Shown: one piece after another, positions 1 through 64,000 of the stretch
Position numbering within the stretch: the stretch's first letter is position 1
How the letters are laid out: every line of letters begins with the position of its first letter
IMG/VR virus record: IMGVR_UViG_3300024270_000041
DNA length: 64,000 nucleotides
Source: an uncultured virus (IMG/VR IMGVR_UViG_3300024270_000041)
Lineage: Duplodnaviria; Heunggongvirae; Uroviricota; Caudoviricetes
Strand: one strand, 5' to 3'
The notes under the pieces: model-generated
The model's input: only the letters and a program-made list of their open reading frames with translations
What the model was told of the DNA's origin: nothing
Databases searched by the model: none
Position numbers and translations under genes: made by a program

Positions 1-418
1 GGTGTATGAGATTACAATATTCTGCTACAGCTATAAGACGGTTAGTCTCATACACCTTCGCAAACATATCAGGTTCTTCAATGGAACGTAGATATTCCGA
101 AAGGTTATCAACGCATCCTCTCTTATCCATCGCAATCTTATAGACATAGTTATTCTTAAGAAATACGATACGGTTTGAACCAACACCTACTTCAGTAAAT
201 CCAAGAGGTGTCAGCTTTGCATTGATAAGGTCAGCTATATGATTAACATTTGACTGACCATTAATGTTAAAGTCACCGTTGACGCATTTGTACAAGAACT
301 CTTTGAGTTCATTATCAAAGTACTCTGCAATTCTTGATCCTTTGCGAGAACCACCTTTCATCTTTTCGAGAATCGGGTTCTCATGAAACTTTAACTCATC
401 TAATGGATTAAGTTTCAT
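1..418 (-). CDS. Protein kinase-like fold protein (partial, runs off window start)
   Basis: Not in the ORF track. Manual translation from ATG 418 (RBS AAAGGAGG) gives MKLNPLDELKF...EVGVGSNRIVFLKNNYVYKIAMDKRGCVDNLSEY..., i.e. a Gly-rich loop, beta3 Lys and helix-C Glu pattern. Confidence 0.65.
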   Translation of the reverse strand, partial: MKLNPLDELKFHENPILEKMKGGSRKGSRIAEYFDNELKEFLYKCVNGDFNINGQSNVNHIADLINAKLTPLGFTEVGVGSNRIVFLKNNYVYKIAMDKRGCVDNLSEYLRSIEEPDMFAKVYETNRLIAVAEYCNLIH

Positions 419-421
419 AGT

Positions 422-1480
422 TTACCTCCTTTTGATGATATCATCGAAAATCTTTCCGTCGATATCAGAAGCTACTCCAGATGAAGCTCTGGATAATGAA
501 TGTGCTAAACTTCTCAGCTGGTCACGTGTCTCTGATAAGCTTCCTTCATATTTCTTCCAACGCTTCTTCTGCTTCTTCAATTCCTTCTTGCTCTTGGTTG
601 AGATACCGAGTTCTCGAGCAACGAAGTTTGCATATGATGCATCCTTACCACGAAGCTTCTTAAGACGCTTACGAACACCGCGCTCGAATCCATTCTCAAC
701 GAAGACTCTGCTCCAGTCGAGAATATCTGATGCCTTTCGATTACTAAGTAACCTCTGATCGGACCATACATAAGATTCAGTATTCGAAACGGTTTCCCAT
801 CCATCGTCCTTGTCATTATTCATCATGTCATAGTACTCTGCAAGCTCTGCTATGGACATCTTGCTAGCGTCAATATCATCGATATTCTGCATACCGAATC
901 CTTCCTGACTAGCAAAGTATTGTGCAACGATGTCGTAACTAGCTGCACTATTTGTATCATTACCGATACGCTCATGTCTGTCTTTGGATGAGAATCCTCT
1001 CTCCTGAATCTTGAGAGCTCTCTTTCGGAACTTCTTTCGAGCCAGCTCAGCTTCAACCTCATTATCATCTCTCGATGTTGAGAATTGTGCATCTGAGAGG
1101 TCCCTGAGTTCCAAAGGCTCCAGGGGTTTAATAAACGTACCCATCTCGATAGGTACGTTACCGGATTTCATTATCGCGACATTCTTCTTGCTCATCTTCA
1201 GCTTTGGTCTGTCACGATAACCAGGTGGATACTCTCCGTTATGCTCTTCAGCATACATCATAATCATGTCCAATCCACCATAGTAGTCAATTATCTGTCC
1301 GATGTACTTGTCGTAAATGTACACTGCGTCCAGATACTTGTTAAAGTCCTTCGGAGACTTCTGCAAGTTAACGATTGCATAATACGCCTCCGGAATATCC
1401 GTATCAATACTCTCGTACCAATACGGGTCTTCATCGAACTCGTTTGTTAAAATGGTATTACACCACTTTGGCAATTCCAT
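422..1480 (-). CDS. Hypothetical protein
   Basis: Long ORF. Start moved to MELPKW (1480), which follows GCAGAAAGGAGGAG. Confidence 0.8.
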   Translation of the reverse strand: MELPKWCNTILTNEFDEDPYWYESIDTDIPEAYYAIVNLQKSPKDFNKYLDAVYIYDKYIGQIIDYYGGLDMIMMYAEEHNGEYPPGYRDRPKLKMSKKNVAIMKSGNVPIEMGTFIKPLEPLELRDLSDAQFSTSRDDNEVEAELARKKFRKRALKIQERGFSSKDRHERIGNDTNSAASYDIVAQYFASQEGFGMQNIDDIDASKMSIAELAEYYDMMNNDKDDGWETVSNTESYVWSDQRLLSNRKASDILDWSRVFVENGFERGVRKRLKKLRGKDASYANFVARELGISTKSKKELKKQKKRWKKYEGSLSETRDQLRSLAHSLSRASSGVASDIDGKIFDDIIKRR

Positions 1481-1600
1481 AATTACTCCTCCTTTCTGCA
1501 TTATGGATGGCTTAATGCCGTTCGTATTATATATACTTCACGGCACAAGCGGCATAAAACGAGTAAGACCCGAAAGTCTTACTCGTTTATAAATACCATA

Positions 1601-2233
1601 TTAGTTTTGTAAGTGAGCTGAGCGTTCCCTCTTTACAGAGCATCCGCCCTGTTCAAGCTTCTCAACAAGTGCAGAGAGCTTATGTTCCACAATACGGAGA
1701 TTAGCAATCTCATCTTCGTAGTCCTTGATAGTCTTACTGTAGTCAGTAATATGAAAACCCTTACCGACGTATCCACTGAGTACCTGATCGATTTCATCGT
1801 AGTCGATAATTGGTCCATAACTATTCTTGATAATCATGGATGTCGTATGAATACCATTAGCAAGTGTATAAGCCGTACTACTGAGTCGCTTTATCTCGGC
1901 AAGCTCATTACTAGTAGAACGAGATATGAGCAACTCAGCATCTGCGAACACATTGTATGTATCTACAAGAAATGGATAGAACACCTTTGCTACTTCACCA
2001 GCAGACGGAACCTTATCCTTCCATTTGTTAACGAAAGCCTTTGCAACGGATGCGGTGAATTTAAAGCTATCCATGCTATTATAGAAATCCTTCTCGAGGT
2101 CAATATCATCTTTCAGTCTCTGACCGACATTAAGTACGTCTGCCAGTGTTGTCTGACCGGAATATGCCATCTGAGAGAGAATCTCCAAGTTAGTCCCAAG
2201 TTGAGCAATCAGTTCGATGACCTGATTAGCCAT
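1601..2233 (-). CDS. Hypothetical protein
   Basis: 210-aa ORF with AAAGGAGG RBS, followed by a hairpin terminator at about 1557-1588. Confidence 0.8.
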   Translation of the reverse strand: MANQVIELIAQLGTNLEILSQMAYSGQTTLADVLNVGQRLKDDIDLEKDFYNSMDSFKFTASVAKAFVNKWKDKVPSAGEVAKVFYPFLVDTYNVFADAELLISRSTSNELAEIKRLSSTAYTLANGIHTTSMIIKNSYGPIIDYDEIDQVLSGYVGKGFHITDYSKTIKDYEDEIANLRIVEHKLSALVEKLEQGGCSVKRERSAHLQN

Positions 2234-2294
2234 GTTTATCCCTCCTTTAGTAAAATATAATCGGTAAGCGAGATAACCCGCTTACCGATTATGA

Positions 2295-2771
2295 TTATTC
2301 TTCCTCGTCATCATCGTCTTCGTAACGTTCTTTTTCATAATCGTTATATACGTGACGTACGTAAAAATCTTCGAAGCTGAGGACTCTACCCTGCAGTAAC
2401 TTTGCTAGGTACATAGTAATTCCATCATTGATTTCGTTCAATGATTCTTCATCACGTATGTCCTCCTCATCGACAGATATCAGAATATAGTTCTTACTCT
2501 GAGTCCGGATTTCGATATTATGAGAAATCAGAAGTATGATTCCATTGACCGGTTCTATGAGGTCCGAGCGACAGATGACAGCTACAACCTTTTTACCATC
2601 AATCATGTCAAACCTATCGCTTGAGTTGATAGGGAAGAACTTGTTGATGTTCCTAAGGATGTCGCATAACGTCAGTCCGTTCTGGTCCAAATTCATATAT
2701 ACGATCTGAATATCGCTTACTGACTCAGGAAAAAATGTCTTGATAAATGCTTTCTTATCATTCATGCACAT
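2295..2771 (-). CDS. Hypothetical protein with acidic C-terminus
   Basis: 158-aa ORF with GAAAGGA RBS, in a minus-strand operon. Confidence 0.75.
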   Translation of the reverse strand: MCMNDKKAFIKTFFPESVSDIQIVYMNLDQNGLTLCDILRNINKFFPINSSDRFDMIDGKKVVAVICRSDLIEPVNGIILLISHNIEIRTQSKNYILISVDEEDIRDEESLNEINDGITMYLAKLLQGRVLSFEDFYVRHVYNDYEKERYEDDDDEEE

Positions 2772-2832
2772 AACATCCTTTCGAGGTTGTGAATTTTTAA
2801 ATCATTATTCTCTTCCTCTAGAATATTATCAG

Positions 2833-3222
2833 TTAGCCGGAGAATTTCAAATTATCGAACTGGTGCGTATCGGCACTGCCTTTGCACATGATGAAGTATT
2901 TACCCTTCTTCAGTTTATATTCCTTGATAGTTGTATATCCAAGCTTCCTATAGAGGTTAATCGCGGGCTTATTGTCAACCTTCACGAATAGATAGATACC
3001 TTTCCCGGGGAATCTCTTCTTCACATCAGAATGCATCACACCCATTAGATTGGTTGCAAGCCCTTGACCTCTATATGCTGGATGGGTTTCAACGTCAGAT
3101 ACAAGAATCCAATCGAAGTTCTCTCGGCTATAATCATGTATCTTCAGTGATGATATAGTCATACCATCTTTATTCTGGAAGAGGTATGTATTATCATACT
3201 GCTTGAGTTTATACTCTAACAT
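2833..3222 (-). CDS. GNAT-family acetyltransferase
   Basis: Acetyl-CoA motif A VETHPAYRGQGLATNLM and motif B LFVKVDNKPAINLYRKLGY. Confidence 0.92.
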   Translation of the reverse strand: MLEYKLKQYDNTYLFQNKDGMTISSLKIHDYSRENFDWILVSDVETHPAYRGQGLATNLMGVMHSDVKKRFPGKGIYLFVKVDNKPAINLYRKLGYTTIKEYKLKKGKYFIMCKGSADTHQFDNLKFSG

Positions 3223-3224
3223 AA

Positions 3225-4037
3225 TTACTCACCTGATTCGACGGCCTCTGGTTCGACTTTAGCCTTTGCGGCTTTCTTCATTTGCTTTTCAGCCTTTTCC
3301 TTCTCTTTTTCCTCCTTGGCCATAGTACCACGGTTGGTAGAGATAGTTTCAAGCCATTCCTCTTTTACTTCCGGTAACGGTGTACCTTCGTTGATATTAA
3401 GGTAAACAAACTCTGGATTCGCAGCCTCAGACTGTAAGTCACCACACTGCATCGAGAGCTGAACCTTGAGAGCCAGCTTCTTCTGAATGTGCTCAGCTTT
3501 AGTTTCAATAATGTACTGATAGTGCTCATAAAGCTTCGCATAGTCGAAAAAGATATGCTGTAAAGGAATGAATACTTTATGACTGTCCACCAATTCATGC
3601 TGGGTTTTACTAAGCGGGATGAGACCCACAAGCCCAGCATAGTGCAGTTCCATGACACTTTCTGCAATATCGAGCGTATTAAGGGGTTCATTTTGCTCCT
3701 CTCTCCTCAGAATCTCCAGGTCTACGATATCATAGAGTGGAAATGGTTCATGATGGATTTCGACTGAATATTTCTTGCCCTCACCTTTTGTTACCGCGGG
3801 CAAGATGGCACAATGTACCATGTTGTACTCGTTCTTGAGAAGTGCGATATAATCTTTATACTCAGTAGAAGCTCTGATATAACGCTCGCACTGCTTGATA
3901 AGCTTATCTCTCTCACGATTGTTTCTTATAAGGTGTACGGTTCTTTCGGGCATCTCATCAACGGTAACGTTGATGGTTTTCGTCTTTCTCTTTGGTACCC
4001 TGTCCGCACTAATATTTCTCATTGATATAACACTCAT
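3225..4037 (-). CDS. Phage protein, possible HNH-like (bba-Me) fold
   Basis: C...VEIHHEPF...LIPLSKTQHELV pattern resembles a degenerate HNH motif. Function is inferred. Confidence 0.4.
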   Translation of the reverse strand: MSVISMRNISADRVPKRKTKTINVTVDEMPERTVHLIRNNRERDKLIKQCERYIRASTEYKDYIALLKNEYNMVHCAILPAVTKGEGKKYSVEIHHEPFPLYDIVDLEILRREEQNEPLNTLDIAESVMELHYAGLVGLIPLSKTQHELVDSHKVFIPLQHIFFDYAKLYEHYQYIIETKAEHIQKKLALKVQLSMQCGDLQSEAANPEFVYLNINEGTPLPEVKEEWLETISTNRGTMAKEEKEKEKAEKQMKKAAKAKVEPEAVESGE

Positions 4038-4285
4038 TTTGCTGAAGTCTCCTCATCAATGATAGCCAGAAGCCTAGCCTCGTATGCTTCGACACATTTG
4101 CATATCTGACCATAGGCTTCTGTCGTATCATGAATTTCTTCCGTTAATGTCCTATACATAGATGAACCGCGTTCATATTTAGCTTTTGCCTTTTCAAGCA
4201 TAGTAATAGTGGATGAGTACTCAATCTTTAGTCGTCTATAACAGTTGAGACTGTTTGTGACGGATTCACGTGATGCATCTATCAT
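4034..4285 (-). CDS. Small helical hypothetical protein
   Basis: 83-aa ORF with GAGG RBS; its stop overlaps the next start (ATGA coupling). Confidence 0.7.
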   Translation of the reverse strand: MIDASRESVTNSLNCYRRLKIEYSSTITMLEKAKAKYERGSSMYRTLTEEIHDTTEAYGQICKCVEAYEARLLAIIDEETSAK

Positions 4286-4321
4286 AATCTTTACCTCATA
4301 ATTATTAGTAGTGAATAACGG

Positions 4322-5773
4322 TTAGAAAAGGTCGTTGATATCGTCCTTAGTGATAAGCGTCAGATCACTTTCATCAGGAACGATTGGAATATGCTCTGGT
4401 GGAATCTCTGGTTCATCAACACCTTCAATCTTATCGAGATATGCGACGAACAGATGATACTGTCTGAATCTGAAATGATTCTTCTTTTCATCATAATCAC
4501 GTTTAGTCGTATTGAAGAGTGTAATCTTGATGGAATCTTCCGGTTCTACCTCATCTGCAGGTGGGTCGGTAGATACATACAGTTCATTAGATTCGAAAAG
4601 AATCCTGTTGAACTTACCCTGGTAGTCATGATAACCAAAGTCGATTTCATCCCAGCCAATTTCAATCTTATCGATAGTTTCAACCAGTGTTTCGGTGGAC
4701 TCATATCCTTCATAATATGTATCGGTCGCATACCCGAAGAAGAAGAGCCTGAATGGGATTTCATCATGTTTAACAGTACGTGTGATGGTGGAAGTACCTG
4801 GCTGAATCTCGATTGTGGTATACTGCCAGTGGTCATAGTTGGGGCTCTCTGGAAGGTCAGGTCTATCTACTGGGAGGTAGAACTTATGAACTTCCTCACC
4901 ATCTTCCAGACTAGGGAGCTCTACCTTTTCGTAGTCCGTGAAGAAAATAGATGGACAGAAATACTTAGTACCAATAACTGGGTCAAAGTCGTGGGTTGGG
5001 GCTACTGTATCATCCTCCATAAACACGTATCTATATGTCATTGGTGTTGACAGTGGATACTGCTTATAGCATGTCATAAAGTCCTCAAAGCTGTGGAAGC
5101 CATATGCGATGATAGAGTTAGCATAGTCCTTGAGTTCTGGGTCAGTGATAAGTGTAAGGAATCCTTCATTATCAATACATGGGCTATATGGCACGTATAC
5201 ATAATCGAGAAGCTTCTTCTGGAACATCTCGAGAATACGGTCCCTAGTAATATTGAATGATGTGAAGAGATATCCCTTATCATTCCAGCGGACATAAATA
5301 TCGTGTGTATTATTAGTGTCAGTGCCTGGAGCACATTCATCGCAGAGTACCTCGCATGTCTTACAACCGCAATTACAGCTACCGTAATAGTCATATGCAA
5401 TGAATCCATTAGGGAATGTGAATGTGGCAGTATTACCATCACCACGGATAATAGCAAGCTCGTTGAGATTGTTTACTGGGAGCTCATAATATCCAGGATA
5501 GAGAATCTTAACGATACTCTTGATAGGTGTAAGATCAGTTACCAGACGATGGATATCTGATACATAATTAGCATTTAATGAAATCGGAACCAGGAATATA
5601 TTTGCGAATTTAACCTTGGAGGCTATTTCATATACATCGTCATATGCACCAGGGAAAGTAATAAAGACAAACAATGATGAGGACGCTGGGTCGCTCAACA
5701 TTGGAATTGCGGTATAACCACCCTCCGGATCAGGAGGCTGAAATATACCTGTTAAAGCGAGTAATGGTATCAT
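4322..5773 (-). CDS. Hypothetical late (probably virion) protein
   Basis: 483-aa ORF with GAAAGGAG RBS and late promoter AACA-N6-TA at 5812-5801. Contains a Cys cluster CNCGCKTCEVLCDEC. Confidence 0.6.
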   Translation of the reverse strand: MIPLLALTGIFQPPDPEGGYTAIPMLSDPASSSLFVFITFPGAYDDVYEIASKVKFANIFLVPISLNANYVSDIHRLVTDLTPIKSIVKILYPGYYELPVNNLNELAIIRGDGNTATFTFPNGFIAYDYYGSCNCGCKTCEVLCDECAPGTDTNNTHDIYVRWNDKGYLFTSFNITRDRILEMFQKKLLDYVYVPYSPCIDNEGFLTLITDPELKDYANSIIAYGFHSFEDFMTCYKQYPLSTPMTYRYVFMEDDTVAPTHDFDPVIGTKYFCPSIFFTDYEKVELPSLEDGEEVHKFYLPVDRPDLPESPNYDHWQYTTIEIQPGTSTITRTVKHDEIPFRLFFFGYATDTYYEGYESTETLVETIDKIEIGWDEIDFGYHDYQGKFNRILFESNELYVSTDPPADEVEPEDSIKITLFNTTKRDYDEKKNHFRFRQYHLFVAYLDKIEGVDEPEIPPEHIPIVPDESDLTLITKDDINDLF

Positions 5774-5883
5774 TATCGTTATCTCCTTTCACAAGGTAAT
5801 TATAAGGGTGTTTCTGGTTCAGCTTGATAAGAACAATGCCGGAAACAGTTCGATAACCTAATTGAAAGGTGGTGTGACTACAA

Positions 5884-8754
5884 ATGGCTAGTACCGAAAT
5901 ATCCGGTAGAATATTTCAAAAGAGTCTTATGGAAATGATTCATGGACTTGCTTGGAAGAATGGTTACTTAGCTAAGAAAGAAGAGGCTAAATGTGATAGA
6001 ATCTATACTGATAGGTACGAATCTGCTGCCAGAAAACTTCTTCAATATTATTCGGTGTCTGACCTTAAGAAGATTGCCGATTGTAATGAAACCCGATTCA
6101 ATAATTTATTGAATGAACTGAAGCCTGAACTTGCACATCTCCGTGATTATCTCATTACATTCTGGTCGTATGAGGAGCCCAACGCATATTACCGTATGTT
6201 ATATGGTAAACCACCGTTGGATTTTGAGCCGAAATACGGCGTGTATGTGCAGCGTGATAATCCATGGGGATTGGATCATAGAGTCCCTGTCCATGATGCA
6301 CCATTCAACATTTTAGTCTTGGTTGAAAATGCTGGGGTATTGGATTATTATAAGAACCTGATTGAGCAGGATAAGACATTTCTATATGTAACTCATATGA
6401 CACATAGAAAGATTTATCCATTCGTAGCCAGACTTGCTCAGGACTTCGATCTTTTATATGTACCAGAAGCAGAAATAAGCGTATTATCACGTGATTTCCG
6501 AGAAACATATCAGATGTGTCGCGATTTCATTGTGATTAGATATTACTCTGAGGCATACTACAACCGGTATGAATATTATGAAGGTATGGTAGGTATGTCA
6601 ATACTCTTTCAGACCATTCAGCAGATGCACGTTAAATATCTCGAAGCCGATATTACCAGAGACTTCTATGATCTCGACTCGATTAAAATCGTATATGAGG
6701 CATATTCGGTACCGTTCTTTGAGAATATACCAATCTTCTATCACCAGAAAATTATTAAGGCGATGAACCGCCTGCTTATGTATAAAGGCGGAAACCAGGT
6801 ATTCTTTGACCTCTGTGCATTGTTCGATTTTGAATCCTTAGATGTATTCAAATACTACCTATGTAAGACAAATGCACAATATGATGAAAATGGTCGACCT
6901 ATAATCGTCCCTACTCCAAGTGGCAATATCGATTACGAGCAAACATATAAGGTCTTCTTTGCTAAGGGACTTTTGGACGGTGATCCATTTCTCGATATCA
7001 CTAATGAAAACAATCATCTTGACTATTGGCCAGTTACGGCAGCGGATCCATATTGGATTAACGATGAAGACCTCATACAAAAAATTTACCGTACGGATTA
7101 CAACTATACTGAGACCAAATATATCGGTCTTCAGATGGTATTCAGTATGACAAAGTTTATGTTCGAGAGCTGTTACTTCATGCAGATGCTTGCACATAAC
7201 AGACGAACGGTTTCCTATATACGCGTATCGCATGGCAAACTTGGGGCTGAAATTGACCTGTTTACACTGGTCGTTTATATTCATGCCATTATATATAGAC
7301 GGCTTGGATACGTCGGTAATATCCCCAGAACACTTGAGCAGCGTGGTCGAGTGATGGGATTTAACTTTAAAGACGACCTTAGGCATGTAATTGAGGACCT
7401 TCGATACCATGAAAGTGAATTTCATAAATATCATTCATCATCCAGTACAGATATTAAGGTACATGGTCCAAATGTGCAGGTTAACAACGATAATATCGTT
7501 GAGGGCACAGCACGTATCAGTGACGACGGGTTTATTACGTTCACTCCTAATAAACCGGTAGATGGTGTGCATCCTAGCAGTGGTAAGGTCTATGTTGATA
7601 CGGAAAAGCACAAATCGTATATATGGGACATAACCCTCGACAATCCAAGATATGTGGAATATATCGTGGATAATAAACATCATGAAGATTTAGATGGAGA
7701 TGACCATAAATATAATGTCGGATCAAATATTTATGATGACCTGATGATGATTAGAGACACTTGTGATGTATCCAACTTACTTGACATCCTTGAGAATATG
7801 TATATTACAAACGACAGTTCATGTGTTAAAGTATATAATAACATCAAAGAATTGTATCAGCTTCTTGAGGATAGAATTCTGAGATGTAAAGACCCCGATA
7901 CATATTTCGCATATAAGCATCTTTACAAACTGCTCCTTACAACCGAAGAAACTGCGGACATATTCCTTAAATCGGACGGTACCGTAGCGGATAACATAAT
8001 CGAACTTCTCGAAGACTTGAACCCATCATTATCTGTCAGAATATCCATGATGACGGATACACAATTGGTACAAGAATTACAATACTCACTTGCTGCACTT
8101 GAAAAGATAGGTGCCGAACTTAAGTATATCCAGAGTTATGGTGGTATGCATGGTAAGATTATCAGTGAATATCTCTATCAGCTCATCAGGGTATTTAAAT
8201 CCGCTAAGGTTGACCTTGTGGATTTTAGAGCCATCTATGTTATAGATGGCCGTATGACTAACTTGATTAAGTTCATGGTGAAGTTAAAGCTTCAATCAAT
8301 GGAGCGAGATTTACCTAACGGCTCCACCATCGACCTTATCGACGACGTCCGTCTAAGAATGATTGGCGGATGTAATCGTGAGAATAAGTATGACTTATTC
8401 ATCGCTAGAAATTCAGTTACTGGTAATTCTGAGTATAGGTCTCATACATGTACGGGACTTATGTCTAGACCACAGTGTGCTAATTGCACCGAGAAAAATA
8501 AGAAATGTGGGTGCGTAGTTCGAGAACCATTTATGTTCGAGAATAAATTTGACATGCTCTTCAGATTAAGTCGATATGTCGAAGATGATTTCGCTGAAGA
8601 CTTCAAAGATATTATCATCAACAGAACGTTCGTCAGACGTCACGCAATCGCTAATGACAAACTACCACTTATTGATGATATCAATCTCGCTATTAGGGAT
8701 TCTATCATTAAAGATACAAACATGTTTGTAGATAAGTTAATCAAACTTGAATGA
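5884..8754 (+). CDS. Large virion structural protein, probable baseplate wedge subunit
   Basis: 956 aa under a late promoter (5844-5855). The segment LLMYKGGNQVFFDLCALF resembles the wedge (gpI/gp7-like) xKGT helix motif. Inferred. Confidence 0.5.
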   Translation: MASTEISGRIFQKSLMEMIHGLAWKNGYLAKKEEAKCDRIYTDRYESAARKLLQYYSVSDLKKIADCNETRFNNLLNELKPELAHLRDYLITFWSYEEPNAYYRMLYGKPPLDFEPKYGVYVQRDNPWGLDHRVPVHDAPFNILVLVENAGVLDYYKNLIEQDKTFLYVTHMTHRKIYPFVARLAQDFDLLYVPEAEISVLSRDFRETYQMCRDFIVIRYYSEAYYNRYEYYEGMVGMSILFQTIQQMHVKYLEADITRDFYDLDSIKIVYEAYSVPFFENIPIFYHQKIIKAMNRLLMYKGGNQVFFDLCALFDFESLDVFKYYLCKTNAQYDENGRPIIVPTPSGNIDYEQTYKVFFAKGLLDGDPFLDITNENNHLDYWPVTAADPYWINDEDLIQKIYRTDYNYTETKYIGLQMVFSMTKFMFESCYFMQMLAHNRRTVSYIRVSHGKLGAEIDLFTLVVYIHAIIYRRLGYVGNIPRTLEQRGRVMGFNFKDDLRHVIEDLRYHESEFHKYHSSSSTDIKVHGPNVQVNNDNIVEGTARISDDGFITFTPNKPVDGVHPSSGKVYVDTEKHKSYIWDITLDNPRYVEYIVDNKHHEDLDGDDHKYNVGSNIYDDLMMIRDTCDVSNLLDILENMYITNDSSCVKVYNNIKELYQLLEDRILRCKDPDTYFAYKHLYKLLLTTEETADIFLKSDGTVADNIIELLEDLNPSLSVRISMMTDTQLVQELQYSLAALEKIGAELKYIQSYGGMHGKIISEYLYQLIRVFKSAKVDLVDFRAIYVIDGRMTNLIKFMVKLKLQSMERDLPNGSTIDLIDDVRLRMIGGCNRENKYDLFIARNSVTGNSEYRSHTCTGLMSRPQCANCTEKNKKCGCVVREPFMFENKFDMLFRLSRYVEDDFAEDFKDIIINRTFVRRHAIANDKLPLIDDINLAIRDSIIKDTNMFVDKLIKLE

Positions 8755-9674
8755 AAGGAATGATTATAATGGCACAGATTTTAAAGGATAATCTTGGACT
8801 CTGTGAGATGATTAATCGTGACCAGGAGATTATTGCTAGAAAGCATGGTCTTCCGGTTATGAGAGGCGTTCTCTATAAGGTAAACATGGACTCCAATGGT
8901 GACCCAATTTTCGATAAGCTCGAAAAGGTCAATGAAAATACTGTAGTACTCGGAGGTGCCGTTCTTGCACTCGAGAAACTCTTCGGCAGGGGTGCCAAGT
9001 ACCTCCCAGGTACTCTTAATGAAGAGTATAAAGTTAACGACGCGTTTGATGTCAATCCGCAGCAGACATATATCAGATGCTTTGGCGTAGGTACGGGTGG
9101 TGCTCGTGATACAATCGGTAGCGTTCTCGACCCGGACTTCAAGCAGAAGTTCCTGAATGATATGATCCCGTTCAGAATCTCTGATACAGAAGATCTTGCT
9201 GATACAATCGACCCCGAAGTTGCAAAGAAGTATTTCTTCAGACGTCAGATTTATGAGAATCCTAAGCCACTGTGGGGCTGGTATCTCAAGGAATTTGAAA
9301 ATCCTGATTCTATACCTCAGCCTTCATCATACTGGAAAGATGTTCCGGATCCTAACTCTCTCGGTACGGAAGTAAGTAGTAATCCAGAACCATATACACT
9401 TATCGGCGAGAATGATAACCTCATCGAATGTTTCGGTGAATGTATCATCAAGCTCGAAGAAGATGACCTCAGACCTTGGTTCCAGTATAACGGTAGCCTT
9501 CCTACTGCACGATATAATACATTTGGTCTCTTCACTGGAGCGAAGACACCTATCGTATCAGGATATGTTGACTATGTTGGAGTAAGACTTTTCTCAGTGG
9601 TTAACTTCAACAACGTTGCCCTCGATATGCCTACATCTGCAACATATCTCTATCGTGTATATGCTGCTATCTAA
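8751..9674 (+). CDS. Baseplate/tail-fibre attachment structural protein
   Basis: N-terminal NTVVLGG..L..LFG and FGVGTGG motifs are typical of baseplate/collar beta-proteins. Coupled to the upstream gene; real start may be 8769. Confidence 0.5.
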   Translation: MKGMIIMAQILKDNLGLCEMINRDQEIIARKHGLPVMRGVLYKVNMDSNGDPIFDKLEKVNENTVVLGGAVLALEKLFGRGAKYLPGTLNEEYKVNDAFDVNPQQTYIRCFGVGTGGARDTIGSVLDPDFKQKFLNDMIPFRISDTEDLADTIDPEVAKKYFFRRQIYENPKPLWGWYLKEFENPDSIPQPSSYWKDVPDPNSLGTEVSSNPEPYTLIGENDNLIECFGECIIKLEEDDLRPWFQYNGSLPTARYNTFGLFTGAKTPIVSGYVDYVGVRLFSVVNFNNVALDMPTSATYLYRVYAAI

Positions 9675-9963
9675 ATTACTTAAAAGAAAGAAGAAATTTA
9701 TTGCTGTGCATGTAAATGGCTTTGTCAATTCAGATGGAACTGAGAATGTACATGGGAGGTTTCAATACGACTTTGAAGAATCACTCGTAGGATTTACGTC
9801 GAAATTGAAAATCATAGACACCATCAGTGGACATTATTATGTTAACACTATAGGACCTGAGTATAGATCAGAGAACTGCAGCTCAGTTAATATGCTCGAA
9901 ATCTTTCAGCGGTTAAATTTATATATCCGCACTAACAACTTCAATAATGAGAGGATTATGTAA
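9661..9963 (+). CDS. Hypothetical protein
   Basis: ORF overlaps the end of the previous gene (MLLSKLLK...). No clear RBS. Confidence 0.45.
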   Translation: MLLSKLLKRKKKFIAVHVNGFVNSDGTENVHGRFQYDFEESLVGFTSKLKIIDTISGHYYVNTIGPEYRSENCSSVNMLEIFQRLNLYIRTNNFNNERIM

Positions 9964-10152
9964 TGTCGCCCTCAAGCATTATATGCGTTTATCGCACAGG
10001 GATTGACTTTTCTATTTTGGACAATGCCGGTATGAGACACCTCATCAACGCATATGGGCGATCCTCCTCCTCTCTAAACTGTCGTCATGGCAGGACCTAC
10101 CTAAATACAACGATGATACCCGGATGCCTCCGTATGGGCATCCGGGTATTTC
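9964..10152 (+). ncRNA. Candidate structured RNA/3' element with CCUCCUCCU tract and terminator
   Basis: Stems TCGCCC 9966-9971/GGGCGA 10056-10061 and ATATGCGTT 9981-9989/AACGCATAT 10047-10055, then TCCTCCTCCTCTCT 10062-10075 and a terminator at 10116-10149. Confidence 0.45.
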
Positions 10153-10246
10153 GTATCGTTTAAATGTCAAACTATATATCCTTACATGGTAAAAAAGACC
10201 GATGAGGTCGACAAAATGTCTAATATTGTAAAGGAGGTAGATTTCT

Positions 10247-10732
10247 ATGAGACATCGTAGAATCCCCACTAAGGAGAATTATTATCTCGATATTGCAGAA
10301 GCAGTTGCAGGAAGGGGTACATGTATTAGAAGATGCTTCGGTGCGATTATAGTTAAGGATGACAGAATCATATCCACTGGATATGTTGGAGCACCTAGAG
10401 GTGAAGAGCATTGTTGTGATACCGGAAAGTGTATTCGACATGAATTGAATATACCATCTGGTGAACGATATGAATTATGTAAGAGTGTCCATGCCGAGAT
10501 GAATGCTATCATAAATGGTACTGCATCAGATATGATTGGTTCGACTATGTATTTAGTTGGAAAACACGTCACTGATGACGGCACACTCGGAGAGTATGTG
10601 GATGGTACATCACCATGTAAACTGTGTAGACGTATGATAATCAATGCACGTATTGCTTATGTGGTAATAAGGAATGCTGATGGTATTACTTGGAGAAAGT
10701 ATCCCGTATCCGAATTACCTGAATATAAATAA
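10247..10732 (+). CDS. dCMP deaminase (ComEB/T4 cd-like)
   Basis: Zn-deaminase motifs VHAEMNA and SPCKLC, plus C.RR.FGAIIVKD.RIISTGY.G.P. RBS AAAGGAGG. Confidence 0.93.
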   Translation: MRHRRIPTKENYYLDIAEAVAGRGTCIRRCFGAIIVKDDRIISTGYVGAPRGEEHCCDTGKCIRHELNIPSGERYELCKSVHAEMNAIINGTASDMIGSTMYLVGKHVTDDGTLGEYVDGTSPCKLCRRMIINARIAYVVIRNADGITWRKYPVSELPEYK

Positions 10733-10765
10733 CTTTAACTTTAAGATCTTAGGAGGGTCCAAATT

Positions 10766-12945
10766 ATGGCAAAGAAATCAATGGATAATATTGAGGTTAA
10801 GATGGGAGACCCAACGTGGGTAATTCCAGCTATCAATAATCTCACTACATATTCGACCGACGAACTTGTTGACCCAGAGGGCAAGTTCTCCAAGTATGCT
10901 ATTCAGACATACGGTAAACTTGGTTACTTCACTGGTACAGAATCCGATGATGATTACGAACTTAAAGGCGTAATTGATTGTAAAGACCCGATTCTCAGTG
11001 AAGAAATTCAGGCTCTTCGTCGTAAGATTTATGATATGAATCCAAAGGGTAGGAGATATGGTACTGATATTATATCAGCACATGTATATACCCGTGACTT
11101 TGATAATGACTGTAGAGAGGATATGCTTACTGGTAAAGGTTTTAGGATATCCAATCACGAGTCGTTCGATAAGAAGAATCAAAAGATACCAGACGGTCTT
11201 CAGAGCCCAGAATTCGGTAGTGACTTCGGCGACGACCTTGAATTTGCAGAAAGATATAGATGTGTATGTGGACTCAAGATGGGTCAGATGTATGAACATG
11301 AAATCTGCCCAGAGTGTAATACAGAAGTTCAGTACTGTGAGGTAGACCTTGAGAAGACTGGATGGATTTTCATCGAGGGTGGATTTAAAGTAATCACACC
11401 TATATATTACGCGAAGCTCGAAGCACTCCTCGGTAAGTATGATAGCCAGGACTCAGTTATCGGAGCAATCATCCGCTGTAACTATAAAGATGCAAAGACA
11501 AATGAGGAACTTGATGAAGCTGGTCTTACAGATAGAGACCGAGAGATGATTGTTAAGCATCCATTTATCCGTAAAGGTATGGCATGGTTTGAACAGCACA
11601 TTCTCGAAGTTCTCGATTTCTATAGGAGAGCTAAGCCCGGTAAGGCTAAATGGTTCGAAGAAATCATTGATAATATAGACAAAGTATTCTGCTCGAGAAT
11701 ACCAGTATATACATCAGTTCTCCGTATGGAAGCTCCTGGTGCAAAGGATGAGAAGGTATTTAGAACCAAAACTAATACCTGCTATCGTTCAATCATCAGG
11801 TCCGCAAACATGATTAATGATTTGGTATCTCGTCACTATGTAAAGAATGCTGACGATAATGCACACTTTACAACCACTTATGATATCAGTGAAATGACAT
11901 CAATTGACAGATTCAGCGCTCAGATTCAGAAGGACCTCAAGGACCTCTTCGAAGAAGAGTTCACAATTCTGTCAGGAAAAGAAGGATATATTCTTGGTAA
12001 GGTAGTATCTGGTAGATACAACTTCTCCGCAAGAAACATCATCATCTCTGGTGGTGCCGACCTTCACTCAGACGAAATCATGGTTTGCTATTCCACATTC
12101 ATTGAGCTCTTTAGATATGAGCTCACAGCATACTATGCTAAATATAATAACTGTACAATATCAGAGGCCAATGATGCAATCCTGAAAGCACAGTCACGAT
12201 TCGATAAGCAGGTATATTACACCATGCTCTATATGGTTAATACGAATGATATCCATGTAATAGTTAACAGAAATCCGTTAGCATATAGCGGCTCCCAGTC
12301 GTGAGGCTGGTGAGAAAACTCTACTTTATACGGGGAAATGCTAGCCACCTCTTTTGAGGTTCCGTGCTACATTTACAAGCGTTAGCATAATCCGTAGCCA
12401 GGTCTCAGTTTACTGAGACAAGGTTCAACGACTATCGAAAGGGTAATCCGATACTTACATCGGGTGAGTAACCGAGTAGAGTAGGGCCAAGTGGTAGGTT
12501 TCTAGATGATATTAGTCTAGAGTGATTCCTTTAAACCGAAATGATGAGCATCTCATAAGAGTTTATGAGTTGGTGATATAGTCTACGCAACATGGTAACA
12601 TGTTGAACCCAGTACTGGGTTGATGGTAATTAACGACTACCATTTACTTGCACGGCAATTAACTATGGATCATTCCTTGCACTTCGTATCGTTCATGTTA
12701 AATCTGATATTGGAGATAGAACTCTCACCGTTAATAAGCGTATCCTCATCGTTATGGGTGCAGACTTCGACGGTGACCAGGAGAATATATTCAGAGTATT
12801 TGGCGACTCACTTAACGCAACTATTGCGAGACAGATGAACCCGAGATATACGCTCTTTATCGACAAAAAGAATAATCAACTCAATCGAGCGTTGATGCCT
12901 ACGAAGGATGAAGCTATCGGCTTCTATACCTTCAATAATATCTAA
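10766..12945 (+). CDS. RNA polymerase beta'-like subunit, N-terminal part with catalytic motif; spliced join(10766..12278,12656..12945), about 600 aa
   Basis: Zn finger RCVCG...ICPEC and GRYNFSARNII (conserved region C). Splicing gives VNRNPSINYGS...MGADFDGDQ. Confidence 0.92.
12279..12655 (+). mobile_element. Group I self-splicing intron, 377 nt, no homing endonuclease ORF
   Basis: P1: exon CCGU pairs with intron GCGG (12288-12291) with a U.G at the splice site. P-like CGGGGAA, Q-like AATCCGTAGC, R TTCAACGACTA (12424-12434), S GATATAGTCT (12575-12584), P9 hairpin with GTAA loop, terminal G12655. Removal restores the frame. Confidence 0.93.
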
Positions 12946-12963
12946 CGAAAGGGTTATGCTAAA

Positions 12964-13233
12964 ATGCCAGATAAACTCGAACTCAATATTGCATCAATTA
13001 CAATCATCATTGATGTGATCGAATTAACCATCGTATTTCTGACATGTATGCTATTTATAATATCTCGCAAGTATCTATATAATAAATTCGAGATTCGATG
13101 TGCTGTCACTAATGGTGATAAGCGTAAGTTTAATCTCATAAATCATATTATTACCGCTATCGTTATTGCGATGGCGGTAATAATCCCTATTGAAATAATA
13201 ATAGATGGGAGGGCATGTTGGCCTTGGATATAA
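12964..13233 (+). CDS. Small two-TM membrane protein
   Basis: Two hydrophobic stretches; GAAAGGG RBS. Confidence 0.65.
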   Translation: MPDKLELNIASITIIIDVIELTIVFLTCMLFIISRKYLYNKFEIRCAVTNGDKRKFNLINHIITAIVIAMAVIIPIEIIIDGRACWPWI

Positions 13234-14333
13234 GATTCAATATGTATAAGGTCAAGTATGATAAGCTTGACCATTTAACACGTACGCTGTTTCATTCACA
13301 GCATATATCAACCGTAAATATATACATCAGTCTCGATGACATATATTGGCATTGCCGCAACGGTCAGTCCAATCACGAATTCCAGTGCTGTGGTAATATG
13401 GCACCAAAGCAGTTGGTGTCCAATGTCCTTAATATTATAGCACACTATCGTGAATGGGCGGTTAGAAAGAATTTGACAGTTAAGGTATATGCATACTACA
13501 CAATGTCTACCATATTCGAGAACCGTAGCATACGTCACGATTATAGAAGTAATTACATTAGCAGAAGTGATATAACTAATGCAGACTGCTACTATGTAAA
13601 TAACTGTATCCGTGAAGCTGCACCAATTCTCAAGACAGTTACACAGTATATCGATGGCGTATACGTTGTTGATACTAGAGGATTGGAACCTTCCGCATTT
13701 CCACATCTCATGGCTACCGAACTATCCGACAGTCCTGCAGATTGGAACTTCCTCATAACTAAAGACATCGTCGAATTCCAGTATGCATACTATGATAAGT
13801 TCTCGGTGATTTATCCGAAGGGTGATGACTCAATGCTTCTGGATACTCCTTCAACATGGAGGCATATTGCCAATAAGGAGAAGGTGGAGAGTGAATATCT
13901 CTACAAATACCCAGATGCGTTCTTACCAATAACACTCGCTATTGTTGGTGACAAGAAACGCTCCATCCCGAAGATAAAGGGACTTAGCTGGAGAACTATG
14001 ATGAGAATGATGGATGATATTATAGTTGATAATACTGGACTTGACCCATATTCTCATGCTATGAAATTCCTCGACTCTTTGGAAGCTAAGAACTACAAGA
14101 TGTCCGAAATCCAGACAAATCTTAATCTGGTTCAGCCATCCACTAATGCAGCACTTGCTAGTGATGTAGTTAAGGAGAACATTCGTCTACAGTTCATTGA
14201 TACGCCCGACTATAATAGTTTAATGGAGCTTAATCGCAGTCCGGAATTGTTTGCATCATGCCCAATAAATATAAGGTTCCTTACACGGGTAGGAGATGTA
14301 AAACCAATAAGCCCGTTCAAGCTAAATTATTAA
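13215..14333 (+). CDS. 5'-3' exonuclease / T4 RNase H (FEN-like) family protein, divergent
   Basis: H3TH-like LAIVGDKKRSIPKIKGLSWRT and a FLITKD (SxDxD-like) segment. Confidence 0.6.
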   Translation: MLALDIRFNMYKVKYDKLDHLTRTLFHSQHISTVNIYISLDDIYWHCRNGQSNHEFQCCGNMAPKQLVSNVLNIIAHYREWAVRKNLTVKVYAYYTMSTIFENRSIRHDYRSNYISRSDITNADCYYVNNCIREAAPILKTVTQYIDGVYVVDTRGLEPSAFPHLMATELSDSPADWNFLITKDIVEFQYAYYDKFSVIYPKGDDSMLLDTPSTWRHIANKEKVESEYLYKYPDAFLPITLAIVGDKKRSIPKIKGLSWRTMMRMMDDIIVDNTGLDPYSHAMKFLDSLEAKNYKMSEIQTNLNLVQPSTNAALASDVVKENIRLQFIDTPDYNSLMELNRSPELFASCPINIRFLTRVGDVKPISPFKLNY

Positions 14334-14380
14334 AAGAAAGCCCATATGGGCTTTCTTTTTTGTGTTAGGAGTGATATAAG

Positions 14381-15664
14381 TTGAAAGCAATAGATAGTAT
14401 TAACTTCCGAATGTGTAAGTATAAAATGGACCGTATCCAGTTAACGGTACCAGGGTTATCTAAACCATATCAGGTTAATACTCTGGCTATAGGTGACCTC
14501 GTAATAGAAAAGGACTTTGATAATTACCAGTACCCATACTTTCGTGTAACTATAGGTGTACCTAATAAGGTGCGACGCCTCATGCGTAAGAGTCATACTC
14601 AAATAACTGCGTATGTTCGTATGGTATATGCATACTTCAAGACCCAGGATACGATAGGCTTACCGGATATGCATACGCAGGAGTATATATATCTATCCGA
14701 GAATTTCTATGTGTTTATGGAAGACCATAGCCCAGATGTAACTATGGACGTTGAAGAGCAGATTGAAAAGGAAACTCTTCCAGACGGTATCGTTACTGGT
14801 TTTGATAATCTTACCACTATAGAGATATTACTTTACAAGAAGGCCGACCTTAATCTGGTCAAGCAGACACCGACTAAGGTGTATCGTAATGTTACCCTTC
14901 TCGATAGTCTCGTAGATTATATGAATACCGTTGGTATGACCAAGGTATTGATGACACCCCCGAATAATAACCTGAAAAGATATAAACAGTTTCCATACCC
15001 ACCCATTAGAGTCGACGAGCAGATTCTCAGAGTATGTGGGGATTATGGTATTCATAAATGCGGTACAACTTTATTTTTCGACTTTGATAAGACCTATCTT
15101 ATCGAGAAGGTTAATAAATGCACTGCATGGGTACCCAATGAATATAAGACAATCTATGTAATTGAACCGACTGCCGCGGCACATGTGTCCACCGTAATTC
15201 AGGGATGTAGTTATGAATCTGATCATTGTGGATATTGTACGATGACAAGTGCTACATCATCCGCAGATTCGATGGAACGTGAACAGGTGTTCGGTTCACG
15301 AATGGATGTTATTGATAAGAAGACAGGTAATTACGTCGATGTGTCGGCAAACACTACAACTATTTCCGGTGGTGGTGGAAAATCACGTACTATTACCTCA
15401 TATGACGGTGATGCGTCTACCGCATATGCTATACGACAGCGAATGATTGAAGAATCAAATATTCTCACTGCTGTACTCGATGGTACAGACCTTACAATGC
15501 TTGCACCAAACAAGTTATACCAGTTAGTATTCTTATCATCCAATCTTTCTAAACATAATGGAGCATATAGGCTGAAGAAATTCACATGTGCGTTCCATGA
15601 GAATGATAGAGAATGGTTTACCCCTACAGTACTTGCTACATTTGTAGGAGACAAAATAAAATGA
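14381..15664 (+). CDS. Probable baseplate hub-like structural protein
   Basis: 427-aa beta-rich ORF (TTG start, AGGAG RBS). The C-terminal L.P...Y..........G.Y.L.....F pattern is reminiscent of gp27/VgrG hubs. Inferred. Confidence 0.4.
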   Translation: MKAIDSINFRMCKYKMDRIQLTVPGLSKPYQVNTLAIGDLVIEKDFDNYQYPYFRVTIGVPNKVRRLMRKSHTQITAYVRMVYAYFKTQDTIGLPDMHTQEYIYLSENFYVFMEDHSPDVTMDVEEQIEKETLPDGIVTGFDNLTTIEILLYKKADLNLVKQTPTKVYRNVTLLDSLVDYMNTVGMTKVLMTPPNNNLKRYKQFPYPPIRVDEQILRVCGDYGIHKCGTTLFFDFDKTYLIEKVNKCTAWVPNEYKTIYVIEPTAAAHVSTVIQGCSYESDHCGYCTMTSATSSADSMEREQVFGSRMDVIDKKTGNYVDVSANTTTISGGGGKSRTITSYDGDASTAYAIRQRMIEESNILTAVLDGTDLTMLAPNKLYQLVFLSSNLSKHNGAYRLKKFTCAFHENDREWFTPTVLATFVGDKIK

Positions 15665-15668
15665 CGGT

Positions 15669-15704
15669 AAATACCCCAGTACCATAAATGGTACTGGGGT
15701 ATTT
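15669..15704. terminator. Bidirectional intrinsic terminator
   Basis: Perfect 17-bp inverted repeat AAATACCCCAGTACCAT-aa-ATGGTACTGGGGTATTT between convergent units. Confidence 0.85.
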
Positions 15705-16231
15705 TATGTAAAACTATAGAAAGGTTGCATGTCTAATGCAAGCATATGTACTCAATAACAATGACCGGCAAGGGGTAGCTCTCACATTAACAATATGAAA
15801 TCATGGAGTGATTTTTAATGAAATTGCTTTATGAATACCTGAGCGCGGAAATGTATGTAACGTTCACGCTACTCTCAATACACGGGCAACTGTTCGCAAC
15901 ATCGTCCGCCGTATATATCAACGAGGTCTCGGCACAATCCGTTACAAGTGGCTTACGCAACATTAAGTAGATTAAGCTGTATTCATTAGTCGATGAAATC
16001 ATGAGCAAGAAAATATCGACGGATGTCTTTGCGAAACTTGAACACGCTTTGGCCGGAAGAATCCGCCATTTGAACTTTTTATCACGTTAACAGGTCCTCG
16101 CCACGTTAGTGGTGTTATCTCCGGGCATTTTATCGGTATAAGATATCGGGTATCTTCGAAACTACCCGGCCTTTGTCATTGTGTATCATAATAGGACGCA
16201 TTCCGCCTATAGTGAATGGCAAGTCGTCCTA
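15669..16231 (-). ncRNA. Candidate large (about 560 nt) multi-domain structured ncRNA
   Basis: About 590 bp without a long ORF; late-type promoter GACA-N6-TA at 16241-16230; several nested long-range helices; ends in a terminator. Confidence 0.65.
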
Positions 16232-16257
16232 CATATATGTCATATGGTGTATAGATT

Positions 16258-19128
16258 TTAAATGAAGAGTTTATCATTCTCAACCTGCTTGAGACGAATA
16301 CGAGATGAGTGGAATTTCTTCATACCTGCATTAACGAATGTATTAGGAACTGTAGCGAAGTTGATACCTACATTCATGAGGTCCATTTCATATGGTCTGG
16401 AGCCAATACATGCTGAGCATATCTTCTCACCAATACAGCACATTGGTGAACGTACTTTGATTGGTTTATTGATAAACTGCTTATAGTTCTCGTCGGTGAC
16501 AGTAACTAATTTACCCTCACCTACGATGACATTCTGACCTTCAAGGTCACGCCAATTATCCTCGGTGTATGTCAATGTTAAGTAACCCTTAGTATGACAA
16601 TCTGAACCCTCTTCGTCTACTACGGTAGCGCCGAACAGAGCATAGAACTGCTTTGTTACATAACCAGCATCGGCTGTACCTACGGACTTAGGATATGAAG
16701 CAGATACCACCATGTTACCAGCTTTTGCAATTTCGTCCTTTCTAAAGCCTTCTACATAGCTCGACTTAATAACGTCAAACTGACCTGTACCAGCATTATA
16801 AATAGGACCAATCATAGTATTGATATTCTTAAGCTGGTCATCGACTTTAGCCTTAGCACCAGATGCGAACAAAGTTCTTGATGTATCGGCATCAATTTTC
16901 TTCTTAAGCATATCTACAAGCTCATCCTCAAGAGCAGCCACTTCATCCAATGTCGGATTCGGGTTTTCTTTGAAGAATTGCTCCTTACGGGCAATAATCT
17001 TCTTGTCTGGAATAATTGTAGCCTCTGTCATAGACGATGCGAAAATAGTAGTTGTCTTATATGCATAGAACTGAATAGCCTTAAGGAATGGCCATACTTT
17101 ATCCGTGGTAATTCTATCATACTTAATAGCTGTAGCTACAAGGGCAAAAAGTTTCTCATACCCCTTCTTATCAATAGGGATATTCCAGTATCCATCTGGG
17201 ATAATCTCAACGATATATGGCTCAATGATAATCTTATTGAATGTAAGAATACCCAGGGTTGTTTCAACCGGTTTCTTATTGGTATACTGATTAGCAGCAA
17301 GAGTTACTGTATCATAATGAATATATTTGGAATTCTTAATCTTCTTGGTTTCAAGGTCGGTAGTCGTAGCAAACCATTCAGTTAACTTCTTCATACCAAT
17401 ATTCTTGTAGTTGGTATTCAATATCTCAGCAACAGCATGGGCTGGTGCAGGCTTACCCTTAGGGTTAAACTGCATCATAGAGTAAAGACCAAGTACACCC
17501 TCGTTACCCAGGGTCTTAATAAGTTTACCCTGACAGTCGATATAGTGCTTCTTAGACATGATAATATTCATTGTCTCGTCGTTAGCTTCCTTAGAGAACA
17601 TAGCACGATGAGATGTTTGGTCGCCATCATAGTCACCGCCGATAGCTTCGAGGAACGAGTTATCCATATTAAGAGTATCGTTGAACGCTACTGCCACCTG
17701 CTCCGGTGGTGCATCAGGTTCTACTACTGGGTAATATGGAAACTCTTTCTCAATACCCTGAATTCGAAGCTTTATTGGTGTAGTTTTGATGGTTGATAAT
17801 ACATGAATCATTGATGGGAAGATACCAAAGTATGAGATAAGTGGATATCTAGTAACCCACGTGGTCTTATCTGACGAGACCTCGACCGCTGCGATATATA
17901 GTAAATCAGTCCAAGTGAAATCACGATCAGCGATAGGTGCCATACCATCAGCATTCGGATTCTTCGGATCAAAAGGTCTTCCTGCAAACTTCAGTGGAAT
18001 AATCTTCTGACCACTCGGAGTCTTGATTCGTACAGTCACGGGTTCAAATCTTGTCTCATAGTTATCAATGAACTTATCAATTCGCTTCTTGATAAGATCT
18101 GCAGTATAATCCTGCATTGGGTCATCAAGCTCATATGATTCAACATTACCGCCTTTAAGTGCCAAATTAAGTCGGTTACCCGATACTTCAAACTGCTCAG
18201 AAAGGTAATTGGCTACCCAACGAGCAATGAATGGGAATAATGTAACACAAAGCTCAGCAAGTGGAATACCTGTATGATTAACGTCAATAGGCACTTCATC
18301 CGGAGTATCATACTGGTCAAGTACCATACATGAGATAACTGAACGGTGACCATAGTCCGGAGCTTTACCTACAACGTACTTATTGAAGAAACCATCGGAT
18401 TTCTCAATGATACTTCTGAAGTATTTATGGAGTTCCAGAGTCTTAAGCTGAATGCGATACTTCGCAGCATGACCCATGAATAAGAATGTCTTATCATTCA
18501 ATGACTTTGCAAGACGAATGATATCGATATACATATTATTGACCTGTGGAATCTTAGCAGGTCCATCGCCGGTTCTTTCCACATCTCTGTAGAATACCGG
18601 CTGTACTACGAACTTATTGATGAATATTTCATTCGGTTCAAATGACTCAATCATATCGATACGTTCGTTACGCTCTCTGGATTTATTACGCTTCCATTTA
18701 ATCTTTGAGTAGTTCTTGATAAACCAATCCAATCCACAGTTAGCTGGATTAGCCTTCGGGTCATCATCTTTAAGTTTAATGAGGTCACCATTTTCAGTAA
18801 CCTCCCAACACCCTTCGCCGGCGATACACTTCGATATATTCTGCTGAAGTTTAGTAAGGATTTCATAAACGAATGGATGTATGATAGTTGTATTGAGATC
18901 GATATAAGCATACTGGCGCTTACGTTCATCGACTGTCTTACCGAATATCTCTTCGGAGAATAATCCATCCACTGTAGGGATACCTTCTCTCTCAAAGGAT
19001 ACTGGATTGGTAACAGGCTTCATTCCGAGATACTTAATAGACAGGTCAATTACTTCTTGCGTCTGGATGTCTACCTTTAATGGGACATCCGGTCCGACGG
19101 TGCGGACATCTGGCATTTCGTTAGCCAT
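16258..19128 (-). CDS. Second RNA polymerase beta'-like subunit (about 956 aa)
   Basis: Motifs DGLFSEEIFG, TRYPL, GGDYDGDQ, VGTADAGYVTK (bridge helix), RSPMCC...ICSAC and AGMKKFH (trigger-loop-like). Start MANEMPD follows AAAGGAGG. Confidence 0.93.
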   Translation of the reverse strand: MANEMPDVRTVGPDVPLKVDIQTQEVIDLSIKYLGMKPVTNPVSFEREGIPTVDGLFSEEIFGKTVDERKRQYAYIDLNTTIIHPFVYEILTKLQQNISKCIAGEGCWEVTENGDLIKLKDDDPKANPANCGLDWFIKNYSKIKWKRNKSRERNERIDMIESFEPNEIFINKFVVQPVFYRDVERTGDGPAKIPQVNNMYIDIIRLAKSLNDKTFLFMGHAAKYRIQLKTLELHKYFRSIIEKSDGFFNKYVVGKAPDYGHRSVISCMVLDQYDTPDEVPIDVNHTGIPLAELCVTLFPFIARWVANYLSEQFEVSGNRLNLALKGGNVESYELDDPMQDYTADLIKKRIDKFIDNYETRFEPVTVRIKTPSGQKIIPLKFAGRPFDPKNPNADGMAPIADRDFTWTDLLYIAAVEVSSDKTTWVTRYPLISYFGIFPSMIHVLSTIKTTPIKLRIQGIEKEFPYYPVVEPDAPPEQVAVAFNDTLNMDNSFLEAIGGDYDGDQTSHRAMFSKEANDETMNIIMSKKHYIDCQGKLIKTLGNEGVLGLYSMMQFNPKGKPAPAHAVAEILNTNYKNIGMKKLTEWFATTTDLETKKIKNSKYIHYDTVTLAANQYTNKKPVETTLGILTFNKIIIEPYIVEIIPDGYWNIPIDKKGYEKLFALVATAIKYDRITTDKVWPFLKAIQFYAYKTTTIFASSMTEATIIPDKKIIARKEQFFKENPNPTLDEVAALEDELVDMLKKKIDADTSRTLFASGAKAKVDDQLKNINTMIGPIYNAGTGQFDVIKSSYVEGFRKDEIAKAGNMVVSASYPKSVGTADAGYVTKQFYALFGATVVDEEGSDCHTKGYLTLTYTEDNWRDLEGQNVIVGEGKLVTVTDENYKQFINKPIKVRSPMCCIGEKICSACIGSRPYEMDLMNVGINFATVPNTFVNAGMKKFHSSRIRLKQVENDKLFI

Positions 19129-19262
19129 TATATTTAACCTCCTTTGTGAAGTCAATTATATAGAGGTTTTCGAATCGGGTCTTCTAAAAGCAAAAAAATC
19201 AACACCGCCTAAGTAACTAGAACCGCCAGGTACGTACCTGGCGGTGTTGATGTTAGTATGGC

Positions 19263-19652
19263 TCACCAGAGAAGGCAAGCCAGTTTATCCTCGATTTCTT
19301 CGAGGAGCTGGCGAGTTCCCTCGCCGATATAGTACCCATACTTTTCTGCAAGTATGGATATGCTGGATGTTGGATAATCAGTGGAATTCATATCCACTAA
19401 TACCGATGATATATCATCGGTATCTACTGTGATAAATAACGCCACATCCATTTTTCGTATTACGAAAAATGGAAGGAATGTACCATCACACTCGAAGAAT
19501 CTTCCGTTCGCATGGATATTAGTGAAAGCGGTTATCTTTTTGAAGTCATCAACTGTGACAGTTGATTTCCGACTTTTATCCGTGGATAATTTGCGGATGA
19601 TTTCCTTTGCATAGCAGGATGCTGTATTAAACTTATGATTGTAAGTATTCAT
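19263..19652 (-). CDS. Early hypothetical protein
   Basis: 129-aa ORF with GAGGT RBS, downstream of the bipartite early promoter at 19767-19735. Confidence 0.7.
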   Translation of the reverse strand: MNTYNHKFNTASCYAKEIIRKLSTDKSRKSTVTVDDFKKITAFTNIHANGRFFECDGTFLPFFVIRKMDVALFITVDTDDISSVLVDMNSTDYPTSSISILAEKYGYYIGEGTRQLLEEIEDKLACLLW

Positions 19653-19734
19653 AATTACCTCAACTTTCTACCACTTTATCGTGGCGGTCAAAATGATTTA
19701 TTTAGAAGGCCGTATTACCTTCTATCTTACTAAT

Positions 19735-19767
19735 ATGATATATATGCCATATATACGGAAATCACGG
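19735..19767 (-). promoter_or_regulatory. Bipartite early-type promoter CCGTGAT-N16-TATATATCAT
   Basis: Same motif and spacing occur at 42534(-), 49840(+), 55119(+) and 62657(+). Confidence 0.7.
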
Positions 19768-19824
19768 TGCATAGAAATACCCCCATTACCTATTATAGGT
19801 AATGGGGGTATTTAATATTCATAT

Positions 19825-20085
19825 TTATTTCTCAAGCATGATCTTCTGACCATCACTGAGCTCTATGAGGAATGTCGCAGGCGCATTTTCGGATTCATTA
19901 TCAGGAAAACTTACTACCGTCATAGTTTTAATCTCTTCGGGAATTAGTTGTATTGCCTGACAGAAGCGAGTGAAGTTATTGTAGTTATCACCAAGCAACT
20001 TTTCGCATTTCTCGAAATCGAACGAACCTCCCGACCTCGTGAGCTCGGTGAATACATCGATGCGATCAATTTTCTTCTTGGACAT
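19825..20085 (-). CDS. Hypothetical protein
   Basis: 86-aa ORF with AAGAGG RBS. Confidence 0.7.
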   Translation of the reverse strand: MSKKKIDRIDVFTELTRSGGSFDFEKCEKLLGDNYNNFTRFCQAIQLIPEEIKTMTVVSFPDNESENAPATFLIELSDGQKIMLEK

Positions 20086-20110
20086 CGGTTTCTACCTCTT
20101 TCACTAAGTA

Positions 20111-20296
20111 TTATGGGGACTGTCCTGTAAGAGCTGCTGCGAGAGCTGATGCCGCGTCATCAGCCCCGCCGTTAGCTTTCTTACGTTTAATACGGAGCTC
20201 TCTCAAGTATCCGATTTCTTTATATGTCATCTTGAGTATTTGATCGATTGTAAGCTCTCCTTTGAAAAGGCTTAGCATCTCCTCAACGGTGGTCAT
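20111..20296 (-). CDS. Small baseplate assembly-associated protein
   Basis: 61 aa (LTIDQILKMTYKEIGYL), directly after the gp26-like gene, resembling the short partner ORF in such loci. Confidence 0.45.
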   Translation of the reverse strand: MTTVEEMLSLFKGELTIDQILKMTYKEIGYLRELRIKRKKANGGADDAASALAAALTGQSP

Positions 20297-20304
20297 AGAT
20301 TGCT

Positions 20305-21936
20305 TTAGTAAGTTATCTCCGCCTCGATACTGCGGTGACGGAGAAAAACCAGCTGTGGAATGTTGAGGTTAAGAGGCTGTACATTGCCACAGTTTGGACA
20401 CTTAGTCATGATAGTGAATGTTGGATTGTAATTCTTCTTATCAAGTGTGATATTGATAATAGCACGCTCAGTCTCAACGATTGTACGATAGTACTCGATG
20501 ATTTCATCGATATCGGTGAGCTTGATGTAGCAGTCCTTACCATTATCATCTACTCCATCATATACATAGATTTCACGTGTCCACATTGCGTATACGTTGA
20601 TGTAGTATTCAGGGTCATCTGTTTCCATGTTAGTTGCACTGAGTGTTGTAAGTGCATCATTGATGGTTGGAGCCGCGAATGTGTATACGTTCTTTGTGAA
20701 TGTAGAACGAGCCTTGAAGGAGATGATAGTGTCATCACAAACTACCTTCATGCGGTCAAGGTCATCCTTAGCATCGAGAATGCGGTTGAGGATTTCCTTC
20801 TGAGTATCATCGATATCATCATACTTGATGATAGACTTGGAGTTATATGTAGCTTCGAACTGCTTGCCACGACGACGTTCAGCCGGTGGGAGTGAATCAA
20901 CACACTTTCTGGAGAAGCAGTTGAAAGCGGATGTGATCATTTCTGTAGAAGATGCTACATAGATAGCATAAAGACCAGTATCAACGTCATCGAAACGGAA
21001 CCAGTTACAGAAATCTTCGAAGGTCATGATAAGGTTACCTTCGACATCATACTTGTTTCTTGTGGTGGAGTTGTTGAAGTTGTCGTAAAGGAACTGAGCC
21101 TTCTTCTGGAGGAGAGAAATGTCAGATTCTGTAGATTCACCATTCTCATCAACTTCACCAATTACAGCATTTGTAAGCTGGAAGATGTTAGCACCATTAA
21201 AGGTAGCAAAGTCTCTTGTATTGTACATTGGGAGACCGTAATGTGAGAGACTGCAAGATGCTCTGTGGATAACCTTGAACTTCTCATCTCTCTGAACTTC
21301 ACGTACGTTGAGAGTTTCGAGTTCCTGGTTATTAACAACCACAAGACGAATCTTCTCTGTACGCATGAGCTTAGCTTCCTGCTCAGGAGTAAACTCGATC
21401 TTGGAAGCGTCGCCAGCAGCAACCTCGATGTTTACAATCTCTGGGTGTTCATTATAGTAGCTCTGCTTCTCTTCTTCAACCTGTCTGTTGAGACGGTTTC
21501 TTGCAGCTTTGTCTGCTTCGTTTGGGGAAAGACCTTCATTAACGATGAGATTCTTTCTGTATTCCATAATCTCAGCAGCGAGCTTAGAGGACACTTCATC
21601 ATAGTGAGCTGGGTCCTTAGACTTAACACCCTTAAGGGCATCTTCGATAACCTTGTTATAGTTATCGAAAGCGGATTCTTCAGTTGTATCCTTTGCGTTC
21701 AGATCAGCACCGACGATGATAGCATCTTCATCATCTTCATCATCGTCGATGTCAGATGTGTCCATTGTGATAGCACCTGTTGCATAGTCGGGCTCATCAT
21801 CAGGAACTGTATCAGCAGGAGCCTGTGTAAGCTCCTCCATATCTTCTTCTGTAACAGCGAGTGGGTCATTCTCTGGCATAGTTACGTCAGTAGCACCCTG
21901 TGCGAACTGACTAATAGCACTCTGTGGGATATTCAT
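20305..21936 (-). CDS. Baseplate hub assembly chaperone-like protein (T4 gp26/gp51-like) with acidic N-terminal extension
   Basis: APTIND segment and C-terminal TKCPNCGNVQPLNL Zn ribbon; adjacent to the gp25-like gene. Confidence 0.5.
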   Translation of the reverse strand: MNIPQSAISQFAQGATDVTMPENDPLAVTEEDMEELTQAPADTVPDDEPDYATGAITMDTSDIDDDEDDEDAIIVGADLNAKDTTEESAFDNYNKVIEDALKGVKSKDPAHYDEVSSKLAAEIMEYRKNLIVNEGLSPNEADKAARNRLNRQVEEEKQSYYNEHPEIVNIEVAAGDASKIEFTPEQEAKLMRTEKIRLVVVNNQELETLNVREVQRDEKFKVIHRASCSLSHYGLPMYNTRDFATFNGANIFQLTNAVIGEVDENGESTESDISLLQKKAQFLYDNFNNSTTRNKYDVEGNLIMTFEDFCNWFRFDDVDTGLYAIYVASSTEMITSAFNCFSRKCVDSLPPAERRRGKQFEATYNSKSIIKYDDIDDTQKEILNRILDAKDDLDRMKVVCDDTIISFKARSTFTKNVYTFAAPTINDALTTLSATNMETDDPEYYINVYAMWTREIYVYDGVDDNGKDCYIKLTDIDEIIEYYRTIVETERAIINITLDKKNYNPTFTIMTKCPNCGNVQPLNLNIPQLVFLRHRSIEAEITY

Positions 21937-21957
21937 TGTAGATTCCTCCTATTGAAA

Positions 21958-22389
21958 TTATTTCTCATCAAATTTAGATATGATGTATGTAAGAATTTGG
22001 TCACCTTCAGTTATATCGATGGTTCGATATGTGATTACCGAACCCTCTATGAAGCCAACGAGAATGCGTATTACATGTATATTACGCTCTTCCCAATAAA
22101 ATGTGGTCAACTTAAGTGTTCCTATTGGTATATCAGCCAAGTATTGTGCACACTGTCCTCTGATTTCACTTTCGAGTTCCGACATACCGCTCATGAGCTC
22201 TTCGAATTTATACATGGAGATATGTACTCCAGCATTAGGCTCATCACTATATGTACCTTTCTCAAGGAATATCAGTTCACATATAAGTCTTATCCACATA
22301 TCGGCATTAACTGTTTCTTTCGGTGAACCGAAATCACCGACTTCAAAAGTCGGTTCCTTAACTACTGTAGAGGTAGTTGATGCGGCCAT
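21958..22389 (-). CDS. Baseplate wedge protein, gp25/GPW-like
   Basis: LIFLEKGTYSDEPNAGVHI matches the gp25 L.T..G.....P.FG..L pattern; size 143 aa fits. Confidence 0.65.
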   Translation of the reverse strand: MAASTTSTVVKEPTFEVGDFGSPKETVNADMWIRLICELIFLEKGTYSDEPNAGVHISMYKFEELMSGMSELESEIRGQCAQYLADIPIGTLKLTTFYWEERNIHVIRILVGFIEGSVITYRTIDITEGDQILTYIISKFDEK

Positions 22390-22483
22390 AATGGACGTTC
22401 TCCTTTCTTTCGAAGTCTATTTTACATCTCTGTAATAATAGCTAAAAAAATATCCGGTTTACCGAAAGGTAAACCGGGTGTTG

Positions 22484-22951
22484 TTATTTCTTATCGTCGT
22501 TATCTTCTTTCTTTTCTTCATCCTCTTCGCGGGATTCTTCCAACTCTTCCAGAAGCTTAGTAATGTCCTTAATTTCATGCATACCCTTAGTAACGGTCTT
22601 GAAGAGAATCATCGTATTCTTAAATGACAAGAAGAATCGAGTGATATCATCTCCCAGAGCACCAAGTATTACTGCAATGCACAGGTATACTTCCTCAGGA
22701 CCCTTATCTGCAAATAGCGTATGAACGATAGTAATTATGATAGTTGGAAAGATTGCACTTACCACAGTAGTGGCAATTATGACACCAATCTTATGCTTTT
22801 TCTTTCGCTTACCAGTAGAAGGTGGTGCGTTCTTTATGAATTGTGACACGGCCGATCCCAGTAAGCATGGTATGAAATGAATCAGTGTAAGCATAAGAAA
22901 GTGACCAAGTGTGATTACTTCAGAAGGGATTTCCATGTGTTTCACCACCAT
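22484..22951 (-). CDS. Three-TM membrane protein, holin candidate
   Basis: Three hydrophobic segments, a basic loop and a charged C-terminal tail; lies in a late operon. Confidence 0.45.
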   Translation of the reverse strand: MVVKHMEIPSEVITLGHFLMLTLIHFIPCLLGSAVSQFIKNAPPSTGKRKKKHKIGVIIATTVVSAIFPTIIITIVHTLFADKGPEEVYLCIAVILGALGDDITRFFLSFKNTMILFKTVTKGMHEIKDITKLLEELEESREEDEEKKEDNDDKK

Positions 22952-22971
22952 TTCTTATATGATTGTAGATA

Positions 22972-24306
22972 TTAACTGTCGGCAGGAGTAACATAGCCGT
23001 GCTTAGTCGCAGGGTCAATCGTCTGCTGGTCAGTTTTCGGATAGTACTTCTCCAGCTTCTTGCTGTTGAGGTAGTTGAGGTTAACGTAAATGATGAGACG
23101 GTATGTTGCGTATGGGTCGCTCTTATGTATCGTGATATCCATCGTATTCCAGTTGATATCCCAATCCAGCGATGGGTCCAAATCATATGTCTCTTTAATA
23201 AGCTTGGCCCTAAATAACAGTGTTACCGGATTCTCATGAGCTAAGTAATCCAGATATATCTGATAGTCCTCATCGCTTAAGAAAGGTTTGATATTGAATG
23301 AGTCATCCTGACCATCTTTATCCTTATCAGTACGGATAATGGCATTTGTATACTGACTGAATCCTTCCAGTTCCATATTCCTATCTATACCCATGAAGTT
23401 GAATGTAAAGATTGGAATGTAAGCCTGACTGTTCATAGGCTCGTCTATAAAGTGAATACACGATTGTATCTTATTACGAATAGCGTCACAACCGTACAGA
23501 TAGTAATTGGCCAACATATTGAAATCGCATGTCGCTTTGAATGTTACAACGGAAGTATCCTCGATCATGTTCTTCTTCTCAGCCTCACTTACTGATAAGT
23601 CGGTGAATACTGTAAGGATATTCTGTAAGTAATATATGAAGAATTCATCTACGCTAGACGCATTATTCATCATATATGTTATTGGATATGACGACTGTGC
23701 CCTTATATAACGCAGGAATGCAGATACACCATTAGCGTCATCCATTTGTATTCCGACATACCGAGCAATGGTACGGAGTATATTACGAGGAATCAGTGAC
23801 TCGAGTGGTGTATGGATATATCTTGGAACATCCCATGGCAGTGTATTCTTAAGATAATGGTAGATATCATATCCGGCATATGAAGTACTGAGCTGGAGTT
23901 CTATATCGAATGTCAATCTATAACGATTGATTCGAAATCCTACACCAAAACCACGCCTCTTATCCTGAATAAATTCCTGTATATCGTTACCTGGACCAAG
24001 CACCGCACCATCATAATTAGTGAAGTGTGTACCGCAAAGAAACAGGTCGTCGTTAGGTCCAACTATTTCGAGAGTTGGTCTAATAATCATACAGGGCTTC
24101 TGCTTTCTCTGTATGTCATTAGTAGCAAGAGTTGCCTTTCTATGTTTCTGAAAGTGTCTATATGCTACACGGGTAGATATAGAGCTATCTTTAAGAAAGT
24201 CTTTAGGGAGCATACCTTTGAGGTGAACCTCGAGAGCTTTAGCCACATTACCGTATACATGAGCAATGGATGATGTAGCCTCAGAGAAGATATGGTCCAT
24301 TTGCAT
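22972..24306 (-). CDS. Late virion structural protein (tail completion-like?)
   Basis: 444 aa with GAGGTGA RBS and late promoter AACA-N6-TA at 24348-24337. Confidence 0.5.
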   Translation of the reverse strand: MQMDHIFSEATSSIAHVYGNVAKALEVHLKGMLPKDFLKDSSISTRVAYRHFQKHRKATLATNDIQRKQKPCMIIRPTLEIVGPNDDLFLCGTHFTNYDGAVLGPGNDIQEFIQDKRRGFGVGFRINRYRLTFDIELQLSTSYAGYDIYHYLKNTLPWDVPRYIHTPLESLIPRNILRTIARYVGIQMDDANGVSAFLRYIRAQSSYPITYMMNNASSVDEFFIYYLQNILTVFTDLSVSEAEKKNMIEDTSVVTFKATCDFNMLANYYLYGCDAIRNKIQSCIHFIDEPMNSQAYIPIFTFNFMGIDRNMELEGFSQYTNAIIRTDKDKDGQDDSFNIKPFLSDEDYQIYLDYLAHENPVTLLFRAKLIKETYDLDPSLDWDINWNTMDITIHKSDPYATYRLIIYVNLNYLNSKKLEKYYPKTDQQTIDPATKHGYVTPADS

Positions 24307-24415
24307 AATAACTCACCTCGCTTTAGTCTAAGTGATTATACTGCTGTTTCGACCAAATACTACCCTCGGTCCATACAAAAAAATATAGCCACGTGCATAT
24401 GCACGTGGCTATATG

Positions 24416-24868
24416 TCAGTCATTTAACCAGAATATGTGAGTATTAGCATCCGATATTTCTTCAATGGCTATAAGCATTGTCTCGGTGAAGTATAAAGCA
24501 TCGTGCATATGCTTCATTAATCTTCTTATGGTGAGTTTAGTAGCTTCATCTGAAAATATGTTCGATCTGAGCATCTCGCGAGCCCTATCTTCATGAACTA
24601 TCTTAACGGTCATAGTATTGTCTTCGTACTCATCGACAGGATAGAATATAACGAATTTTGTACCACTATATATCACTATTAGTGGTATTATCACTCCGTT
24701 GTATATGAACGCATTGCCGTCTTGAGTAACCCCGAAGTAGTTCAGAATATTGTTGACCGTATCCATATCATCGATAGTAATTGTACCGTTAGTGATGTTT
24801 TCTACTAACTCATACATTAATTCTTGCATTGCTTTGATAGATAGTCTATTGCTATTTTCTGTACTCAT
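24416..24868 (-). CDS. Hypothetical protein
   Basis: Start MSTENS follows GGGAGG. Confidence 0.7.
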   Translation of the reverse strand: MSTENSNRLSIKAMQELMYELVENITNGTITIDDMDTVNNILNYFGVTQDGNAFIYNGVIIPLIVIYSGTKFVIFYPVDEYEDNTMTVKIVHEDRAREMLRSNIFSDEATKLTIRRLMKHMHDALYFTETMLIAIEEISDANTHIFWLND

Positions 24869-25004
24869 AAAATAAACCTCCCTAGTTATAACAATTAAAA
24901 TATACCCGTAACGCCATGAAGACGTTACGGGCAAAGCAGAAAGGAGTCACACCGGTTATGGGTCAACCCAGTGTGGTATATCTGAAATACGGGAAACTGC
25001 TGAA

Positions 25005-25712
25005 TTAGTCAAGATACTTCTTACGTCTTGGCTGGTATGCCGGACGGTATCTTTCGAGATTACCATTGTTGATAGAAGCATAATACTTCTTAACAATGAA
25101 GCCTGTAAGGTTACGGTAACGGCGTCTATCAGCCTTACCTGTGAGAACATCGATTGGGTTCTCGTTATCATACAGGTTGGAGATGATAACCTCTACAGGT
25201 TTGTTGCACTTGTTCTGTGGGTTATTCTCGTTATACTTCACGTTTCTTGCATCGAAGAGAAGTGTGAAGATTTTGTTAGGATCGAGCAGTACGATGATAT
25301 ACTTACCCTTCTTACCAAGCTCGTTGAGAGGCTTGTCCTTATCACCCTGAATACCGTACATGTTTACGAACTTCTTGAAGTCCTCATTGTACTGTGGGAT
25401 ACCGTCGACGAATACGTTGTCCTTACCAACCACGTTCTGTACGATGTTAGTATTGGACTTAGGTACCCATACCTGGAAGGATGTCTGGAATGCTCTGCGG
25501 TTCTGCTTGGATTCTGTATCGTACTCTGAGTTCTTATCATCAACCCAGGTATCGATCTTGACAGTGAATTCACCATCAATATAAGTTGCAGCAAGTGCAG
25601 TGATATTCTTTTCAACGTCTTCCTTGCTGATAGTAAATGCTGCCATTGTAAGCGGACAGCCACATGTGTTGTATGCGAGAACGTCACATACGTTGTTATT
25701 TGCGTTTGACAT
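25005..25712 (-). CDS. Hypothetical protein with high-expression codon bias
   Basis: 235-aa ORF with AAGGAGG RBS. Confidence 0.75.
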   Translation of the reverse strand: MSNANNNVCDVLAYNTCGCPLTMAAFTISKEDVEKNITALAATYIDGEFTVKIDTWVDDKNSEYDTESKQNRRAFQTSFQVWVPKSNTNIVQNVVGKDNVFVDGIPQYNEDFKKFVNMYGIQGDKDKPLNELGKKGKYIIVLLDPNKIFTLLFDARNVKYNENNPQNKCNKPVEVIISNLYDNENPIDVLTGKADRRRYRNLTGFIVKKYYASINNGNLERYRPAYQPRRKKYLD

Positions 25713-25787
25713 TTGAGCTTCCTCCTTGAAATTATTGTTAGTTCTTTAATACCGTTAAATGTATTAATGACGTTATTCTCTCCATCA

Positions 25788-26630
25788 TTAATTCATAATG
25801 TCTGAGAGCTTATCGTTATACATCTCTAGGGTCCCAGCCACTTTAGGTCCCCAGCTCTCATCACAATAGATAGGTCCTATCTCATATAGAGTTTCATATC
25901 CCTTATCTATGTACGAGTTCCTGAGTAGTTCAGCAGTGTATCTATAGCACTCAGCAACACTGTCGAATTCTCTAGGATAATCACCATCCATTATACCGCA
26001 TGCATTATTGGCATTACGATATTCCATAGGCCAGTCTTCAGAGTCACATAATCCAGACTCCCATGTTGATATTGCGAGTATTGTTGTCGCTGATATTCCA
26101 TACTCATCCTCTATAGCTATAAGCTCATCTACAGCTAGTGCTACTGGATGGTCTGGCGAATACTCGCGGTATCGTCGTTCTATAGACCACTGAATTAGTT
26201 CCAACAGATGCTCTCGAGATGCACCCGTTACATTCTGAATGTCGTTCCGGTCCATAGATAATTGTGCCACCTGTGGAGTAGTTTGATGTGATGCATAAAC
26301 TTGAGTATCAGCTACTTGTCTTTCAATAGTCAGATTGTCAATATCCTCAAGTTCTTTTCGCATCGCTTCGATGGTATCCTTCATGCGGTCATTCTCAGAT
26401 ATCAAGTACTCGACTTCTTCATTGAGATTGTCGTTATTGGCCTGTAATAATTCCATCTCAGCCTGAACTTCAATCATCTCATTATGAATTCGTCGAGTCT
26501 CCGATATAACCGCTATTATCAGAAAAGCTACAGAGACTATGATGACCATCCACGTTACTATCATAGTTAACATGGAGTCAAACTTAGCCACCCGCTTCTT
26601 CTCTGATTCTAAATCAGTCTTTATCTTCAT
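25788..26630 (-). CDS. Membrane-anchored peptidoglycan hydrolase (TM + coiled coil + glucosaminidase/GH73-like domain)
   Basis: EDEYGISATTILAISTWESG...NNACGIM...FDSVAECY...GPIYC. Start MKIKTD follows GAAAGGAGGTG. Confidence 0.8.
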   Translation of the reverse strand: MKIKTDLESEKKRVAKFDSMLTMIVTWMVIIVSVAFLIIAVISETRRIHNEMIEVQAEMELLQANNDNLNEEVEYLISENDRMKDTIEAMRKELEDIDNLTIERQVADTQVYASHQTTPQVAQLSMDRNDIQNVTGASREHLLELIQWSIERRYREYSPDHPVALAVDELIAIEDEYGISATTILAISTWESGLCDSEDWPMEYRNANNACGIMDGDYPREFDSVAECYRYTAELLRNSYIDKGYETLYEIGPIYCDESWGPKVAGTLEMYNDKLSDIMN

Positions 26631-26682
26631 CGGTTTTTTCACCTCCTTTCGCAGTATTATCATATATACTTCTTCAAATAAT

Positions 26683-26986
26683 AAAAAAGTCCCCCATATG
26701 AGCATAGACGGGCTCATATGGGGGTATATATAAAAACAAAACAAGAGGCACTGAATAACCAAACTTGTTTATTAGAATTATCATTCGCAGCTTATTGTGT
26801 ATCCTTATGTCCTATGATAATTAAAAAAGTACTAGAGGAGGCACCAGCTGGAACTAGTGCCTCATATGTACCAATTTCATAGGAGGATCAACAATAAGCA
26901 GGAACTTCCCGGCACTATTGCACCAGGTCTTCAAGCAAATTGCAAATGAAGAATCAAACGCACTCGCAATCAGCAGAGGACGTCTA
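26683..26986 (-). ncRNA. Candidate about 300-nt structured ncRNA
   Basis: Late promoter AACA-AATATA-TA (26996-26985), several G.U-containing helices on the minus strand, and terminator stem 26691-26724 with U tract. Confidence 0.6.
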
Positions 26987-26999
26987 TATATTTGTTGTA

Positions 27000-27881
27000 T
27001 TAGAAAAGGTCTTCTAACGGATCGAAATCGTCGGATTCATATATCTCCTCATGTGCTGATTTCATTGCCACGGAAACTTCATCTTCAAAATAGTATTCGA
27101 CGATGGATTCCATAGCAGGGTCGAAGTCTTCGTCACACATATGAATTATTGAATCGAGGGCGAGTGATTGCTGATACTTCTTCTTAGCCTCGAGCTTCAT
27201 AACCTTCTTATCTTTGCCCTTCTCTTCAGCTTTGGCAATCTTACGATCAAGTTTCTTAATCTCAGCTTCGCCAACAGAACGCAGCCATGTATTGATTGTA
27301 TTTACGGCAGCTGCGCAAATACCAGGTTTATTCAACTGGGATACAAGGTCATTTTCATGACTGAAGCCCCTGAAGTTATCCGAAAGGTATTTGAGAATCT
27401 TAATCTTATCTTCGAGTTTTCCGACCTTCTTATCCTTACCTTTAGCCTTAGACTTTTCAATCTTCTTCTCAAGGCGTCTTACTGTATTATCAATAACTGC
27501 AGGGCTTGTAATAGCAAGACAGATGAGAGATACAATTACGCCATTCGCTAATGTGATCGGGAGTACCCCAAGACTAGCCATAAATCTTGTTGTTGCAACT
27601 CCCAACTTAGATACAGTTGCTCCATTTAATGCTGCAAGACTAACGCCCAGTTGTGTCATTACACCCGTATTATACCCATGCAAGATTACCATGTGTAAGA
27701 AGGCTGGGATGGTTCTGATAGCACGAGCTTCTTTTTCACTCCTTGCCGCTTCGGTAGCGGAGAAGTCATAAATACCCTCAATACCCAAGATACTTTCCAT
27801 TGCAGACATTTCTGTAGCAGTAAGGTCGGTATCATCAATACCGTAATCGATGTCATCGAAAATATCTTCAAATAATTCCAT
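27000..27881 (-). CDS. Probable internal head protein with propeptide
   Basis: Acidic N-terminal leader with ATE/AME motifs, central hydrophobic segment, duplicated KIxKxxxKGKDKKVxKLE, and C-terminal PAMES. Confidence 0.55.
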   Translation of the reverse strand: MELFEDIFDDIDYGIDDTDLTATEMSAMESILGIEGIYDFSATEAARSEKEARAIRTIPAFLHMVILHGYNTGVMTQLGVSLAALNGATVSKLGVATTRFMASLGVLPITLANGVIVSLICLAITSPAVIDNTVRRLEKKIEKSKAKGKDKKVGKLEDKIKILKYLSDNFRGFSHENDLVSQLNKPGICAAAVNTINTWLRSVGEAEIKKLDRKIAKAEEKGKDKKVMKLEAKKKYQQSLALDSIIHMCDEDFDPAMESIVEYYFEDEVSVAMKSAHEEIYESDDFDPLEDLF

Positions 27882-27899
27882 TTATATCATTCCTTTCGT

Positions 27900-30668
27900 T
27901 TATTTACTCTTAATCAAGTCACGCTTGATGGAGTTAACTATCTTACGGAGACCAGATACATACTGGGCAAAGTTCTTAACATCCTGACGGGATATATGAT
28001 CGTTATCGCCCACAAGCTTACCGAGTCGTACATTGAGCTTTCTGCAGTTATCGTTAAGAAGCTTCTTACCAGCTGCTACGGTCTTATTGAATTCCTTAGT
28101 ATCTTCCTTAGTCTTATCGCCAGATTCGTACTTAGAATAAGCTGAGATAATAGCGTTAGCGGCTTCATTGAACTTAGTGCTCTCATTCTTGATTACTTCA
28201 AGATACTTATCACAATCTTCGACTGTAGTAAGCTGTCTTCTGAGAGTTGGTTCGGTATGAGCAAGTAATTTCTCAACCTCCGTAGAATCCTTGGACTTAT
28301 TAAATACTGCCGATTCGTTAGCTATGGATTCTTTGGCAGAGCTCGATTTCCGGTCGCGCTTACCTATAAACTGAATACCGTATAAGTATCCATCAAATCC
28401 CATATCGACCAAATCTATCTGGTACTCATTCTGTATATCTAGACTGGATAATGCTTCGCTCAATGCTTCACGAAGAGGTTTAAATCTAGGAGTGTTTTCA
28501 ACCATCGATAATTTAACATTGTTAGTGGATATGATAGGTATAACACGATATTTCTTAGCATAAGAAATATCGACAGATTTTACGACCAAATTTACTGATT
28601 GTAGGCTGCTACGAAAAGTACTCTGCAGTCTTTCGAACTGAGCGGCAGTGTATAATTTGCGTTTCTTTTCAAGGTTCTTGACCAACCCGTCGATAGTCCG
28701 CTTATCCGCATCGCTTACCGCAGCAATACACTTATTGCCAACATCCTTAAATATTGCCATATCGGAACTATCTGTAATTTCTCCGAGCCTTTTAGCAGTG
28801 TTTATGATACCATTTCTATTCTGCTTAGCATCTACTGCATCTATAATATATGCAACGGCTTGATCTCCTGGAAGCCCATGGTGCATGACCCTTGCTACTT
28901 TCCTAGCGGTAGCACCCTCCATAGCCGCAGCTTCCTTGGCTTCCTGAATATTGTCGGTCATAGTGCCCTTGTCAACAGGTTTAACGTCTTCGGTGTGCTT
29001 TTCGTCGATATCTTTGACATCGTCGCGGAGTGTCATATAGAGCCAGTTATTCTTCTTATCATATGTCTTGAATCCATATGTCTTGAAGATACCAATGGCT
29101 TTCTTATTATCGATATGAACCTTGAGGTCTGTAGCATGGAACTTTCTTACAGCTACATCAAGAAGCTGGAATGAGAGCTTCTTACCTCTGAACTTCTTAA
29201 CTACCTCAAGTGTGTCAATCCATACCTTATCAGAACGGATATCGATTGAGATAAATGCAGCAAGCTCTTTCTGCCAGAAGTACATACACCCTCTGAGCTT
29301 CTCCGCATTCTTATCAACCTTCTTAAGCTGGTCATATTCATCCTGATATTTCTTAAGCGCATCGTCGTTCATATGAACGCAATACATAGACTTCAGTGAG
29401 ATTGGTTCTTCCGGATCTTCCTGATAGTCTCTTCTGAGATTAGTAGCGATTGATTCGAAAGCCGGGTCAACATGGTTGTCGTCAGACATTTCGAATAATC
29501 CTTCAAATAAATCGTTCATTGTTTCATCCCCTCCTGCGGCAGATTCTTTAGCATCTGATATGGCTTTAGCACCTTTAATATGAAAATCTACAGTAATACG
29601 ACGGCTCTCGTAGCTATCGAGTGTATCCACATCCATTTTGATCGATTTACCACTGTTGGATTTTTGTATCTTGTATAACTCTTCCAATATTTCATCTTCA
29701 ATCGGTTCACTTAACTTATAAAATGTATCGAAGTATTCGTCATCCCTCTGATCACCGGATGCGTACCACGCTACAATACTAATTGTGTAGTGGCCGAGAA
29801 CATCCTCTCGATATTTAGAATACCACGTAATATTATTTACAATGGGTAATTTACCATCAAATGATAAATTATCAGCATAATCAAACTCGTAGTCTTTTGG
29901 AAGCTTCGACTTATACTTAGATACTACACGATGTACCATCGACATTATCTTTGGGTATATCGGTTTTATACCTTCACACAGATCCTTCTCATAGAGTGCT
30001 TTCTCAGCATCTTCCAACTTACTTAGGTTTTCGTCCTTCCTCTTCTGCTGTCGCTCTTCTTTAGTGGAAAATATGCGGTCAATGGCTTTATCGAAGAGCC
30101 CCTCCATAGCAACACTTTCTTTAGCGGCTTTGGATTTCTTATATTTGAGCACGTAAATATACTTACCTACTTCCATACTATCCATCTCGCAATTTGGATA
30201 TTTCTTCTCAAGTTCACCCTTTATCAACTTATAGAAGTCGTATCCATAATTGGTAAGTCCGCCACTTACATTAGTTATATCGGATGTTGCGGTAACAACT
30301 GGAGCCCAGTGTTCATCACGCATCTTATCGTCGCTAATAGACGCATTGAAATCGAAATTAGCAATATTGCTCTTTAGAATTTTATCGTTCTTACCCAGCT
30401 TAACGATACCCTTGTTTAATCGGTCCTTTACAATATCTGGAGCCATTGATTTAAACTTAGACCTGCACCATTTAGCAGCCTCTTTGAGCTCTCTAAGCTC
30501 ATCATTGGTAAGCTGACCAGCCTTATCGGCATCAATTGTATGTACCACGTGAGCAATGCCGGCTCCACCGACTCTTGCCACTGTAGTAGCAGCCATCATT
30601 TCTAAACCTTCGGTAGCTGGTTCAATGTATATGTCAAATAACTCGTCAAGAGACGAATAATCGTTCAT
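27900..30668 (-). CDS. Multi-module probable head polyprotein with internal GNAT acetyltransferase domain
   Basis: A-x-E clusters (PATEG, AKESVAMEG, PAFES, AKEAAAMEG, AKESIANES) separate the modules. GNAT motifs LEVVKKFRGKKLSFQLL and DNKKAIGIFKTYGF. Confidence 0.65.
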   Translation of the reverse strand: MNDYSSLDELFDIYIEPATEGLEMMAATTVARVGGAGIAHVVHTIDADKAGQLTNDELRELKEAAKWCRSKFKSMAPDIVKDRLNKGIVKLGKNDKILKSNIANFDFNASISDDKMRDEHWAPVVTATSDITNVSGGLTNYGYDFYKLIKGELEKKYPNCEMDSMEVGKYIYVLKYKKSKAAKESVAMEGLFDKAIDRIFSTKEERQQKRKDENLSKLEDAEKALYEKDLCEGIKPIYPKIMSMVHRVVSKYKSKLPKDYEFDYADNLSFDGKLPIVNNITWYSKYREDVLGHYTISIVAWYASGDQRDDEYFDTFYKLSEPIEDEILEELYKIQKSNSGKSIKMDVDTLDSYESRRITVDFHIKGAKAISDAKESAAGGDETMNDLFEGLFEMSDDNHVDPAFESIATNLRRDYQEDPEEPISLKSMYCVHMNDDALKKYQDEYDQLKKVDKNAEKLRGCMYFWQKELAAFISIDIRSDKVWIDTLEVVKKFRGKKLSFQLLDVAVRKFHATDLKVHIDNKKAIGIFKTYGFKTYDKKNNWLYMTLRDDVKDIDEKHTEDVKPVDKGTMTDNIQEAKEAAAMEGATARKVARVMHHGLPGDQAVAYIIDAVDAKQNRNGIINTAKRLGEITDSSDMAIFKDVGNKCIAAVSDADKRTIDGLVKNLEKKRKLYTAAQFERLQSTFRSSLQSVNLVVKSVDISYAKKYRVIPIISTNNVKLSMVENTPRFKPLREALSEALSSLDIQNEYQIDLVDMGFDGYLYGIQFIGKRDRKSSSAKESIANESAVFNKSKDSTEVEKLLAHTEPTLRRQLTTVEDCDKYLEVIKNESTKFNEAANAIISAYSKYESGDKTKEDTKEFNKTVAAGKKLLNDNCRKLNVRLGKLVGDNDHISRQDVKNFAQYVSGLRKIVNSIKRDLIKSK

Positions 30669-30733
30669 TTGGGTTTCACCTCTTCTTTCTAATAGATTAT
30701 ATATTATACAGGTGTCTTAAGGAGGCGATAATT

Positions 30734-31792
30734 ATGGATACTTCTATCAAAGAAGAAATCATTCAGCAACTAAGTCAGTTGCCAGTATATAATATCTCAT
30801 CTAATGGTATTCAGCATACTGTTAGATGCCCATATTGTGGGGACTCAAACAATCCCACACATGGTCATTTCTCGATTCGAATCGACCCAAATGACCCCCT
30901 AGACCCAATGTTATATAGCTGTTTCAAGTGCCCCTCTTCAGGGATTCTTACAGCTCAGACATTAACGGACCTGGGTCTGGTTATAGATAGCTCCATCTTG
31001 TCTGGACTATCAAAGATATCTCAGGCATCATCAAGAGTGCATAAGATAACTATGATAAAGACTGAGCAGTTAGAGGTACCGGTTGTCAGTCCAAGTGAAG
31101 TAGCACTGAATAATCTTGATTATATTAACACTAGACTCGGTACTAATTATACTGTAACCGAATGTGCTGCTATGGACATTATACTTGACTTACATCAGTT
31201 CATGCGACATAATAAGATACAGTCATTGTATATGGGTAACCCGATATCGGACGCATTGATTAACTTCATAACGTATCATTACGTAGGCTTCATAAGCAAG
31301 AATCGCAATACTATAGCATTCAGATACAATGGTATCAATGCAGATAAGTTCGATGAGCAGCCGAAGAGGTGGGTCAAATGTAAAGTCAATCCAAAAAATA
31401 TGGATACCAACTCATTCTATTCACCACCAGCTACTATTGACATCTTATATACGCACCCAATCAATATTCATATTGCTGAAGGTCCGATGGATATACTGTC
31501 GATAATGCAAAACTGTAGAATCACTGATAGTGATGATTACTTTTACGCAGTATGTGGATTTGGATATAGTGCGATACTTACTAACATAATCCGTATGGGA
31601 CTTAATACGGGTCTCAATTTACACATATATGCAGACGGTGATAAGACTGATGGTGAGATACTTTACCAACTAAATAAGTCCAAGCTATTAGACTGGGTAG
31701 AGCACCTCTATATTCATCGTAATGGTACAGGTGAGAAGGATTTCGGAGTACCGGCGGACAAAATAAAGAATACCTATAGGAAGGTATTCTAA
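30734..31792 (+). CDS. DNA primase (T4 gp61/DnaG-like)
   Basis: Zn-binding RCPYCGDS...CFKC; TOPRIM IAEGPMD and YADGD; C-terminal KDFG. Confidence 0.88.
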   Translation: MDTSIKEEIIQQLSQLPVYNISSNGIQHTVRCPYCGDSNNPTHGHFSIRIDPNDPLDPMLYSCFKCPSSGILTAQTLTDLGLVIDSSILSGLSKISQASSRVHKITMIKTEQLEVPVVSPSEVALNNLDYINTRLGTNYTVTECAAMDIILDLHQFMRHNKIQSLYMGNPISDALINFITYHYVGFISKNRNTIAFRYNGINADKFDEQPKRWVKCKVNPKNMDTNSFYSPPATIDILYTHPINIHIAEGPMDILSIMQNCRITDSDDYFYAVCGFGYSAILTNIIRMGLNTGLNLHIYADGDKTDGEILYQLNKSKLLDWVEHLYIHRNGTGEKDFGVPADKIKNTYRKVF

Positions 31793-31836
31793 ACAGATAA
31801 TCCCACAAGCCACATGGCTTGTGGGATATTTTTTTG

Positions 31837-32421
31837 TTATTCTGTAGCTTCAGCTGGTTCGGTTGTGGTAGTCTCAGTTTCTTCTGGGATAGTTTCTTCA
31901 CCCTTTTCCTGAGCTTCTGCGTTTGTAGCTTCTTCAGCAGCCTTAGCAGCTCTTGCTGCAGCTTCTGCTTCTCTCTGCTGTCTTGCAAGTCTCTTTCTTT
32001 CGTTCTTGGAGAGACCGTTGGGGATAATATTAACAGGAGATGCCTCTGTAGGTGTCTCAACAGCCTTGGATGTATCAACCGGCATATCAGGTGTAAGCTG
32101 GGATACGGCCTTAGCAGTACCAGTAACAGGTGTACCTGTGATGGCGTTATTAAGTGCTTCGCTTGTAAGGTCCTTCTTATCAGGATTGAAGCGGTCGCGG
32201 TCATTGAAGTTAGCAGTTGTAAGCTTGATAGACTTAACGGACGCCTTATCAACTGGTGTAGGGTATTCCTTTACATTATATCCGCCGTATACGAGCTTCT
32301 TAACGAGGTCTTCGCTAAAATATCTCGCACTTACGATTGGACCATACATCTTGAGAGGGGCAATCCAATCGATATTGTGTACGGTAATGAGTCTTGTCTT
32401 TGTATTAGCCATGATAATCAT
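31837..32421 (-). CDS. Hypothetical protein with Ala/Glu/Thr-rich tail
   Basis: 194-aa ORF with GAAAGGA RBS; palindromic terminator at 31800-31827. Confidence 0.7.
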   Translation of the reverse strand: MIIMANTKTRLITVHNIDWIAPLKMYGPIVSARYFSEDLVKKLVYGGYNVKEYPTPVDKASVKSIKLTTANFNDRDRFNPDKKDLTSEALNNAITGTPVTGTAKAVSQLTPDMPVDTSKAVETPTEASPVNIIPNGLSKNERKRLARQQREAEAAARAAKAAEEATNAEAQEKGEETIPEETETTTTEPAEATE

Positions 32422-32433
32422 TCCTTTCTTTTA

Positions 32434-33840
32434 TTAACCCTCGTAGCCCGGAGGACATTTCACATATACGCCATATGTCTTAGGGGCAATCTTCTTATCG
32501 AGAACCGCTCTACGCAGTTTCTGCAGAGATTCCTTGGTAGACTTAATCTTAGCATCGTACTTGTGATAGTCACCATTCTGTCTACAAGAGTCTTCGAAGT
32601 AGTTAAGCTGGTCTATCTTATGATAGATAAGGTCGAGCACATATGCTCTATCATAATGGTTTTCGATTTTGTCAATCTCAATCCATATATCGTCGATTGC
32701 GTAATCGGATGGAAGCACAGCTCTCTTTTTCTTCTTCAAGAAAGCTTCAAGTGCAACTTCATCACTTGTACCATATGCTTCAGCAGAAGCAATCTCGATA
32801 GCAGCTGTTCTTGGATTAGAACCTGTGAATGTGTAAGACTCCATTGCTGCCTGGAGGGTATACTCACCCTTATCGATATTATCGATTACACTTTCCATAG
32901 CAATGAGCTTATTAGTATAGCGGTCCTTAAGACCATAACCACACTGAGCACAGATGTTGAGGATAGCGAATCTCATAGAGTAGCTTGTAGCACGTGCTGC
33001 TCTGTTAATAAGTTCAGCCTGGAGCTGTCCTCTTCTTCTCATAATATCCTTGATATTGATATTGCACCAGTTGACGTCCACGTGTACTTCATGACGACGA
33101 ACGTCACTATTTCTAAGCACCGTAGTGCCGTATCTGGCAATGATCTTATTGATTGCATTGTAATATATCTCCCTGTTAATCTGTGGTGTAGGAATCTCCT
33201 CACCACAGCCATTTTCGGAAGTGTAATTACAATTGGTTGCTACTGTTGGTGCAGTCGGATTAGCAAGCTCTGAATTGAGTGCAACGTATGCCTGAATACC
33301 AGTCATAGCAGTGATGAGTGGAATAGTATAGAAGATGCTGACAAGTCTAGCAACATTGGCAGTATGAATCATTGTCAGATACGAGTTAGTTGTCATAAAC
33401 TCATCAAATACTACATGTAGTGGTATGCCATCCATAGTGTAATTGATCTGTGCTTTGATAAGCTCCCATATTTCATCTGGGGTAAAGTTGATAACAGTAT
33501 TATCAAGCATATTCTTATCGATCTCGATGATGATACGACAAATCTTTCCCCACTCAGGGAATATCTTGCCGAAGTTTCTATCAGCGAACTTACGGAGAAT
33601 TGGAGTCATCTCGGATAATTCTGGATATACACTGATACCAGAGAAGCCGTTCTTCGGGTCGATGATTTTGATAGTCACATTATATTTTTTGCTATCATCC
33701 TTAGTTGAAGACATCAGGTCCATATACTGAGCGATATGAAATCCGAGATCGGAGTTAACCGCACATTCATCCAGGTTAGATATAGCATTCTTGATTCTTT
33801 CAATTACGCCTGCCATAGAAGCAGAATCCATAGTTATCAT
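32434..33840 (-). CDS. Late virion (head) protein with AME/ALE sites
   Basis: Late promoter at 33878-33867. IAMES, AAMES and VALEA precede a basic C-terminal domain. Confidence 0.55.
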   Translation of the reverse strand: MITMDSASMAGVIERIKNAISNLDECAVNSDLGFHIAQYMDLMSSTKDDSKKYNVTIKIIDPKNGFSGISVYPELSEMTPILRKFADRNFGKIFPEWGKICRIIIEIDKNMLDNTVINFTPDEIWELIKAQINYTMDGIPLHVVFDEFMTTNSYLTMIHTANVARLVSIFYTIPLITAMTGIQAYVALNSELANPTAPTVATNCNYTSENGCGEEIPTPQINREIYYNAINKIIARYGTTVLRNSDVRRHEVHVDVNWCNINIKDIMRRRGQLQAELINRAARATSYSMRFAILNICAQCGYGLKDRYTNKLIAMESVIDNIDKGEYTLQAAMESYTFTGSNPRTAAIEIASAEAYGTSDEVALEAFLKKKKRAVLPSDYAIDDIWIEIDKIENHYDRAYVLDLIYHKIDQLNYFEDSCRQNGDYHKYDAKIKSTKESLQKLRRAVLDKKIAPKTYGVYVKCPPGYEG

Positions 33841-33899
33841 TCCTTTCTATAAGGTATTATAGCGATTACTAAGCTGTTTCGGGAAGGGCTCAAGTTAAC

Positions 33900-34066
33900 A
33901 AAAAAAAATGACAGAGGGTTGAGCAACGACCCTCTGTCAAAACGGAGAAAATGTAGGAGGACATATCACGGTTGGAAGGCAAAATGATAATTTGTGTTGT
34001 AGCGACCCCTAATGTCAATAATCGCATACAAGTAGGAGATATTTAATCCAACCGCTAATGTCCCAT
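33900..34066 (-). ncRNA. Candidate about 165-nt rod-shaped sRNA with central bubble
   Basis: TATATAT box at 34078-34072; closing helix GGACAT..CGGTTGGA / TCCAACCG..ATGTCC; CUCCU tracts; terminator 33909-33939 with long U tract. Confidence 0.6.
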
Positions 34067-34084
34067 ATAGAATATATACGCGAA

Positions 34085-34999
34085 TTAGAGGTTCGTGTGA
34101 ATGGATTCCACAATGCTTTCTATACGTTCCTTTAGCTTGCTCTCGATTGCATCTACCATGAAGTCTACCAACAATCCTCTCTTACGGAACTCGTCAGTCA
34201 ATGCACGTTTCATATCATTATATATAGTAGCCACTGGAGTCGTTTCCCTAGTATAACCACACGTATCGGCAACGCATTGTACGGCAAGTATCGCCGATCT
34301 TAATATTGAATCATATGTATCATCATCACCGGGCAATTTTAATCCCGTATATTGAAACCTAGATACTATATCCGGTTGAGTCATGACTCTGTTAAATATC
34401 CTACCAGCCATGGTACAGCACCTATCAGTTTCATCATCATACATGAGGGTACCACCCATCCACCAAGGTTTTAATTTATATCCAAATGCAACAGCGACGG
34501 AACTATTCAACGACATTCTCATGAATAGTAACACATCGTTCGATAATGGTGGCACCGAATTGCGTATAGTTTCATCGAATAATTTCTCAACATTCTGTAG
34601 GTTGAGGTCTATTCGTGGCTCGTCTACATATACACCGTCATATTCATCGTCGTCATCGATATGATCATTTGATATTGGAGTATTTATTGGTTCGGGGTCA
34701 CACCCGAAGCGTATCATTAATGGTATGGGCTCAGAAGTTCTACCATCACAGTAGCTGTCTTTGATTATGAATATTGCACCTTCGTCAAGCGCGCCGGATA
34801 ATGTTATTCTGCGTGTTATTGTCTCGTGCGGTTTATTAGTACCCATCCATACAATTGTACCAGTATCCTCATCAGACCCGAAGAACTCATGTATGTTATG
34901 TATGATAAGCTGACTCAGGTAGATTTTAATCTCGAATTCTTCATCGTAATAAATAGGAGTTTCGTTAATTACAATAGGCTCTGCGTTTGTTTTAATCAT
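34085..34999 (-). CDS. Hypothetical protein
   Basis: 304-aa ORF with GGAGG RBS. Confidence 0.75.
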   Translation of the reverse strand: MIKTNAEPIVINETPIYYDEEFEIKIYLSQLIIHNIHEFFGSDEDTGTIVWMGTNKPHETITRRITLSGALDEGAIFIIKDSYCDGRTSEPIPLMIRFGCDPEPINTPISNDHIDDDDEYDGVYVDEPRIDLNLQNVEKLFDETIRNSVPPLSNDVLLFMRMSLNSSVAVAFGYKLKPWWMGGTLMYDDETDRCCTMAGRIFNRVMTQPDIVSRFQYTGLKLPGDDDTYDSILRSAILAVQCVADTCGYTRETTPVATIYNDMKRALTDEFRKRGLLVDFMVDAIESKLKERIESIVESIHTNL

Positions 35000-35019
35000 A
35001 GTTAAACCTCCATAAAATA

Positions 35020-35153
35020 AAGTATATACCCCGGAATCCTGTGGACGGATTCCGGGGTTTGATCAAAGGAGATGCTCTTGCCACTTTATGGCATTTTCGC
35101 TTTCGGTAAAGTGAAAATCAAGCAGTTAATACGATTATGTCAGCTCGTATTTA
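35020..35153 (-). ncRNA. Candidate about 130-nt sRNA or attenuated leader
   Basis: Late promoter AACA-AGTATG-TA (35163-35152), three hairpins, UCUCCUUU (35072-35065), and terminator stem 35028-35058. Confidence 0.5.
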
Positions 35154-35176
35154 CATACTTGTTACAATTCGATTAT

Positions 35177-36775
35177 TTATATAATGAGCAGGAATGTCTC
35201 GAATTCATCGATGATAATATCGATGTCGATGTCATCATTACTATGCTCATGAATAGCTGGGTCCATATCGACCCAAGTGAATGACGAATTGATGATAGTG
35301 GAAAGTATCTTCCTAATAGGCGAATCCTTAGGATTCAGCTGTTCGACATATTTGAACTTATTCTTCAGTACATGCTGGAAGTGAGCTGACTGCTCATACT
35401 TCTCAGTGAAGCGTCTGTTCTTAATAACGTTCTCCTTGAAGCGTCCACGTACTGTAGCAGTACATATCTGTGGAAGCAGAACCATTCCCTTATGCTGAAG
35501 GAATTTCTTGAGAACGATTGTAAGGTAAACTATATCCTTCTTGGTGAGAAGGTTGATAGCAGTTGTATCATGGAAGAAGTTAGAGTAGAACATGTGAAGC
35601 AATCTCTGGATGAGAGAATTCAACACGATATTCTCCATATAGAAATCAAACTCTTCCTGTGGTATGTGTATGTTGAAGTTCCTTCTGATATTCTTCATAA
35701 CCTTCTCGGAACTTGCCTTAGTGACGATAGGATTGGATTCATTCCTACGATAGATGCTCATTTCAATAGCCTCTGAACGTGAGAGGAAGTCATCATCATC
35801 CCTTACCAGGTCTTCAGCAGCAAGCTCAACTGGTTTAGATGGGAACTTCTCATTTTTGAATTGCATATAGTTCTTAAGGATGATACCATCGAAATATGAT
35901 ACGATGGACTGCTCATAGTCAATCTTATATAAGCTCTTGACAACGATTACTTTGTTGATAAGGTCATCGAGATATGTCTCGATGTTATCACCGTGAATCT
36001 GCTGCTTCTTAGCAAGCATTGACCTGTCGCTACCACATCTCTTAAGAATACGGTATTCTACGAAGTTACAGAGTGCACCGTAGATGGGAATACTACGCTG
36101 CTCGAACTTCTTAATGATGTCCATAAAGATACTGATGAAGCAAGGAATATAACCGGTCTTCGTAGTAATGGTAGGGCTTACGTTAGTGAAGTGAATACAA
36201 GCGGGCATAATGAGTCTAATAGCAAATGATATTGCTAAGATAACACTCGCATGCTCGTTTGTAATCTTCGGAGTAGAACGATAGCTACCATTCTTATCAG
36301 TATCAATAATTGGAATGTAGAGGTCATCAACCATCTTCTGGATATTATCCATGAACTGCTCGGTCATAATTCTTTCGAGAATAAATGCCTTGAGTGATTC
36401 AGTGGTGAGGACCGATGTCTTGGTGTCAATAATATACTTCAGTGAAAGATATGCCATAACGAATTCCTTGTCAGTATCGTAATACTTGATGAAGTAATTC
36501 ATATGTGCGAGAATATCAGGCATTCTCTTTACGAAGTGCTTGAGGATGATATGATATGTACAGAGACTTTCAAGGTACTCTGGGTCAATATCATGGTCAT
36601 CGAAGAGCTTGTCAAATCTTGCGATTATAACATTCTCTTCATGGAAGAAGAATAAATCTTCCTTGTCGGGCTGCCAATAGTGAAGCTTTGGCCAGCCGTG
36701 AGGTGTAAACCTCTCTTCTGCAGTAGGTTCGTATGTATCTACTACTTCCTGCTGCTCGATGTTTTCATTAGCCAT
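35177..36775 (-). CDS. Helical protein, candidate sigma-like promoter-specificity subunit of the phage RNAP
   Basis: 532 aa, mostly helical. VIVVKSLYKIDYEQSIVSYFDGII loosely resembles sigma region 2.2-2.3, and the size is similar to phiKZ gp68/AR9 gp226. Inferred. Confidence 0.4.
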   Translation of the reverse strand: MANENIEQQEVVDTYEPTAEERFTPHGWPKLHYWQPDKEDLFFFHEENVIIARFDKLFDDHDIDPEYLESLCTYHIILKHFVKRMPDILAHMNYFIKYYDTDKEFVMAYLSLKYIIDTKTSVLTTESLKAFILERIMTEQFMDNIQKMVDDLYIPIIDTDKNGSYRSTPKITNEHASVILAISFAIRLIMPACIHFTNVSPTITTKTGYIPCFISIFMDIIKKFEQRSIPIYGALCNFVEYRILKRCGSDRSMLAKKQQIHGDNIETYLDDLINKVIVVKSLYKIDYEQSIVSYFDGIILKNYMQFKNEKFPSKPVELAAEDLVRDDDDFLSRSEAIEMSIYRRNESNPIVTKASSEKVMKNIRRNFNIHIPQEEFDFYMENIVLNSLIQRLLHMFYSNFFHDTTAINLLTKKDIVYLTIVLKKFLQHKGMVLLPQICTATVRGRFKENVIKNRRFTEKYEQSAHFQHVLKNKFKYVEQLNPKDSPIRKILSTIINSSFTWVDMDPAIHEHSNDDIDIDIIIDEFETFLLII

Positions 36776-36808
36776 AAGTGCAAACTCCCTTCATTAAAGT
36801 CAATGCGA

Positions 36809-37549
36809 TTATATATGCTTTACTTTATTAACCGAGCCAACTTTGGATACTCGCTGAACACGGGCAACCTTATTCTTATCGGTCGATAATGAGCCGTCTT
36901 TAGTAGTCACAACTGTCTCTTTCTTATCACTGTGACCCTGACGCTTTTTCTTATCCTTTTCGCTACGTTTTGTACGTACCTGCATTGCCTTCTCAGGACT
37001 ACGCATATACTGTACAATAGCTTCAACTCTAGGTACGTTGGTAGATTCTTTAATCTCCGAGAGTACCTGGATAGGATTAAGTTCTGTCAGGTAGAGTGCT
37101 GTGAAGTAAAGACTCTTCTCATATTTTACGTCTTTCTTAAGCTCTTCCTCCTTCTTTGCTTTATCAGCAGGAGGTTCTAATGTTGCTTTATCGTAAAGCT
37201 GTTTAGCCCAAGGAATCAGGAATCCCTTGCGGTCAAACACCCTCGCATTCATGAATACAAATGATGGGCAGTTTGAATATACTCGGATATCATCTGTACG
37301 GAAATCCTTAAATGAACCATTCGCACGACCAAACTGGAATTCAACCAGTACGTCATAGTTCATCTTAACCTTTTCGGATGGTATTCTTAAGTGTACAACG
37401 ATACGGTTCGTTGCCTTAACAGTAAACCATCTAGTGGCGATCTTATCTCGGACTTCTTCGTACCTTTTACGGTATTCTTCTTTCGTCTTAGCATCTGCTT
37501 TGACTTCTTTCATATACCCATTCAGTGACAGTTTGTCCAATGATGTCAA
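36809..37549 (-). CDS. Basic hypothetical phage protein
   Basis: 246 aa; IRVYSNCPSFVF is a SWIM-like segment; GAAAGGGG RBS. Confidence 0.65.
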   Translation of the reverse strand: MTSLDKLSLNGYMKEVKADAKTKEEYRKRYEEVRDKIATRWFTVKATNRIVVHLRIPSEKVKMNYDVLVEFQFGRANGSFKDFRTDDIRVYSNCPSFVFMNARVFDRKGFLIPWAKQLYDKATLEPPADKAKKEEELKKDVKYEKSLYFTALYLTELNPIQVLSEIKESTNVPRVEAIVQYMRSPEKAMQVRTKRSEKDKKKRQGHSDKKETVVTTKDGSLSTDKNKVARVQRVSKVGSVNKVKHI

Positions 37550-37639
37550 CCCCTTTCATTTGATATAGGTTTAAGTATTATGTCCGTGGGATAATAAAAA
37601 GCAAAAAAAATATCAGGGAAGCTAATGCTTCCCTGATAT

Positions 37640-38596
37640 TTATATGATATTGGAGTTCCCCCGATATTTATATGATATTGGTATATACTCTTTAGATAAT
37701 CTAGATATATTATCGAGAATACATGTGTCATCAACCAGTTCGGGAATATATCTATCGATACGCAAACGTGCATTCTCGGCATATTCCGACGTGTGATATA
37801 TTAGTCCGTACACGTCATATATTCCACGAATATTGTGGAATAATGGGAAATTCATTACCCACGGATACCTATTAATATCAACACCGATAACAAATCTCAA
37901 TAGTTGCTTCTCATTCACTGTTAGTAAATTAGGAAGGTGTCTTGCAGCATCCGACCAGATATCTGATAAATACTTGGAGCCTATCAGCATATTAAATGCA
38001 GTAGTACCGCACATATTCGATATTAACATATCATGTCTAGGGCCTTCTTTTGGAATTATGCGATCCATATTGGTAATATGACTGATGTATGCATATACCC
38101 TCTGCAAACTACAGTATGTTGCATATACTGCATGTATTACATTATTATATATCTCAGTATTCTCAGATACGGCAAATGTATTATATCCTATATCGCAGTA
38201 ATGCATCAACACTGTATTGATAAATCGAAATATAATGTCATAATCATTCTGGTTACTACATTTATCCAGTAACGGGATCAGTTTTCCGATAGATAAGAAG
38301 CTAGTCGGAATCTCACAATTCCATAATATGATAGTAGCACCTGCCTCTTCTATATTCATGAGATTGATTCCATGCATCATAATGGCAAATACGAAATCGT
38401 CGTAATACTTTTGGGCCGGTGCCACCGAATTCCTAATGTTCAGATTACTGATTCTTCTAATGAGGTTTTCATGGGCCATACTACCTCCGTAACAATTATA
38501 CCCTATACTGAATGATACATGTTTATGAGCACACACTAACGATAAAAGAACTCTCAGATTATTATATTCAGGATGGTTCTTCCCATAATATTCCAT
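37640..38596 (-). CDS. Hypothetical accessory protein
   Basis: 318-aa ORF, last gene of a coupled operon. Confidence 0.7.
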   Translation of the reverse strand: MEYYGKNHPEYNNLRVLLSLVCAHKHVSFSIGYNCYGGSMAHENLIRRISNLNIRNSVAPAQKYYDDFVFAIMMHGINLMNIEEAGATIILWNCEIPTSFLSIGKLIPLLDKCSNQNDYDIIFRFINTVLMHYCDIGYNTFAVSENTEIYNNVIHAVYATYCSLQRVYAYISHITNMDRIIPKEGPRHDMLISNMCGTTAFNMLIGSKYLSDIWSDAARHLPNLLTVNEKQLLRFVIGVDINRYPWVMNFPLFHNIRGIYDVYGLIYHTSEYAENARLRIDRYIPELVDDTCILDNISRLSKEYIPISYKYRGNSNII

Positions 38597-38599
38597 AAA

Positions 38600-39433
38600 T
38601 TAATCCTCCTCCATTATTTCCCATTCAGCTGCATGCATTTCTAGGTCTGTCATTAGATAATCTTCAGTATCCATCATCCTGAATACCTTGACCAGCTTGT
38701 CTTCGAAGCCCAGGCATCTAGTATTATAACTGCTGCGAATCCAACAGGATTCGTCATAATCACCGTAGTTTTCAATTACTGTCAGTATTATATATCTAAC
38801 ACCGTCGACGATATTGTAGCTAAATACCACTTTTCGGCATTCGTCCTCAGTAGTATCGAAGTCGTTGAATTTGCCTTCCCATATAAACTCTACTTTATCG
38901 AGGAGTGTTAAAAGGTCTAAGCTAGTAGCCTCTTTAACTTTAAGGGCCCAGTATCCATCCTTTCCACCATAATAAAAGGGCGGTTTGGTGGTAATATTGG
39001 GTAGGGAGTCCACGAAGTCTGTCATATATTTGAGGGCACGAAGTTGCTCTTCAAACGTATTCCATCTTAAATAGAATGCGAGTCCCATCCATTCACCGGT
39101 CCATGCGAGAATACATGGTTCGATACCGTTATCTTTTGCATGTTCGGTCGCCGATACGAACCTATCAATCACAGTGAATGGTTCGGCCATTGACTTAACA
39201 TCAAACGCGATATATACATCATCGCCATCCTTGAGGATTTCTGTTGTGCGTGTAACGTGCCCGGAACAGCACGCCTTAGTATCATAACCTTTCTCCCAAA
39301 GGGTTATGATTAATGGAACCATGAAATCATCAATCTCAATGAGTTCCGCCGTCGTACAGTCGGTACGTGGGCAACGATTACCCACGTAACTATCTCTGTA
39401 GCTGCTCTTACAGTATTTACATACCTTGGCCAT
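38600..39433 (-). CDS. Hypothetical protein with Zn ribbon and KGYxTxxCCSGH motif
   Basis: N-terminal CKYC...CPRTDC, followed by LWEKGYDTKACCSGH (TYW3-like motif). Confidence 0.65.
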   Translation of the reverse strand: MAKVCKYCKSSYRDSYVGNRCPRTDCTTAELIEIDDFMVPLIITLWEKGYDTKACCSGHVTRTTEILKDGDDVYIAFDVKSMAEPFTVIDRFVSATEHAKDNGIEPCILAWTGEWMGLAFYLRWNTFEEQLRALKYMTDFVDSLPNITTKPPFYYGGKDGYWALKVKEATSLDLLTLLDKVEFIWEGKFNDFDTTEDECRKVVFSYNIVDGVRYIILTVIENYGDYDESCWIRSSYNTRCLGFEDKLVKVFRMMDTEDYLMTDLEMHAAEWEIMEED

Positions 39434-39436
39434 ATT

Positions 39437-40507
39437 TTATTTCTCCTTCCACTCATCTTCAAGGTAGTACTTCGTATCTACAGCAATCACGTTAGATTCC
39501 ATAAATACCATGTAGCCTTTAGGGTTACAGTTAAATACCTTGACAATTTCCTTGACTGTTGCTGATACTATAGAAAGGCCATCCTGAGTCTGGAACTCTG
39601 GATTATAAAGAATCCTTGCAGAAAGCTTTACGGCATCTTTGATATCGTTGGACATGATTTGCATCATTGTACGACTTTCACCAATCATACATGATACATA
39701 TTCACTGCCGATGAATATAGTATCGCCTGGCAGTACTCCTAAGTAGTGCTGAACGAATACTTGATATGGAATCTTACCATTGAATTTGTCATAATTCTTC
39801 CACATAGCTGTCAGGGTAATTGTGGGGTCATTGAGGTCTCCTGTTTTTGTAACCATATACGGTGCAGGATGTGACATGTAGATGTCATTACTATTATCCA
39901 TAACCACGATAGTACCGGGTACAATGCCCCTGTCGGCAAGTCTTGTTGAGCCTACGAATCTCGATGCGTAAATTTCGCTCATTCTGATAGCGATATCATC
40001 AGTTGTAGGTATCGTTATCAGTGGTAATGGCGCTTCATTAAGCGCCGGATACATAATAACAGTTACTGCATCGACCGATTTATTTTCACCTACGAGAGCC
40101 TGACCCTCATATTCAATCTGCAGTTTCGGGAAGTCTGCATTGTCTTCATAGTCCTTAAATAAAGGAAACATGAGAAGTGAATACCTATCATGCTCTTCGT
40201 CGTAGAATAAGTAGTTTATCGTACGTGATACGTCAAGCTCCTGAATCTGCTCATCGTTTTCATTATAAAATGTGATGAATTGCAGCGATGGTCTGTCACT
40301 GTCATAATGCCACTGCATGCAGTCGACATTGGATACGTGTGAGAAGAACTTACCACATGTGATGTATACACTCACGGGTTCTTCGAACTCGTGGCTGTAT
40401 TCGAGGCATCTTTTGTAGCCCCTTTCAGTGTCAATATGTGTTGGGTTGTAATTGGGATGATGTGCAAGCATCATCCCTTCAATATAGTTTTGGAATTTCA
40501 TATCCAT
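39437..40507 (-). CDS. Hypothetical accessory protein
   Basis: 356-aa ORF coupled to its neighbours. Confidence 0.75.
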   Translation of the reverse strand: MDMKFQNYIEGMMLAHHPNYNPTHIDTERGYKRCLEYSHEFEEPVSVYITCGKFFSHVSNVDCMQWHYDSDRPSLQFITFYNENDEQIQELDVSRTINYLFYDEEHDRYSLLMFPLFKDYEDNADFPKLQIEYEGQALVGENKSVDAVTVIMYPALNEAPLPLITIPTTDDIAIRMSEIYASRFVGSTRLADRGIVPGTIVVMDNSNDIYMSHPAPYMVTKTGDLNDPTITLTAMWKNYDKFNGKIPYQVFVQHYLGVLPGDTIFIGSEYVSCMIGESRTMMQIMSNDIKDAVKLSARILYNPEFQTQDGLSIVSATVKEIVKVFNCNPKGYMVFMESNVIAVDTKYYLEDEWKEK

Positions 40508-41697
40508 TATTCTTCATCCTCCTCTTCTTCCTCATCCTTTTTACCGAATAATTCCTCAAAGAAATTCGCTACGTTCATGCTACCTATCGTAGCGTTCATA
40601 ATTGCGTTAATGTCTCCCTCTGTGATGTAATAGTCTCCGGATGGTATTTCAAACAGAATCGATTTAAGTGGGAACTTCTTTCGAAGTGCTTCCACCATCG
40701 ATTTAACAGCCGGTACTGTAGCAAGTTTTGGTTCGAAACGCTCGTTCATCAACTGCAACATCTCATCATAAGTATACCTAGGTATTGATAATGTGTCAAG
40801 GCTATATGCCATAACCATCCCATTCATGAAATATGTCATACGCTCCTTTATCGTATCGATAATTAATACACCCGAAGAATATACCCCGCGATATCTAACC
40901 CAGAACTCGGTAGGGTTCATTGTTAGAGTATACGGTCCTGACTGTTCGTCAAACAACTGCAGTTTAATCTTTCCGTCAGGAGATGGGAAATTGTCAGATA
41001 TCTCTGTTATCACAGCGAAGTCTCGCTCGATATGTTCCCAGCCAATACAGTGATTCTTTGCCATCATTATAACAGCACCAGGGACTATACCCTCCTTACT
41101 ATGATGGGAAGAATCCATATTTGCCTCGATATATTCTCTCGAAGCCGATACCGATTTATTATCCTCAGCTTGTGCCAATGTATAATAGATTACGGGGGCT
41201 TTATCCTTAGCAATCTTCATATACACAGTGATCCTAGATGGTCCGTAATCTGTCTCATTAGGAGACATGATGAAACGTTCCTCTTTGTTAACCCAAATCA
41301 TTGGGTATCTTTCGGCATCCTTTTCATCAATCCCTGAACCGTCAAACCAGTTAGGGATTGTGTCCATCGTGATATGAACCATATCCAGTCCTTCACTATC
41401 AGGGCCAGGGAACGTTACATTCACGAATTGGTTCTGTATACAAATTGTCATAGGCCTATTACTAAGGTCCTTATCTGTCCATACCTCGATGCCTGCGATA
41501 TTGCTTCTGATACATATTGCATAAGCCCGAACTGTCGTGATTGTCGAGCTGTGCTCAAGTACGAGCATACAGGGTTTCTCGGTACTTTCATACGCGATAT
41601 ACCCATTCATATCTTCAACAAATGCCTGCTTATTTCGTTCATCAGACAGTGGCTTAGCGTTGATGAATACTCTGTCAAGATATTTGATATCAATCAT
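40507..41697 (-). CDS. Hypothetical accessory protein
   Basis: 396-aa ORF with GGAGGTG RBS; shares a GIVPGxIxxM segment with the downstream gene. Confidence 0.75.
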   Translation of the reverse strand: MIDIKYLDRVFINAKPLSDERNKQAFVEDMNGYIAYESTEKPCMLVLEHSSTITTVRAYAICIRSNIAGIEVWTDKDLSNRPMTICIQNQFVNVTFPGPDSEGLDMVHITMDTIPNWFDGSGIDEKDAERYPMIWVNKEERFIMSPNETDYGPSRITVYMKIAKDKAPVIYYTLAQAEDNKSVSASREYIEANMDSSHHSKEGIVPGAVIMMAKNHCIGWEHIERDFAVITEISDNFPSPDGKIKLQLFDEQSGPYTLTMNPTEFWVRYRGVYSSGVLIIDTIKERMTYFMNGMVMAYSLDTLSIPRYTYDEMLQLMNERFEPKLATVPAVKSMVEALRKKFPLKSILFEIPSGDYYITEGDINAIMNATIGSMNVANFFEELFGKKDEEEEEDEE

Positions 41698-42011
41698 GCC
41701 TGCTCACCTCCAAGCCATTCGTTATACATATTGTGTACCATACCATCTGTGAGGTTAAAGTGATACTGAGACATGCCCCAGTTATCATTCAGGGTAATTT
41801 CGAGAATCTCTCTGAAATCTCTGATATTACTGATTACCACACCAGATTTTTCAAGTTCTGCTTCTGTGACGGAAGCATACACTTCACCATTCTTATACAG
41901 GTGAATGATTCCCTGACTTGGGGTAAGTCTGAAGTTTCTTACCACCGATACAAGATAGTAATCGCTACCGAGCATACACTGACCATTTTCGTATAATGTG
42001 ATTTCTTTCAT
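41694..42011 (-). CDS. Early hypothetical protein
   Basis: Start MKEITL follows GGAGG; TATATATCAT box at about 42073-42064. Confidence 0.7.
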   Translation of the reverse strand: MKEITLYENGQCMLGSDYYLVSVVRNFRLTPSQGIIHLYKNGEVYASVTEAELEKSGVVISNIRDFREILEITLNDNWGMSQYHFNLTDGMVHNMYNEWLGGEQA

Positions 42012-42279
42012 TTTACATTCCTCCGTATTTAAAATATATGCCAGTATGTATTCTGACATATAGATGATATATACTTTGGTCACTATATCGAAAACATCGT
42101 ATTAAAACGGAGGTGATGGATCCCATGGATACTCTAATTATGAAGCATCCGCCCGAGACCTTGGAGGTGATCCGACACATCTACCAGAGAAATTGGTAAC
42201 TCTGGTTGACTCCAACTTTACCCAGTAAGCTAAATATTCATAGCTTACTGGGTATTACTAAAAACAAAGAAAAAAATAC

Positions 42280-42495
42280 AAAATATAAAGGGGGTACGGT
42301 ATCGTACCCCCAACTTGTTTGTACCACATGCTACATGATACACTCCTTTCTGCCCCTTCTCGGGACTACAACGGTTTTATGGTATGGAAGACCGAGGTAA
42401 CTTCCTTTAGTAGCAGATATAAATATATCCGGCTTGAGAGAGTTCCGAATGGAACGATAAGCTGCCGTTATGATATATTTATCTACCCCTCATTC
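42280..42495 (-). ncRNA. Candidate early structured RNA containing an RBS-ATG-TAG minigene
   Basis: Bipartite early promoter 42534-42502, long 5' helix, GCAGAAAGGAGTGTATC-ATG-TAG (42353-42331), and terminator GGGGGTACG/CGTACCCCC. Confidence 0.5.
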
Positions 42496-42591
42496 AATTA
42501 TACTATATATATGCACAATATTCCGATATTACGGTCTAATCCCTGGCACATAGAAAATACCCAGATAACCATATGGTTATCTGGGTATAAA

Positions 42592-44751
42592 TTACAGCAG
42601 TTTCGTAGTATGAACGCTGATAGGATTTTCAATTTTACTATTGACTGTGAGGGTCGGTAAACTGAGTCCTGTGAACCTCTCGAGTCCCTGCATGAATCCT
42701 GTCATCTGTGCTTCAGCATCCTCAATTCTGAGAGACTTCTGAATTTCCTTGTTAATCTTCTTATCATATCTCTTATTGATAGAGAGAAGCTGATTGGAAG
42801 AAAGGAGCATTGTGATGATACTTGTAGTTGCTCTGAGGATTTCACTATCAGTAGCAACGGAGTTGATAACTCCAGTACCAGCAGGTTCGAATTCTTCGGT
42901 GACGATATTGTAACCAAGATTCTTAGTTACCGCATACTCAAATATAGCACACATGTCATATTTGAGCTCACGGAGTGCTGCATTTTTTTCATGGTCACAG
43001 AGACATCTGAAGAACGGATGCATGTGATTCTTAATTTCATTTCTTGATTCATCATCGATACCGTCCCATGTATATACTGTTGGGAGACATGGGTCATCTG
43101 CAAACTTATTGAGCATTACATCGATAGATGTAAGCATGAATGCCTCTGCAATGTATCTGAGGATAGTATGGTTGATATAATCATCCGGTGTAGAATCCTC
43201 ATTAGCTTCGATTGCTGTAACAAGGTCAAATATAACGGACATAGTTTCGAGATTGAAGCCTCTGATATAACCGTTCTCATATGCCGAACGACATGCGAGT
43301 GTCGCGTCGAGCACAGCGTCTCTTGTGCATCTCTTCTTGAGTTCGGAGTCTCCACCAACGAAGATTACGCCGGTATCACCGACGAACTTAACGAGTCTGA
43401 GGTGTGCCTCCATATAATCCTTCTCAAGTGTCTCTGCATGATGGAATACCTTTTCCTTAGCAGAGTTGAAGTCTTCCTTGAGTGCCGCAAGAGCCGCCTG
43501 ATATGCAACTGTATCCTTTGAGTAATCTTCAAGAAGCAGATACTTTTCAGTAATAGTAAGTCTTGGGGCTCTACCGGCAGAACCTTCAATAATCGCGGAT
43601 GGTTTCTGGCATTCCTGTGATGGGAACATCATATGGAATTCATCGGAGTCTCCGTAATAATGCTCGTAGTTTTCGACCGTTTCATCAGATGCGTTCGTCT
43701 TAAGGAAGTTAAACATACGCACCTTTGTATAGTTAACGATTTCAGAGCCAGTGAGAATAGCGAAGTCAGCAGCATAATCCTTGAGTGCCTTACTTGTAAG
43801 TGAAAGCTGGAAGAGCATTACTGAAAGTTCACCGGCATTTACAACCTTCTCAGCAGCACCCTTAATAGCAGAACCGAGAGCAGAAAGAATCTGGTCATCA
43901 TAACTTGGTGCAAAGATGATAGCCTGAGAATGTTCGCTGTTAGCCAGGTTGACGATATCATTGATAATGCTGTAGTGTTCGTTATACTTCACCATGTGGT
44001 CGAAGATGAAGACACGTGGATTACGAGTATTTACGAACTCCTTATCGCCTCTGAGATAGAGAGGTGCCCAGAGCAGGTGACAGTCGAGTTTGTAACCTCT
44101 GTTAATTGTGTATGTAGTCTCATCAGTATCGGAGAGTGTAACGTGAATGTTAGGGTTATGAGTCTTCTCATAAATCTCTCTGATAGTTTCGGATATCTTC
44201 TCGTTACCATTGGAGGAGATATATGCGATATTATAGATATCTTCGAACTTACAGTCGTCGCCGGTATCTTCGATGATATGCTTATGGGTGTCCTTGTTGA
44301 GCTCGGTAATGATTAAGTCCTTCATAGACTCAATCTTTTCAATAAGCTCAGCCTGTCTGATACGTGAGTTGATTTGGCGTATCTCTGCCATCATCTGGTC
44401 GAAGAGCTGGATGAAGTGGTTTGCAACGACAAGAGCAGTTGTCGTACCGTCTCCAACTCTTGAGTTGAGAGTGAAGCTAATACGCTTGATATAGTTATAA
44501 AGTACTGAGTGTACAGGATCACCGAGTAACAGGTGGTCCAGAACTGTCCAACCGTCCTTAGTAGAGAATGCATTGACTCCATCATCAAGTACCGTGGTAC
44601 TGGCATATGGACCAAGTGTTCTGGTAACTACTTCGGCAGCAGTTTCGCAGATTGCACGCAGAATTGCTTTATATTCTGCAGATTCGATGAGATTAAGACT
44701 TGCACGAATTTCGTTCTTAAGCTCCTCATGTTTTGTCATTTGATTCATCAT
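42592..44751 (-). CDS. groEL: GroEL-like phage chaperonin
   Basis: Motifs RTLGP, TKDGWTV, VGDGTTTA, ISSNG, IFVGGDSELKK and DAVLDATLACRSA. Start follows AAAGGAG. Confidence 0.92.
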   Translation of the reverse strand: MMNQMTKHEELKNEIRASLNLIESAEYKAILRAICETAAEVVTRTLGPYASTTVLDDGVNAFSTKDGWTVLDHLLLGDPVHSVLYNYIKRISFTLNSRVGDGTTTALVVANHFIQLFDQMMAEIRQINSRIRQAELIEKIESMKDLIITELNKDTHKHIIEDTGDDCKFEDIYNIAYISSNGNEKISETIREIYEKTHNPNIHVTLSDTDETTYTINRGYKLDCHLLWAPLYLRGDKEFVNTRNPRVFIFDHMVKYNEHYSIINDIVNLANSEHSQAIIFAPSYDDQILSALGSAIKGAAEKVVNAGELSVMLFQLSLTSKALKDYAADFAILTGSEIVNYTKVRMFNFLKTNASDETVENYEHYYGDSDEFHMMFPSQECQKPSAIIEGSAGRAPRLTITEKYLLLEDYSKDTVAYQAALAALKEDFNSAKEKVFHHAETLEKDYMEAHLRLVKFVGDTGVIFVGGDSELKKRCTRDAVLDATLACRSAYENGYIRGFNLETMSVIFDLVTAIEANEDSTPDDYINHTILRYIAEAFMLTSIDVMLNKFADDPCLPTVYTWDGIDDESRNEIKNHMHPFFRCLCDHEKNAALRELKYDMCAIFEYAVTKNLGYNIVTEEFEPAGTGVINSVATDSEILRATTSIITMLLSSNQLLSINKRYDKKINKEIQKSLRIEDAEAQMTGFMQGLERFTGLSLPTLTVNSKIENPISVHTTKLL

Positions 44752-45556
44752 TCGGTTTCTCTCCTTTAAAGTATACTGTAGATTTGTCACCCTTGTAGTC
44801 AGTGACATATTTTAACTGAAACCAGTTAGCTTCGCATTTGAAGCGTTGCTTGGTTTCGGATAAGAATTTCTGATGCTTATAGAAACTCTTATCCATAGCA
44901 TCAGCGTCGACTCGAATATTCGGCAATGCTGATATCAGGAAGAGTTTCTTATAGAATTTATCAGTCCCCTCAGGTTCCGATTCAATAACCTCGAGCACCT
45001 CATCGGCCGAGTCACATATGATAGTGGTAATCTCAGGTTTAGCTGTTATGATATCAAGTAACGAGCCTTCCAGTAAGGATATGCGTGGGCCATTTGCTCT
45101 ACCAAATGAGTCTCTTAAGAACTTCTTAGTGATATCAGAGAATGCTGTATCGTAGATATAAATCTTCTTACAGAAGTCATATGTTAGGAACTCATGTAAC
45201 ATTATCTCAACATTTGTAACTGATGCAAAGTATGGATTAGATAGTGCCATTAGCTTTGCGTAATCCTGAGACGCGTTGCTAAATCCAAGTTTATTAAAGT
45301 GCTTGAATGATAAAGCCATGAACTTTAGAAACTCGGCACTTGTAAACGGTGAGAGTAAGTTAAATCTCTCCTCGGCAGACTTGTCGAGTAAGTTGGCAAA
45401 CTTTGTGTAGTTTTCGAGCCAGTACGACTTGAAGTCCGGTAACTGTGTTGCTGCATTATAAAGTAGCTCTCCGGCATTCTTCATACCGCCTCGGAATTTA
45501 ACAAGAAATACCTCATCCCTTGTTTTGGTTACAGGTCTTAAGAAGTCAAATTCCAT
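44726..45556 (-). CDS. Hypothetical protein
   Basis: 276-aa ORF with AAGGAG RBS, overlapping the chaperonin start. Confidence 0.75.
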   Translation of the reverse strand: MEFDFLRPVTKTRDEVFLVKFRGGMKNAGELLYNAATQLPDFKSYWLENYTKFANLLDKSAEERFNLLSPFTSAEFLKFMALSFKHFNKLGFSNASQDYAKLMALSNPYFASVTNVEIMLHEFLTYDFCKKIYIYDTAFSDITKKFLRDSFGRANGPRISLLEGSLLDIITAKPEITTIICDSADEVLEVIESEPEGTDKFYKKLFLISALPNIRVDADAMDKSFYKHQKFLSETKQRFKCEANWFQLKYVTDYKGDKSTVYFKGEKPNDESNDKT

Positions 45557-45617
45557 GTGATTTCTCCTTCAAAAAAATCAGGCGTTGAGTGATATATCAA
45601 CGCCTGATACGAATTCC

Positions 45618-46454
45618 TTAGAATGGATTACTGTCGCTTGCTCCGGTCATCTGCATAAACGCCGCCATATCACCATCGAACTGCTTAAGCTCAAGTGCTG
45701 GTGGAGCTGACTGTGTGAACGCTTGTGTATTTCCAGTCTTCTGCTGGTAAGCAGGAGCCTCAATCTGAATACCATTCTTCATGGCAATCTGATTGATGGT
45801 TGTGCGAGTCTTATAGTTGGTATTACCATATCGGCTTTCAATCTGATGAACAGTGCCATTACACTGAGACTTTACAAACTCATCGAGTGCTGTGATGAAT
45901 GTGATAATCTGTGGATATTCAGTTTCGATGGATTCAAAATCACCTGTGGATGGATCGTAACCAATGATAACTGGTACTGTATCGGTCATCTTGAATACCT
46001 TAACTGTCTTAGGAAGACGTGTAGCCGCGTCGATGTCTGTAGAATATACGATTTCTGGAATATATGGGCCAGATTCAGGTTTACCTGTAGAAATAGAGAG
46101 CACGTTGGTAAGATCCTTATTGGTTGCGACACCGATACTGAAGCCCTTATTGAAGGTGGTATCATCATTTCTCGTATCCACGTATTCCTGGAACTTTGGT
46201 ATGAATTCACTACGAATGCGATTCATAAAAGCTGCCGCCTTTTCGCGGGTAAGAATAGCTGAAAGGTCCTTATCTCCGCCAGTTGGTCGTGGGAATGAAC
46301 GTTTACCGTTTTCATCGTATTTGGCATCCCTGAATGATACAATACAGATATTATCACTGAACTTCAGTGACATCATTACGTTATCACTGAAGAATATAAG
46401 TGACTGTGTGTTAATTGGGAATCTTTCGGTTCCCCCATTGTTGTTAAAAGCCAT
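45618..46454 (-). CDS. Possible single-stranded DNA-binding protein
   Basis: Beta-rich N-terminus, Q/A/P linker and C-terminal SDSNPF tip (like the SSB DDxPF); near the DNA polymerase. Confidence 0.4.
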   Translation of the reverse strand: MAFNNNGGTERFPINTQSLIFFSDNVMMSLKFSDNICIVSFRDAKYDENGKRSFPRPTGGDKDLSAILTREKAAAFMNRIRSEFIPKFQEYVDTRNDDTTFNKGFSIGVATNKDLTNVLSISTGKPESGPYIPEIVYSTDIDAATRLPKTVKVFKMTDTVPVIIGYDPSTGDFESIETEYPQIITFITALDEFVKSQCNGTVHQIESRYGNTNYKTRTTINQIAMKNGIQIEAPAYQQKTGNTQAFTQSAPPALELKQFDGDMAAFMQMTGASDSNPF

Positions 46455-46521
46455 TGTTAAACCTCCTTGTATAATCAATCAGCCGACTAGCTATTGTCGG
46501 CTGACCTATAGCCAATATTTT

Positions 46522-46893
46522 TCATTTGTTATTGGTACCGAGTACCTGACGTTCAGCTCTGTCCTCGACACGCTTATTCATATACATGAGTGCGATTTCG
46601 AGGTGTCTGAGAGCTTCAGCATTCTCTTCGCAAGCAAAATCTCCTCCCTGGAAGAACTTAAGACGGTCTCTTACAATTTCGAGCAGGTCAGTATCAAGTA
46701 CGCCTCTGATACTCTTCTCATCCTTACGAGGTCCCTTCTGGAATATGATAAGTGGGAAAGAGTAGTTCTCGTTATCTGCACAAACGATACGATACTCATG
46801 ATGAGCCCCGCCTGGACCGATATCGTCTTCACGAAATACTCGGTTGAGCTTATTGTGCTTTTGGATTGTGATTAATTCTGTGCCTTTTGACAT
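46522..46893 (-). CDS. tad1: Tad1 anti-Thoeris/CBASS signal sponge protein
   Basis: From recalled sequence, closely matches clostridial Tad1: [43 protein letters not shown]...ENA.AL.H.E.ALM.MN.RVEDR.ER.VLGTN.K. Confidence 0.92.
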
Positions 46894-46960
46894 AAGTATT
46901 CCTCCTATGATTAATAAATATTTATGAAATCTGTCGCCGGTGAAGTATAAATCAACCGGC

Positions 46961-49021
46961 TCAGATATTCACGATGTTAGTATAATGCTGTGTTGTTGCA
47001 CCTGTCTTCTGAATCTTTGGACCAAGTGGGTCGATGATAGGATTGATAAGGTTAACAACGTCTGTGATAATTTTGGATGAGTTGATTATATCTTTCATCC
47101 ATGCTGGTAGATTAGTCATATCACGCGGTTTAGCTATACATGTGATAGACATAGTCCATTCATACTCATTAGATGACATAAGAATGTTCCGATAATAATT
47201 CTCGAAGATTTCTCTGTGCTCATAATATAGCTTCTTAAAAGGAACTGCTGCATCGGATTCTTTACTATTAAAGAATGCCTCTGGGTCATCACGCATCATG
47301 AGATACTTCTTCTTTGACATACCAGTATCCAGTGTAACTGGAACCAGGTCGACTTCAGCAGGGAATGCCATCTCTTCTGCAGGGTTAAATGCGTTCCAAA
47401 GATGCACCGCTTTATATCCCTGATTAGACAATGGAGCTTTATATCTTGCAGCGGGATGAACCGTAAGCTGCTTATAGAGTGAGTTATCACCTTCCTGAAG
47501 CAGTACCTTAATCTCTGCTTCATATTCTCTTACAGCTCTTAGAATATTTCTCAAATCGATCTCCGGTGCAAGGATAATCTGGGTATCAATAAGCTCATGA
47601 CATTTCTGTCTTACTGATTCCTTAGTACCGGCTTTCTTAAAGTCAAACCCAGCAACTACACGCTGGTTGTCGATGCCATTGATGAATTTACCCTCTTGGA
47701 GTAATACCTGACCAAAGTATCGTTTCTTAGCAGTACCAAATACGATAATTGGCCAATAAAGCTCGTTCTTCATTGCAAGCTTCTTACCCCACTCAGGGGC
47801 AATCTGTCTAGCCTCAGTAAATGATTCAAATGCTTCTGAGATAGACATAGTCAGAATCATTGTGAAGATATTTACCGACTTAAATGTGAACTCATCCTTA
47901 TTCTCAGTGATAGCATTCTTAAGTGAGTAAGCATACATAATATACTTAACTACCGAGATGAAGTTAGAGTCCGTGTCGATATAAAGTACCGCAGACTTAT
48001 TAGTGTATCTAGTTCGACGTACTCTATCGAATATCTGGTGCTTATAAAGTACGAATACTTTGAGCATCTTAATGATTTCAAGCAGTATTGATTTAGAATC
48101 GTCACGTGCTACAGTATCACACCATTCTTCGCCCATAAAGTCGAATGTATCGATATCACCATTACGGAGAATGATGATAGAGTTGAGAAGCTCAGTATTA
48201 ATTGACTGACAGAAAGGTATATTGAGGAATTCGAAGAGATTATTCTTATAATACATCAGCTTGAGACAGTCCTCATCGGCGGAAGCAATTATTCTCGATA
48301 TAATCATTGCCTCATCTTCAGTGATATTAAAACCGACCTTATCTGCAAGTCTATCGGCTACCTGCTTAGATGTTACTGGTGGTACTCTTGAGAATAATTT
48401 AAGCTCCTCGTCCGTAAGCTTTTCATAATCATGTATGATATTCATCAGATATAATACAAACTCTGTCACGTTGACGAACTTGATATTGTCCGATATGAAG
48501 TTCTCGAAGTGACATGTTGCTGTCGAGATGATTGCCTGACCCATAGCAGTAGTAGCCTGAGCAAGGTTGACATTGAATAGATGAAATTTCATGTAACCGA
48601 GGATACCATAGAGAGAGTTAAGCATAATCTTCTTGTTATTTTGTGCTAAGTCATACATCTGCCATTCTGTAGTACCTTTATCGAACGAATCCCTCTGTTT
48701 CTTGAGAGCCTTACGCTCTTTCATCAAGTCTGCAATCCATTCAGCAAGCAGACTCAGTTTCTGGGAATGTTGTACAAACATGCACCCATCCCCACCAAGG
48801 ACAAGATTGTTTGTCAATATGAGTGATATGACAACGGTCAATGATGAGCGTATGGATGTATTGCGATAGTTATTAACCATTGTACATTTAGGGTCCTTGA
48901 CCTCTATATTATATATTTTACGTAGGGTCTTTTCCAGTACCTCTTCATCCCAATCAGGATGTGCGGTTCTAAGAACTTCTGAAGCCTGGGATACCCATTT
49001 ATCTTCAAATCTTAGTGCCAT
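46961..49021 (-). CDS. Family B DNA polymerase, split subunit (fingers/palm/thumb part)
   Basis: Has [16 protein letters not shown] and KKRYFG. No exonuclease motifs or DxxSLYPS seen, as in split phiKZ/AR9-type PolB. Confidence 0.88.
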
Positions 49022-49173
49022 AATTTACCTCCTATATTTTTGCGTTATACTATTGATGATAACATCATTCTTCGCTAGAATATAGACTTGAAATGATTAT
49101 TAATTAAACAACTCATGTAATGTATGCAAACATATGTATGCACAATATTAATCCTAAAAGGAGGAATTGTAAT

Positions 49174-49773
49174 ATGTCATCTTTTGATTCAATGTTCGAA
49201 GGTCTCTTCGAGAACAACGATGAAGATATTGCTGCTGGTGCCATGGAATCTACAGTAGGCGATGATTTTGCATTTCTCGATGAAGGTGCTGCTGAACTGA
49301 CTCCCGCTGCTGAATCCGCTATTTTCCTCGAAACTCTTATGGATAGCTTCGATGATCCTAACGAGTTCGCAGATTATGCTATGGAAAATGCTGTATACTG
49401 GGAGACATACGGTCTCATCGACAATGCTACAGAAGCCCTCGAAGCTGTTAAGAAGTTCCAGGTTGATAACTGGAAGCAGGTCAACTTCGAAAGACTCTGG
49501 AAGAGAGAGTGTATCCGTATCGAAGCTCGTAAGGATACAACTACTTGGAAGAAGTATGCTCTCCACAGAGGTAAGATGAGAGAAGCACGTGATGAAATCT
49601 TCCGCAAGAACAAGACTCAGGCTATGAAGAACGTTCGTGCTGCACAGGCTAACTCTAAGAGAAAGGTTGCATCCATGAACACATCCGGTTCAAAGGACCT
49701 CCAGTCCAGACTTAATAAGTCTATCTCTAAGAGTACTTCTGGTAAGGATCCTACAACAGGCAAGCCTTCCTAA
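49174..49773 (+). CDS. Probable abundant internal head protein
   Basis: Acidic leader MSSFDSMFEGLFE with AMES/AAES/ATEALEA, then a very basic C-terminus. High-expression codon bias. Confidence 0.6.
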   Translation: MSSFDSMFEGLFENNDEDIAAGAMESTVGDDFAFLDEGAAELTPAAESAIFLETLMDSFDDPNEFADYAMENAVYWETYGLIDNATEALEAVKKFQVDNWKQVNFERLWKRECIRIEARKDTTTWKKYALHRGKMREARDEIFRKNKTQAMKNVRAAQANSKRKVASMNTSGSKDLQSRLNKSISKSTSGKDPTTGKPS

Positions 49774-49839
49774 CAGACTAATTATACCCAGATAACCATA
49801 TGGTTATCTGGGTATTTTCTATGCACCAAGGGGGGTATG

Positions 49840-49872
49840 ACGTAATATCGGTATATAGTACGTATATATCAT
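49840..49872 (+). promoter_or_regulatory. Bipartite early-type promoter ACGTAAT-N16-TATATATCAT
   Basis: Conserved motif and spacing. Confidence 0.7.
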
Positions 49873-49877
49873 ATTAG

Positions 49878-50100
49878 TGAGAAAAATATATTTATGATTA
49901 TCAATTCTCAGTTGGGACACCGGACGCCCGATCACGTCCGGATTCTATATGGTTGTGGTATGACGATCATATAGTCTAGGATTTTAAGATTGGCGTGGTA
50001 CATACCGACTGCGCCCCAGGGCCGTGGCCTCCTACCAAAAACCCACGGAATATATCAGGATGACCAAACTGGTCATCCTGATATATTTATATTTTTTTTG
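49878..50100 (+). ncRNA. Candidate early multi-hairpin sRNA with CCUCCU loop
   Basis: No RBS-led ORF. Hairpins at 49920-49941, 49945-49974 and 49992-50016, then 50022-50048 with loop CCTCCTACC, then terminator 50049-50087. Confidence 0.6.
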
Positions 50101-50790
50101 TTAAATGAGACGTCTAAAGCACTCCTCAATCTTGTCCTTGACTTTAGAGAAGTCGCTTACTGATGCTACGAACTTATCGGCAAACATAGCCATTCTGTCA
50201 ATCGCATAGTTGAGATTATATCGCTCAACTTTCTTAAAGATATTAATATCTCCATGAGACAGTATGGATTTACGAGAATCGACTATTTTGTTGATTTGGT
50301 AATATACATCATGTCGATGTTCATATACGACGAATCTGCAGAATACTAACAGTGCGTAGTAATTTTTATATTCCTTATTGATAGGCATTGCCATATCTCG
50401 GGCATAGTGCCACTGTTCGTTGATGAACTCTGATATATACATCATACGGTTCTTATTAATATCATCTATCACTCTGTCCGTAATAGATTCGAGCTGGTCG
50501 AGCTGGTCGATATATTTAGACCTAGCATCGTTACCATCAGTTATTGATAATATATTACGCATAGTATCTGTATACTCACCATGATACCAAGATAGGTTTA
50601 TAGTTGTATCTTTCTTAAAGGTCTTCTTACTGAGAGTAGCGAATTCCTTATCGAGTTTCTTGTTAAGGTGGATAGTAAACGGGTCATCTCTAAATACCGT
50701 ATCCATGAGTTTCATGTATACGTCATATTCCTTAAGGGATGTCGGGTCATGATACCCACGCATGATTAAACTACTAGACATTTTATTCAT
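50101..50790 (-). CDS. Late hypothetical protein
   Basis: 229 aa; late promoter 50826-50815; AAGGAG RBS. Confidence 0.7.
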   Translation of the reverse strand: MNKMSSSLIMRGYHDPTSLKEYDVYMKLMDTVFRDDPFTIHLNKKLDKEFATLSKKTFKKDTTINLSWYHGEYTDTMRNILSITDGNDARSKYIDQLDQLESITDRVIDDINKNRMMYISEFINEQWHYARDMAMPINKEYKNYYALLVFCRFVVYEHRHDVYYQINKIVDSRKSILSHGDINIFKKVERYNLNYAIDRMAMFADKFVASVSDFSKVKDKIEECFRRLI

Positions 50791-50871
50791 CTCCTTCCAC
50801 TAATATGTTAGAATTACTCGGTTGTTTCCCGAACCTTCATATAATGAGTTTATAATAAAGGAGGAATCTAA

Positions 50872-51627
50872 ATGGCTAATGCTCCATTATGGACAATCCA
50901 GCAACTCATTCAGCTTATTAAAGATGACCTTGAGTTGCACGATTTACCTAATACTATTACAGATGAAATGATTATAGAGCGTATACAGCAGAGTTCTCTT
51001 AAGGAGTTCTCTATTGTATACCCAAGATTCGAGAAGTTCAGACTCAGCTTTGGTGACCTCGTTAATCCAGAGATTCGATTTCATAACCGTTCACGTGGAC
51101 TTGAGTATTATATACCCAAATACTTCTTGATGCAGTATACTCCGGTTACACTCATAGATGTCGAACCATATACACATAAAGACTTCTATGGGGACGTTCT
51201 CCCATATGCACTTGGATATGAACCTGCTGGTTTAATTACAGATATCGCAGGTATCAAGGGGATGGCTGGGATGGCTGGCAATCTGGCGAATTCACCTACA
51301 CCAGATTATGATAGTGCTCGTCAGACTATCACTATATATAACGGTTATAGTGAAGGATTATATGAGGTAACTATGGGTGTAGCTCATGACATCAACCTCA
51401 GAACCATTCCAACTACAGCAATGGTGACATTCCGAGAACTTGCTACAAACGACGTTGGTGCATACATATATAGCAAGATATTCCGTAAGGACGGCATCGA
51501 AACTGGCGTTGGTAATATTACACTCAATATCGACAACCTGAGAGAATGTAAGTCCAGATATAAGGAAATGATGAAGGAACTTGCAGATGAAGCAGTTCTT
51601 GATATGGATACAATCGAATTCTTTTAA
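50872..51627 (+). CDS. Probable neck/head-completion protein (T4 gp13-like)
   Basis: Late promoter 50832-50843. N-terminal LIQLIKDDL...ITDEMI and the C-terminal helix pattern resemble gp13 adaptors. Inferred. Confidence 0.5.
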   Translation: MANAPLWTIQQLIQLIKDDLELHDLPNTITDEMIIERIQQSSLKEFSIVYPRFEKFRLSFGDLVNPEIRFHNRSRGLEYYIPKYFLMQYTPVTLIDVEPYTHKDFYGDVLPYALGYEPAGLITDIAGIKGMAGMAGNLANSPTPDYDSARQTITIYNGYSEGLYEVTMGVAHDINLRTIPTTAMVTFRELATNDVGAYIYSKIFRKDGIETGVGNITLNIDNLRECKSRYKEMMKELADEAVLDMDTIEFF

Positions 51628-51665
51628 TTTAATCCCAGTAAGGCATATGCCTTACTGGGATATTT

Positions 51666-52655
51666 TTATGTAGGGTTACCTAAGTTCTTACCCACATATG
51701 TAGTTACTACTGAATAATTATGAGAGACTCTCATACAAATCTGAGATAAGTTGTAAATATACTGACTTGCAAACTGACAGTTGTTTGCGATCTCTGGATT
51801 AGTAGCAACATCTGGGTCACTGCTCCAGTTCTTAATAGTGTTACTGAAAGCTTCATAGAATTGTGCGGACTTCTCAATAGCATGTGCACGCTTCTCAATC
51901 TTTCGTAAGAATGCACCTACTGCAGGAATACCGTCTCTACAGTAGCAAATGATATTACCAGCATGACGCTTAAGAAGGTTCACGATGACTTCCTTAACCG
52001 TAGAGTGTAATCCATGTCCCTGGGACTTAGTAGCACTTGCAAGAGCTGTGAGCACACCATTCTTATACATGGTTTGTATCTTAGTAACATGAGTATTGCA
52101 GCTATCTGCAAGAGTTCTCATTCTGTCCATATCAACACGGGTCTGACCGAAGTCTGATGGAGGATTACGAGGTGTAAATCCTTTAAGTGTGGATATGGTC
52201 GAACGCTCGTATCCAGCAAGTTCATTGTCTTTGCTTATAAGCTTCTCAGCTTCTGCAGCGATATCACTAAATGCTTTCTTGACATTAGTCATGAGTACAG
52301 TTAGGATATTATTGAGTACGGTCGCACCCTTGTCAATATCGGCATCAGATACATTATTATCAACGGTACCATTATATGTACTAAGCCCAGGTATTGCCGA
52401 GATATCAAGGGTTTCACGTTCAGTCTTTGCTGTTTTATTAAGTATCTTACGATACTCCATGAGAACCAATTCGGATGCAGCATCTGCACGCTGAGATGGC
52501 ATCAGGAGCTTCTGAATCATAAGTATAATCTTGCGGACGAACTCCTTAATCTTAGCTACTACTGAGAGTATCATATTCTGAAGCTTCTTAAAGAAACCGG
52601 TCTTGGTTGGGGTGGCAGGAAATATACCATCCTGAGCTAAAACTTCAGCAGACAT
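51666..52655 (-). CDS. Probable internal head protein
   Basis: Amphipathic FFKKLQNMILSVVAKIKEFVRKII helix typical of phiKZ-like inner head proteins; tandem with the next gene. Confidence 0.5.
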   Translation of the reverse strand: MSAEVLAQDGIFPATPTKTGFFKKLQNMILSVVAKIKEFVRKIILMIQKLLMPSQRADAASELVLMEYRKILNKTAKTERETLDISAIPGLSTYNGTVDNNVSDADIDKGATVLNNILTVLMTNVKKAFSDIAAEAEKLISKDNELAGYERSTISTLKGFTPRNPPSDFGQTRVDMDRMRTLADSCNTHVTKIQTMYKNGVLTALASATKSQGHGLHSTVKEVIVNLLKRHAGNIICYCRDGIPAVGAFLRKIEKRAHAIEKSAQFYEAFSNTIKNWSSDPDVATNPEIANNCQFASQYIYNLSQICMRVSHNYSVVTTYVGKNLGNPT

Positions 52656-52729
52656 TATTATACCTCCTTATTACAGAAAATAACCAGAGAACCGAAGTTC
52701 TCTGGTTATGAATATAATCACGATGAATA

Positions 52730-54091
52730 TTAGTCGTGAAGCTTGTCAATATCATTAGTGTTCTGAGCACCCTTAAGGATGAACTTTCTCTTTGTCTCGG
52801 TAGTAAAGAAGCCGAGGCTGACACATTCATTGAGATTTCTTGCCATTCTCTGGAATACTACAGAGGATTCCTTATAAATCTTACAGGATTCGTAAGCAAT
52901 CTTGGCAGGTGTGTTATCAGTCATTCTGTTCTTCACAGCATTCATGATAAAGTCACATTCCTTGACATTATCCTGGCATACCTTCTCAACCTTTTCTACT
53001 GCAGTGAGAGCTCTGTCGATAACAGCGCCTTTTTCTACGAAATGTGCTTTAGCAAGGATTTTTGATACCTTCTGAGACAGTGTGAGCTTATTGTTAACGG
53101 AATCCTTCTTATTGCCGCTTACGAGACGATCGTTGTCACGCTCTTTCTGCCATTCTTCTTCAGCCTTTTTATCGGCCTCAGATTTTTCATCCTCCTTGGA
53201 CTTGCCATGTTCCTTCTTAGACAGAGTGTCTTTACCACTGCCATCTTCTTTGGTAAATGTGATGGCGTCACCCTTAGCAGCGAGACGTTCGATGAGTTTA
53301 TTATACTGAGCTGTAATCTCTGCTACCGCAGATTCGAGAGCTTCATCAACCTTCTTCATATTATCAAGCTGAATTCTGACATGCTGAAGCTCTTTATCAG
53401 CAGCCACTCTCTTAGCATTCATATCAGAACCGTCGAAGGAACCGCTGAACTTTTCTTCATATGCACGTGCAGCAGCAATTGCCTTATCGCCACCTTCACG
53501 CTTCTCCTTATTTGTCTGAATGGAATCAGAATTGGAGAAACTGTGACCTTCGCTCTGCGCAGCCTTAATTGCAGCAGATACCTTCTTACAGATATTTTCA
53601 ATAGCCTTACAGTCTGTTTCAACAGATGTGTTGAGGATATTGAATACCTTATCCGCTGACGCTCTGACATCACGTGCCTCAGCACAAATATCTTTTTCAG
53701 CTTCAGTCAACTGCTGTCCCTTTGCAGCATTAAGGGTACTGTTAACCTTGGCTCTCTTTTCCTTGAACTTAGCAGCCAGTGTAGTGAACATATTCTTGAT
53801 TGCACCGATAATACCGCTGATTGCCTTTCCGATCTTAGAGCCTGTTGTTTCACCGGCAGCTTCAGTGGCCGCAGATGCTACAGGACCCTGAGTATCTGTG
53901 AAAAGTGTGGCAAGGAAATCATCGCTGTCTGTTGCAGATTCGTTCGCTGGGATAGCAAAACCGGCTGCCTCGTCGCGAGAGTAATCACTTGCAAGATAAT
54001 CTGGAGTAATGTCGTTTTCAACTTCGAAAAGTGTGATTGCAGATTCGAGTGCAATCAGGTCGAGAGAGAAATTATCGAACATTGCATTCAT
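52730..54091 (-). CDS. Probable internal head protein with cleaved propeptide
   Basis: Acidic leader with IALES, PANES and AATEA, then KIGKAISGIIGAIKNMF; next to the prohead protease. Confidence 0.6.
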   Translation of the reverse strand: MNAMFDNFSLDLIALESAITLFEVENDITPDYLASDYSRDEAAGFAIPANESATDSDDFLATLFTDTQGPVASAATEAAGETTGSKIGKAISGIIGAIKNMFTTLAAKFKEKRAKVNSTLNAAKGQQLTEAEKDICAEARDVRASADKVFNILNTSVETDCKAIENICKKVSAAIKAAQSEGHSFSNSDSIQTNKEKREGGDKAIAAARAYEEKFSGSFDGSDMNAKRVAADKELQHVRIQLDNMKKVDEALESAVAEITAQYNKLIERLAAKGDAITFTKEDGSGKDTLSKKEHGKSKEDEKSEADKKAEEEWQKERDNDRLVSGNKKDSVNNKLTLSQKVSKILAKAHFVEKGAVIDRALTAVEKVEKVCQDNVKECDFIMNAVKNRMTDNTPAKIAYESCKIYKESSVVFQRMARNLNECVSLGFFTTETKRKFILKGAQNTNDIDKLHD

Positions 54092-54175
54092 GATTTATTA
54101 CCTCATTTCTTATAAGATTTGATTTGAATTGATCATATTCTCATATCGAAATACGTCATTCATTACATTTTATGT

Positions 54176-55057
54176 TTACCATTTTCTCATCAAATGGTTT
54201 ATATCCCTTCTGAGGGAATCCTCGAGTGGGATAAATACGTGACCATTAGCAGTACCTACGGAGAACAGGCCGGAACTGTCAATAGTTGCAGATTCCATAG
54301 CTGGCTCAAGACCATCAAGTACATACTTACAGTTATCACTTAAGTTGTATATGTCTCCTGCAATCTCATCGAGAGATATACCAATAGAGACGGAAGATTC
54401 GGAAGCACCGGAAAGTTTATTGACTTTCTTATTGGTGATTTCGAAGCTCTTGCTACAATCGGCAAAAGCAGTGGGGTCAGATGGGTATATAACCCTGTCC
54501 CAACAAATAACACGACCAGGACCAACTACATCTATATGACCATCAGGAGTTTTAGCCTGAGGGACGATTGAACGTACACTTACAGATGGAATCAATCCCT
54601 GGAGGATGCTACGACGGAACTTATCGCCTGGTCCATTACCATCGTCAAGAGTCTGAAGCACACCATAGCATGCATTTTCACCATCCCATTCGATAGATTT
54701 GAGGACCAGACACATGTTGTCTGGATCAATTGTAAGTAATCTTTCCATACTGAGTTTTGCACCCTGGGTCTGTACAATCGGGTGACCGGCTTCACCAGGT
54801 ACACCGCCCTTTTCATAGAGCTGTTGTCTAAACCATGGATGCATCAGGGTCTGTCTAAAGTGGTTAGCAACCCACTTACGTCCATTACGGTTATAGCTAC
54901 CGAATGAAAGCAAACACTGACGCCACTCAATATAATTGGACTCGCTGTTTTCGGATTTTGGATCACCTATGATTTCGAACTTCTGTTCGTCACCACGGGG
55001 AGCCTCTTCGATTACAGCATAATACTGAAAAGATTTAGTATTCGCCATGTATCCCAT
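54176..55057 (-). CDS. Prohead core protease (T4 gp21/phiKZ gp175-like)
   Basis: Motifs NRNGR, GEAGHP, PSVSVRS and WDRVIYPS; C-terminal ASES/PAMES are likely self-cleavage sites. Confidence 0.9.
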   Translation of the reverse strand: MGYMANTKSFQYYAVIEEAPRGDEQKFEIIGDPKSENSESNYIEWRQCLLSFGSYNRNGRKWVANHFRQTLMHPWFRQQLYEKGGVPGEAGHPIVQTQGAKLSMERLLTIDPDNMCLVLKSIEWDGENACYGVLQTLDDGNGPGDKFRRSILQGLIPSVSVRSIVPQAKTPDGHIDVVGPGRVICWDRVIYPSDPTAFADCSKSFEITNKKVNKLSGASESSVSIGISLDEIAGDIYNLSDNCKYVLDGLEPAMESATIDSSGLFSVGTANGHVFIPLEDSLRRDINHLMRKW

Positions 55058-55118
55058 CCTTTCTGTATAGACTTTACTTCTATGTTCGTATGTAATACTT
55101 ACGCCGCTTATTTATAGA

Positions 55119-55151
55119 CCGTAATTTCCTCCTAGACCGGGTATATATCAT
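55119..55151 (+). promoter_or_regulatory. Bipartite early-type promoter CCGTAAT-N16-TATATATCAT
   Basis: Conserved motif and spacing; upstream of the AcrIII-1 gene. Confidence 0.7.
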
Positions 55152-55236
55152 ATTAGTAGAAATATAAGAGATATCGCTAAGTTATAGGGCACTTAGCGAC
55201 GTATAAAAATAGCCCTTCATAGTAGGAGGTAATACT

Positions 55237-55632
55237 ATGAGAAACGTACTTGCAAACGCATTATCGCTCAATATGTTCAACCGTATGGTTCCAATGGATA
55301 ACGATTATGGATATGCTGGTTTCGGTATATCCGTAAAAGAGGTACGTCCAGAGGACGTGCCAAGGGACTGTGTGTCCATTATAGGACACACCGACACCGC
55401 TGCGGTGGTGTCATCAATGCTGGGATTTAATGTCCCAGCAAACCGAATAGCCCATACAATAGAGAACGGTGACGTTCTCTTTGTGGCCCAGTACACGGGG
55501 CCACGACTCCCCGAGGGAGCCTCGAGGCTCCCTGAAGGAGGCATTATCCGGTTCTACCGGGTAATGGAAGTCGATCCGATACCCGACAACAACGGCTGTA
55601 TCGGAGAAAGGAGGTTTTTCGTCGGCGAGTAA
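55237..55632 (+). CDS. acrIII-1: AcrIII-1 / DUF1874 (STIV B116/YddF-like) cA4 ring nuclease anti-CRISPR
   Basis: Family signature LANALSLNM, SIIGHTDTA (catalytic His), VPANR and AQY.GPRLPEG. Confidence 0.88.
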   Translation: MRNVLANALSLNMFNRMVPMDNDYGYAGFGISVKEVRPEDVPRDCVSIIGHTDTAAVVSSMLGFNVPANRIAHTIENGDVLFVAQYTGPRLPEGASRLPEGGIIRFYRVMEVDPIPDNNGCIGERRFFVGE

Positions 55633-55747
55633 TTGCCGACGAATACCAATACCAGGAGACGTGTCTCCTGGTATTTTTTTTGCTTTTAGAAGCACCAATT
55701 CCAAAACCTCTATATAATCAATTCCTAACAGAAGGAGGTATAATATA

Positions 55748-57622
55748 ATGGCCGATATGAATGCTGTCTATAAAGATAGATTACATAGTAAAGCTGATTA
55801 TCTGATGCAGTTATCCGACCCTAAGTTGGCTAATGAATTCATTACAAGTGGAATGCATTGCGAGTATCTTAAAGAGTATACCGATAAAATCGTAAAAGAT
55901 GATGACGGTATATGTGCCTGGACGCTCAGAACTATGATGCAGTCTGCTATTGATAACTCCAATATATTATGGAATCAGCCTCGATACCTGGTACCACTTA
56001 TCAGATATTACGAATCTTTGATTAATACCCCAGCTATCGGTGGGGTATCTGATTCAGATGGTAGAATGCCAGAGGTTGCTTACCAATACACATTGTGCAA
56101 AATATTTAGATGGCTTAGTCCATCTAAATTTCTTCAGGCGGTTACTAAGTTTAACCTTGGTAACGATCTGCTGGCAAGCTCATTTACTGAACTTATCAGA
56201 AGTGCTGTCGATGCTAATGATGGTGATAACTATGAGGATTACACAAGTGACATCGAAGTTCTGCACGAAGTACTCCTTAATGATATCACACCAGTTCACC
56301 GTGTCGAGAAAATGTTCCATACCGGTAATATGGGTAATCTTGATATAACACATATTTCTTTTGATGCGTGGGGACTTTCCGATAGAGTACCTGAAGCATC
56401 ACAGACTCAGGGAGAGCCTTTAATATTTGGAGATTCCGAGTATAATCTTGCAGTAATTAAACTTCTCTTCCGTGAATATGTAATCTCTGAATGGGACTTA
56501 TTTGCTAAGAATTCAGATGTCTCCAGATTCAGCAGGGAAGAACTCAACATCGTTCGTCAGATGTTACAGTCAATGTACAATGTAGAATGTGACGATACAT
56601 ATATTCGTGATAGAGCATTCACTACTATAGAAATGCTTAGGAACGATACAGAGTATTCGATATTCCCATTAATGCAGACTATGATTCTCGCGGTAGGTAA
56701 GTTTATCGAAAGATTCGCTGTAGTATTATTCCCAGATATGACTCATAAGGATATGAAGTTTACCCTCAACGTTAGACGTTTCGCTTCTGCAATTACCGAT
56801 ATGAAATCTGGTAGGGAAGCCGAGAAGTATGAAGACATTAAAGGTACTATGGAAGGTGCATTACTCGAGCTCGATGAACTCATGCTGGATGAACCAGTTG
56901 AAACTGTGGCAAGGGTCATCCCAGTATATAATCCTTTTGGTATCATGACAATAGTGCCAGCTACCGAAGCGACCAAAAAGAGCCAGGCTCTCGAGTCCGA
57001 ACCAGAAACTCGTACGAAGACTCAGCAGAAGTCAATCGACAAGCGAAATGATAAAGACACCTCACGAGAAGAGCGCTTGCACCAGGCTGCTGCCAATATA
57101 CGTTCGGGAGTCCGTAAGGGTTATAATGACTACAAACGCTATACTGCAAATGCAAAAGCCATCGATACACAGGTTGGTAAGATTTTTAAGAATCTCTCCA
57201 AGAAAATCACCAATACTGATGGTGAAAAATACCGTGAGGAGATACTCGGTGGTAAGGAACCATCACCACTTAAGGTTCTTGGAAAGGTACTTGCATACGC
57301 AGGCGTATTTTCCGCAAACCCGGTACTCGGCATCATAGCACTGGTAACCAGACATTATAATGGTAAGAAGACAAGACGTGTGGAACGTCGTAAGGCAATG
57401 GTCGAGCTTCAGAACGAGATGAAGCTTCTCGATGAGAAGATTGCCGATGCCCAGGCTGCTGGTGATAGAAAAGCCAAGTATGAACTGATGCGTGTCCGTA
57501 ACGCATTGGATTCATCATATGATTCAATCAGGACTAATATGAGTAGAACTCCTGATAAGGATTTGCTTGCTACTAAGAAGTCACTGATTAATGTGGAGGT
57601 GAATGCAGGTGGCAACAAGTAA
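55748..57622 (+). CDS. Late virion head-associated protein
   Basis: Late promoter 55705-55716; PATEA/ALES sites precede a basic C-terminal domain; in the capsid operon. Confidence 0.6.
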   Translation: MADMNAVYKDRLHSKADYLMQLSDPKLANEFITSGMHCEYLKEYTDKIVKDDDGICAWTLRTMMQSAIDNSNILWNQPRYLVPLIRYYESLINTPAIGGVSDSDGRMPEVAYQYTLCKIFRWLSPSKFLQAVTKFNLGNDLLASSFTELIRSAVDANDGDNYEDYTSDIEVLHEVLLNDITPVHRVEKMFHTGNMGNLDITHISFDAWGLSDRVPEASQTQGEPLIFGDSEYNLAVIKLLFREYVISEWDLFAKNSDVSRFSREELNIVRQMLQSMYNVECDDTYIRDRAFTTIEMLRNDTEYSIFPLMQTMILAVGKFIERFAVVLFPDMTHKDMKFTLNVRRFASAITDMKSGREAEKYEDIKGTMEGALLELDELMLDEPVETVARVIPVYNPFGIMTIVPATEATKKSQALESEPETRTKTQQKSIDKRNDKDTSREERLHQAAANIRSGVRKGYNDYKRYTANAKAIDTQVGKIFKNLSKKITNTDGEKYREEILGGKEPSPLKVLGKVLAYAGVFSANPVLGIIALVTRHYNGKKTRRVERRKAMVELQNEMKLLDEKIADAQAAGDRKAKYELMRVRNALDSSYDSIRTNMSRTPDKDLLATKKSLINVEVNAGGNK

Positions 57623-58436
57623 TTTTTTTGTACAACTCAATGATGCTGAAGAATCGGGCATAATGCCCGATCTGTTCGGCGATGACGATATGTATCCTGC
57701 AATGGAAGGTCTCGATGATGACTTAGATAGACTCGGTCAAGTCGATGGTTCAGCAGAAGCCGAAGCTGAGGCGAGTGCTGATGCTGAAACTGAAGCAGAT
57801 ACCACTGAATCTGAAGAACCTGCGGAAGATGATGTTGGTGAAGAAGCTCCAGATGACGAAGGTGGAGAGACCGAAGACCTTGCAGCTGCTACTGATGAAC
57901 AGCTTGAGGAAGATGGCGAAGCTGTTGATACTTCAGCTACACCAGATGACGAAGGTGGAGACCTTGACACTAACGATGATTCGTCAGATACTGATTTAAC
58001 AAATACTGCTTCTGACCCGCTTCGTAGTGTGGCTGTTAAAGAAGCATATCGTACCAAATTCCTGAAACTATATACTATTATTATAGACTCAGTAACCACT
58101 ATGAATACCTTTACCCCAGAGTATACTAACTCTGAGAGTAAGAAGTATTATAGACTTCGTGAACAGCTCAACGAACTCAAGGAACTTATCTACATCATCT
58201 GTACTAAGAAGTTATCTGCAATGACAGTCGATGAAGTTCTTCGTAAGTATTCATTATGTAATATGACATATGATGCTATTACAAATGAGATGAAGGAGTT
58301 CATTGAAGCGTATAATAGACAGCAAAAGAAGGCTCAGACAAAGGACAGAAGCGAGCGTGCTAAAGAGGGTGCTAGACGTATTGCTAGTAGCCTTAATTAT
58401 GAAAGCATATCGAAACGTCCAAATACAACAAAGTAA
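57603..58436 (+). CDS. Acidic scaffold/prohead core-like protein
   Basis: Highly acidic low-complexity N-half with PAMEG, coiled C-half; directly upstream of the capsid gene. Confidence 0.5.
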   Translation: MQVATSNFFVQLNDAEESGIMPDLFGDDDMYPAMEGLDDDLDRLGQVDGSAEAEAEASADAETEADTTESEEPAEDDVGEEAPDDEGGETEDLAAATDEQLEEDGEAVDTSATPDDEGGDLDTNDDSSDTDLTNTASDPLRSVAVKEAYRTKFLKLYTIIIDSVTTMNTFTPEYTNSESKKYYRLREQLNELKELIYIICTKKLSAMTVDEVLRKYSLCNMTYDAITNEMKEFIEAYNRQQKKAQTKDRSERAKEGARRIASSLNYESISKRPNTTK

Positions 58437-58558
58437 GTAAAATACACTTTCTCAGTCGTATATTTAGAGTATCTTCACAAATGCTTTAATTAAACAGTCA
58501 TGTAAATACGATTAGAAACGTATAATAAATTCTATAGAAATGAGGAGGAATTTAAACC

Positions 58559-60409
58559 ATGATTAATTCCACAGTAAATTCTCTTGTTGGAACAATGTCA
58601 CCGGTTGCTGCTTCACAGGCTTTCAAAGATGACGTAGCTCACGTTATCCAGTCCTATGATCTGCAGGGCGGCAGTGCCATTGACAACATGCCTGTTATCG
58701 CAAGAAACAGCAGATGCCGTAGAGACTTCGTTGATATGGTAATGGAGTCCGTTGTAAACGATCCACAGCTTGCTTCTGGCGATGCTTCTCAGGATCCATT
58801 CTATTCTACATATGCTGACAGACTCGACCAGCTCCTTGAGAACTCTCTTATGGAAATGGCTCGTGAATCTGTTATGACAGGTTATGCTCCTATCCAGTCT
58901 TATGCACCATTCATGCTTAAGAGACAGTGGGTATCCTGCGTATGGAAGGACGTTCTTGCAGCAGACGTTGCTAAGTCCAATATCATCAAACTTCAGATGG
59001 AAGAAAGATGGGTAAAGGATGCTGAAGGTCAGAGATACAGAATCCCTGATGTATACTACAACAAGGATCTCATGGCTAAGCTCTTCAACGATGCTACAGG
59101 TATCAACCTTAAGCACGGCGAAGAAGACTTTATCGAACTTCCACTCCAGAACGAATGCCTTATCGCTCCTGATAAGAATTACTTCGAATCTGCTATCACT
59201 AACCCTAATTCCGAGACACTTACACATGATTATACAATCTTTGAAGTAGTATTCGAAATCGGCGGCAAGGAATACAGAGTTCCATGTGATATCAAGCCTG
59301 ACCTCTCTTCTCACGTACTCATCAACGGCAACAATGTTAAGTGCGTATACGAAGATGAAAACGGTGAAATCAAGTCCGAAACAGACTCCATTGTTGGTAA
59401 TGTTGACTTCCAGACAGGTACAGTATCCGTATTCTCTACAAACGGTCTCATCAAGAAGTTCCGTCACAAGGGCAAGGCTGCTAACCGCTTCAACCACAGA
59501 TCACTCTCCGTTGAGAGAACAATCAAGCCGCTCACATTCTACATGCCAGAATCCGGCCCAAGACTCAACGCTGCAGTAACTATCGAAGAAGCTCAGGACG
59601 CTATCGTTCTTAATAACACAGACCTCTACGCTGATAACACTGATATGATGGGCGACGTTCTCGCTAACCTCCAGGATATCGGCATCAAGTCATTCGTTGA
59701 GAACTCCTATGAAGTTCACAGCAAGGCAATCCAGGGTCCATTCGGCTATGAAGACAACTTCACAGCTTCCGGTTCCTTCAATGCAGTTCCAATTCAGAAC
59801 TTCTCCATCGGTATCGACGCTTGGATGAACCAGGCTAAGGAATACTTTGAGAGAGTCGTTGAAGAGCTTAAGTATAAGCTCAAGACACCTGACATCATCA
59901 TCTGTGCTGTATGTCACCCATCTCTCGTAAGATACCTCAAGGCCGACGTTCGTTGGATCTTCTCTGACCAGACAGATGTATCTGGTGTTAAGCTCGCATA
60001 CAAGGTTGGTGTTACAAACGCTAACGGCGACAGAGTTCACATCATCACATCTACATACATGAGCCCTGAAGACCCAGTAAGACTCATCGTTATCCCAACA
60101 ACAACTGAATGTATCACATTCAAGCATATCATGCACTCCGCTATTATTGACAGAGGTTACCAGAACCCACTCGAGCCACTCGTACCAAACGTAATGGCTA
60201 CTCAGAGAACTCTTACTTTCGAAGTAACTCCAGTTCAGGGTACATTCGAGATTACAGGCAGAGCTGGTAATACAAATTACGTGAATGCTAACGGCTTTAT
60301 GTCCGGTCACGCTCCTAACGAGTACAACGGCGCATTTGTTGTAAACAACACAACAGCTGGTGGTACAGCAACAGGCGGCACAACTACAGATGAAACAACT
60401 GGCGGTTAA
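58559..60409 (+). CDS. Major capsid protein
   Basis: 616 aa with extreme high-expression codon bias, its own late promoter (58493-58504) and terminator, VMES/ARES sites near the N-terminus, and a position near the protease and terminase. Confidence 0.75.
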   Translation: MINSTVNSLVGTMSPVAASQAFKDDVAHVIQSYDLQGGSAIDNMPVIARNSRCRRDFVDMVMESVVNDPQLASGDASQDPFYSTYADRLDQLLENSLMEMARESVMTGYAPIQSYAPFMLKRQWVSCVWKDVLAADVAKSNIIKLQMEERWVKDAEGQRYRIPDVYYNKDLMAKLFNDATGINLKHGEEDFIELPLQNECLIAPDKNYFESAITNPNSETLTHDYTIFEVVFEIGGKEYRVPCDIKPDLSSHVLINGNNVKCVYEDENGEIKSETDSIVGNVDFQTGTVSVFSTNGLIKKFRHKGKAANRFNHRSLSVERTIKPLTFYMPESGPRLNAAVTIEEAQDAIVLNNTDLYADNTDMMGDVLANLQDIGIKSFVENSYEVHSKAIQGPFGYEDNFTASGSFNAVPIQNFSIGIDAWMNQAKEYFERVVEELKYKLKTPDIIICAVCHPSLVRYLKADVRWIFSDQTDVSGVKLAYKVGVTNANGDRVHIITSTYMSPEDPVRLIVIPTTTECITFKHIMHSAIIDRGYQNPLEPLVPNVMATQRTLTFEVTPVQGTFEITGRAGNTNYVNANGFMSGHAPNEYNGAFVVNNTTAGGTATGGTTTDETTGG

Positions 60410-60546
60410 TCCGAGCTGTCTTTCATTTTAAGGCCTCCATTCATATATAGTAAACCCGTAGAACGTTAATTCGTTCTACGGGTTTACACCGTTGTATACC
60501 TCAAAACATTCCTTTAATTACATTCATCCATAAAAGGAGTGATTAG

Positions 60547-62133
60547 ATGGCTACGGTAATTAGTAACTCGCGTTCAGAGTTCGTTCAGAACGTGATTCGT
60601 AACTATACTGAAAATCGTATCGGGCAGTATTCTAAATATCTGGATACCGACCCGATATATGTCACATATTACGCAATCAACATGGTTCACAGTAGGGCGG
60701 ACCCGGGTACTGATGCTATCCAGGATATCACCGGCTCATCATCCCCTATAAGATTCAATAAGATTACCAGATTCCCGATATATATCAAGGGAGGATTCGA
60801 GCCGGACACTACATTTGAAGATGGTATCATCTCCAACGATATTGACCTTAACGAGATTATCATTCTTCCTAATACGCTGACTCCAAGGCCATATGACCAT
60901 ATCTATATCGAACTTCCAAACATGGTTCCGTTCTTGGTCAGAGTTAATGGCTATAGAAATCTCTCTATTCAGTCGAATGACTTCTTCTCAGCATCTGGTC
61001 ATGCTGTCAACTTTGGTGAGGATATCACCAAGGGTATTGATAAGTTGGTAGTCGAGAACTATATATGCGTATTTGAGAATATTGGTACCCAGAATGCATG
61101 CTTCATTAGAAGTGAAGATTATGATAATGCTAATACTTTGGCAGAGGGTATTACCCAGATGACTGAGCTGTACAATGCATTATACTTTAATGATGAGGTA
61201 AACTCATATGTGTATAATGAGTCATTCTACAATATTCCGAATCTCGTCGATCCGTCTCTTAACTTCCACCACGGCCCGTACGTATTGCCCGGGGTTGAGA
61301 GAGTTCATCCAGCAAATCTGCCTGGAATGATGCCCGCAATGCTTGCTTCTGCAGAGGTTGCTAAATATAGCAATCCCAAGCCGAGAAAGAGATTCAAGTG
61401 TTTTATACGCCCGCATTGTAATATCATGACGGATTCAATATACGATATGTATATGACCAAATTCATCATGGAATCAGGGCTCTTCTATAATTCAGACAAT
61501 TTCGATTCCACATCGGCAATTGTATATGAAGACCTCGAGCCTCTGATGTTTGACTATAACTTTAAGAGGTCCATCTGGCATGCGGTCATGACCAAGGATA
61601 CAACACTTCTTGACCCATCTCTTTATTATATACTGACACCTATTCGTAAGGCATACTCAGCATTGTTACTTGCGAGATTCCCGTCTCCTAAGTCATTGAG
61701 TATTGTGCGTAATAGCAATGTATGTTGCTACGATAACGAGTACTTCTCAACAGAGCTTCTCAATGACCTGAAGTACGGTAGATCTGATAAAGAGACATGT
61801 AAGTGCGACCCTGAAGCTGATAGGGCATATGTCAACATCGCATCAGTTATCAGTAATCCGAATAAGGACTTTAATAAGGAAGGCATTAGCTTAAAGGAAT
61901 ACTCTGTTAATCCTCCAACCAATGCTGAAGAAGAACTGACAGATGAAGAGAAGATTATCAAATATATGAATGATATTATCTATAATTATATCAAAGGGCT
62001 CAATGTTGAGTTTGATATTGATTATCTCATGTCCTCTCTGGCAACTCCATCGATTCATATGTTTGAATACTTCCCATTGATACTTTATATCATGAAAAAC
62101 CATTATAATGGTTACTTCAAGCAGGTAGCTTGA
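60547..62133 (+). CDS. Late virion structural protein (neck/head-closure-like)
   Basis: Late promoter 60505-60516; segments RFNKITRFPIY and ILPNTLTPRPYDHIYI; located between capsid and terminase. Confidence 0.5.
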   Translation: MATVISNSRSEFVQNVIRNYTENRIGQYSKYLDTDPIYVTYYAINMVHSRADPGTDAIQDITGSSSPIRFNKITRFPIYIKGGFEPDTTFEDGIISNDIDLNEIIILPNTLTPRPYDHIYIELPNMVPFLVRVNGYRNLSIQSNDFFSASGHAVNFGEDITKGIDKLVVENYICVFENIGTQNACFIRSEDYDNANTLAEGITQMTELYNALYFNDEVNSYVYNESFYNIPNLVDPSLNFHHGPYVLPGVERVHPANLPGMMPAMLASAEVAKYSNPKPRKRFKCFIRPHCNIMTDSIYDMYMTKFIMESGLFYNSDNFDSTSAIVYEDLEPLMFDYNFKRSIWHAVMTKDTTLLDPSLYYILTPIRKAYSALLLARFPSPKSLSIVRNSNVCCYDNEYFSTELLNDLKYGRSDKETCKCDPEADRAYVNIASVISNPNKDFNKEGISLKEYSVNPPTNAEEELTDEEKIIKYMNDIIYNYIKGLNVEFDIDYLMSSLATPSIHMFEYFPLILYIMKNHYNGYFKQVA

Positions 62134-62173
62134 GTTAACAACCATATAAATCGAAACTATCACTACGAAAGGA

Positions 62174-62611
62174 ATGATATACATGATTAAGTTAGATATC
62201 TTTGATACAGACGACTCTATCTTCGAATCTGGACTGAGAGATGATGCATATGGCGTTATTGAACTCGGTCTTGGTGTTGAAGGTGCAGTGAACCCAGATA
62301 TTGATGATTCTGAACTTATCGATGATGATCCAGATGATACTGGTGACCTCGAAGGCGAAGACGTTGTTGCTGGTGTTGATGACGACCCAGACCCAGAAGA
62401 ATATGAAGACGATGACTATGACGATGCCGTGAACGACGTTCTTGTAGACGAAGATGACGATGATGATATCGACATTGATGCTGCAATGGAAGCTCTCGAC
62501 GTCATTGACCCAGTAAACTGTGCGTTCAACGACGACCTTGATCTCGAAAACGTTACAGCATATTCACTTTTCGACAGCGGACTTACGCTCGAAGATGAAT
62601 ATAACGTATAA
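62174..62611 (+). CDS. Extremely acidic small late protein
   Basis: Asp/Glu-rich with an AAMEA site; late promoter 62137-62148. Confidence 0.7.
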   Translation: MIYMIKLDIFDTDDSIFESGLRDDAYGVIELGLGVEGAVNPDIDDSELIDDDPDDTGDLEGEDVVAGVDDDPDPEEYEDDDYDDAVNDVLVDEDDDDDIDIDAAMEALDVIDPVNCAFNDDLDLENVTAYSLFDSGLTLEDEYNV

Positions 62612-62656
62612 GTAATTATTATCCCATTACCTATATAGGTAATGGGATAATTTACA

Positions 62657-62689
62657 CCGTAATTTCCGTATATACTGCATATATATCAT
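62657..62689 (+). promoter_or_regulatory. Bipartite early-type promoter CCGTAAT-N16-TATATATCAT
   Basis: Conserved motif and spacing. Confidence 0.7.
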
Positions 62690-62772
62690 AACATTGTACA
62701 AGAAGTAGCAAACGGCTATGGATGTACATAGTTTAGGGCCACTGATGACGGTGGCAGAAAGGAGGCATCATT

Positions 62773-63120
62773 ATGATGTCCGAAATGTATAATTCTTATA
62801 ATAAGGTGATCGCAATTATCGACAATGTGTTCAACACGTTTGTATCCTCTTCCGAAGAGGATAAGTATATTGCTAGTGTTAACCGCGCTAGCTTTACACT
62901 TAACGCTCCACAGATCCTTATGGATCTTGAGAGGATTGGTGCAATGAGTGCCGATGACATCGAAGGTTTCGTGCCGAAGTATGTCGAAAACTTTAGCTCT
63001 GCTTATAAGCAGAGCTTTATCGTGAGCAGTGGTTTCGGGGAAGCTACCGCATCTCGATATTCTCATCAGGCAGCTTCCAGCATGATGGAAATTATTGACA
63101 GTTATCTCGCAATGAGATAA
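62773..63120 (+). CDS. Early hypothetical protein
   Basis: 115 aa with GCAGAAAGGAGG RBS and its own terminator. Confidence 0.75.
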   Translation: MMSEMYNSYNKVIAIIDNVFNTFVSSSEEDKYIASVNRASFTLNAPQILMDLERIGAMSADDIEGFVPKYVENFSSAYKQSFIVSSGFGEATASRYSHQAASSMMEIIDSYLAMR

Positions 63121-63212
63121 CTGTCGAATCGGGGTCGCTTCGGTGGCCTCGATTTTTTGCTCAAATATGTCCCTAGACAATTTCATAACCTTGAATGAAA
63201 GGAGGATATAAC

Positions 63213-64000
63213 TTGGCTACTATTATAAATGATTCCAAGGTCAGGGTATTTAGAGATTATCATCCGGACTTAGATGATGATAATCATAAGCATGTCCCTC
63301 CGATGAATTTGGAATCCGATATAGGAACTATGTCCAAGGATATGGAACAGGTTGTAGCTACTACTCTTCATGAGCATAAAGAAGCTATGACTGAATTCGA
63401 TAGAAAGAATAACAAGAAGAAGAAACTGTATCAATGGACCACTAGGAATAAAAGCTTCATTGAATTACATAATGACCTTAAGGTACTTGGGGTGAAAAAT
63501 AATAAATTCTTCCTCAGATTATATGATGAAACTCTGATGGATATTGACCCCTATGCACTGGTAGTACCACCGGAAATACAGGCTCGTATCATTATCGAAT
63601 GTATCCGTAACCCATGGTATTTCTTACGAGAAATATGCCGTATCCCAGTAGATGGTAAACCTATCTGTCCTGGTGGTGGTACATCATTCATTGCCGATAG
63701 AAATAATATCGCTACATGGTATCTTTTTTTGAATGGTATTGACCATTACTCATCAAAGCCTCGTCAGAGAGGTAAGACACAGGACGCCCTTGCTAAACTC
63801 AATTATAGCTTCCACTTCGGATGTACATCTGCGACCATTACATTGGCTAATAAAGACTTCACTCTTAATAAGATGAATCTTAGCCGACTAAAGACCCAAA
63901 GAGACATGTTGCCTTTATATCTTCAGATGAAATTATCTATCGACCAGACCACTGGTAAGGTTGAGAAGGAACAGAATAACGTACTCTCTATGGGTAATCC
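63213..64000 (+). CDS. terL: Terminase large subunit (partial, runs off window end)
   Basis: Not in the ORF track. TTG start after GAAAGGAGG; translation gives TRNKSF...LGVKNNKFFL.LYD..L..IDPY...ECIRNPWYFLREI and Walker A KPRQRGKT. Confidence 0.9.
   Translation, partial: MATIINDSKVRVFRDYHPDLDDDNHKHVPPMNLESDIGTMSKDMEQVVATTLHEHKEAMTEFDRKNNKKKKLYQWTTRNKSFIELHNDLKVLGVKNNKFFLRLYDETLMDIDPYALVVPPEIQARIIIECIRNPWYFLREICRIPVDGKPICPGGGTSFIADRNNIATWYLFLNGIDHYSSKPRQRGKTQDALAKLNYSFHFGCTSATITLANKDFTLNKMNLSRLKTQRDMLPLYLQMKLSIDQTTGKVEKEQNNVLSMGN

Follow-up and report, generated by a model that had tools for sequence, protein, structure and literature searches.

Known anti-Shine-Dalgarno sRNAs and jumbo-phage transcripts

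The Rsa sRNAs (RsaE/RoxS) and RNAIII of Staphylococcus aureus, verified by Northern analysis, probing and toeprints, use a C-rich box to bind the Shine-Dalgarno (SD) sequence and block initiation, with specificity coming from the flanking bases (PMC2790875). The units described here in a jumbo phage resemble these RNAs in forming a sequence-unrelated set with a 5' hairpin, a terminator and a C-rich box predicted to be unpaired (PMC2790875). The Rsa RNAs and RNAIII differ in being bacterial transcripts of the host polymerase with the motif UCCC, and RsaE is conserved in sequence (PMC2790875), whereas the phage units, predicted from sequence, have phage-polymerase promoters, CCUCCU/CUCCUUU cores and no Rfam match. 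The Streptococcus csRNAs are 51 to 202 nt long, occur several per genome and hold the anti-SD (and anti-AUG) unpaired between a 5' stem-loop and the terminator (PMC3091779). Four phage units (c4 to c7 below) share this layout, with the unpairing predicted and the c6 tract sitting in a hairpin loop; among the four, only c7 has an anti-AUG at ribosome-binding site (RBS) distance, by wobble. The csRNAs have CiaR-dependent promoters, mutual resemblance and a conserved nonamer (PMC3091779); the phage units, in contrast, have AR9-type promoters in a jumbo-phage genome and are unrelated to one another.

For 201phi2-1, 11 sRNAs have been mapped, 3 of them intergenic, and one is kept by position across four phages (PMC11512511, PMC8244752, PMC13282480). 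These and the phiKZ sRNAs are likewise short CDS-less promoter-to-terminator units in multisubunit-RNAP jumbo phages; they differ in host and promoter consensus, and the accessible text of these reports gives no anti-SD seed, target or mechanism (PMC11512511, PMC8244752, PMC13282480). Transcription units of AR9 have the same early (AAATATATATTAT-6N-G) and late (AACA-6N-TA/G) promoter consensus and the same +1 spacing as this phage; the AR9 paper reports antisense transcripts, and its main text uses neither "small RNA" nor "noncoding" (PMC5312081). According to a 2024 review, the role of sRNAs in lytic phages is yet to be worked out (PMC10884466). Full-text searching, which misses most subscription papers, found no such system in print.

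Four ORF-less units run from AR9-type promoters to terminators

The window, a stretch of 64,000 nt, comes from an AR9-like jumbo phage with a record of 108.7 kb; a further ~130 kb of the same phage brought the promoter scan to ~240 kb. Its promoters match the AR9 types, late AACA-6N-TA/G and an early AT-rich 13-mer-6N-G. The late motif lies 5' of 23 of 110 genes; in antisense it is present at 3 of 110, and among CDS windows at 21 of 3,181. Four units without ORFs, c4 to c7, each begin at one of these promoters, early or late, and close with a strong terminator; the late motif is exact at c5 and c7, c6 has the early motif and c4 an early variant.

The c7 unit (26824..26996, (-) strand, ~160 nt) has a late promoter, AACA-N6-TA, at 26996-26985 (+1 26985), followed by a three- to four-hairpin 5' domain, a tract at ~26897-26871 (core 26886-26881) and a terminator hairpin at 26863-26838. 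Its tract is both anti-SD and anti-start, the unit lacks any RBS-led ORF, and its domain, with 7 G-U pairs, has a fold z of -3.95 in sense versus -1.25 in antisense. The c5 unit (35020..35163, (-), ~130 nt) has a late promoter at 35163-35152 (+1 35152), a 5' hairpin from +2, a three-way junction, a tract at 35072-35065 and a terminator at 35058-35028. In both of these late units the first hairpin begins at +1 or +2, and the domain fold is better in the promoter orientation than in the opposite one. The early unit c6 (49860..50100, (+), ~220 nt) has its promoter at 49860-49872 (PWM 24.0; +1 49879), then a long 5' rod, a tract at 50028-50036 inside a 15-nt hairpin loop and a terminator at 50049-50087; its intergenic region is convergent, so no gene follows on the (+) strand. 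The c4 unit (33899..34081, (-), ~160 nt) is a rod closed by a 5'-3' stem, with a tract at 33961-33953 and a terminator at 33939-33909 with a 9-U tail. Its early-type promoter variant (34081-34069, predicted +1 34062) scores a PWM of 13.7, against a 99th percentile of 8.9 in the CDS background. This promoter deviates from the early consensus, and sensitivity to changes of this sort has been described for the AR9 virion polymerase (PMC5312081).

The first-pass annotation had assigned four of its six CU tracts a promoter of their own. This is so for 34062 (early variant), 49879 (early) and 35152 (late); the fourth promoter-led unit, 26985 (late), was absent from its list. Its proposal of stand-alone ORF-less units with an exposed anti-SD is supported for these three and for 26985. 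The folded domain proposed for all six, scored with the terminator excluded, is borne out at c5 (z -3.3), modest at c6 (-2.0) and c1 (-2.1), and weak or absent at c4 (-1.6), c2 (-1.5) and c3 (-0.06). Folded from approximately the predicted start, the predicted unpaired fraction of the tract is 0.96 in c6, 0.88 in c5, 0.74 in c7 and 0.52 in c4; once upstream coding sequence is attached, the tracts of c4 (unpaired 0.06) and c1 (0.39) are mostly paired.

Anti-SD tracts before terminators

All six tracts of the first-pass annotation exist, each 5' of a long palindromic hairpin: 10062-10075 (+, c1), 15725-15718 (-, c2), 24947-24936 (-, c3, originally given one base off), 33961-33953 (-, c4), 35072-35065 (-, c5) and 50028-50036 (+, c6). 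They do not form a sequence family, since nothing is alignable among the six elements beyond 8- to 12-nt words and no Rfam family was found at any unit with E up to 5, RsaE/RoxS and csRNA families included. A gapped layout pattern gave 0 matches in 241 loci; it was too strict and missed the known units too.

Are such tracts commoner before terminators than chance would allow? The 108.7-kb record has 42 sense-side terminator-like hairpins, 11 of them preceded by 40 nt or more of non-coding sequence. A tract was defined as at least 6 contiguous nt of the RBS-consensus reverse complement within the last 50 nt, and two gene calls, including a 66-codon frame over the 10062 element, were removed before counting. 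Six of the 11 regions carry a tract against 0.63 expected from dinucleotide shuffles, with 0 of 200,000 simulations reaching six. Since the six are the very tracts of the first-pass annotation, this is not an out-of-sample test. The remaining ~130 kb of the same phage has 9 long pre-terminator regions, 0 of them with a tract (0.61 expected). An unbiased intergenic promoter-to-hairpin scan over ~240 kb found nine distinct units, four of them with an anti-SD tract at the end, where 0.58 would be expected (P=0.0015 against shuffles, but only P=0.053 against permuted motifs of equal C/U composition). The four protein-less units, each with a promoter, a terminator and an anti-RBS tract near the end, are probably sRNAs that lower translation.

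Alternatively, the transcription or folding of the units could serve some other purpose, such as stability or protein binding, with the CU tracts being pyrimidine-rich pre-terminator linkers picked out by the earlier annotation. We consider this improbable. The absent out-of-sample enrichment, here and in distant relatives, would suit it, as would the permuted-motif controls, which are far less extreme than the shuffles (mean 1.68 of 11), and an early-promoter unit at 42480-42290 that bears an SD instead of an anti-SD. Nevertheless, of 2,000 motifs permuted at constant composition just 0.7% attain 6 of 11, c7 has an extended match to the phage's own start regions, and two relatives carry units of equal layout at matching positions (both below).

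Elements without an exact promoter

The remaining tracts are not all of one kind, contrary to the original proposal. The c1 element (9964..10155, (+)) is the structured 3'UTR of an 85-aa gene, with its terminator at 10116-10149, just a late-promoter variant with a 7-nt spacer (+1 9946) and a fold that is equal on both strands. The c2 element (15669..16257, (-)) lies in the 553 nt after the RNA polymerase gene, has no promoter on the (-) strand and ends in a shared hairpin (15704-15669); its tract doubles as an RBS for (+) frames of 9 codons (15729) and 20 codons (15736). The c3 element (24895..25004, (-)) is the 71-nt 3'UTR of a 235-aa gene, with one hairpin, a terminator at 24933-24903 and no promoter motif. 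A further candidate is the 40-nt 3'UTR of the major capsid gene (60410..60487, (+)), whose core of 5 nt lies at 60434-60438 and whose terminator lies at 60450-60487; its tract is 0.20 unpaired with upstream coding sequence attached. The tracts at 10062, 24947 and the capsid 3'UTR may be 3'UTR-derived versions or cis elements.

Could the tracts simply be ordinary RBSs of tiny or dead opposite-strand genes lying just past a two-way hairpin? Such a layout is standard here, as the second gene begins within 41 nt of the hairpin in 8 of the 28 co-directional gene pairs that have one between them, and an opposite-strand start lies 4 to 13 nt after the SD at c1 (2 codons), c2 (9 and 20), c3 (16), c4 (TTG, 24), c5 (TTG, 68) and the capsid 3'UTR (6). 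Transcription of the (+) strand from gene 14381 extends to the shared hairpin at c2; this is the weakest element, and its tract could be no more than an RBS serving a small ORF on the opposite strand. As a general account we regard this as unlikely: c6 and c7 have no opposite-strand start codon at RBS distance, c4 to c7 have promoters directed along the anti-SD strand, and c2 and c6 are the only sites where annotated transcription runs onto the SD strand. Among overlapping frames of 59 to 70 codons, 0 of 4 looked up are present in the protein collection, and no homologue exists for the 66-codon frame that overlaps c1.

The second alternative is that the elements act in cis, with a leader or 3'UTR anti-SD folding onto the SD of the next gene on read-through, or of its own mRNA, to silence leak-through messages. 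The genes after c3 and c5 begin 36 and 28 nt past the hairpin, leaving little promoter room, and modeling of a read-through transcript gives a probability of 0.73 that the c3 tract is paired with the SD of the gene that follows; c3 may act this way. The same probability is 0.13 for c1, 0.05 for c5, 0.15 for c4 and 0.00 for c7; no gene follows c6 or c2 on the same strand, and the genes after c4 and c7 carry their own promoter motifs. For the set as a whole a cis role is unlikely.

Pairing with start regions and a proposed sRNA layer

Pairing was computed for eight elements, and exceeds chance with specific phage start regions for c7 only, most others showing no such excess. At one of the phage's 211 start regions, the c7 RNA would pair over 15 contiguous Watson-Crick positions (17 counting G-U); among 557 start regions of three other phages the maximum is 9 (12 counting G-U). 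The match has p ~0.005-0.011 against random or permuted flanks, and the top three c7 duplexes are better than 60 of 60 column-permuted sets. Candidate c7 targets include the start regions at G000:C1:34351(-) and 31547(+). The computed pairing is in line with occlusion of phage start regions by c7; that of c1, c2, c4 and c5 is within chance (49, 58, 27 and 9 of 60 within-phage permuted sets equally good). One phage start region matches the capsid 3'UTR over 16 pairs, one of them G-U; the computed pairing of this 3'UTR, like that of c3, is borderline. The best match of c6 is a doubtful gene call.

For c1 to c4, own and foreign targets could not be told apart by raw duplex energy. Energies with accessibility favored own targets for c5, c7 and the capsid 3'UTR, in a comparison where the foreign phages differ in GC; the c5 preference was lost under within-phage permutation. 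There was no clear early-versus-late target bias, with 106 of 211 start regions unclassified, and Pfam and PHROGs named neither of the two best c7 targets.

The analysis shows the sequences themselves, the promoter motifs and hairpins, the lack of RBS-led ORFs and the enrichment; transcription, in vivo structure, pairing, repression and targets are what we infer. With confidence evenly balanced, we read the units as RsaE/csRNA-like sRNAs that mask RBSs, a small set without mutual relation, each transcribed on its own by a polymerase of the phage. The early promoters, served by the virion RNA polymerase, would give the 34062(-) and 49879(+) RNAs, and the late promoters, served by the non-virion polymerase, the 35152(-) and 26985(-) RNAs. 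Each would have a protective folded 5' part, a largely single-stranded anti-SD seed and an intrinsic terminator; the seed would pair in trans with RBSs and block 30S loading, as in RsaE or the csRNAs, and flanking bases would provide specificity, those of the 26985 RNA pointing to the phage's own mRNAs.

More tentatively, these RNAs might constitute a timed layer of translational control, in which early and late anti-RBS sRNAs from two RNA polymerases silence chosen phage mRNAs and possibly host mRNAs, c7 hits several start regions sharing pre-SD bases, and abundant messages, the capsid mRNA among them, supply extra seeds from their 3' ends. The genome holds four anti-SD units defined by promoters, which fall into two temporal classes and include one that has candidate targets, and this raises a concrete question. 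Is gene expression in such phages timed by RBS masking besides polymerase switching? sRNAs have already been mapped in lytic jumbo phages, and AR9 is a cultured relative where the layout could be sought.

Units in relatives

The two closest relatives with DNA each carry a unit of late promoter, hairpin, CCUCCU and terminator at matching gene positions, one 5' of an endolysin homologue, the position of c7, and one (L101) 5' of a homologue of the 10766 polymerase gene, the position of c1. Rfam gave nothing at these units. Apparent homology of c1-L101 and c7-G002 was not significant in a score test (p 0.05 and 0.32, core kept), and the matching pair was not the best pair. A 14-nt word common to c5 and the L101 unit was rejected as a family motif, since no other unit of such layout occurred among 15 collection matches; in c5 the word is mostly late promoter.

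A general occurrence of the layout in related jumbo phages is not supported: among distant relatives, 5 of 115 pre-terminator regions have the tract (4.4 expected) and 6 of 68 units end in it (4.1 expected), with no enrichment in either. Proteins 57 to 74% identical to this phage's RNA polymerase exist, and the viral, metagenome and genome collections scanned yielded only the same phage or relatives at ≤49%. There is no tRNA or tmRNA in the window, and the single match of the Rfam search is a group I intron at 12269-12605.

Phage and promoters

The window belongs to a 108.7-kb virus record (G000) of a phiKZ/AR9-like jumbo phage, marked as such by split multisubunit RNA polymerase subunits, a divergent family B DNA polymerase, a chaperonin, a prohead protease and a major head protein; Bacillus, Listeria and Staphylococcus jumbo phages are among the best cultured-phage matches (30 to 34% identity). 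The Shine-Dalgarno (SD) sites of its genes are strong, which suggests a low-GC Gram-positive host. A second record, G001, is identical to G000 along the full length of G000, and a third, G005, overlaps the end of G001 by 10,192 bases at 99.99%; G000 and G005 together represent about 240 kb of the phage.

Both promoter types of AR9, early and late, with the consensus published in passages of PMC5312081, appear from motif placement to operate in this phage. Of 110 genes preceded by a gap of at least 60 nt, 23 have the late motif AACA-N6-TA upstream, compared to 3 of 110 in antisense and 21 of 3,181 coding windows. The 5' leaders of three early genes are nearly identical and contain a hairpin that separates the promoter from the ribosome-binding site (RBS) (window 55170-55236; G000 oriented 68100-68177; L209:7560-7680, from the remainder of this phage).

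A common layout before terminators

All six CU tracts complementary to the RBS consensus that the first-pass annotation reported are present, each ahead of a long palindromic hairpin: c1 (10062, +), c2 (15725, -), c3 (24947, -), c4 (33961, -), c5 (35072, -) and c6 (50028, +). Two elements were added, c7 (26886, -) and the capsid 3'UTR (60434, +). Terminators lie within 20 nt of the stop codon in 29 of 42 cases. Noncoding sequence of 40 nt or more lies upstream of 11, and 6 of these have at least 6 contiguous nucleotides complementary to the RBS consensus within the last 50 nt, a count made after removal of two gene calls and without c7, whose hairpin fails the U-tail filter, and in which all six hits are tracts already picked in the first pass. 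Shuffles give an expectation of 0.63 for these regions; the same match occurs in 3.3% of 1,802 coding sense windows and 3/44 more distant UTR windows, the SD itself precedes 1/11 terminators, and 0.7% of 2,000 permuted motifs attain 6/11. Outside that initial sample the enrichment is weak, with tracts in 0/9 pre-terminator regions of G005, 1/5, 1/16 and 1/11 in relatives G002, G003 and G004, and 5/115 across 158 polymerase-anchored loci (4.4 expected). The original observation is borne out in part.

Complete elements fold with z scores of -3.8 to -6.7, largely because of their terminators. The folded domain ascribed to them is unevenly evident when scored alone (c7, -3.95; c5, -3.28; c1, -2.10; c6, -2.03; c4, -1.64; c2, -1.53; c3, -0.06). 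The elements show no mutual alignment and have no Rfam match; what they have in common, judged by sequence, is a layout and not the dispersed family proposed earlier. With folding begun near the predicted start, the tract core is predicted to be unpaired at 0.96 (c6), 0.88 (c5), 0.74 (c7) and 0.52 (c4), falling to 0.06 (c4) and 0.48 (c7) when 60 nt of upstream coding sequence is added.

Promoter-led units

Four of the six tracts had been said to follow their own promoter; this holds for c4, c5 and c6, and the fourth such unit is c7. An exact late motif lies directly past the upstream stop codon at c5 (+1 at 35152) and c7 (+1 at 26985), with the first hairpin starting at +2 and +1, respectively. 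The early promoter of c6 fits the consensus (score 24.0), and that of c4 is a variant (13.7; training median, 19.3; 99th percentile of coding background, 8.9). c1 has only a late variant with a 7-nt spacer, and no promoter motif was found close to c2, c3 or the capsid 3'UTR. A scan of G000 and G005 for intergenic promoter-to-hairpin units returned 10 rows, 9 of them distinct, and the tract ends four, namely, c4 to c7 (P = 0.0015 by shuffles, 0.053 by permuted motifs). On our reading, one of the remaining five is a gene-call artefact; in two more an SD leads a small ORF, and the final two lack a tract within their last 50 nt.

Two small convergent units occupy window 42012-42591. On the minus strand, an early-type promoter leads into a folded region and then a strong SD, which is complementary to the c3 tract over 12 nt and is followed immediately by a start-stop and a 23-codon frame whose end is hydrophobic; the plus-strand unit has a late promoter followed by an SD-led 24-codon frame. 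The same 32-nt terminator palindrome, each copy followed by an early promoter, occurs at 42557-42588 and 49784-49815. Elsewhere, 830 nt without a called gene lie between two terminators (G000 oriented 73361-74190; G000:C1:26907-27736), with early-type motifs and several hairpins and no anti-SD tract before the terminator. At L209:7490-7560 (+), a further CCUCC word precedes a terminator in a 3'UTR some 36 nt long, slightly below the length cutoff.

Predicted pairing with start regions

Target pairing was examined against 211 start regions of the phage itself and 557 from three other phages, and among the eight elements c7 alone clearly stands out. The start region of a 423-aa gene (G000:C1:33080-34351, minus) is predicted to pair with c7 over 15 contiguous Watson-Crick positions (17 if G-U is allowed); a further 17-pair helix, G-U included, spans the start codon of the dUTPase gene, and two other own start regions offer 12 and 11 Watson-Crick pairs. 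The foreign-site maximum of c7 is 9 pairs (12 with G-U), and the ceiling for 30 anti-SD words drawn from coding sequence is 12 (14 with G-U); against random or permuted flanks, P is 0.005 to 0.011. When accessibility is included, the energies for its two best partners are -29.5 and -27.8 kcal/mol, the latter for a conserved 337-aa gene (G000:C1:31547-32560), and no foreign site does better than -21.5.

Within-phage column permutation (60 sets) gave the following numbers equalling the best duplex and then the top three: c7, 1 and 0; capsid 3'UTR, 2 and 2; c3, 5 and 3; c6, 3 and 14, its best partner being a doubtful gene call; c5, 9 and 23; c4, 27 and 23; c1, 49 and 33; c2, 58 and 56. Elements besides c7 would serve as broad seeds or target host messages. 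In a read-through fold, cis pairing with the SD of the next gene reaches 0.73 for c3 and at most 0.15 for the other four tested.

Opposite-strand sites or trans-acting RNAs

Each tract could instead be an RBS on the opposite strand, given the symmetry of the hairpins and a start within 41 nt of a hairpin in 8 of 28 co-directional genes. Opposite-strand start codons do lie at RBS distance at c1 to c5 and the capsid 3'UTR, but their frames span just 2 to 24 codons, except for a 68-codon TTG frame at c5 that extends antisense into the upstream gene, and c6 and c7 have no such start codon. The tract of c2 lies ahead of 9- and 20-codon frames on an opposite strand that is transcribed up to the hairpin; c2 is therefore best set aside. 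That all six tracts are of one kind is not supported. A 66-codon sense frame over c1 reads through the terminator, and no homologue of it was found.

The likeliest reading, in which we place about even confidence, is that the units are small RNAs (sRNAs) that would be transcribed by the early and late polymerases of the phage and act in trans by masking RBSs. The earlier proposal of a phage sRNA layer occluding RBSs is partly supported, by the four promoter-led units and the predicted pairing of c7 with own start regions, and is not supported for c2. The proposed working mode resembles that of the S. aureus Rsa RNAs and RNAIII, whose unpaired C-rich box binds SD sequences (passages of PMC2790875), and of the streptococcal csRNAs (passages of PMC3091779); the phage units lie outside both families. 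Jumbo phages are known to produce sRNAs: 11 are reported for 201phi2-1 (PMC11512511) and one was predicted, though not confirmed early, for phiKZ (PMC8244752; see also PMC13282480), and the portions of these reports consulted assign no mechanism; the role of sRNAs in lytic phages has been called open (PMC10884466, in part). In the text portions covered, our literature search found no set of anti-SD sRNAs described for a jumbo phage. This genome adds four units, two temporal classes and one target set with statistical support.

Relatives

A search for closer DNA found none beyond two relatives with 49% and 46% polymerase identity, in which the same late motif precedes 13/73 and 4/13 genes. In G002, a late unit of 45 nt with its CCUCCU core ahead of a terminator sits upstream of the endolysin homologue, the position of c7. 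L101 carries a late unit of 88 nt that precedes the homologue of the polymerase subunit gene starting at 10766, the position of c1, with the dCMP deaminase absent. Sequence homology in these positional pairs falls short of significance, and among 121 own start regions none stands out as a target of the G002 unit. Tracts end 2/5 units in G002, 1/1 in L101/L102, 0/1 in G003, 1/7 rows in G004 and 6/68 in other loci (4.1 expected); opposite-strand RBSs could account for the G004 tract and for the second of the two in G002.

The 10766 gene itself carries a group I intron (window 12269-12605, +; Rfam, 56.8 bits) without a homing nuclease frame and runs on to about 12945. In many distant relatives, the intergenic region after the polymerase gene has an early-type promoter and a strong SD before a 9- to 12-codon, mostly acidic micro-ORF, not present in the window, with a recurring (D/E)-T-(I/V/M)-(G/A/L) motif by eye (L063, L067, L074, L079, L082, L090, L094, L157, L058 and L031). 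In L083/L084/L177 and L128, the polymerase gene is followed by a conserved 200- to 250-nt unit that lies between two terminators; an SD close to the 5' end of the unit and a CCUCC word ahead of the terminator may pair in cis.

What the first reader, a model, noticed from the sequence alone, without database searches (positions are those of the whole stretch)
15669..16231. Candidate large ornate ncRNA (about 560 nt) directly downstream of the RNAP beta' gene
Seen: the largest gap without a long ORF in a densely coding window. It starts at a GACA-N6-TA promoter with a 5' hairpin (16192-16231). Nested long-range helices follow: 16175-16182/15758-15765 (8 bp); 16160-16167/15773-15780 (a G.U only on the minus strand, fixing orientation); 15979-15986/15831-15838 (8 bp); 15940-15946/15856-15862 (7 bp); plus local hairpin 15989-16020. 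It ends in a terminator. No tmRNA, RNase P or intron signatures are visible. Inference: a ROOL/GOLLD-class large RNA or a new class, expressed late.
Basis: partly seen in the sequence, partly recalled or inferred. Interest (0 to 1): 0.8.

Follow-up and report, generated by a model that had tools for sequence, protein, structure and literature searches.

The report
Uncatalogued folded RNA, gut jumbo phage
A gene-free stretch next to the RNA-polymerase gene of an uncultured giant gut phage most likely encodes a folded non-coding RNA of about 450-500 bases that related phages conserve, that fits no catalogued RNA family, and whose job is still unknown.

Summary
The 593-nt gap (15665-16257) between a virion RNA polymerase beta' gene and a convergent baseplate-hub gene of an AR9-like jumbo phage most likely holds a real minus-strand ncRNA. 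The support is comparative: in a related strain the gap changes about four times more slowly than third codon positions; out-of-frame indels exclude a protein; substitutions keep predicted pairs on the minus strand (13 of 17) but not the plus (3 of 18); RNA-library contigs of two studies lie on 15740-16181; and a shorter 339-nt relative keeps three blocks (both arms of a ~30-bp closing rod and an unpaired central block). No clean two-sided covariation was seen; strand, ends and level are not measured. No Rfam, ARAGORN or database match; not ROOL, GOLLD, OLE, tmRNA or an intron by the tests run. Best reading: a late, stable, protein-binding scaffold or decoy RNA of a new family with conserved core and variable periphery. 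A CCA-like end in the short relative keeps a tmRNA-derived origin open (about 12%).

The parts
16258..19155 (-). Virion RNA polymerase beta' subunit, N and C parts fused (probable start ATG 19128 behind a ribosome site)
   Evidence: PHROG 2986 + 2962; tblastn to AR9 g145 and g264, both annotated 'virion RNAP subunit'
16230..16241 (-). Candidate late (non-virion RNAP) promoter GACA-N6-TA, +1 at about 16230
   Evidence: One mismatch from AR9 AACA-(6N)-TA/G (PMC5312081, passages); AACA-N6-TA is enriched before ribosome sites in this genome, 16 of 44 against 4 of 40 and 3 of 51 for N5/N7; GACA 4 of 38. Inferred
16191..16232 (-). 5' hairpin (possible leader; no RNA-library contig was seen on it)
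   Evidence: Pairing probability 0.97; one listed substitution (16201) at an unpaired site
16159..16190 (-). 5' arm of the ~30-bp interrupted closing rod; part of conserved block A (16133-16181)
   Evidence: P 0.84-0.96; no listed change over 16128-16200 in the relatives covering it; 47 of 49 letters kept in the 339-nt relative
16140..16156 (-). 6-bp hairpin inside block A
   Evidence: P 0.88; within the invariant block
16117..16139 (-). 5' arm of a second long-range helix, pairing with 15835-15852
   Evidence: P 0.86-0.96 for its main stems; 16119 G.U to A-U, 16125 and 15843 G-C to G.U in relatives; indels at 15844-46 and 16127 shift its register
16050..16068 (-). Optional peripheral hairpin
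   Evidence: Removed by a 16-nt deletion in 2 of the 3 relatives covering it (X10, X15); predicted P about 0.7
15989..16020 (-).
   Evidence: P 0.94; two changes to G.U, one loop change, end pair broken in 2 relatives
15917..15955 (-). Conserved block B, largely unpaired in the model: candidate tertiary core or binding site
   Evidence: 35 of 39 letters kept in the 339-nt relative; no listed change 15915-15945; mostly dots in the MEA model
15857..15916 (-). Two peripheral hairpins (15878-15916; 15857-15872)
   Evidence: P 0.85 and 0.95; 15881 G.U to A-U and 15914 A-U to G.U keep adjacent pairs
15740..15784 (-). Conserved block C: 3' arm of the closing rod (15745-15781)
   Evidence: 42 of 45 letters kept in the 339-nt relative; rod duplex -31.8 kcal/mol, rank 53 of 4326 in an unbiased grid scan
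15725..15741 (-). 3' hairpin; replaced in the short relative by 10 other letters that read either as a smaller hairpin or as a CCA end
   Evidence: P 0.88; loose end of X23 record 11 (table 7)
15669..15704 (.). Probably bidirectional intrinsic terminator shared with the convergent gene
   Evidence: 17-bp perfect inverted repeat; relative X10 carries matched C and G insertions in the two arms (table 4)
14381..15664 (+). Baseplate hub protein gene (T4 gp27/VgrG fold), convergent neighbour
   Evidence: AlphaFold model pLDDT 71; best Foldseek match phiKZ baseplate 9xph_A, E 3e-15, TM 0.63

Best explanation
The gap encodes a stand-alone non-coding RNA on the minus strand, of a family not yet catalogued and so far seen only in one clade of animal-gut AR9-like jumbo phages. 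Shown or strongly indicated: it is under purifying selection, not as protein, and tolerates changes as a minus-strand fold would. Inferred: it is started late by the phage's non-virion RNA polymerase at about 16230 (or released from the beta' transcript), ends at the shared terminator, and accumulates as a stable core of about 430-460 nt whose ends are locked in a ~30-bp rod. The rod, the first hairpin and an unpaired 39-nt central block form a sequence-conserved core; the hairpins between them are dispensable and vary in length. Mechanism committed to (inferred, untested): it works as a binding RNA, not as a message or enzyme: the conserved rod/loop and block B are recognised by a protein partner or by other copies of the RNA, so that during late infection it serves as a scaffold or decoy, the role proposed for ROOL, GOLLD and OLE. 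About 0.8 that it is a real selected ncRNA; about 0.6 of that for the scaffold/decoy role.
For: Selection: relative X15 differs at 23 of 593 gap positions (3.9%) and 60 of 1175 coding positions; 8 of 8 displayed coding changes are third positions, which puts third positions near 15% (Fisher p 6e-10). Non-coding: indels of 1, 2 and 16 nt differ between strains; the 27 listed substitutions show no codon phase (6/10/11); both ATGs of the longest internal minus frame (16002, 15961) are changed in all 4 relatives. Strand and fold: at sites predicted paired (P>=0.5) 13 of 17 changes keep the pair on minus, 3 of 18 on plus (Fisher p 0.0006); against a base-matched null, pair-breaking is low on minus (4.3 against 6.7, p 0.04) and at chance on plus (p 0.50); all 3 G-to-A changes fall on G.U pairs, which hold 16 of 110 G; a whole hairpin is deleted in 2 relatives. 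RNA libraries: contigs from 2 of 2 metatranscriptome studies laid lie on the gap (X23: 15753-16181; X21: 15763-16018), and X23 holds a second, 339-nt contig that keeps blocks A, B, C in order (47/49, 35/39, 42/45) with 100 and 96 letters between instead of 177 and 132. Late promoters of AR9 type are used in this genome.
Against: No clean two-sided compensatory change on the minus strand among 27 substitutions; the keep-mass test alone is not significant (p 0.11); folding energy without the terminator is within the range of coding stretches. The relatives are 93-96% identical and not independent, and only 40 of 125 substitution rows were displayed. Contigs give no strand, end or level, RNA libraries can hold DNA, and the runs were picked for holding this stretch. 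The letters between the blocks of the short relative were not shown, and its source organism is unknown. Promoter is a one-mismatch variant. No partner protein was found: Pfam named no RNA-binding or RNA-processing family among 136 proteins scanned from about 157 kb of a roughly 240-kb genome. No experiment bears on function.
Confidence: 0.5

Rival explanations
1. A strongly diverged tmRNA-like or tRNA-mimic RNA: the closing rod is helix P2, the RNA ends in an alanine-type acceptor, and it acts on ribosomes or tRNA-recognising enzymes of the host.
For: The 339-nt relative runs from block C into CCACCA followed by 4 letters, which reads as U70-C71-C72-A73-CCA (signature recalled, not from a call; letters, table 7); with a missing 5' part its length would be near 360 nt. 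In the window a short frame (15887-15864, ARVLRVA-stop) ends in the loop of hairpin 15857-15872, and block B holds GCCGAG and CTCG as in the first tmRNA pseudoknot (recalled).
Against: The same 10 letters also form a small hairpin where the window has a hairpin. The window has no CCA, no canonical T arm and no 5' acceptor strand; ARAGORN finds nothing at 100, 90 or 80% and the 70% hit is noise (187 tmRNA calls in the genome); RF00023 gives 0 matches at E<=10 while ringing in 14 of 14 controls; the tag-like frame lies 270 nt after the rod rather than just after it; only 2 nt separate the two halves of the would-be pseudoknot stem.
Confidence: 0.12
2. An RNA-polymerase-binding RNA (working like 6S, Ms1 or CoRP) that holds the virion RNAP inactive until packaging, or sequesters host RNAP late in infection.
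For: It lies directly behind the virion RNAP beta' gene with a late-type promoter; CoRP is 516 nt and binds RNAP core (PMC11077062, passages); beta' and the hub gene appear to be neighbours across the clade (matching contig lengths).
Against: Adjacency is the only link. No such gap follows the beta' C-terminal gene in AR9, PALS_2, phiR1-37, JD-Fnp4 or G003-G006 (8 of 9 examined; the ninth, LPJP1, has an unrelated gap with a group II intron-like motif). The fold is a multi-branched domain, not a rod with a central bubble.
Confidence: 0.1
3. A structured 3' untranslated region or processing product of the beta' mRNA that sets its stability or insulates it from the convergent late unit, with no independent function.
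For: No terminator-like U-run follows the beta' stop; the terminator at 15669-15704 can end a read-through transcript; the long rod resembles an RNase III substrate (inference).
Against: 450 nt of selected sequence with a conserved core and variable periphery is far more than a stability element needs; distant relatives end the same gene with a plain terminator or the next gene; a promoter-like motif precedes the element.
Confidence: 0.13
4. A DNA-level element (origin or packaging site) or a decayed intron or mobile element; any transcription is incidental and the fold is chance.
For: Weak folding z and chance-level helix counts; introns are common in RNAP genes of this group; DNA elements are also conserved and non-coding.
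Against: Strand-specific tolerance of G.U pairs is expected for RNA, not for duplex DNA; GC is not low and no iterons are present; group I and II models do not match although the same scan found a group I intron 3 kb away; a decaying relic would not change four times more slowly than third positions.
Confidence: 0.12
5. A remote member of ROOL, GOLLD or OLE missed by the models.
For: Size range, phage location and animal-gut source resemble ROOL (PMC5737381 and PMC12286853, passages).
Against: No match at E<=10 in an all-family scan of the 901-nt region or single-family scans of the genome (the ROOL and OLE scans had no positive control ringing); no tRNA genes in the 157 kb held.
Confidence: 0.03

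Closest known systems
ROOL RNA (RF03087) and GOLLD RNA (RF02032)
   Same: Large structured ncRNA of unknown function in a phage; ROOL averages 581 nt and was first found in rumen data; conserved core with variable linker regions (PMC5737381, PMC12286853, passages).
   Different: No covariance-model match; shorter (about 340-500 nt); not near tRNA genes in the part of the genome held; lytic AR9-like jumbo phage with its own late promoter; pseudoknots and self-assembly not shown.
OLE RNA (RF01071)
   Same: Roughly similar size, long terminal helix, protein-scaffold role as a model for function.
   Different: No model match; OLE is a chromosomal RNA with OapA/B/C partners (named in the references seen); neighbours here are RNAP beta' and a baseplate hub.
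tmRNA (RF00023)
   Same: Long interrupted helix closing a large looped domain; CCA-like end and about 340-360 nt in the short relative.
   Different: No tRNA-like domain, no CCA and no correctly placed pseudoknot or tag frame in the window; ARAGORN and Rfam negative.
RNAP-binding RNAs 6S, Ms1, CoRP (PMC11077062, passages)
   Same: Structured stand-alone RNA; CoRP is 516 nt; genomic tie to an RNAP gene here.
   Different: No sequence or model match; binding untested; those are cellular genes.
Jumbo-phage ncRNAs found by RNA-seq: phiR1-37 misc_4 (297 nt, PMC4848604 Table 1) and 201phi2-1 sRNA001-011 (<250 nt, PMC11512511)
   Same: Intergenic ncRNAs of phiKZ/AR9-like phages; misc_4 also lies beside a virion-protein RNAP gene (g099).
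   Different: misc_4 is an AT-rich array of long hairpins upstream of a beta gene with no similarity to this RNA; the 201phi2-1 RNAs are much shorter.

Membership tests
ROOL (RF03087) | Covariance-model match at or near the gathering score | tested here: not met
   0 matches at E<=10 (no control genome rang, so that scan alone is weak)
ROOL (RF03087) | [quoted passage not shown] | tested here: inconclusive
   Single-sequence model has three to four junctions; pseudoknot candidates are only 5-7 bp and unsupported; no diverged alignment
ROOL (RF03087) | Often near tRNA genes in phages and prophages | tested here: not met
   0 tRNA genes in the window, G000 and the extra 49 kb of G001; genome incomplete
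ROOL / GOLLD | RNA-only homo-oligomeric nanocage | not testable with these tools
   Needs cryo-EM or mass photometry
GOLLD (RF02032) | Conserved 3' domain matching the model; often >800 nt | tested here: not met
   (0 matches at E<=10); gap is 593 nt
OLE (RF01071) | Model match | tested here: not met
   (no control rang in 114)
tmRNA (RF00023) | Model or ARAGORN match | tested here: not met
   (controls ring in 14 of 14)
tmRNA (RF00023) | tRNA-like domain: acceptor stem with G3.U70, T arm, 3' CCA | tested here: inconclusive
   Absent in the window by inspection; CCA-like end in the 339-nt relative whose 5' end and interior were not shown
tmRNA (RF00023) | Tag reading frame directly after pseudoknot 1 | tested here: not met
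   Tag-like frame 15887-15864 lies about 270 nt after the rod and was called only at a noise-level threshold
RNase P RNA, type B (RF00011) | Model match with P4 pseudoknot motifs | tested here: not met
   (controls ring in 11 of 14)
Group I / group II intron | Catalytic core match and position inside an interrupted gene | tested here: not met
   No match in the gap; the same scan found a group I intron at 12269-12605; both flanking genes are full length against homologues
6S / Ms1 / CoRP | Rfam match or ~180-nt rod with central bubble (6S) | tested here: not met
6S / Ms1 / CoRP | Binding to RNA polymerase | not testable with these tools
   Needs pull-down or RIP-seq
AR9-type late transcription unit | AACA-(6N)-TA/G promoter | tested here: inconclusive
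   GACA-N6-TA, one mismatch; consensus enriched in this genome, GACA variant only weakly

The most novel reading that the evidence does not exclude
A new class of large structured RNA encoded by RNAP-bearing jumbo phages that is a working part of the phage's own expression machinery: either it binds the virion RNA polymerase and travels in the virion, or it is a phage-remodelled, CCA-ended tRNA/tmRNA mimic that redirects host translation; family members range from about 340 to 500 nt around one conserved core.
Probability: 0.2. Interest if true: 0.85.

Novelty: new variant of a known kind. Interest (0 to 1): 0.57.

Why it matters
Large structured bacterial and phage RNAs are rare and have repeatedly turned out to be unusual (ribozymes, RNA-only nanocages). 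A family with a sharply conserved core and dispensable periphery, natural short and long forms, and a setting inside a phage that runs its own transcription gives a tractable object: the short form defines the minimal core for probing or cryo-EM, and the fixed position between beta' and the hub gene makes homologue collection from existing gut assemblies straightforward. Its narrow known range and the lack of a cultured host limit immediate impact.

Tried and rejected
Homologue searches that found only identical copies or chance hits: blastn against INPHARED phages and PLSDB plasmids (0 matches; a 61-nt query gave only 18-nt chance hits before genes of Miami-like phages); IMG/VR by protein and by five DNA patterns (all non-identical hits rejected); JGI metagenomes by protein (7 distant loci, none with the RNA); GTDB contigs by protein (0 of 108 candidates) and pattern (1 hit, in coding DNA); five distant phage records G002-G006 by blastn (G002-G005), pattern, nhmmer and local alignment of 89 gaps. 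The closer relatives (52-96% protein identity) exist only in ENA/Logan, whose DNA could be seen only through one lay of four runs, so no alignment, covariance model or R-scape-type test was possible. Not used as evidence: the two RNA runs show no contig on the flanking genes apart from one 36-nt piece with loose ends (5 and 8 of 30 bins covered, against 30 and 26 for the DNA runs); the runs were selected on this stretch and no silent control stretch was laid. The hand-picked rod score (1 of 5414 windows as low) was biased by my choice of ends; the unbiased scan gives top 1.2%. A helix seen by eye (16017-16035 with 15893-15911) is broken by the 16021 change in 3 of 3 relatives covering it and was dropped. 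A plus-strand 50-codon ORF behind GGAG (15818-15970) is frameshifted in 4 of 4 relatives. phiR1-37 misc_4 as positional homologue: rejected. ARAGORN at 70%: noise. Protein atlas for the 129-aa upstream gene: no usable hit. PDB sequence search with beta': 0. Literature: seven full-text searches listed no paper describing this RNA by title or abstract start; motif search of the Fremin 2023 supplements found nothing in 6 files, but files 1, 2 and 4 were not searched and may list it.

Full report
Setting. The window lies in a 108.7-kb virus record (G000, 45% complete); a 156.8-kb record (G001) is identical over the locus, and a protein of this locus occurs on contigs up to 239 kb. Gene content (split and fused RNAP subunits, chaperonin, family B polymerase, major head protein) marks an AR9/phiKZ-like jumbo phage. 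Runs that hold the stretch are labelled faeces, gut and bovine gut metagenomes. The host is unknown; strong GGAGG ribosome sites suggest a Firmicute (inference). The upstream gene matches AR9 g145 and g264, both annotated virion RNAP subunits. The convergent gene folds like the phiKZ baseplate hub.

Checking the observation. The gap is 15665-16257. All named helices and the GACA-N6-TA motif are present. They are not, by themselves, beyond chance: perfect helix counts equal those of shuffles; z falls from about -5 to about -2 once the terminator is removed, is +0.5 for the interior, and does not favour the minus strand; 3 of 16 coding stretches score as well. Two of the four long-range helices are absent from the ensemble. 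The ensemble instead gives a 5' hairpin, a ~30-bp interrupted rod joining 16159-16190 to 15745-15781, a second long-range helix (16117-16139 with 15835-15852) and several peripheral hairpins. The rod ranks 53 of 4326 in an unbiased genome scan: strong, not extreme.

Comparative evidence. Database searches returned only identical copies (see Tried and rejected). Four public runs were laid at 80% likeness: two DNA runs and two metatranscriptomes of different studies, each holding a 93-96% identical relative. The substitution table displayed 40 of 125 rows: all 23 of X23 record 12, 30 of 34 of X15 record 6, 8 of 11 of X21 record 9; changes private to X10 may be missing. (a) Selection: X15 differs at 23 of 593 gap sites (27 if the 4 unlisted letters of that record were all in the gap) and 60 of 1175 coding sites; all 8 displayed coding changes are third positions; if that holds for all, third positions change near 15% against 3.9% in the gap (p 6e-10). 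(b) Not protein: strain-specific indels of 1, 2 and 16 nt, no codon phase, internal ATGs lost. (c) Strand: of 27 substitutions used (the indel-confounded sites 15845/15846 and 16246 left out), those at sites predicted paired keep the pair in 13 of 17 cases on minus and 3 of 18 on plus. Part of that contrast follows from the substitution spectrum itself (15 of 19 transitions are A-to-G or C-to-U on minus, p 0.02); a base-matched permutation still gives less pair-breaking than expected on minus (p 0.04) and chance on plus (p 0.50), while the keep-mass test is not significant (p 0.11). The three G-to-A changes, shared by all relatives that cover them, fall on G.U pairs (16 of 110 G). A 16-nt deletion removes one whole hairpin. 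No clean two-sided change was found. (d) RNA libraries: contigs lie on 15753-16181 (X23) and 15763-16018 (X21). Contigs show presence only, not strand, ends or level, and DNA in the libraries is not excluded. (e) A second X23 contig of 339 nt keeps, in order, 16133-16181 (47 of 49), 15917-15955 (35 of 39) and 15740-15784 (42 of 45), with shorter unlike spacers. It is read as a diverged homologue from another organism, not as a spliced form. It shows that both arms of the rod and a mostly unpaired central block are the conserved core.

What it is not. Rfam has no match in the interior of the gap at E<=10 (the hits are to the terminator) or at gathering level (which did find a group I intron nearby). 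Single-family scans for tmRNA, ROOL, GOLLD, RNase P type B and OLE gave 0 matches (ROOL and OLE lacked a ringing control). No tRNA genes lie in the 157 kb held. No positional equivalent follows the beta' C-terminal gene in 8 of 9 distant phages, and the ninth has an unrelated gap. phiR1-37 misc_4 is unrelated.

How it most likely works. Shown or strongly indicated: selected, non-coding, minus-strand-compatible fold, present in RNA libraries, conserved core with variable periphery. Inferred: late transcription by the non-virion RNAP, since AACA-N6-TA marks late genes in AR9 (PMC5312081) and is enriched before genes here, though this copy reads GACA; trimming to a stable core protected by the terminal rod; recognition of the invariant rod and of block B by a partner. 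Primary-sequence conservation inside a paired rod points to a protein or processing enzyme that reads it, and a conserved unpaired block to a tertiary or intermolecular contact. I therefore commit to a scaffold/decoy RNA, working like ROOL, GOLLD or OLE without belonging to them (0.5). Rivals: structured 3' region of the beta' mRNA (0.13), diverged tmRNA or tRNA mimic (0.12, kept alive by the CCA-like end of the short relative, which can equally be a small hairpin), DNA element or relic (0.12), RNAP-binding RNA (0.10), remote ROOL/GOLLD/OLE (0.03).

Novelty. Seven literature searches listed nothing on this RNA; 3 supplementary files of the largest phage RNA survey (PMC10690425) were not searched and may contain it. 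Earlier notes of this scan report 360-500-nt late RNAs in other jumbo phages (e1-5945567, part of which later fell; e1-5753012; e1-5511468); sequence look-ups found no overlap with this one, I could not compare them, and they are leads, not support. Papers seen: PMC5737381, PMC12286853, PMC5312081, PMC13282480, PMC4848604 (with Table 1), PMC11512511, PMC11077062 as passages; PMC10690425 as search listing plus a motif search of 6 supplementary files. tmRNA, group II intron and RNase III features are recalled, not from calls. Verdict: a probably real, uncatalogued family of large structured phage RNA, a new variant of a known kind; interest 0.57, held down by the lack of two-sided covariation, of measured ends and of any functional evidence.

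Noticed in passing
window 12269-12605 (+): Group I intron (RF00028, 56.8 bits) at the end of the RNAP-subunit ORF 10766-12304 (phrog_2987); no long ORF inside.
   Followed up: no
window about 55170-55236 (+) and G000:C1 about 32920-32990 (-): Two genes share a near-identical ~60-nt leader that looks like an H-type pseudoknot (8-bp stem; loop GGGC able to pair with GCCC just before the ribosome site); seen by eye; no Rfam hit at gathering level in the window copy. Candidate cis-regulatory RNA.
   Followed up: no
window 16258-19155 (-): Virion RNAP beta' is one fused polypeptide, as in Fusobacterium phages JD-Fnp, whereas AR9-like phages split it in two.
   Followed up: partly
G000:C1:26907-27658 (outside the window): 752-nt ORF-poor gap upstream of the 3396-aa gene, with a terminator and further hairpins.
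   Followed up: no
L100:9287-9711 and L012:10942-11523: Intergenic gap of G001 with a G-run/C-run hairpin resembling one in the unannotated gap of an AR9-type record; possible shared origin, end or RNA element (by eye).
   Followed up: no
L189:3575-4439 (Listeria phage LPJP1): Unannotated 865-nt gap after the virion beta' C-terminal gene with a group II intron domain-5-like hairpin (motif recalled; by eye).
   Followed up: no
window 15669-15704, about 19775-19810, and G000:C1 about 27000: A family of long perfect terminator hairpins sharing a TACC...GGTA core.
   Followed up: no
window 42592-44808 (-): Phage chaperonin (GroEL-like, 738 aa, longer than the 540-position profile).
   Followed up: no
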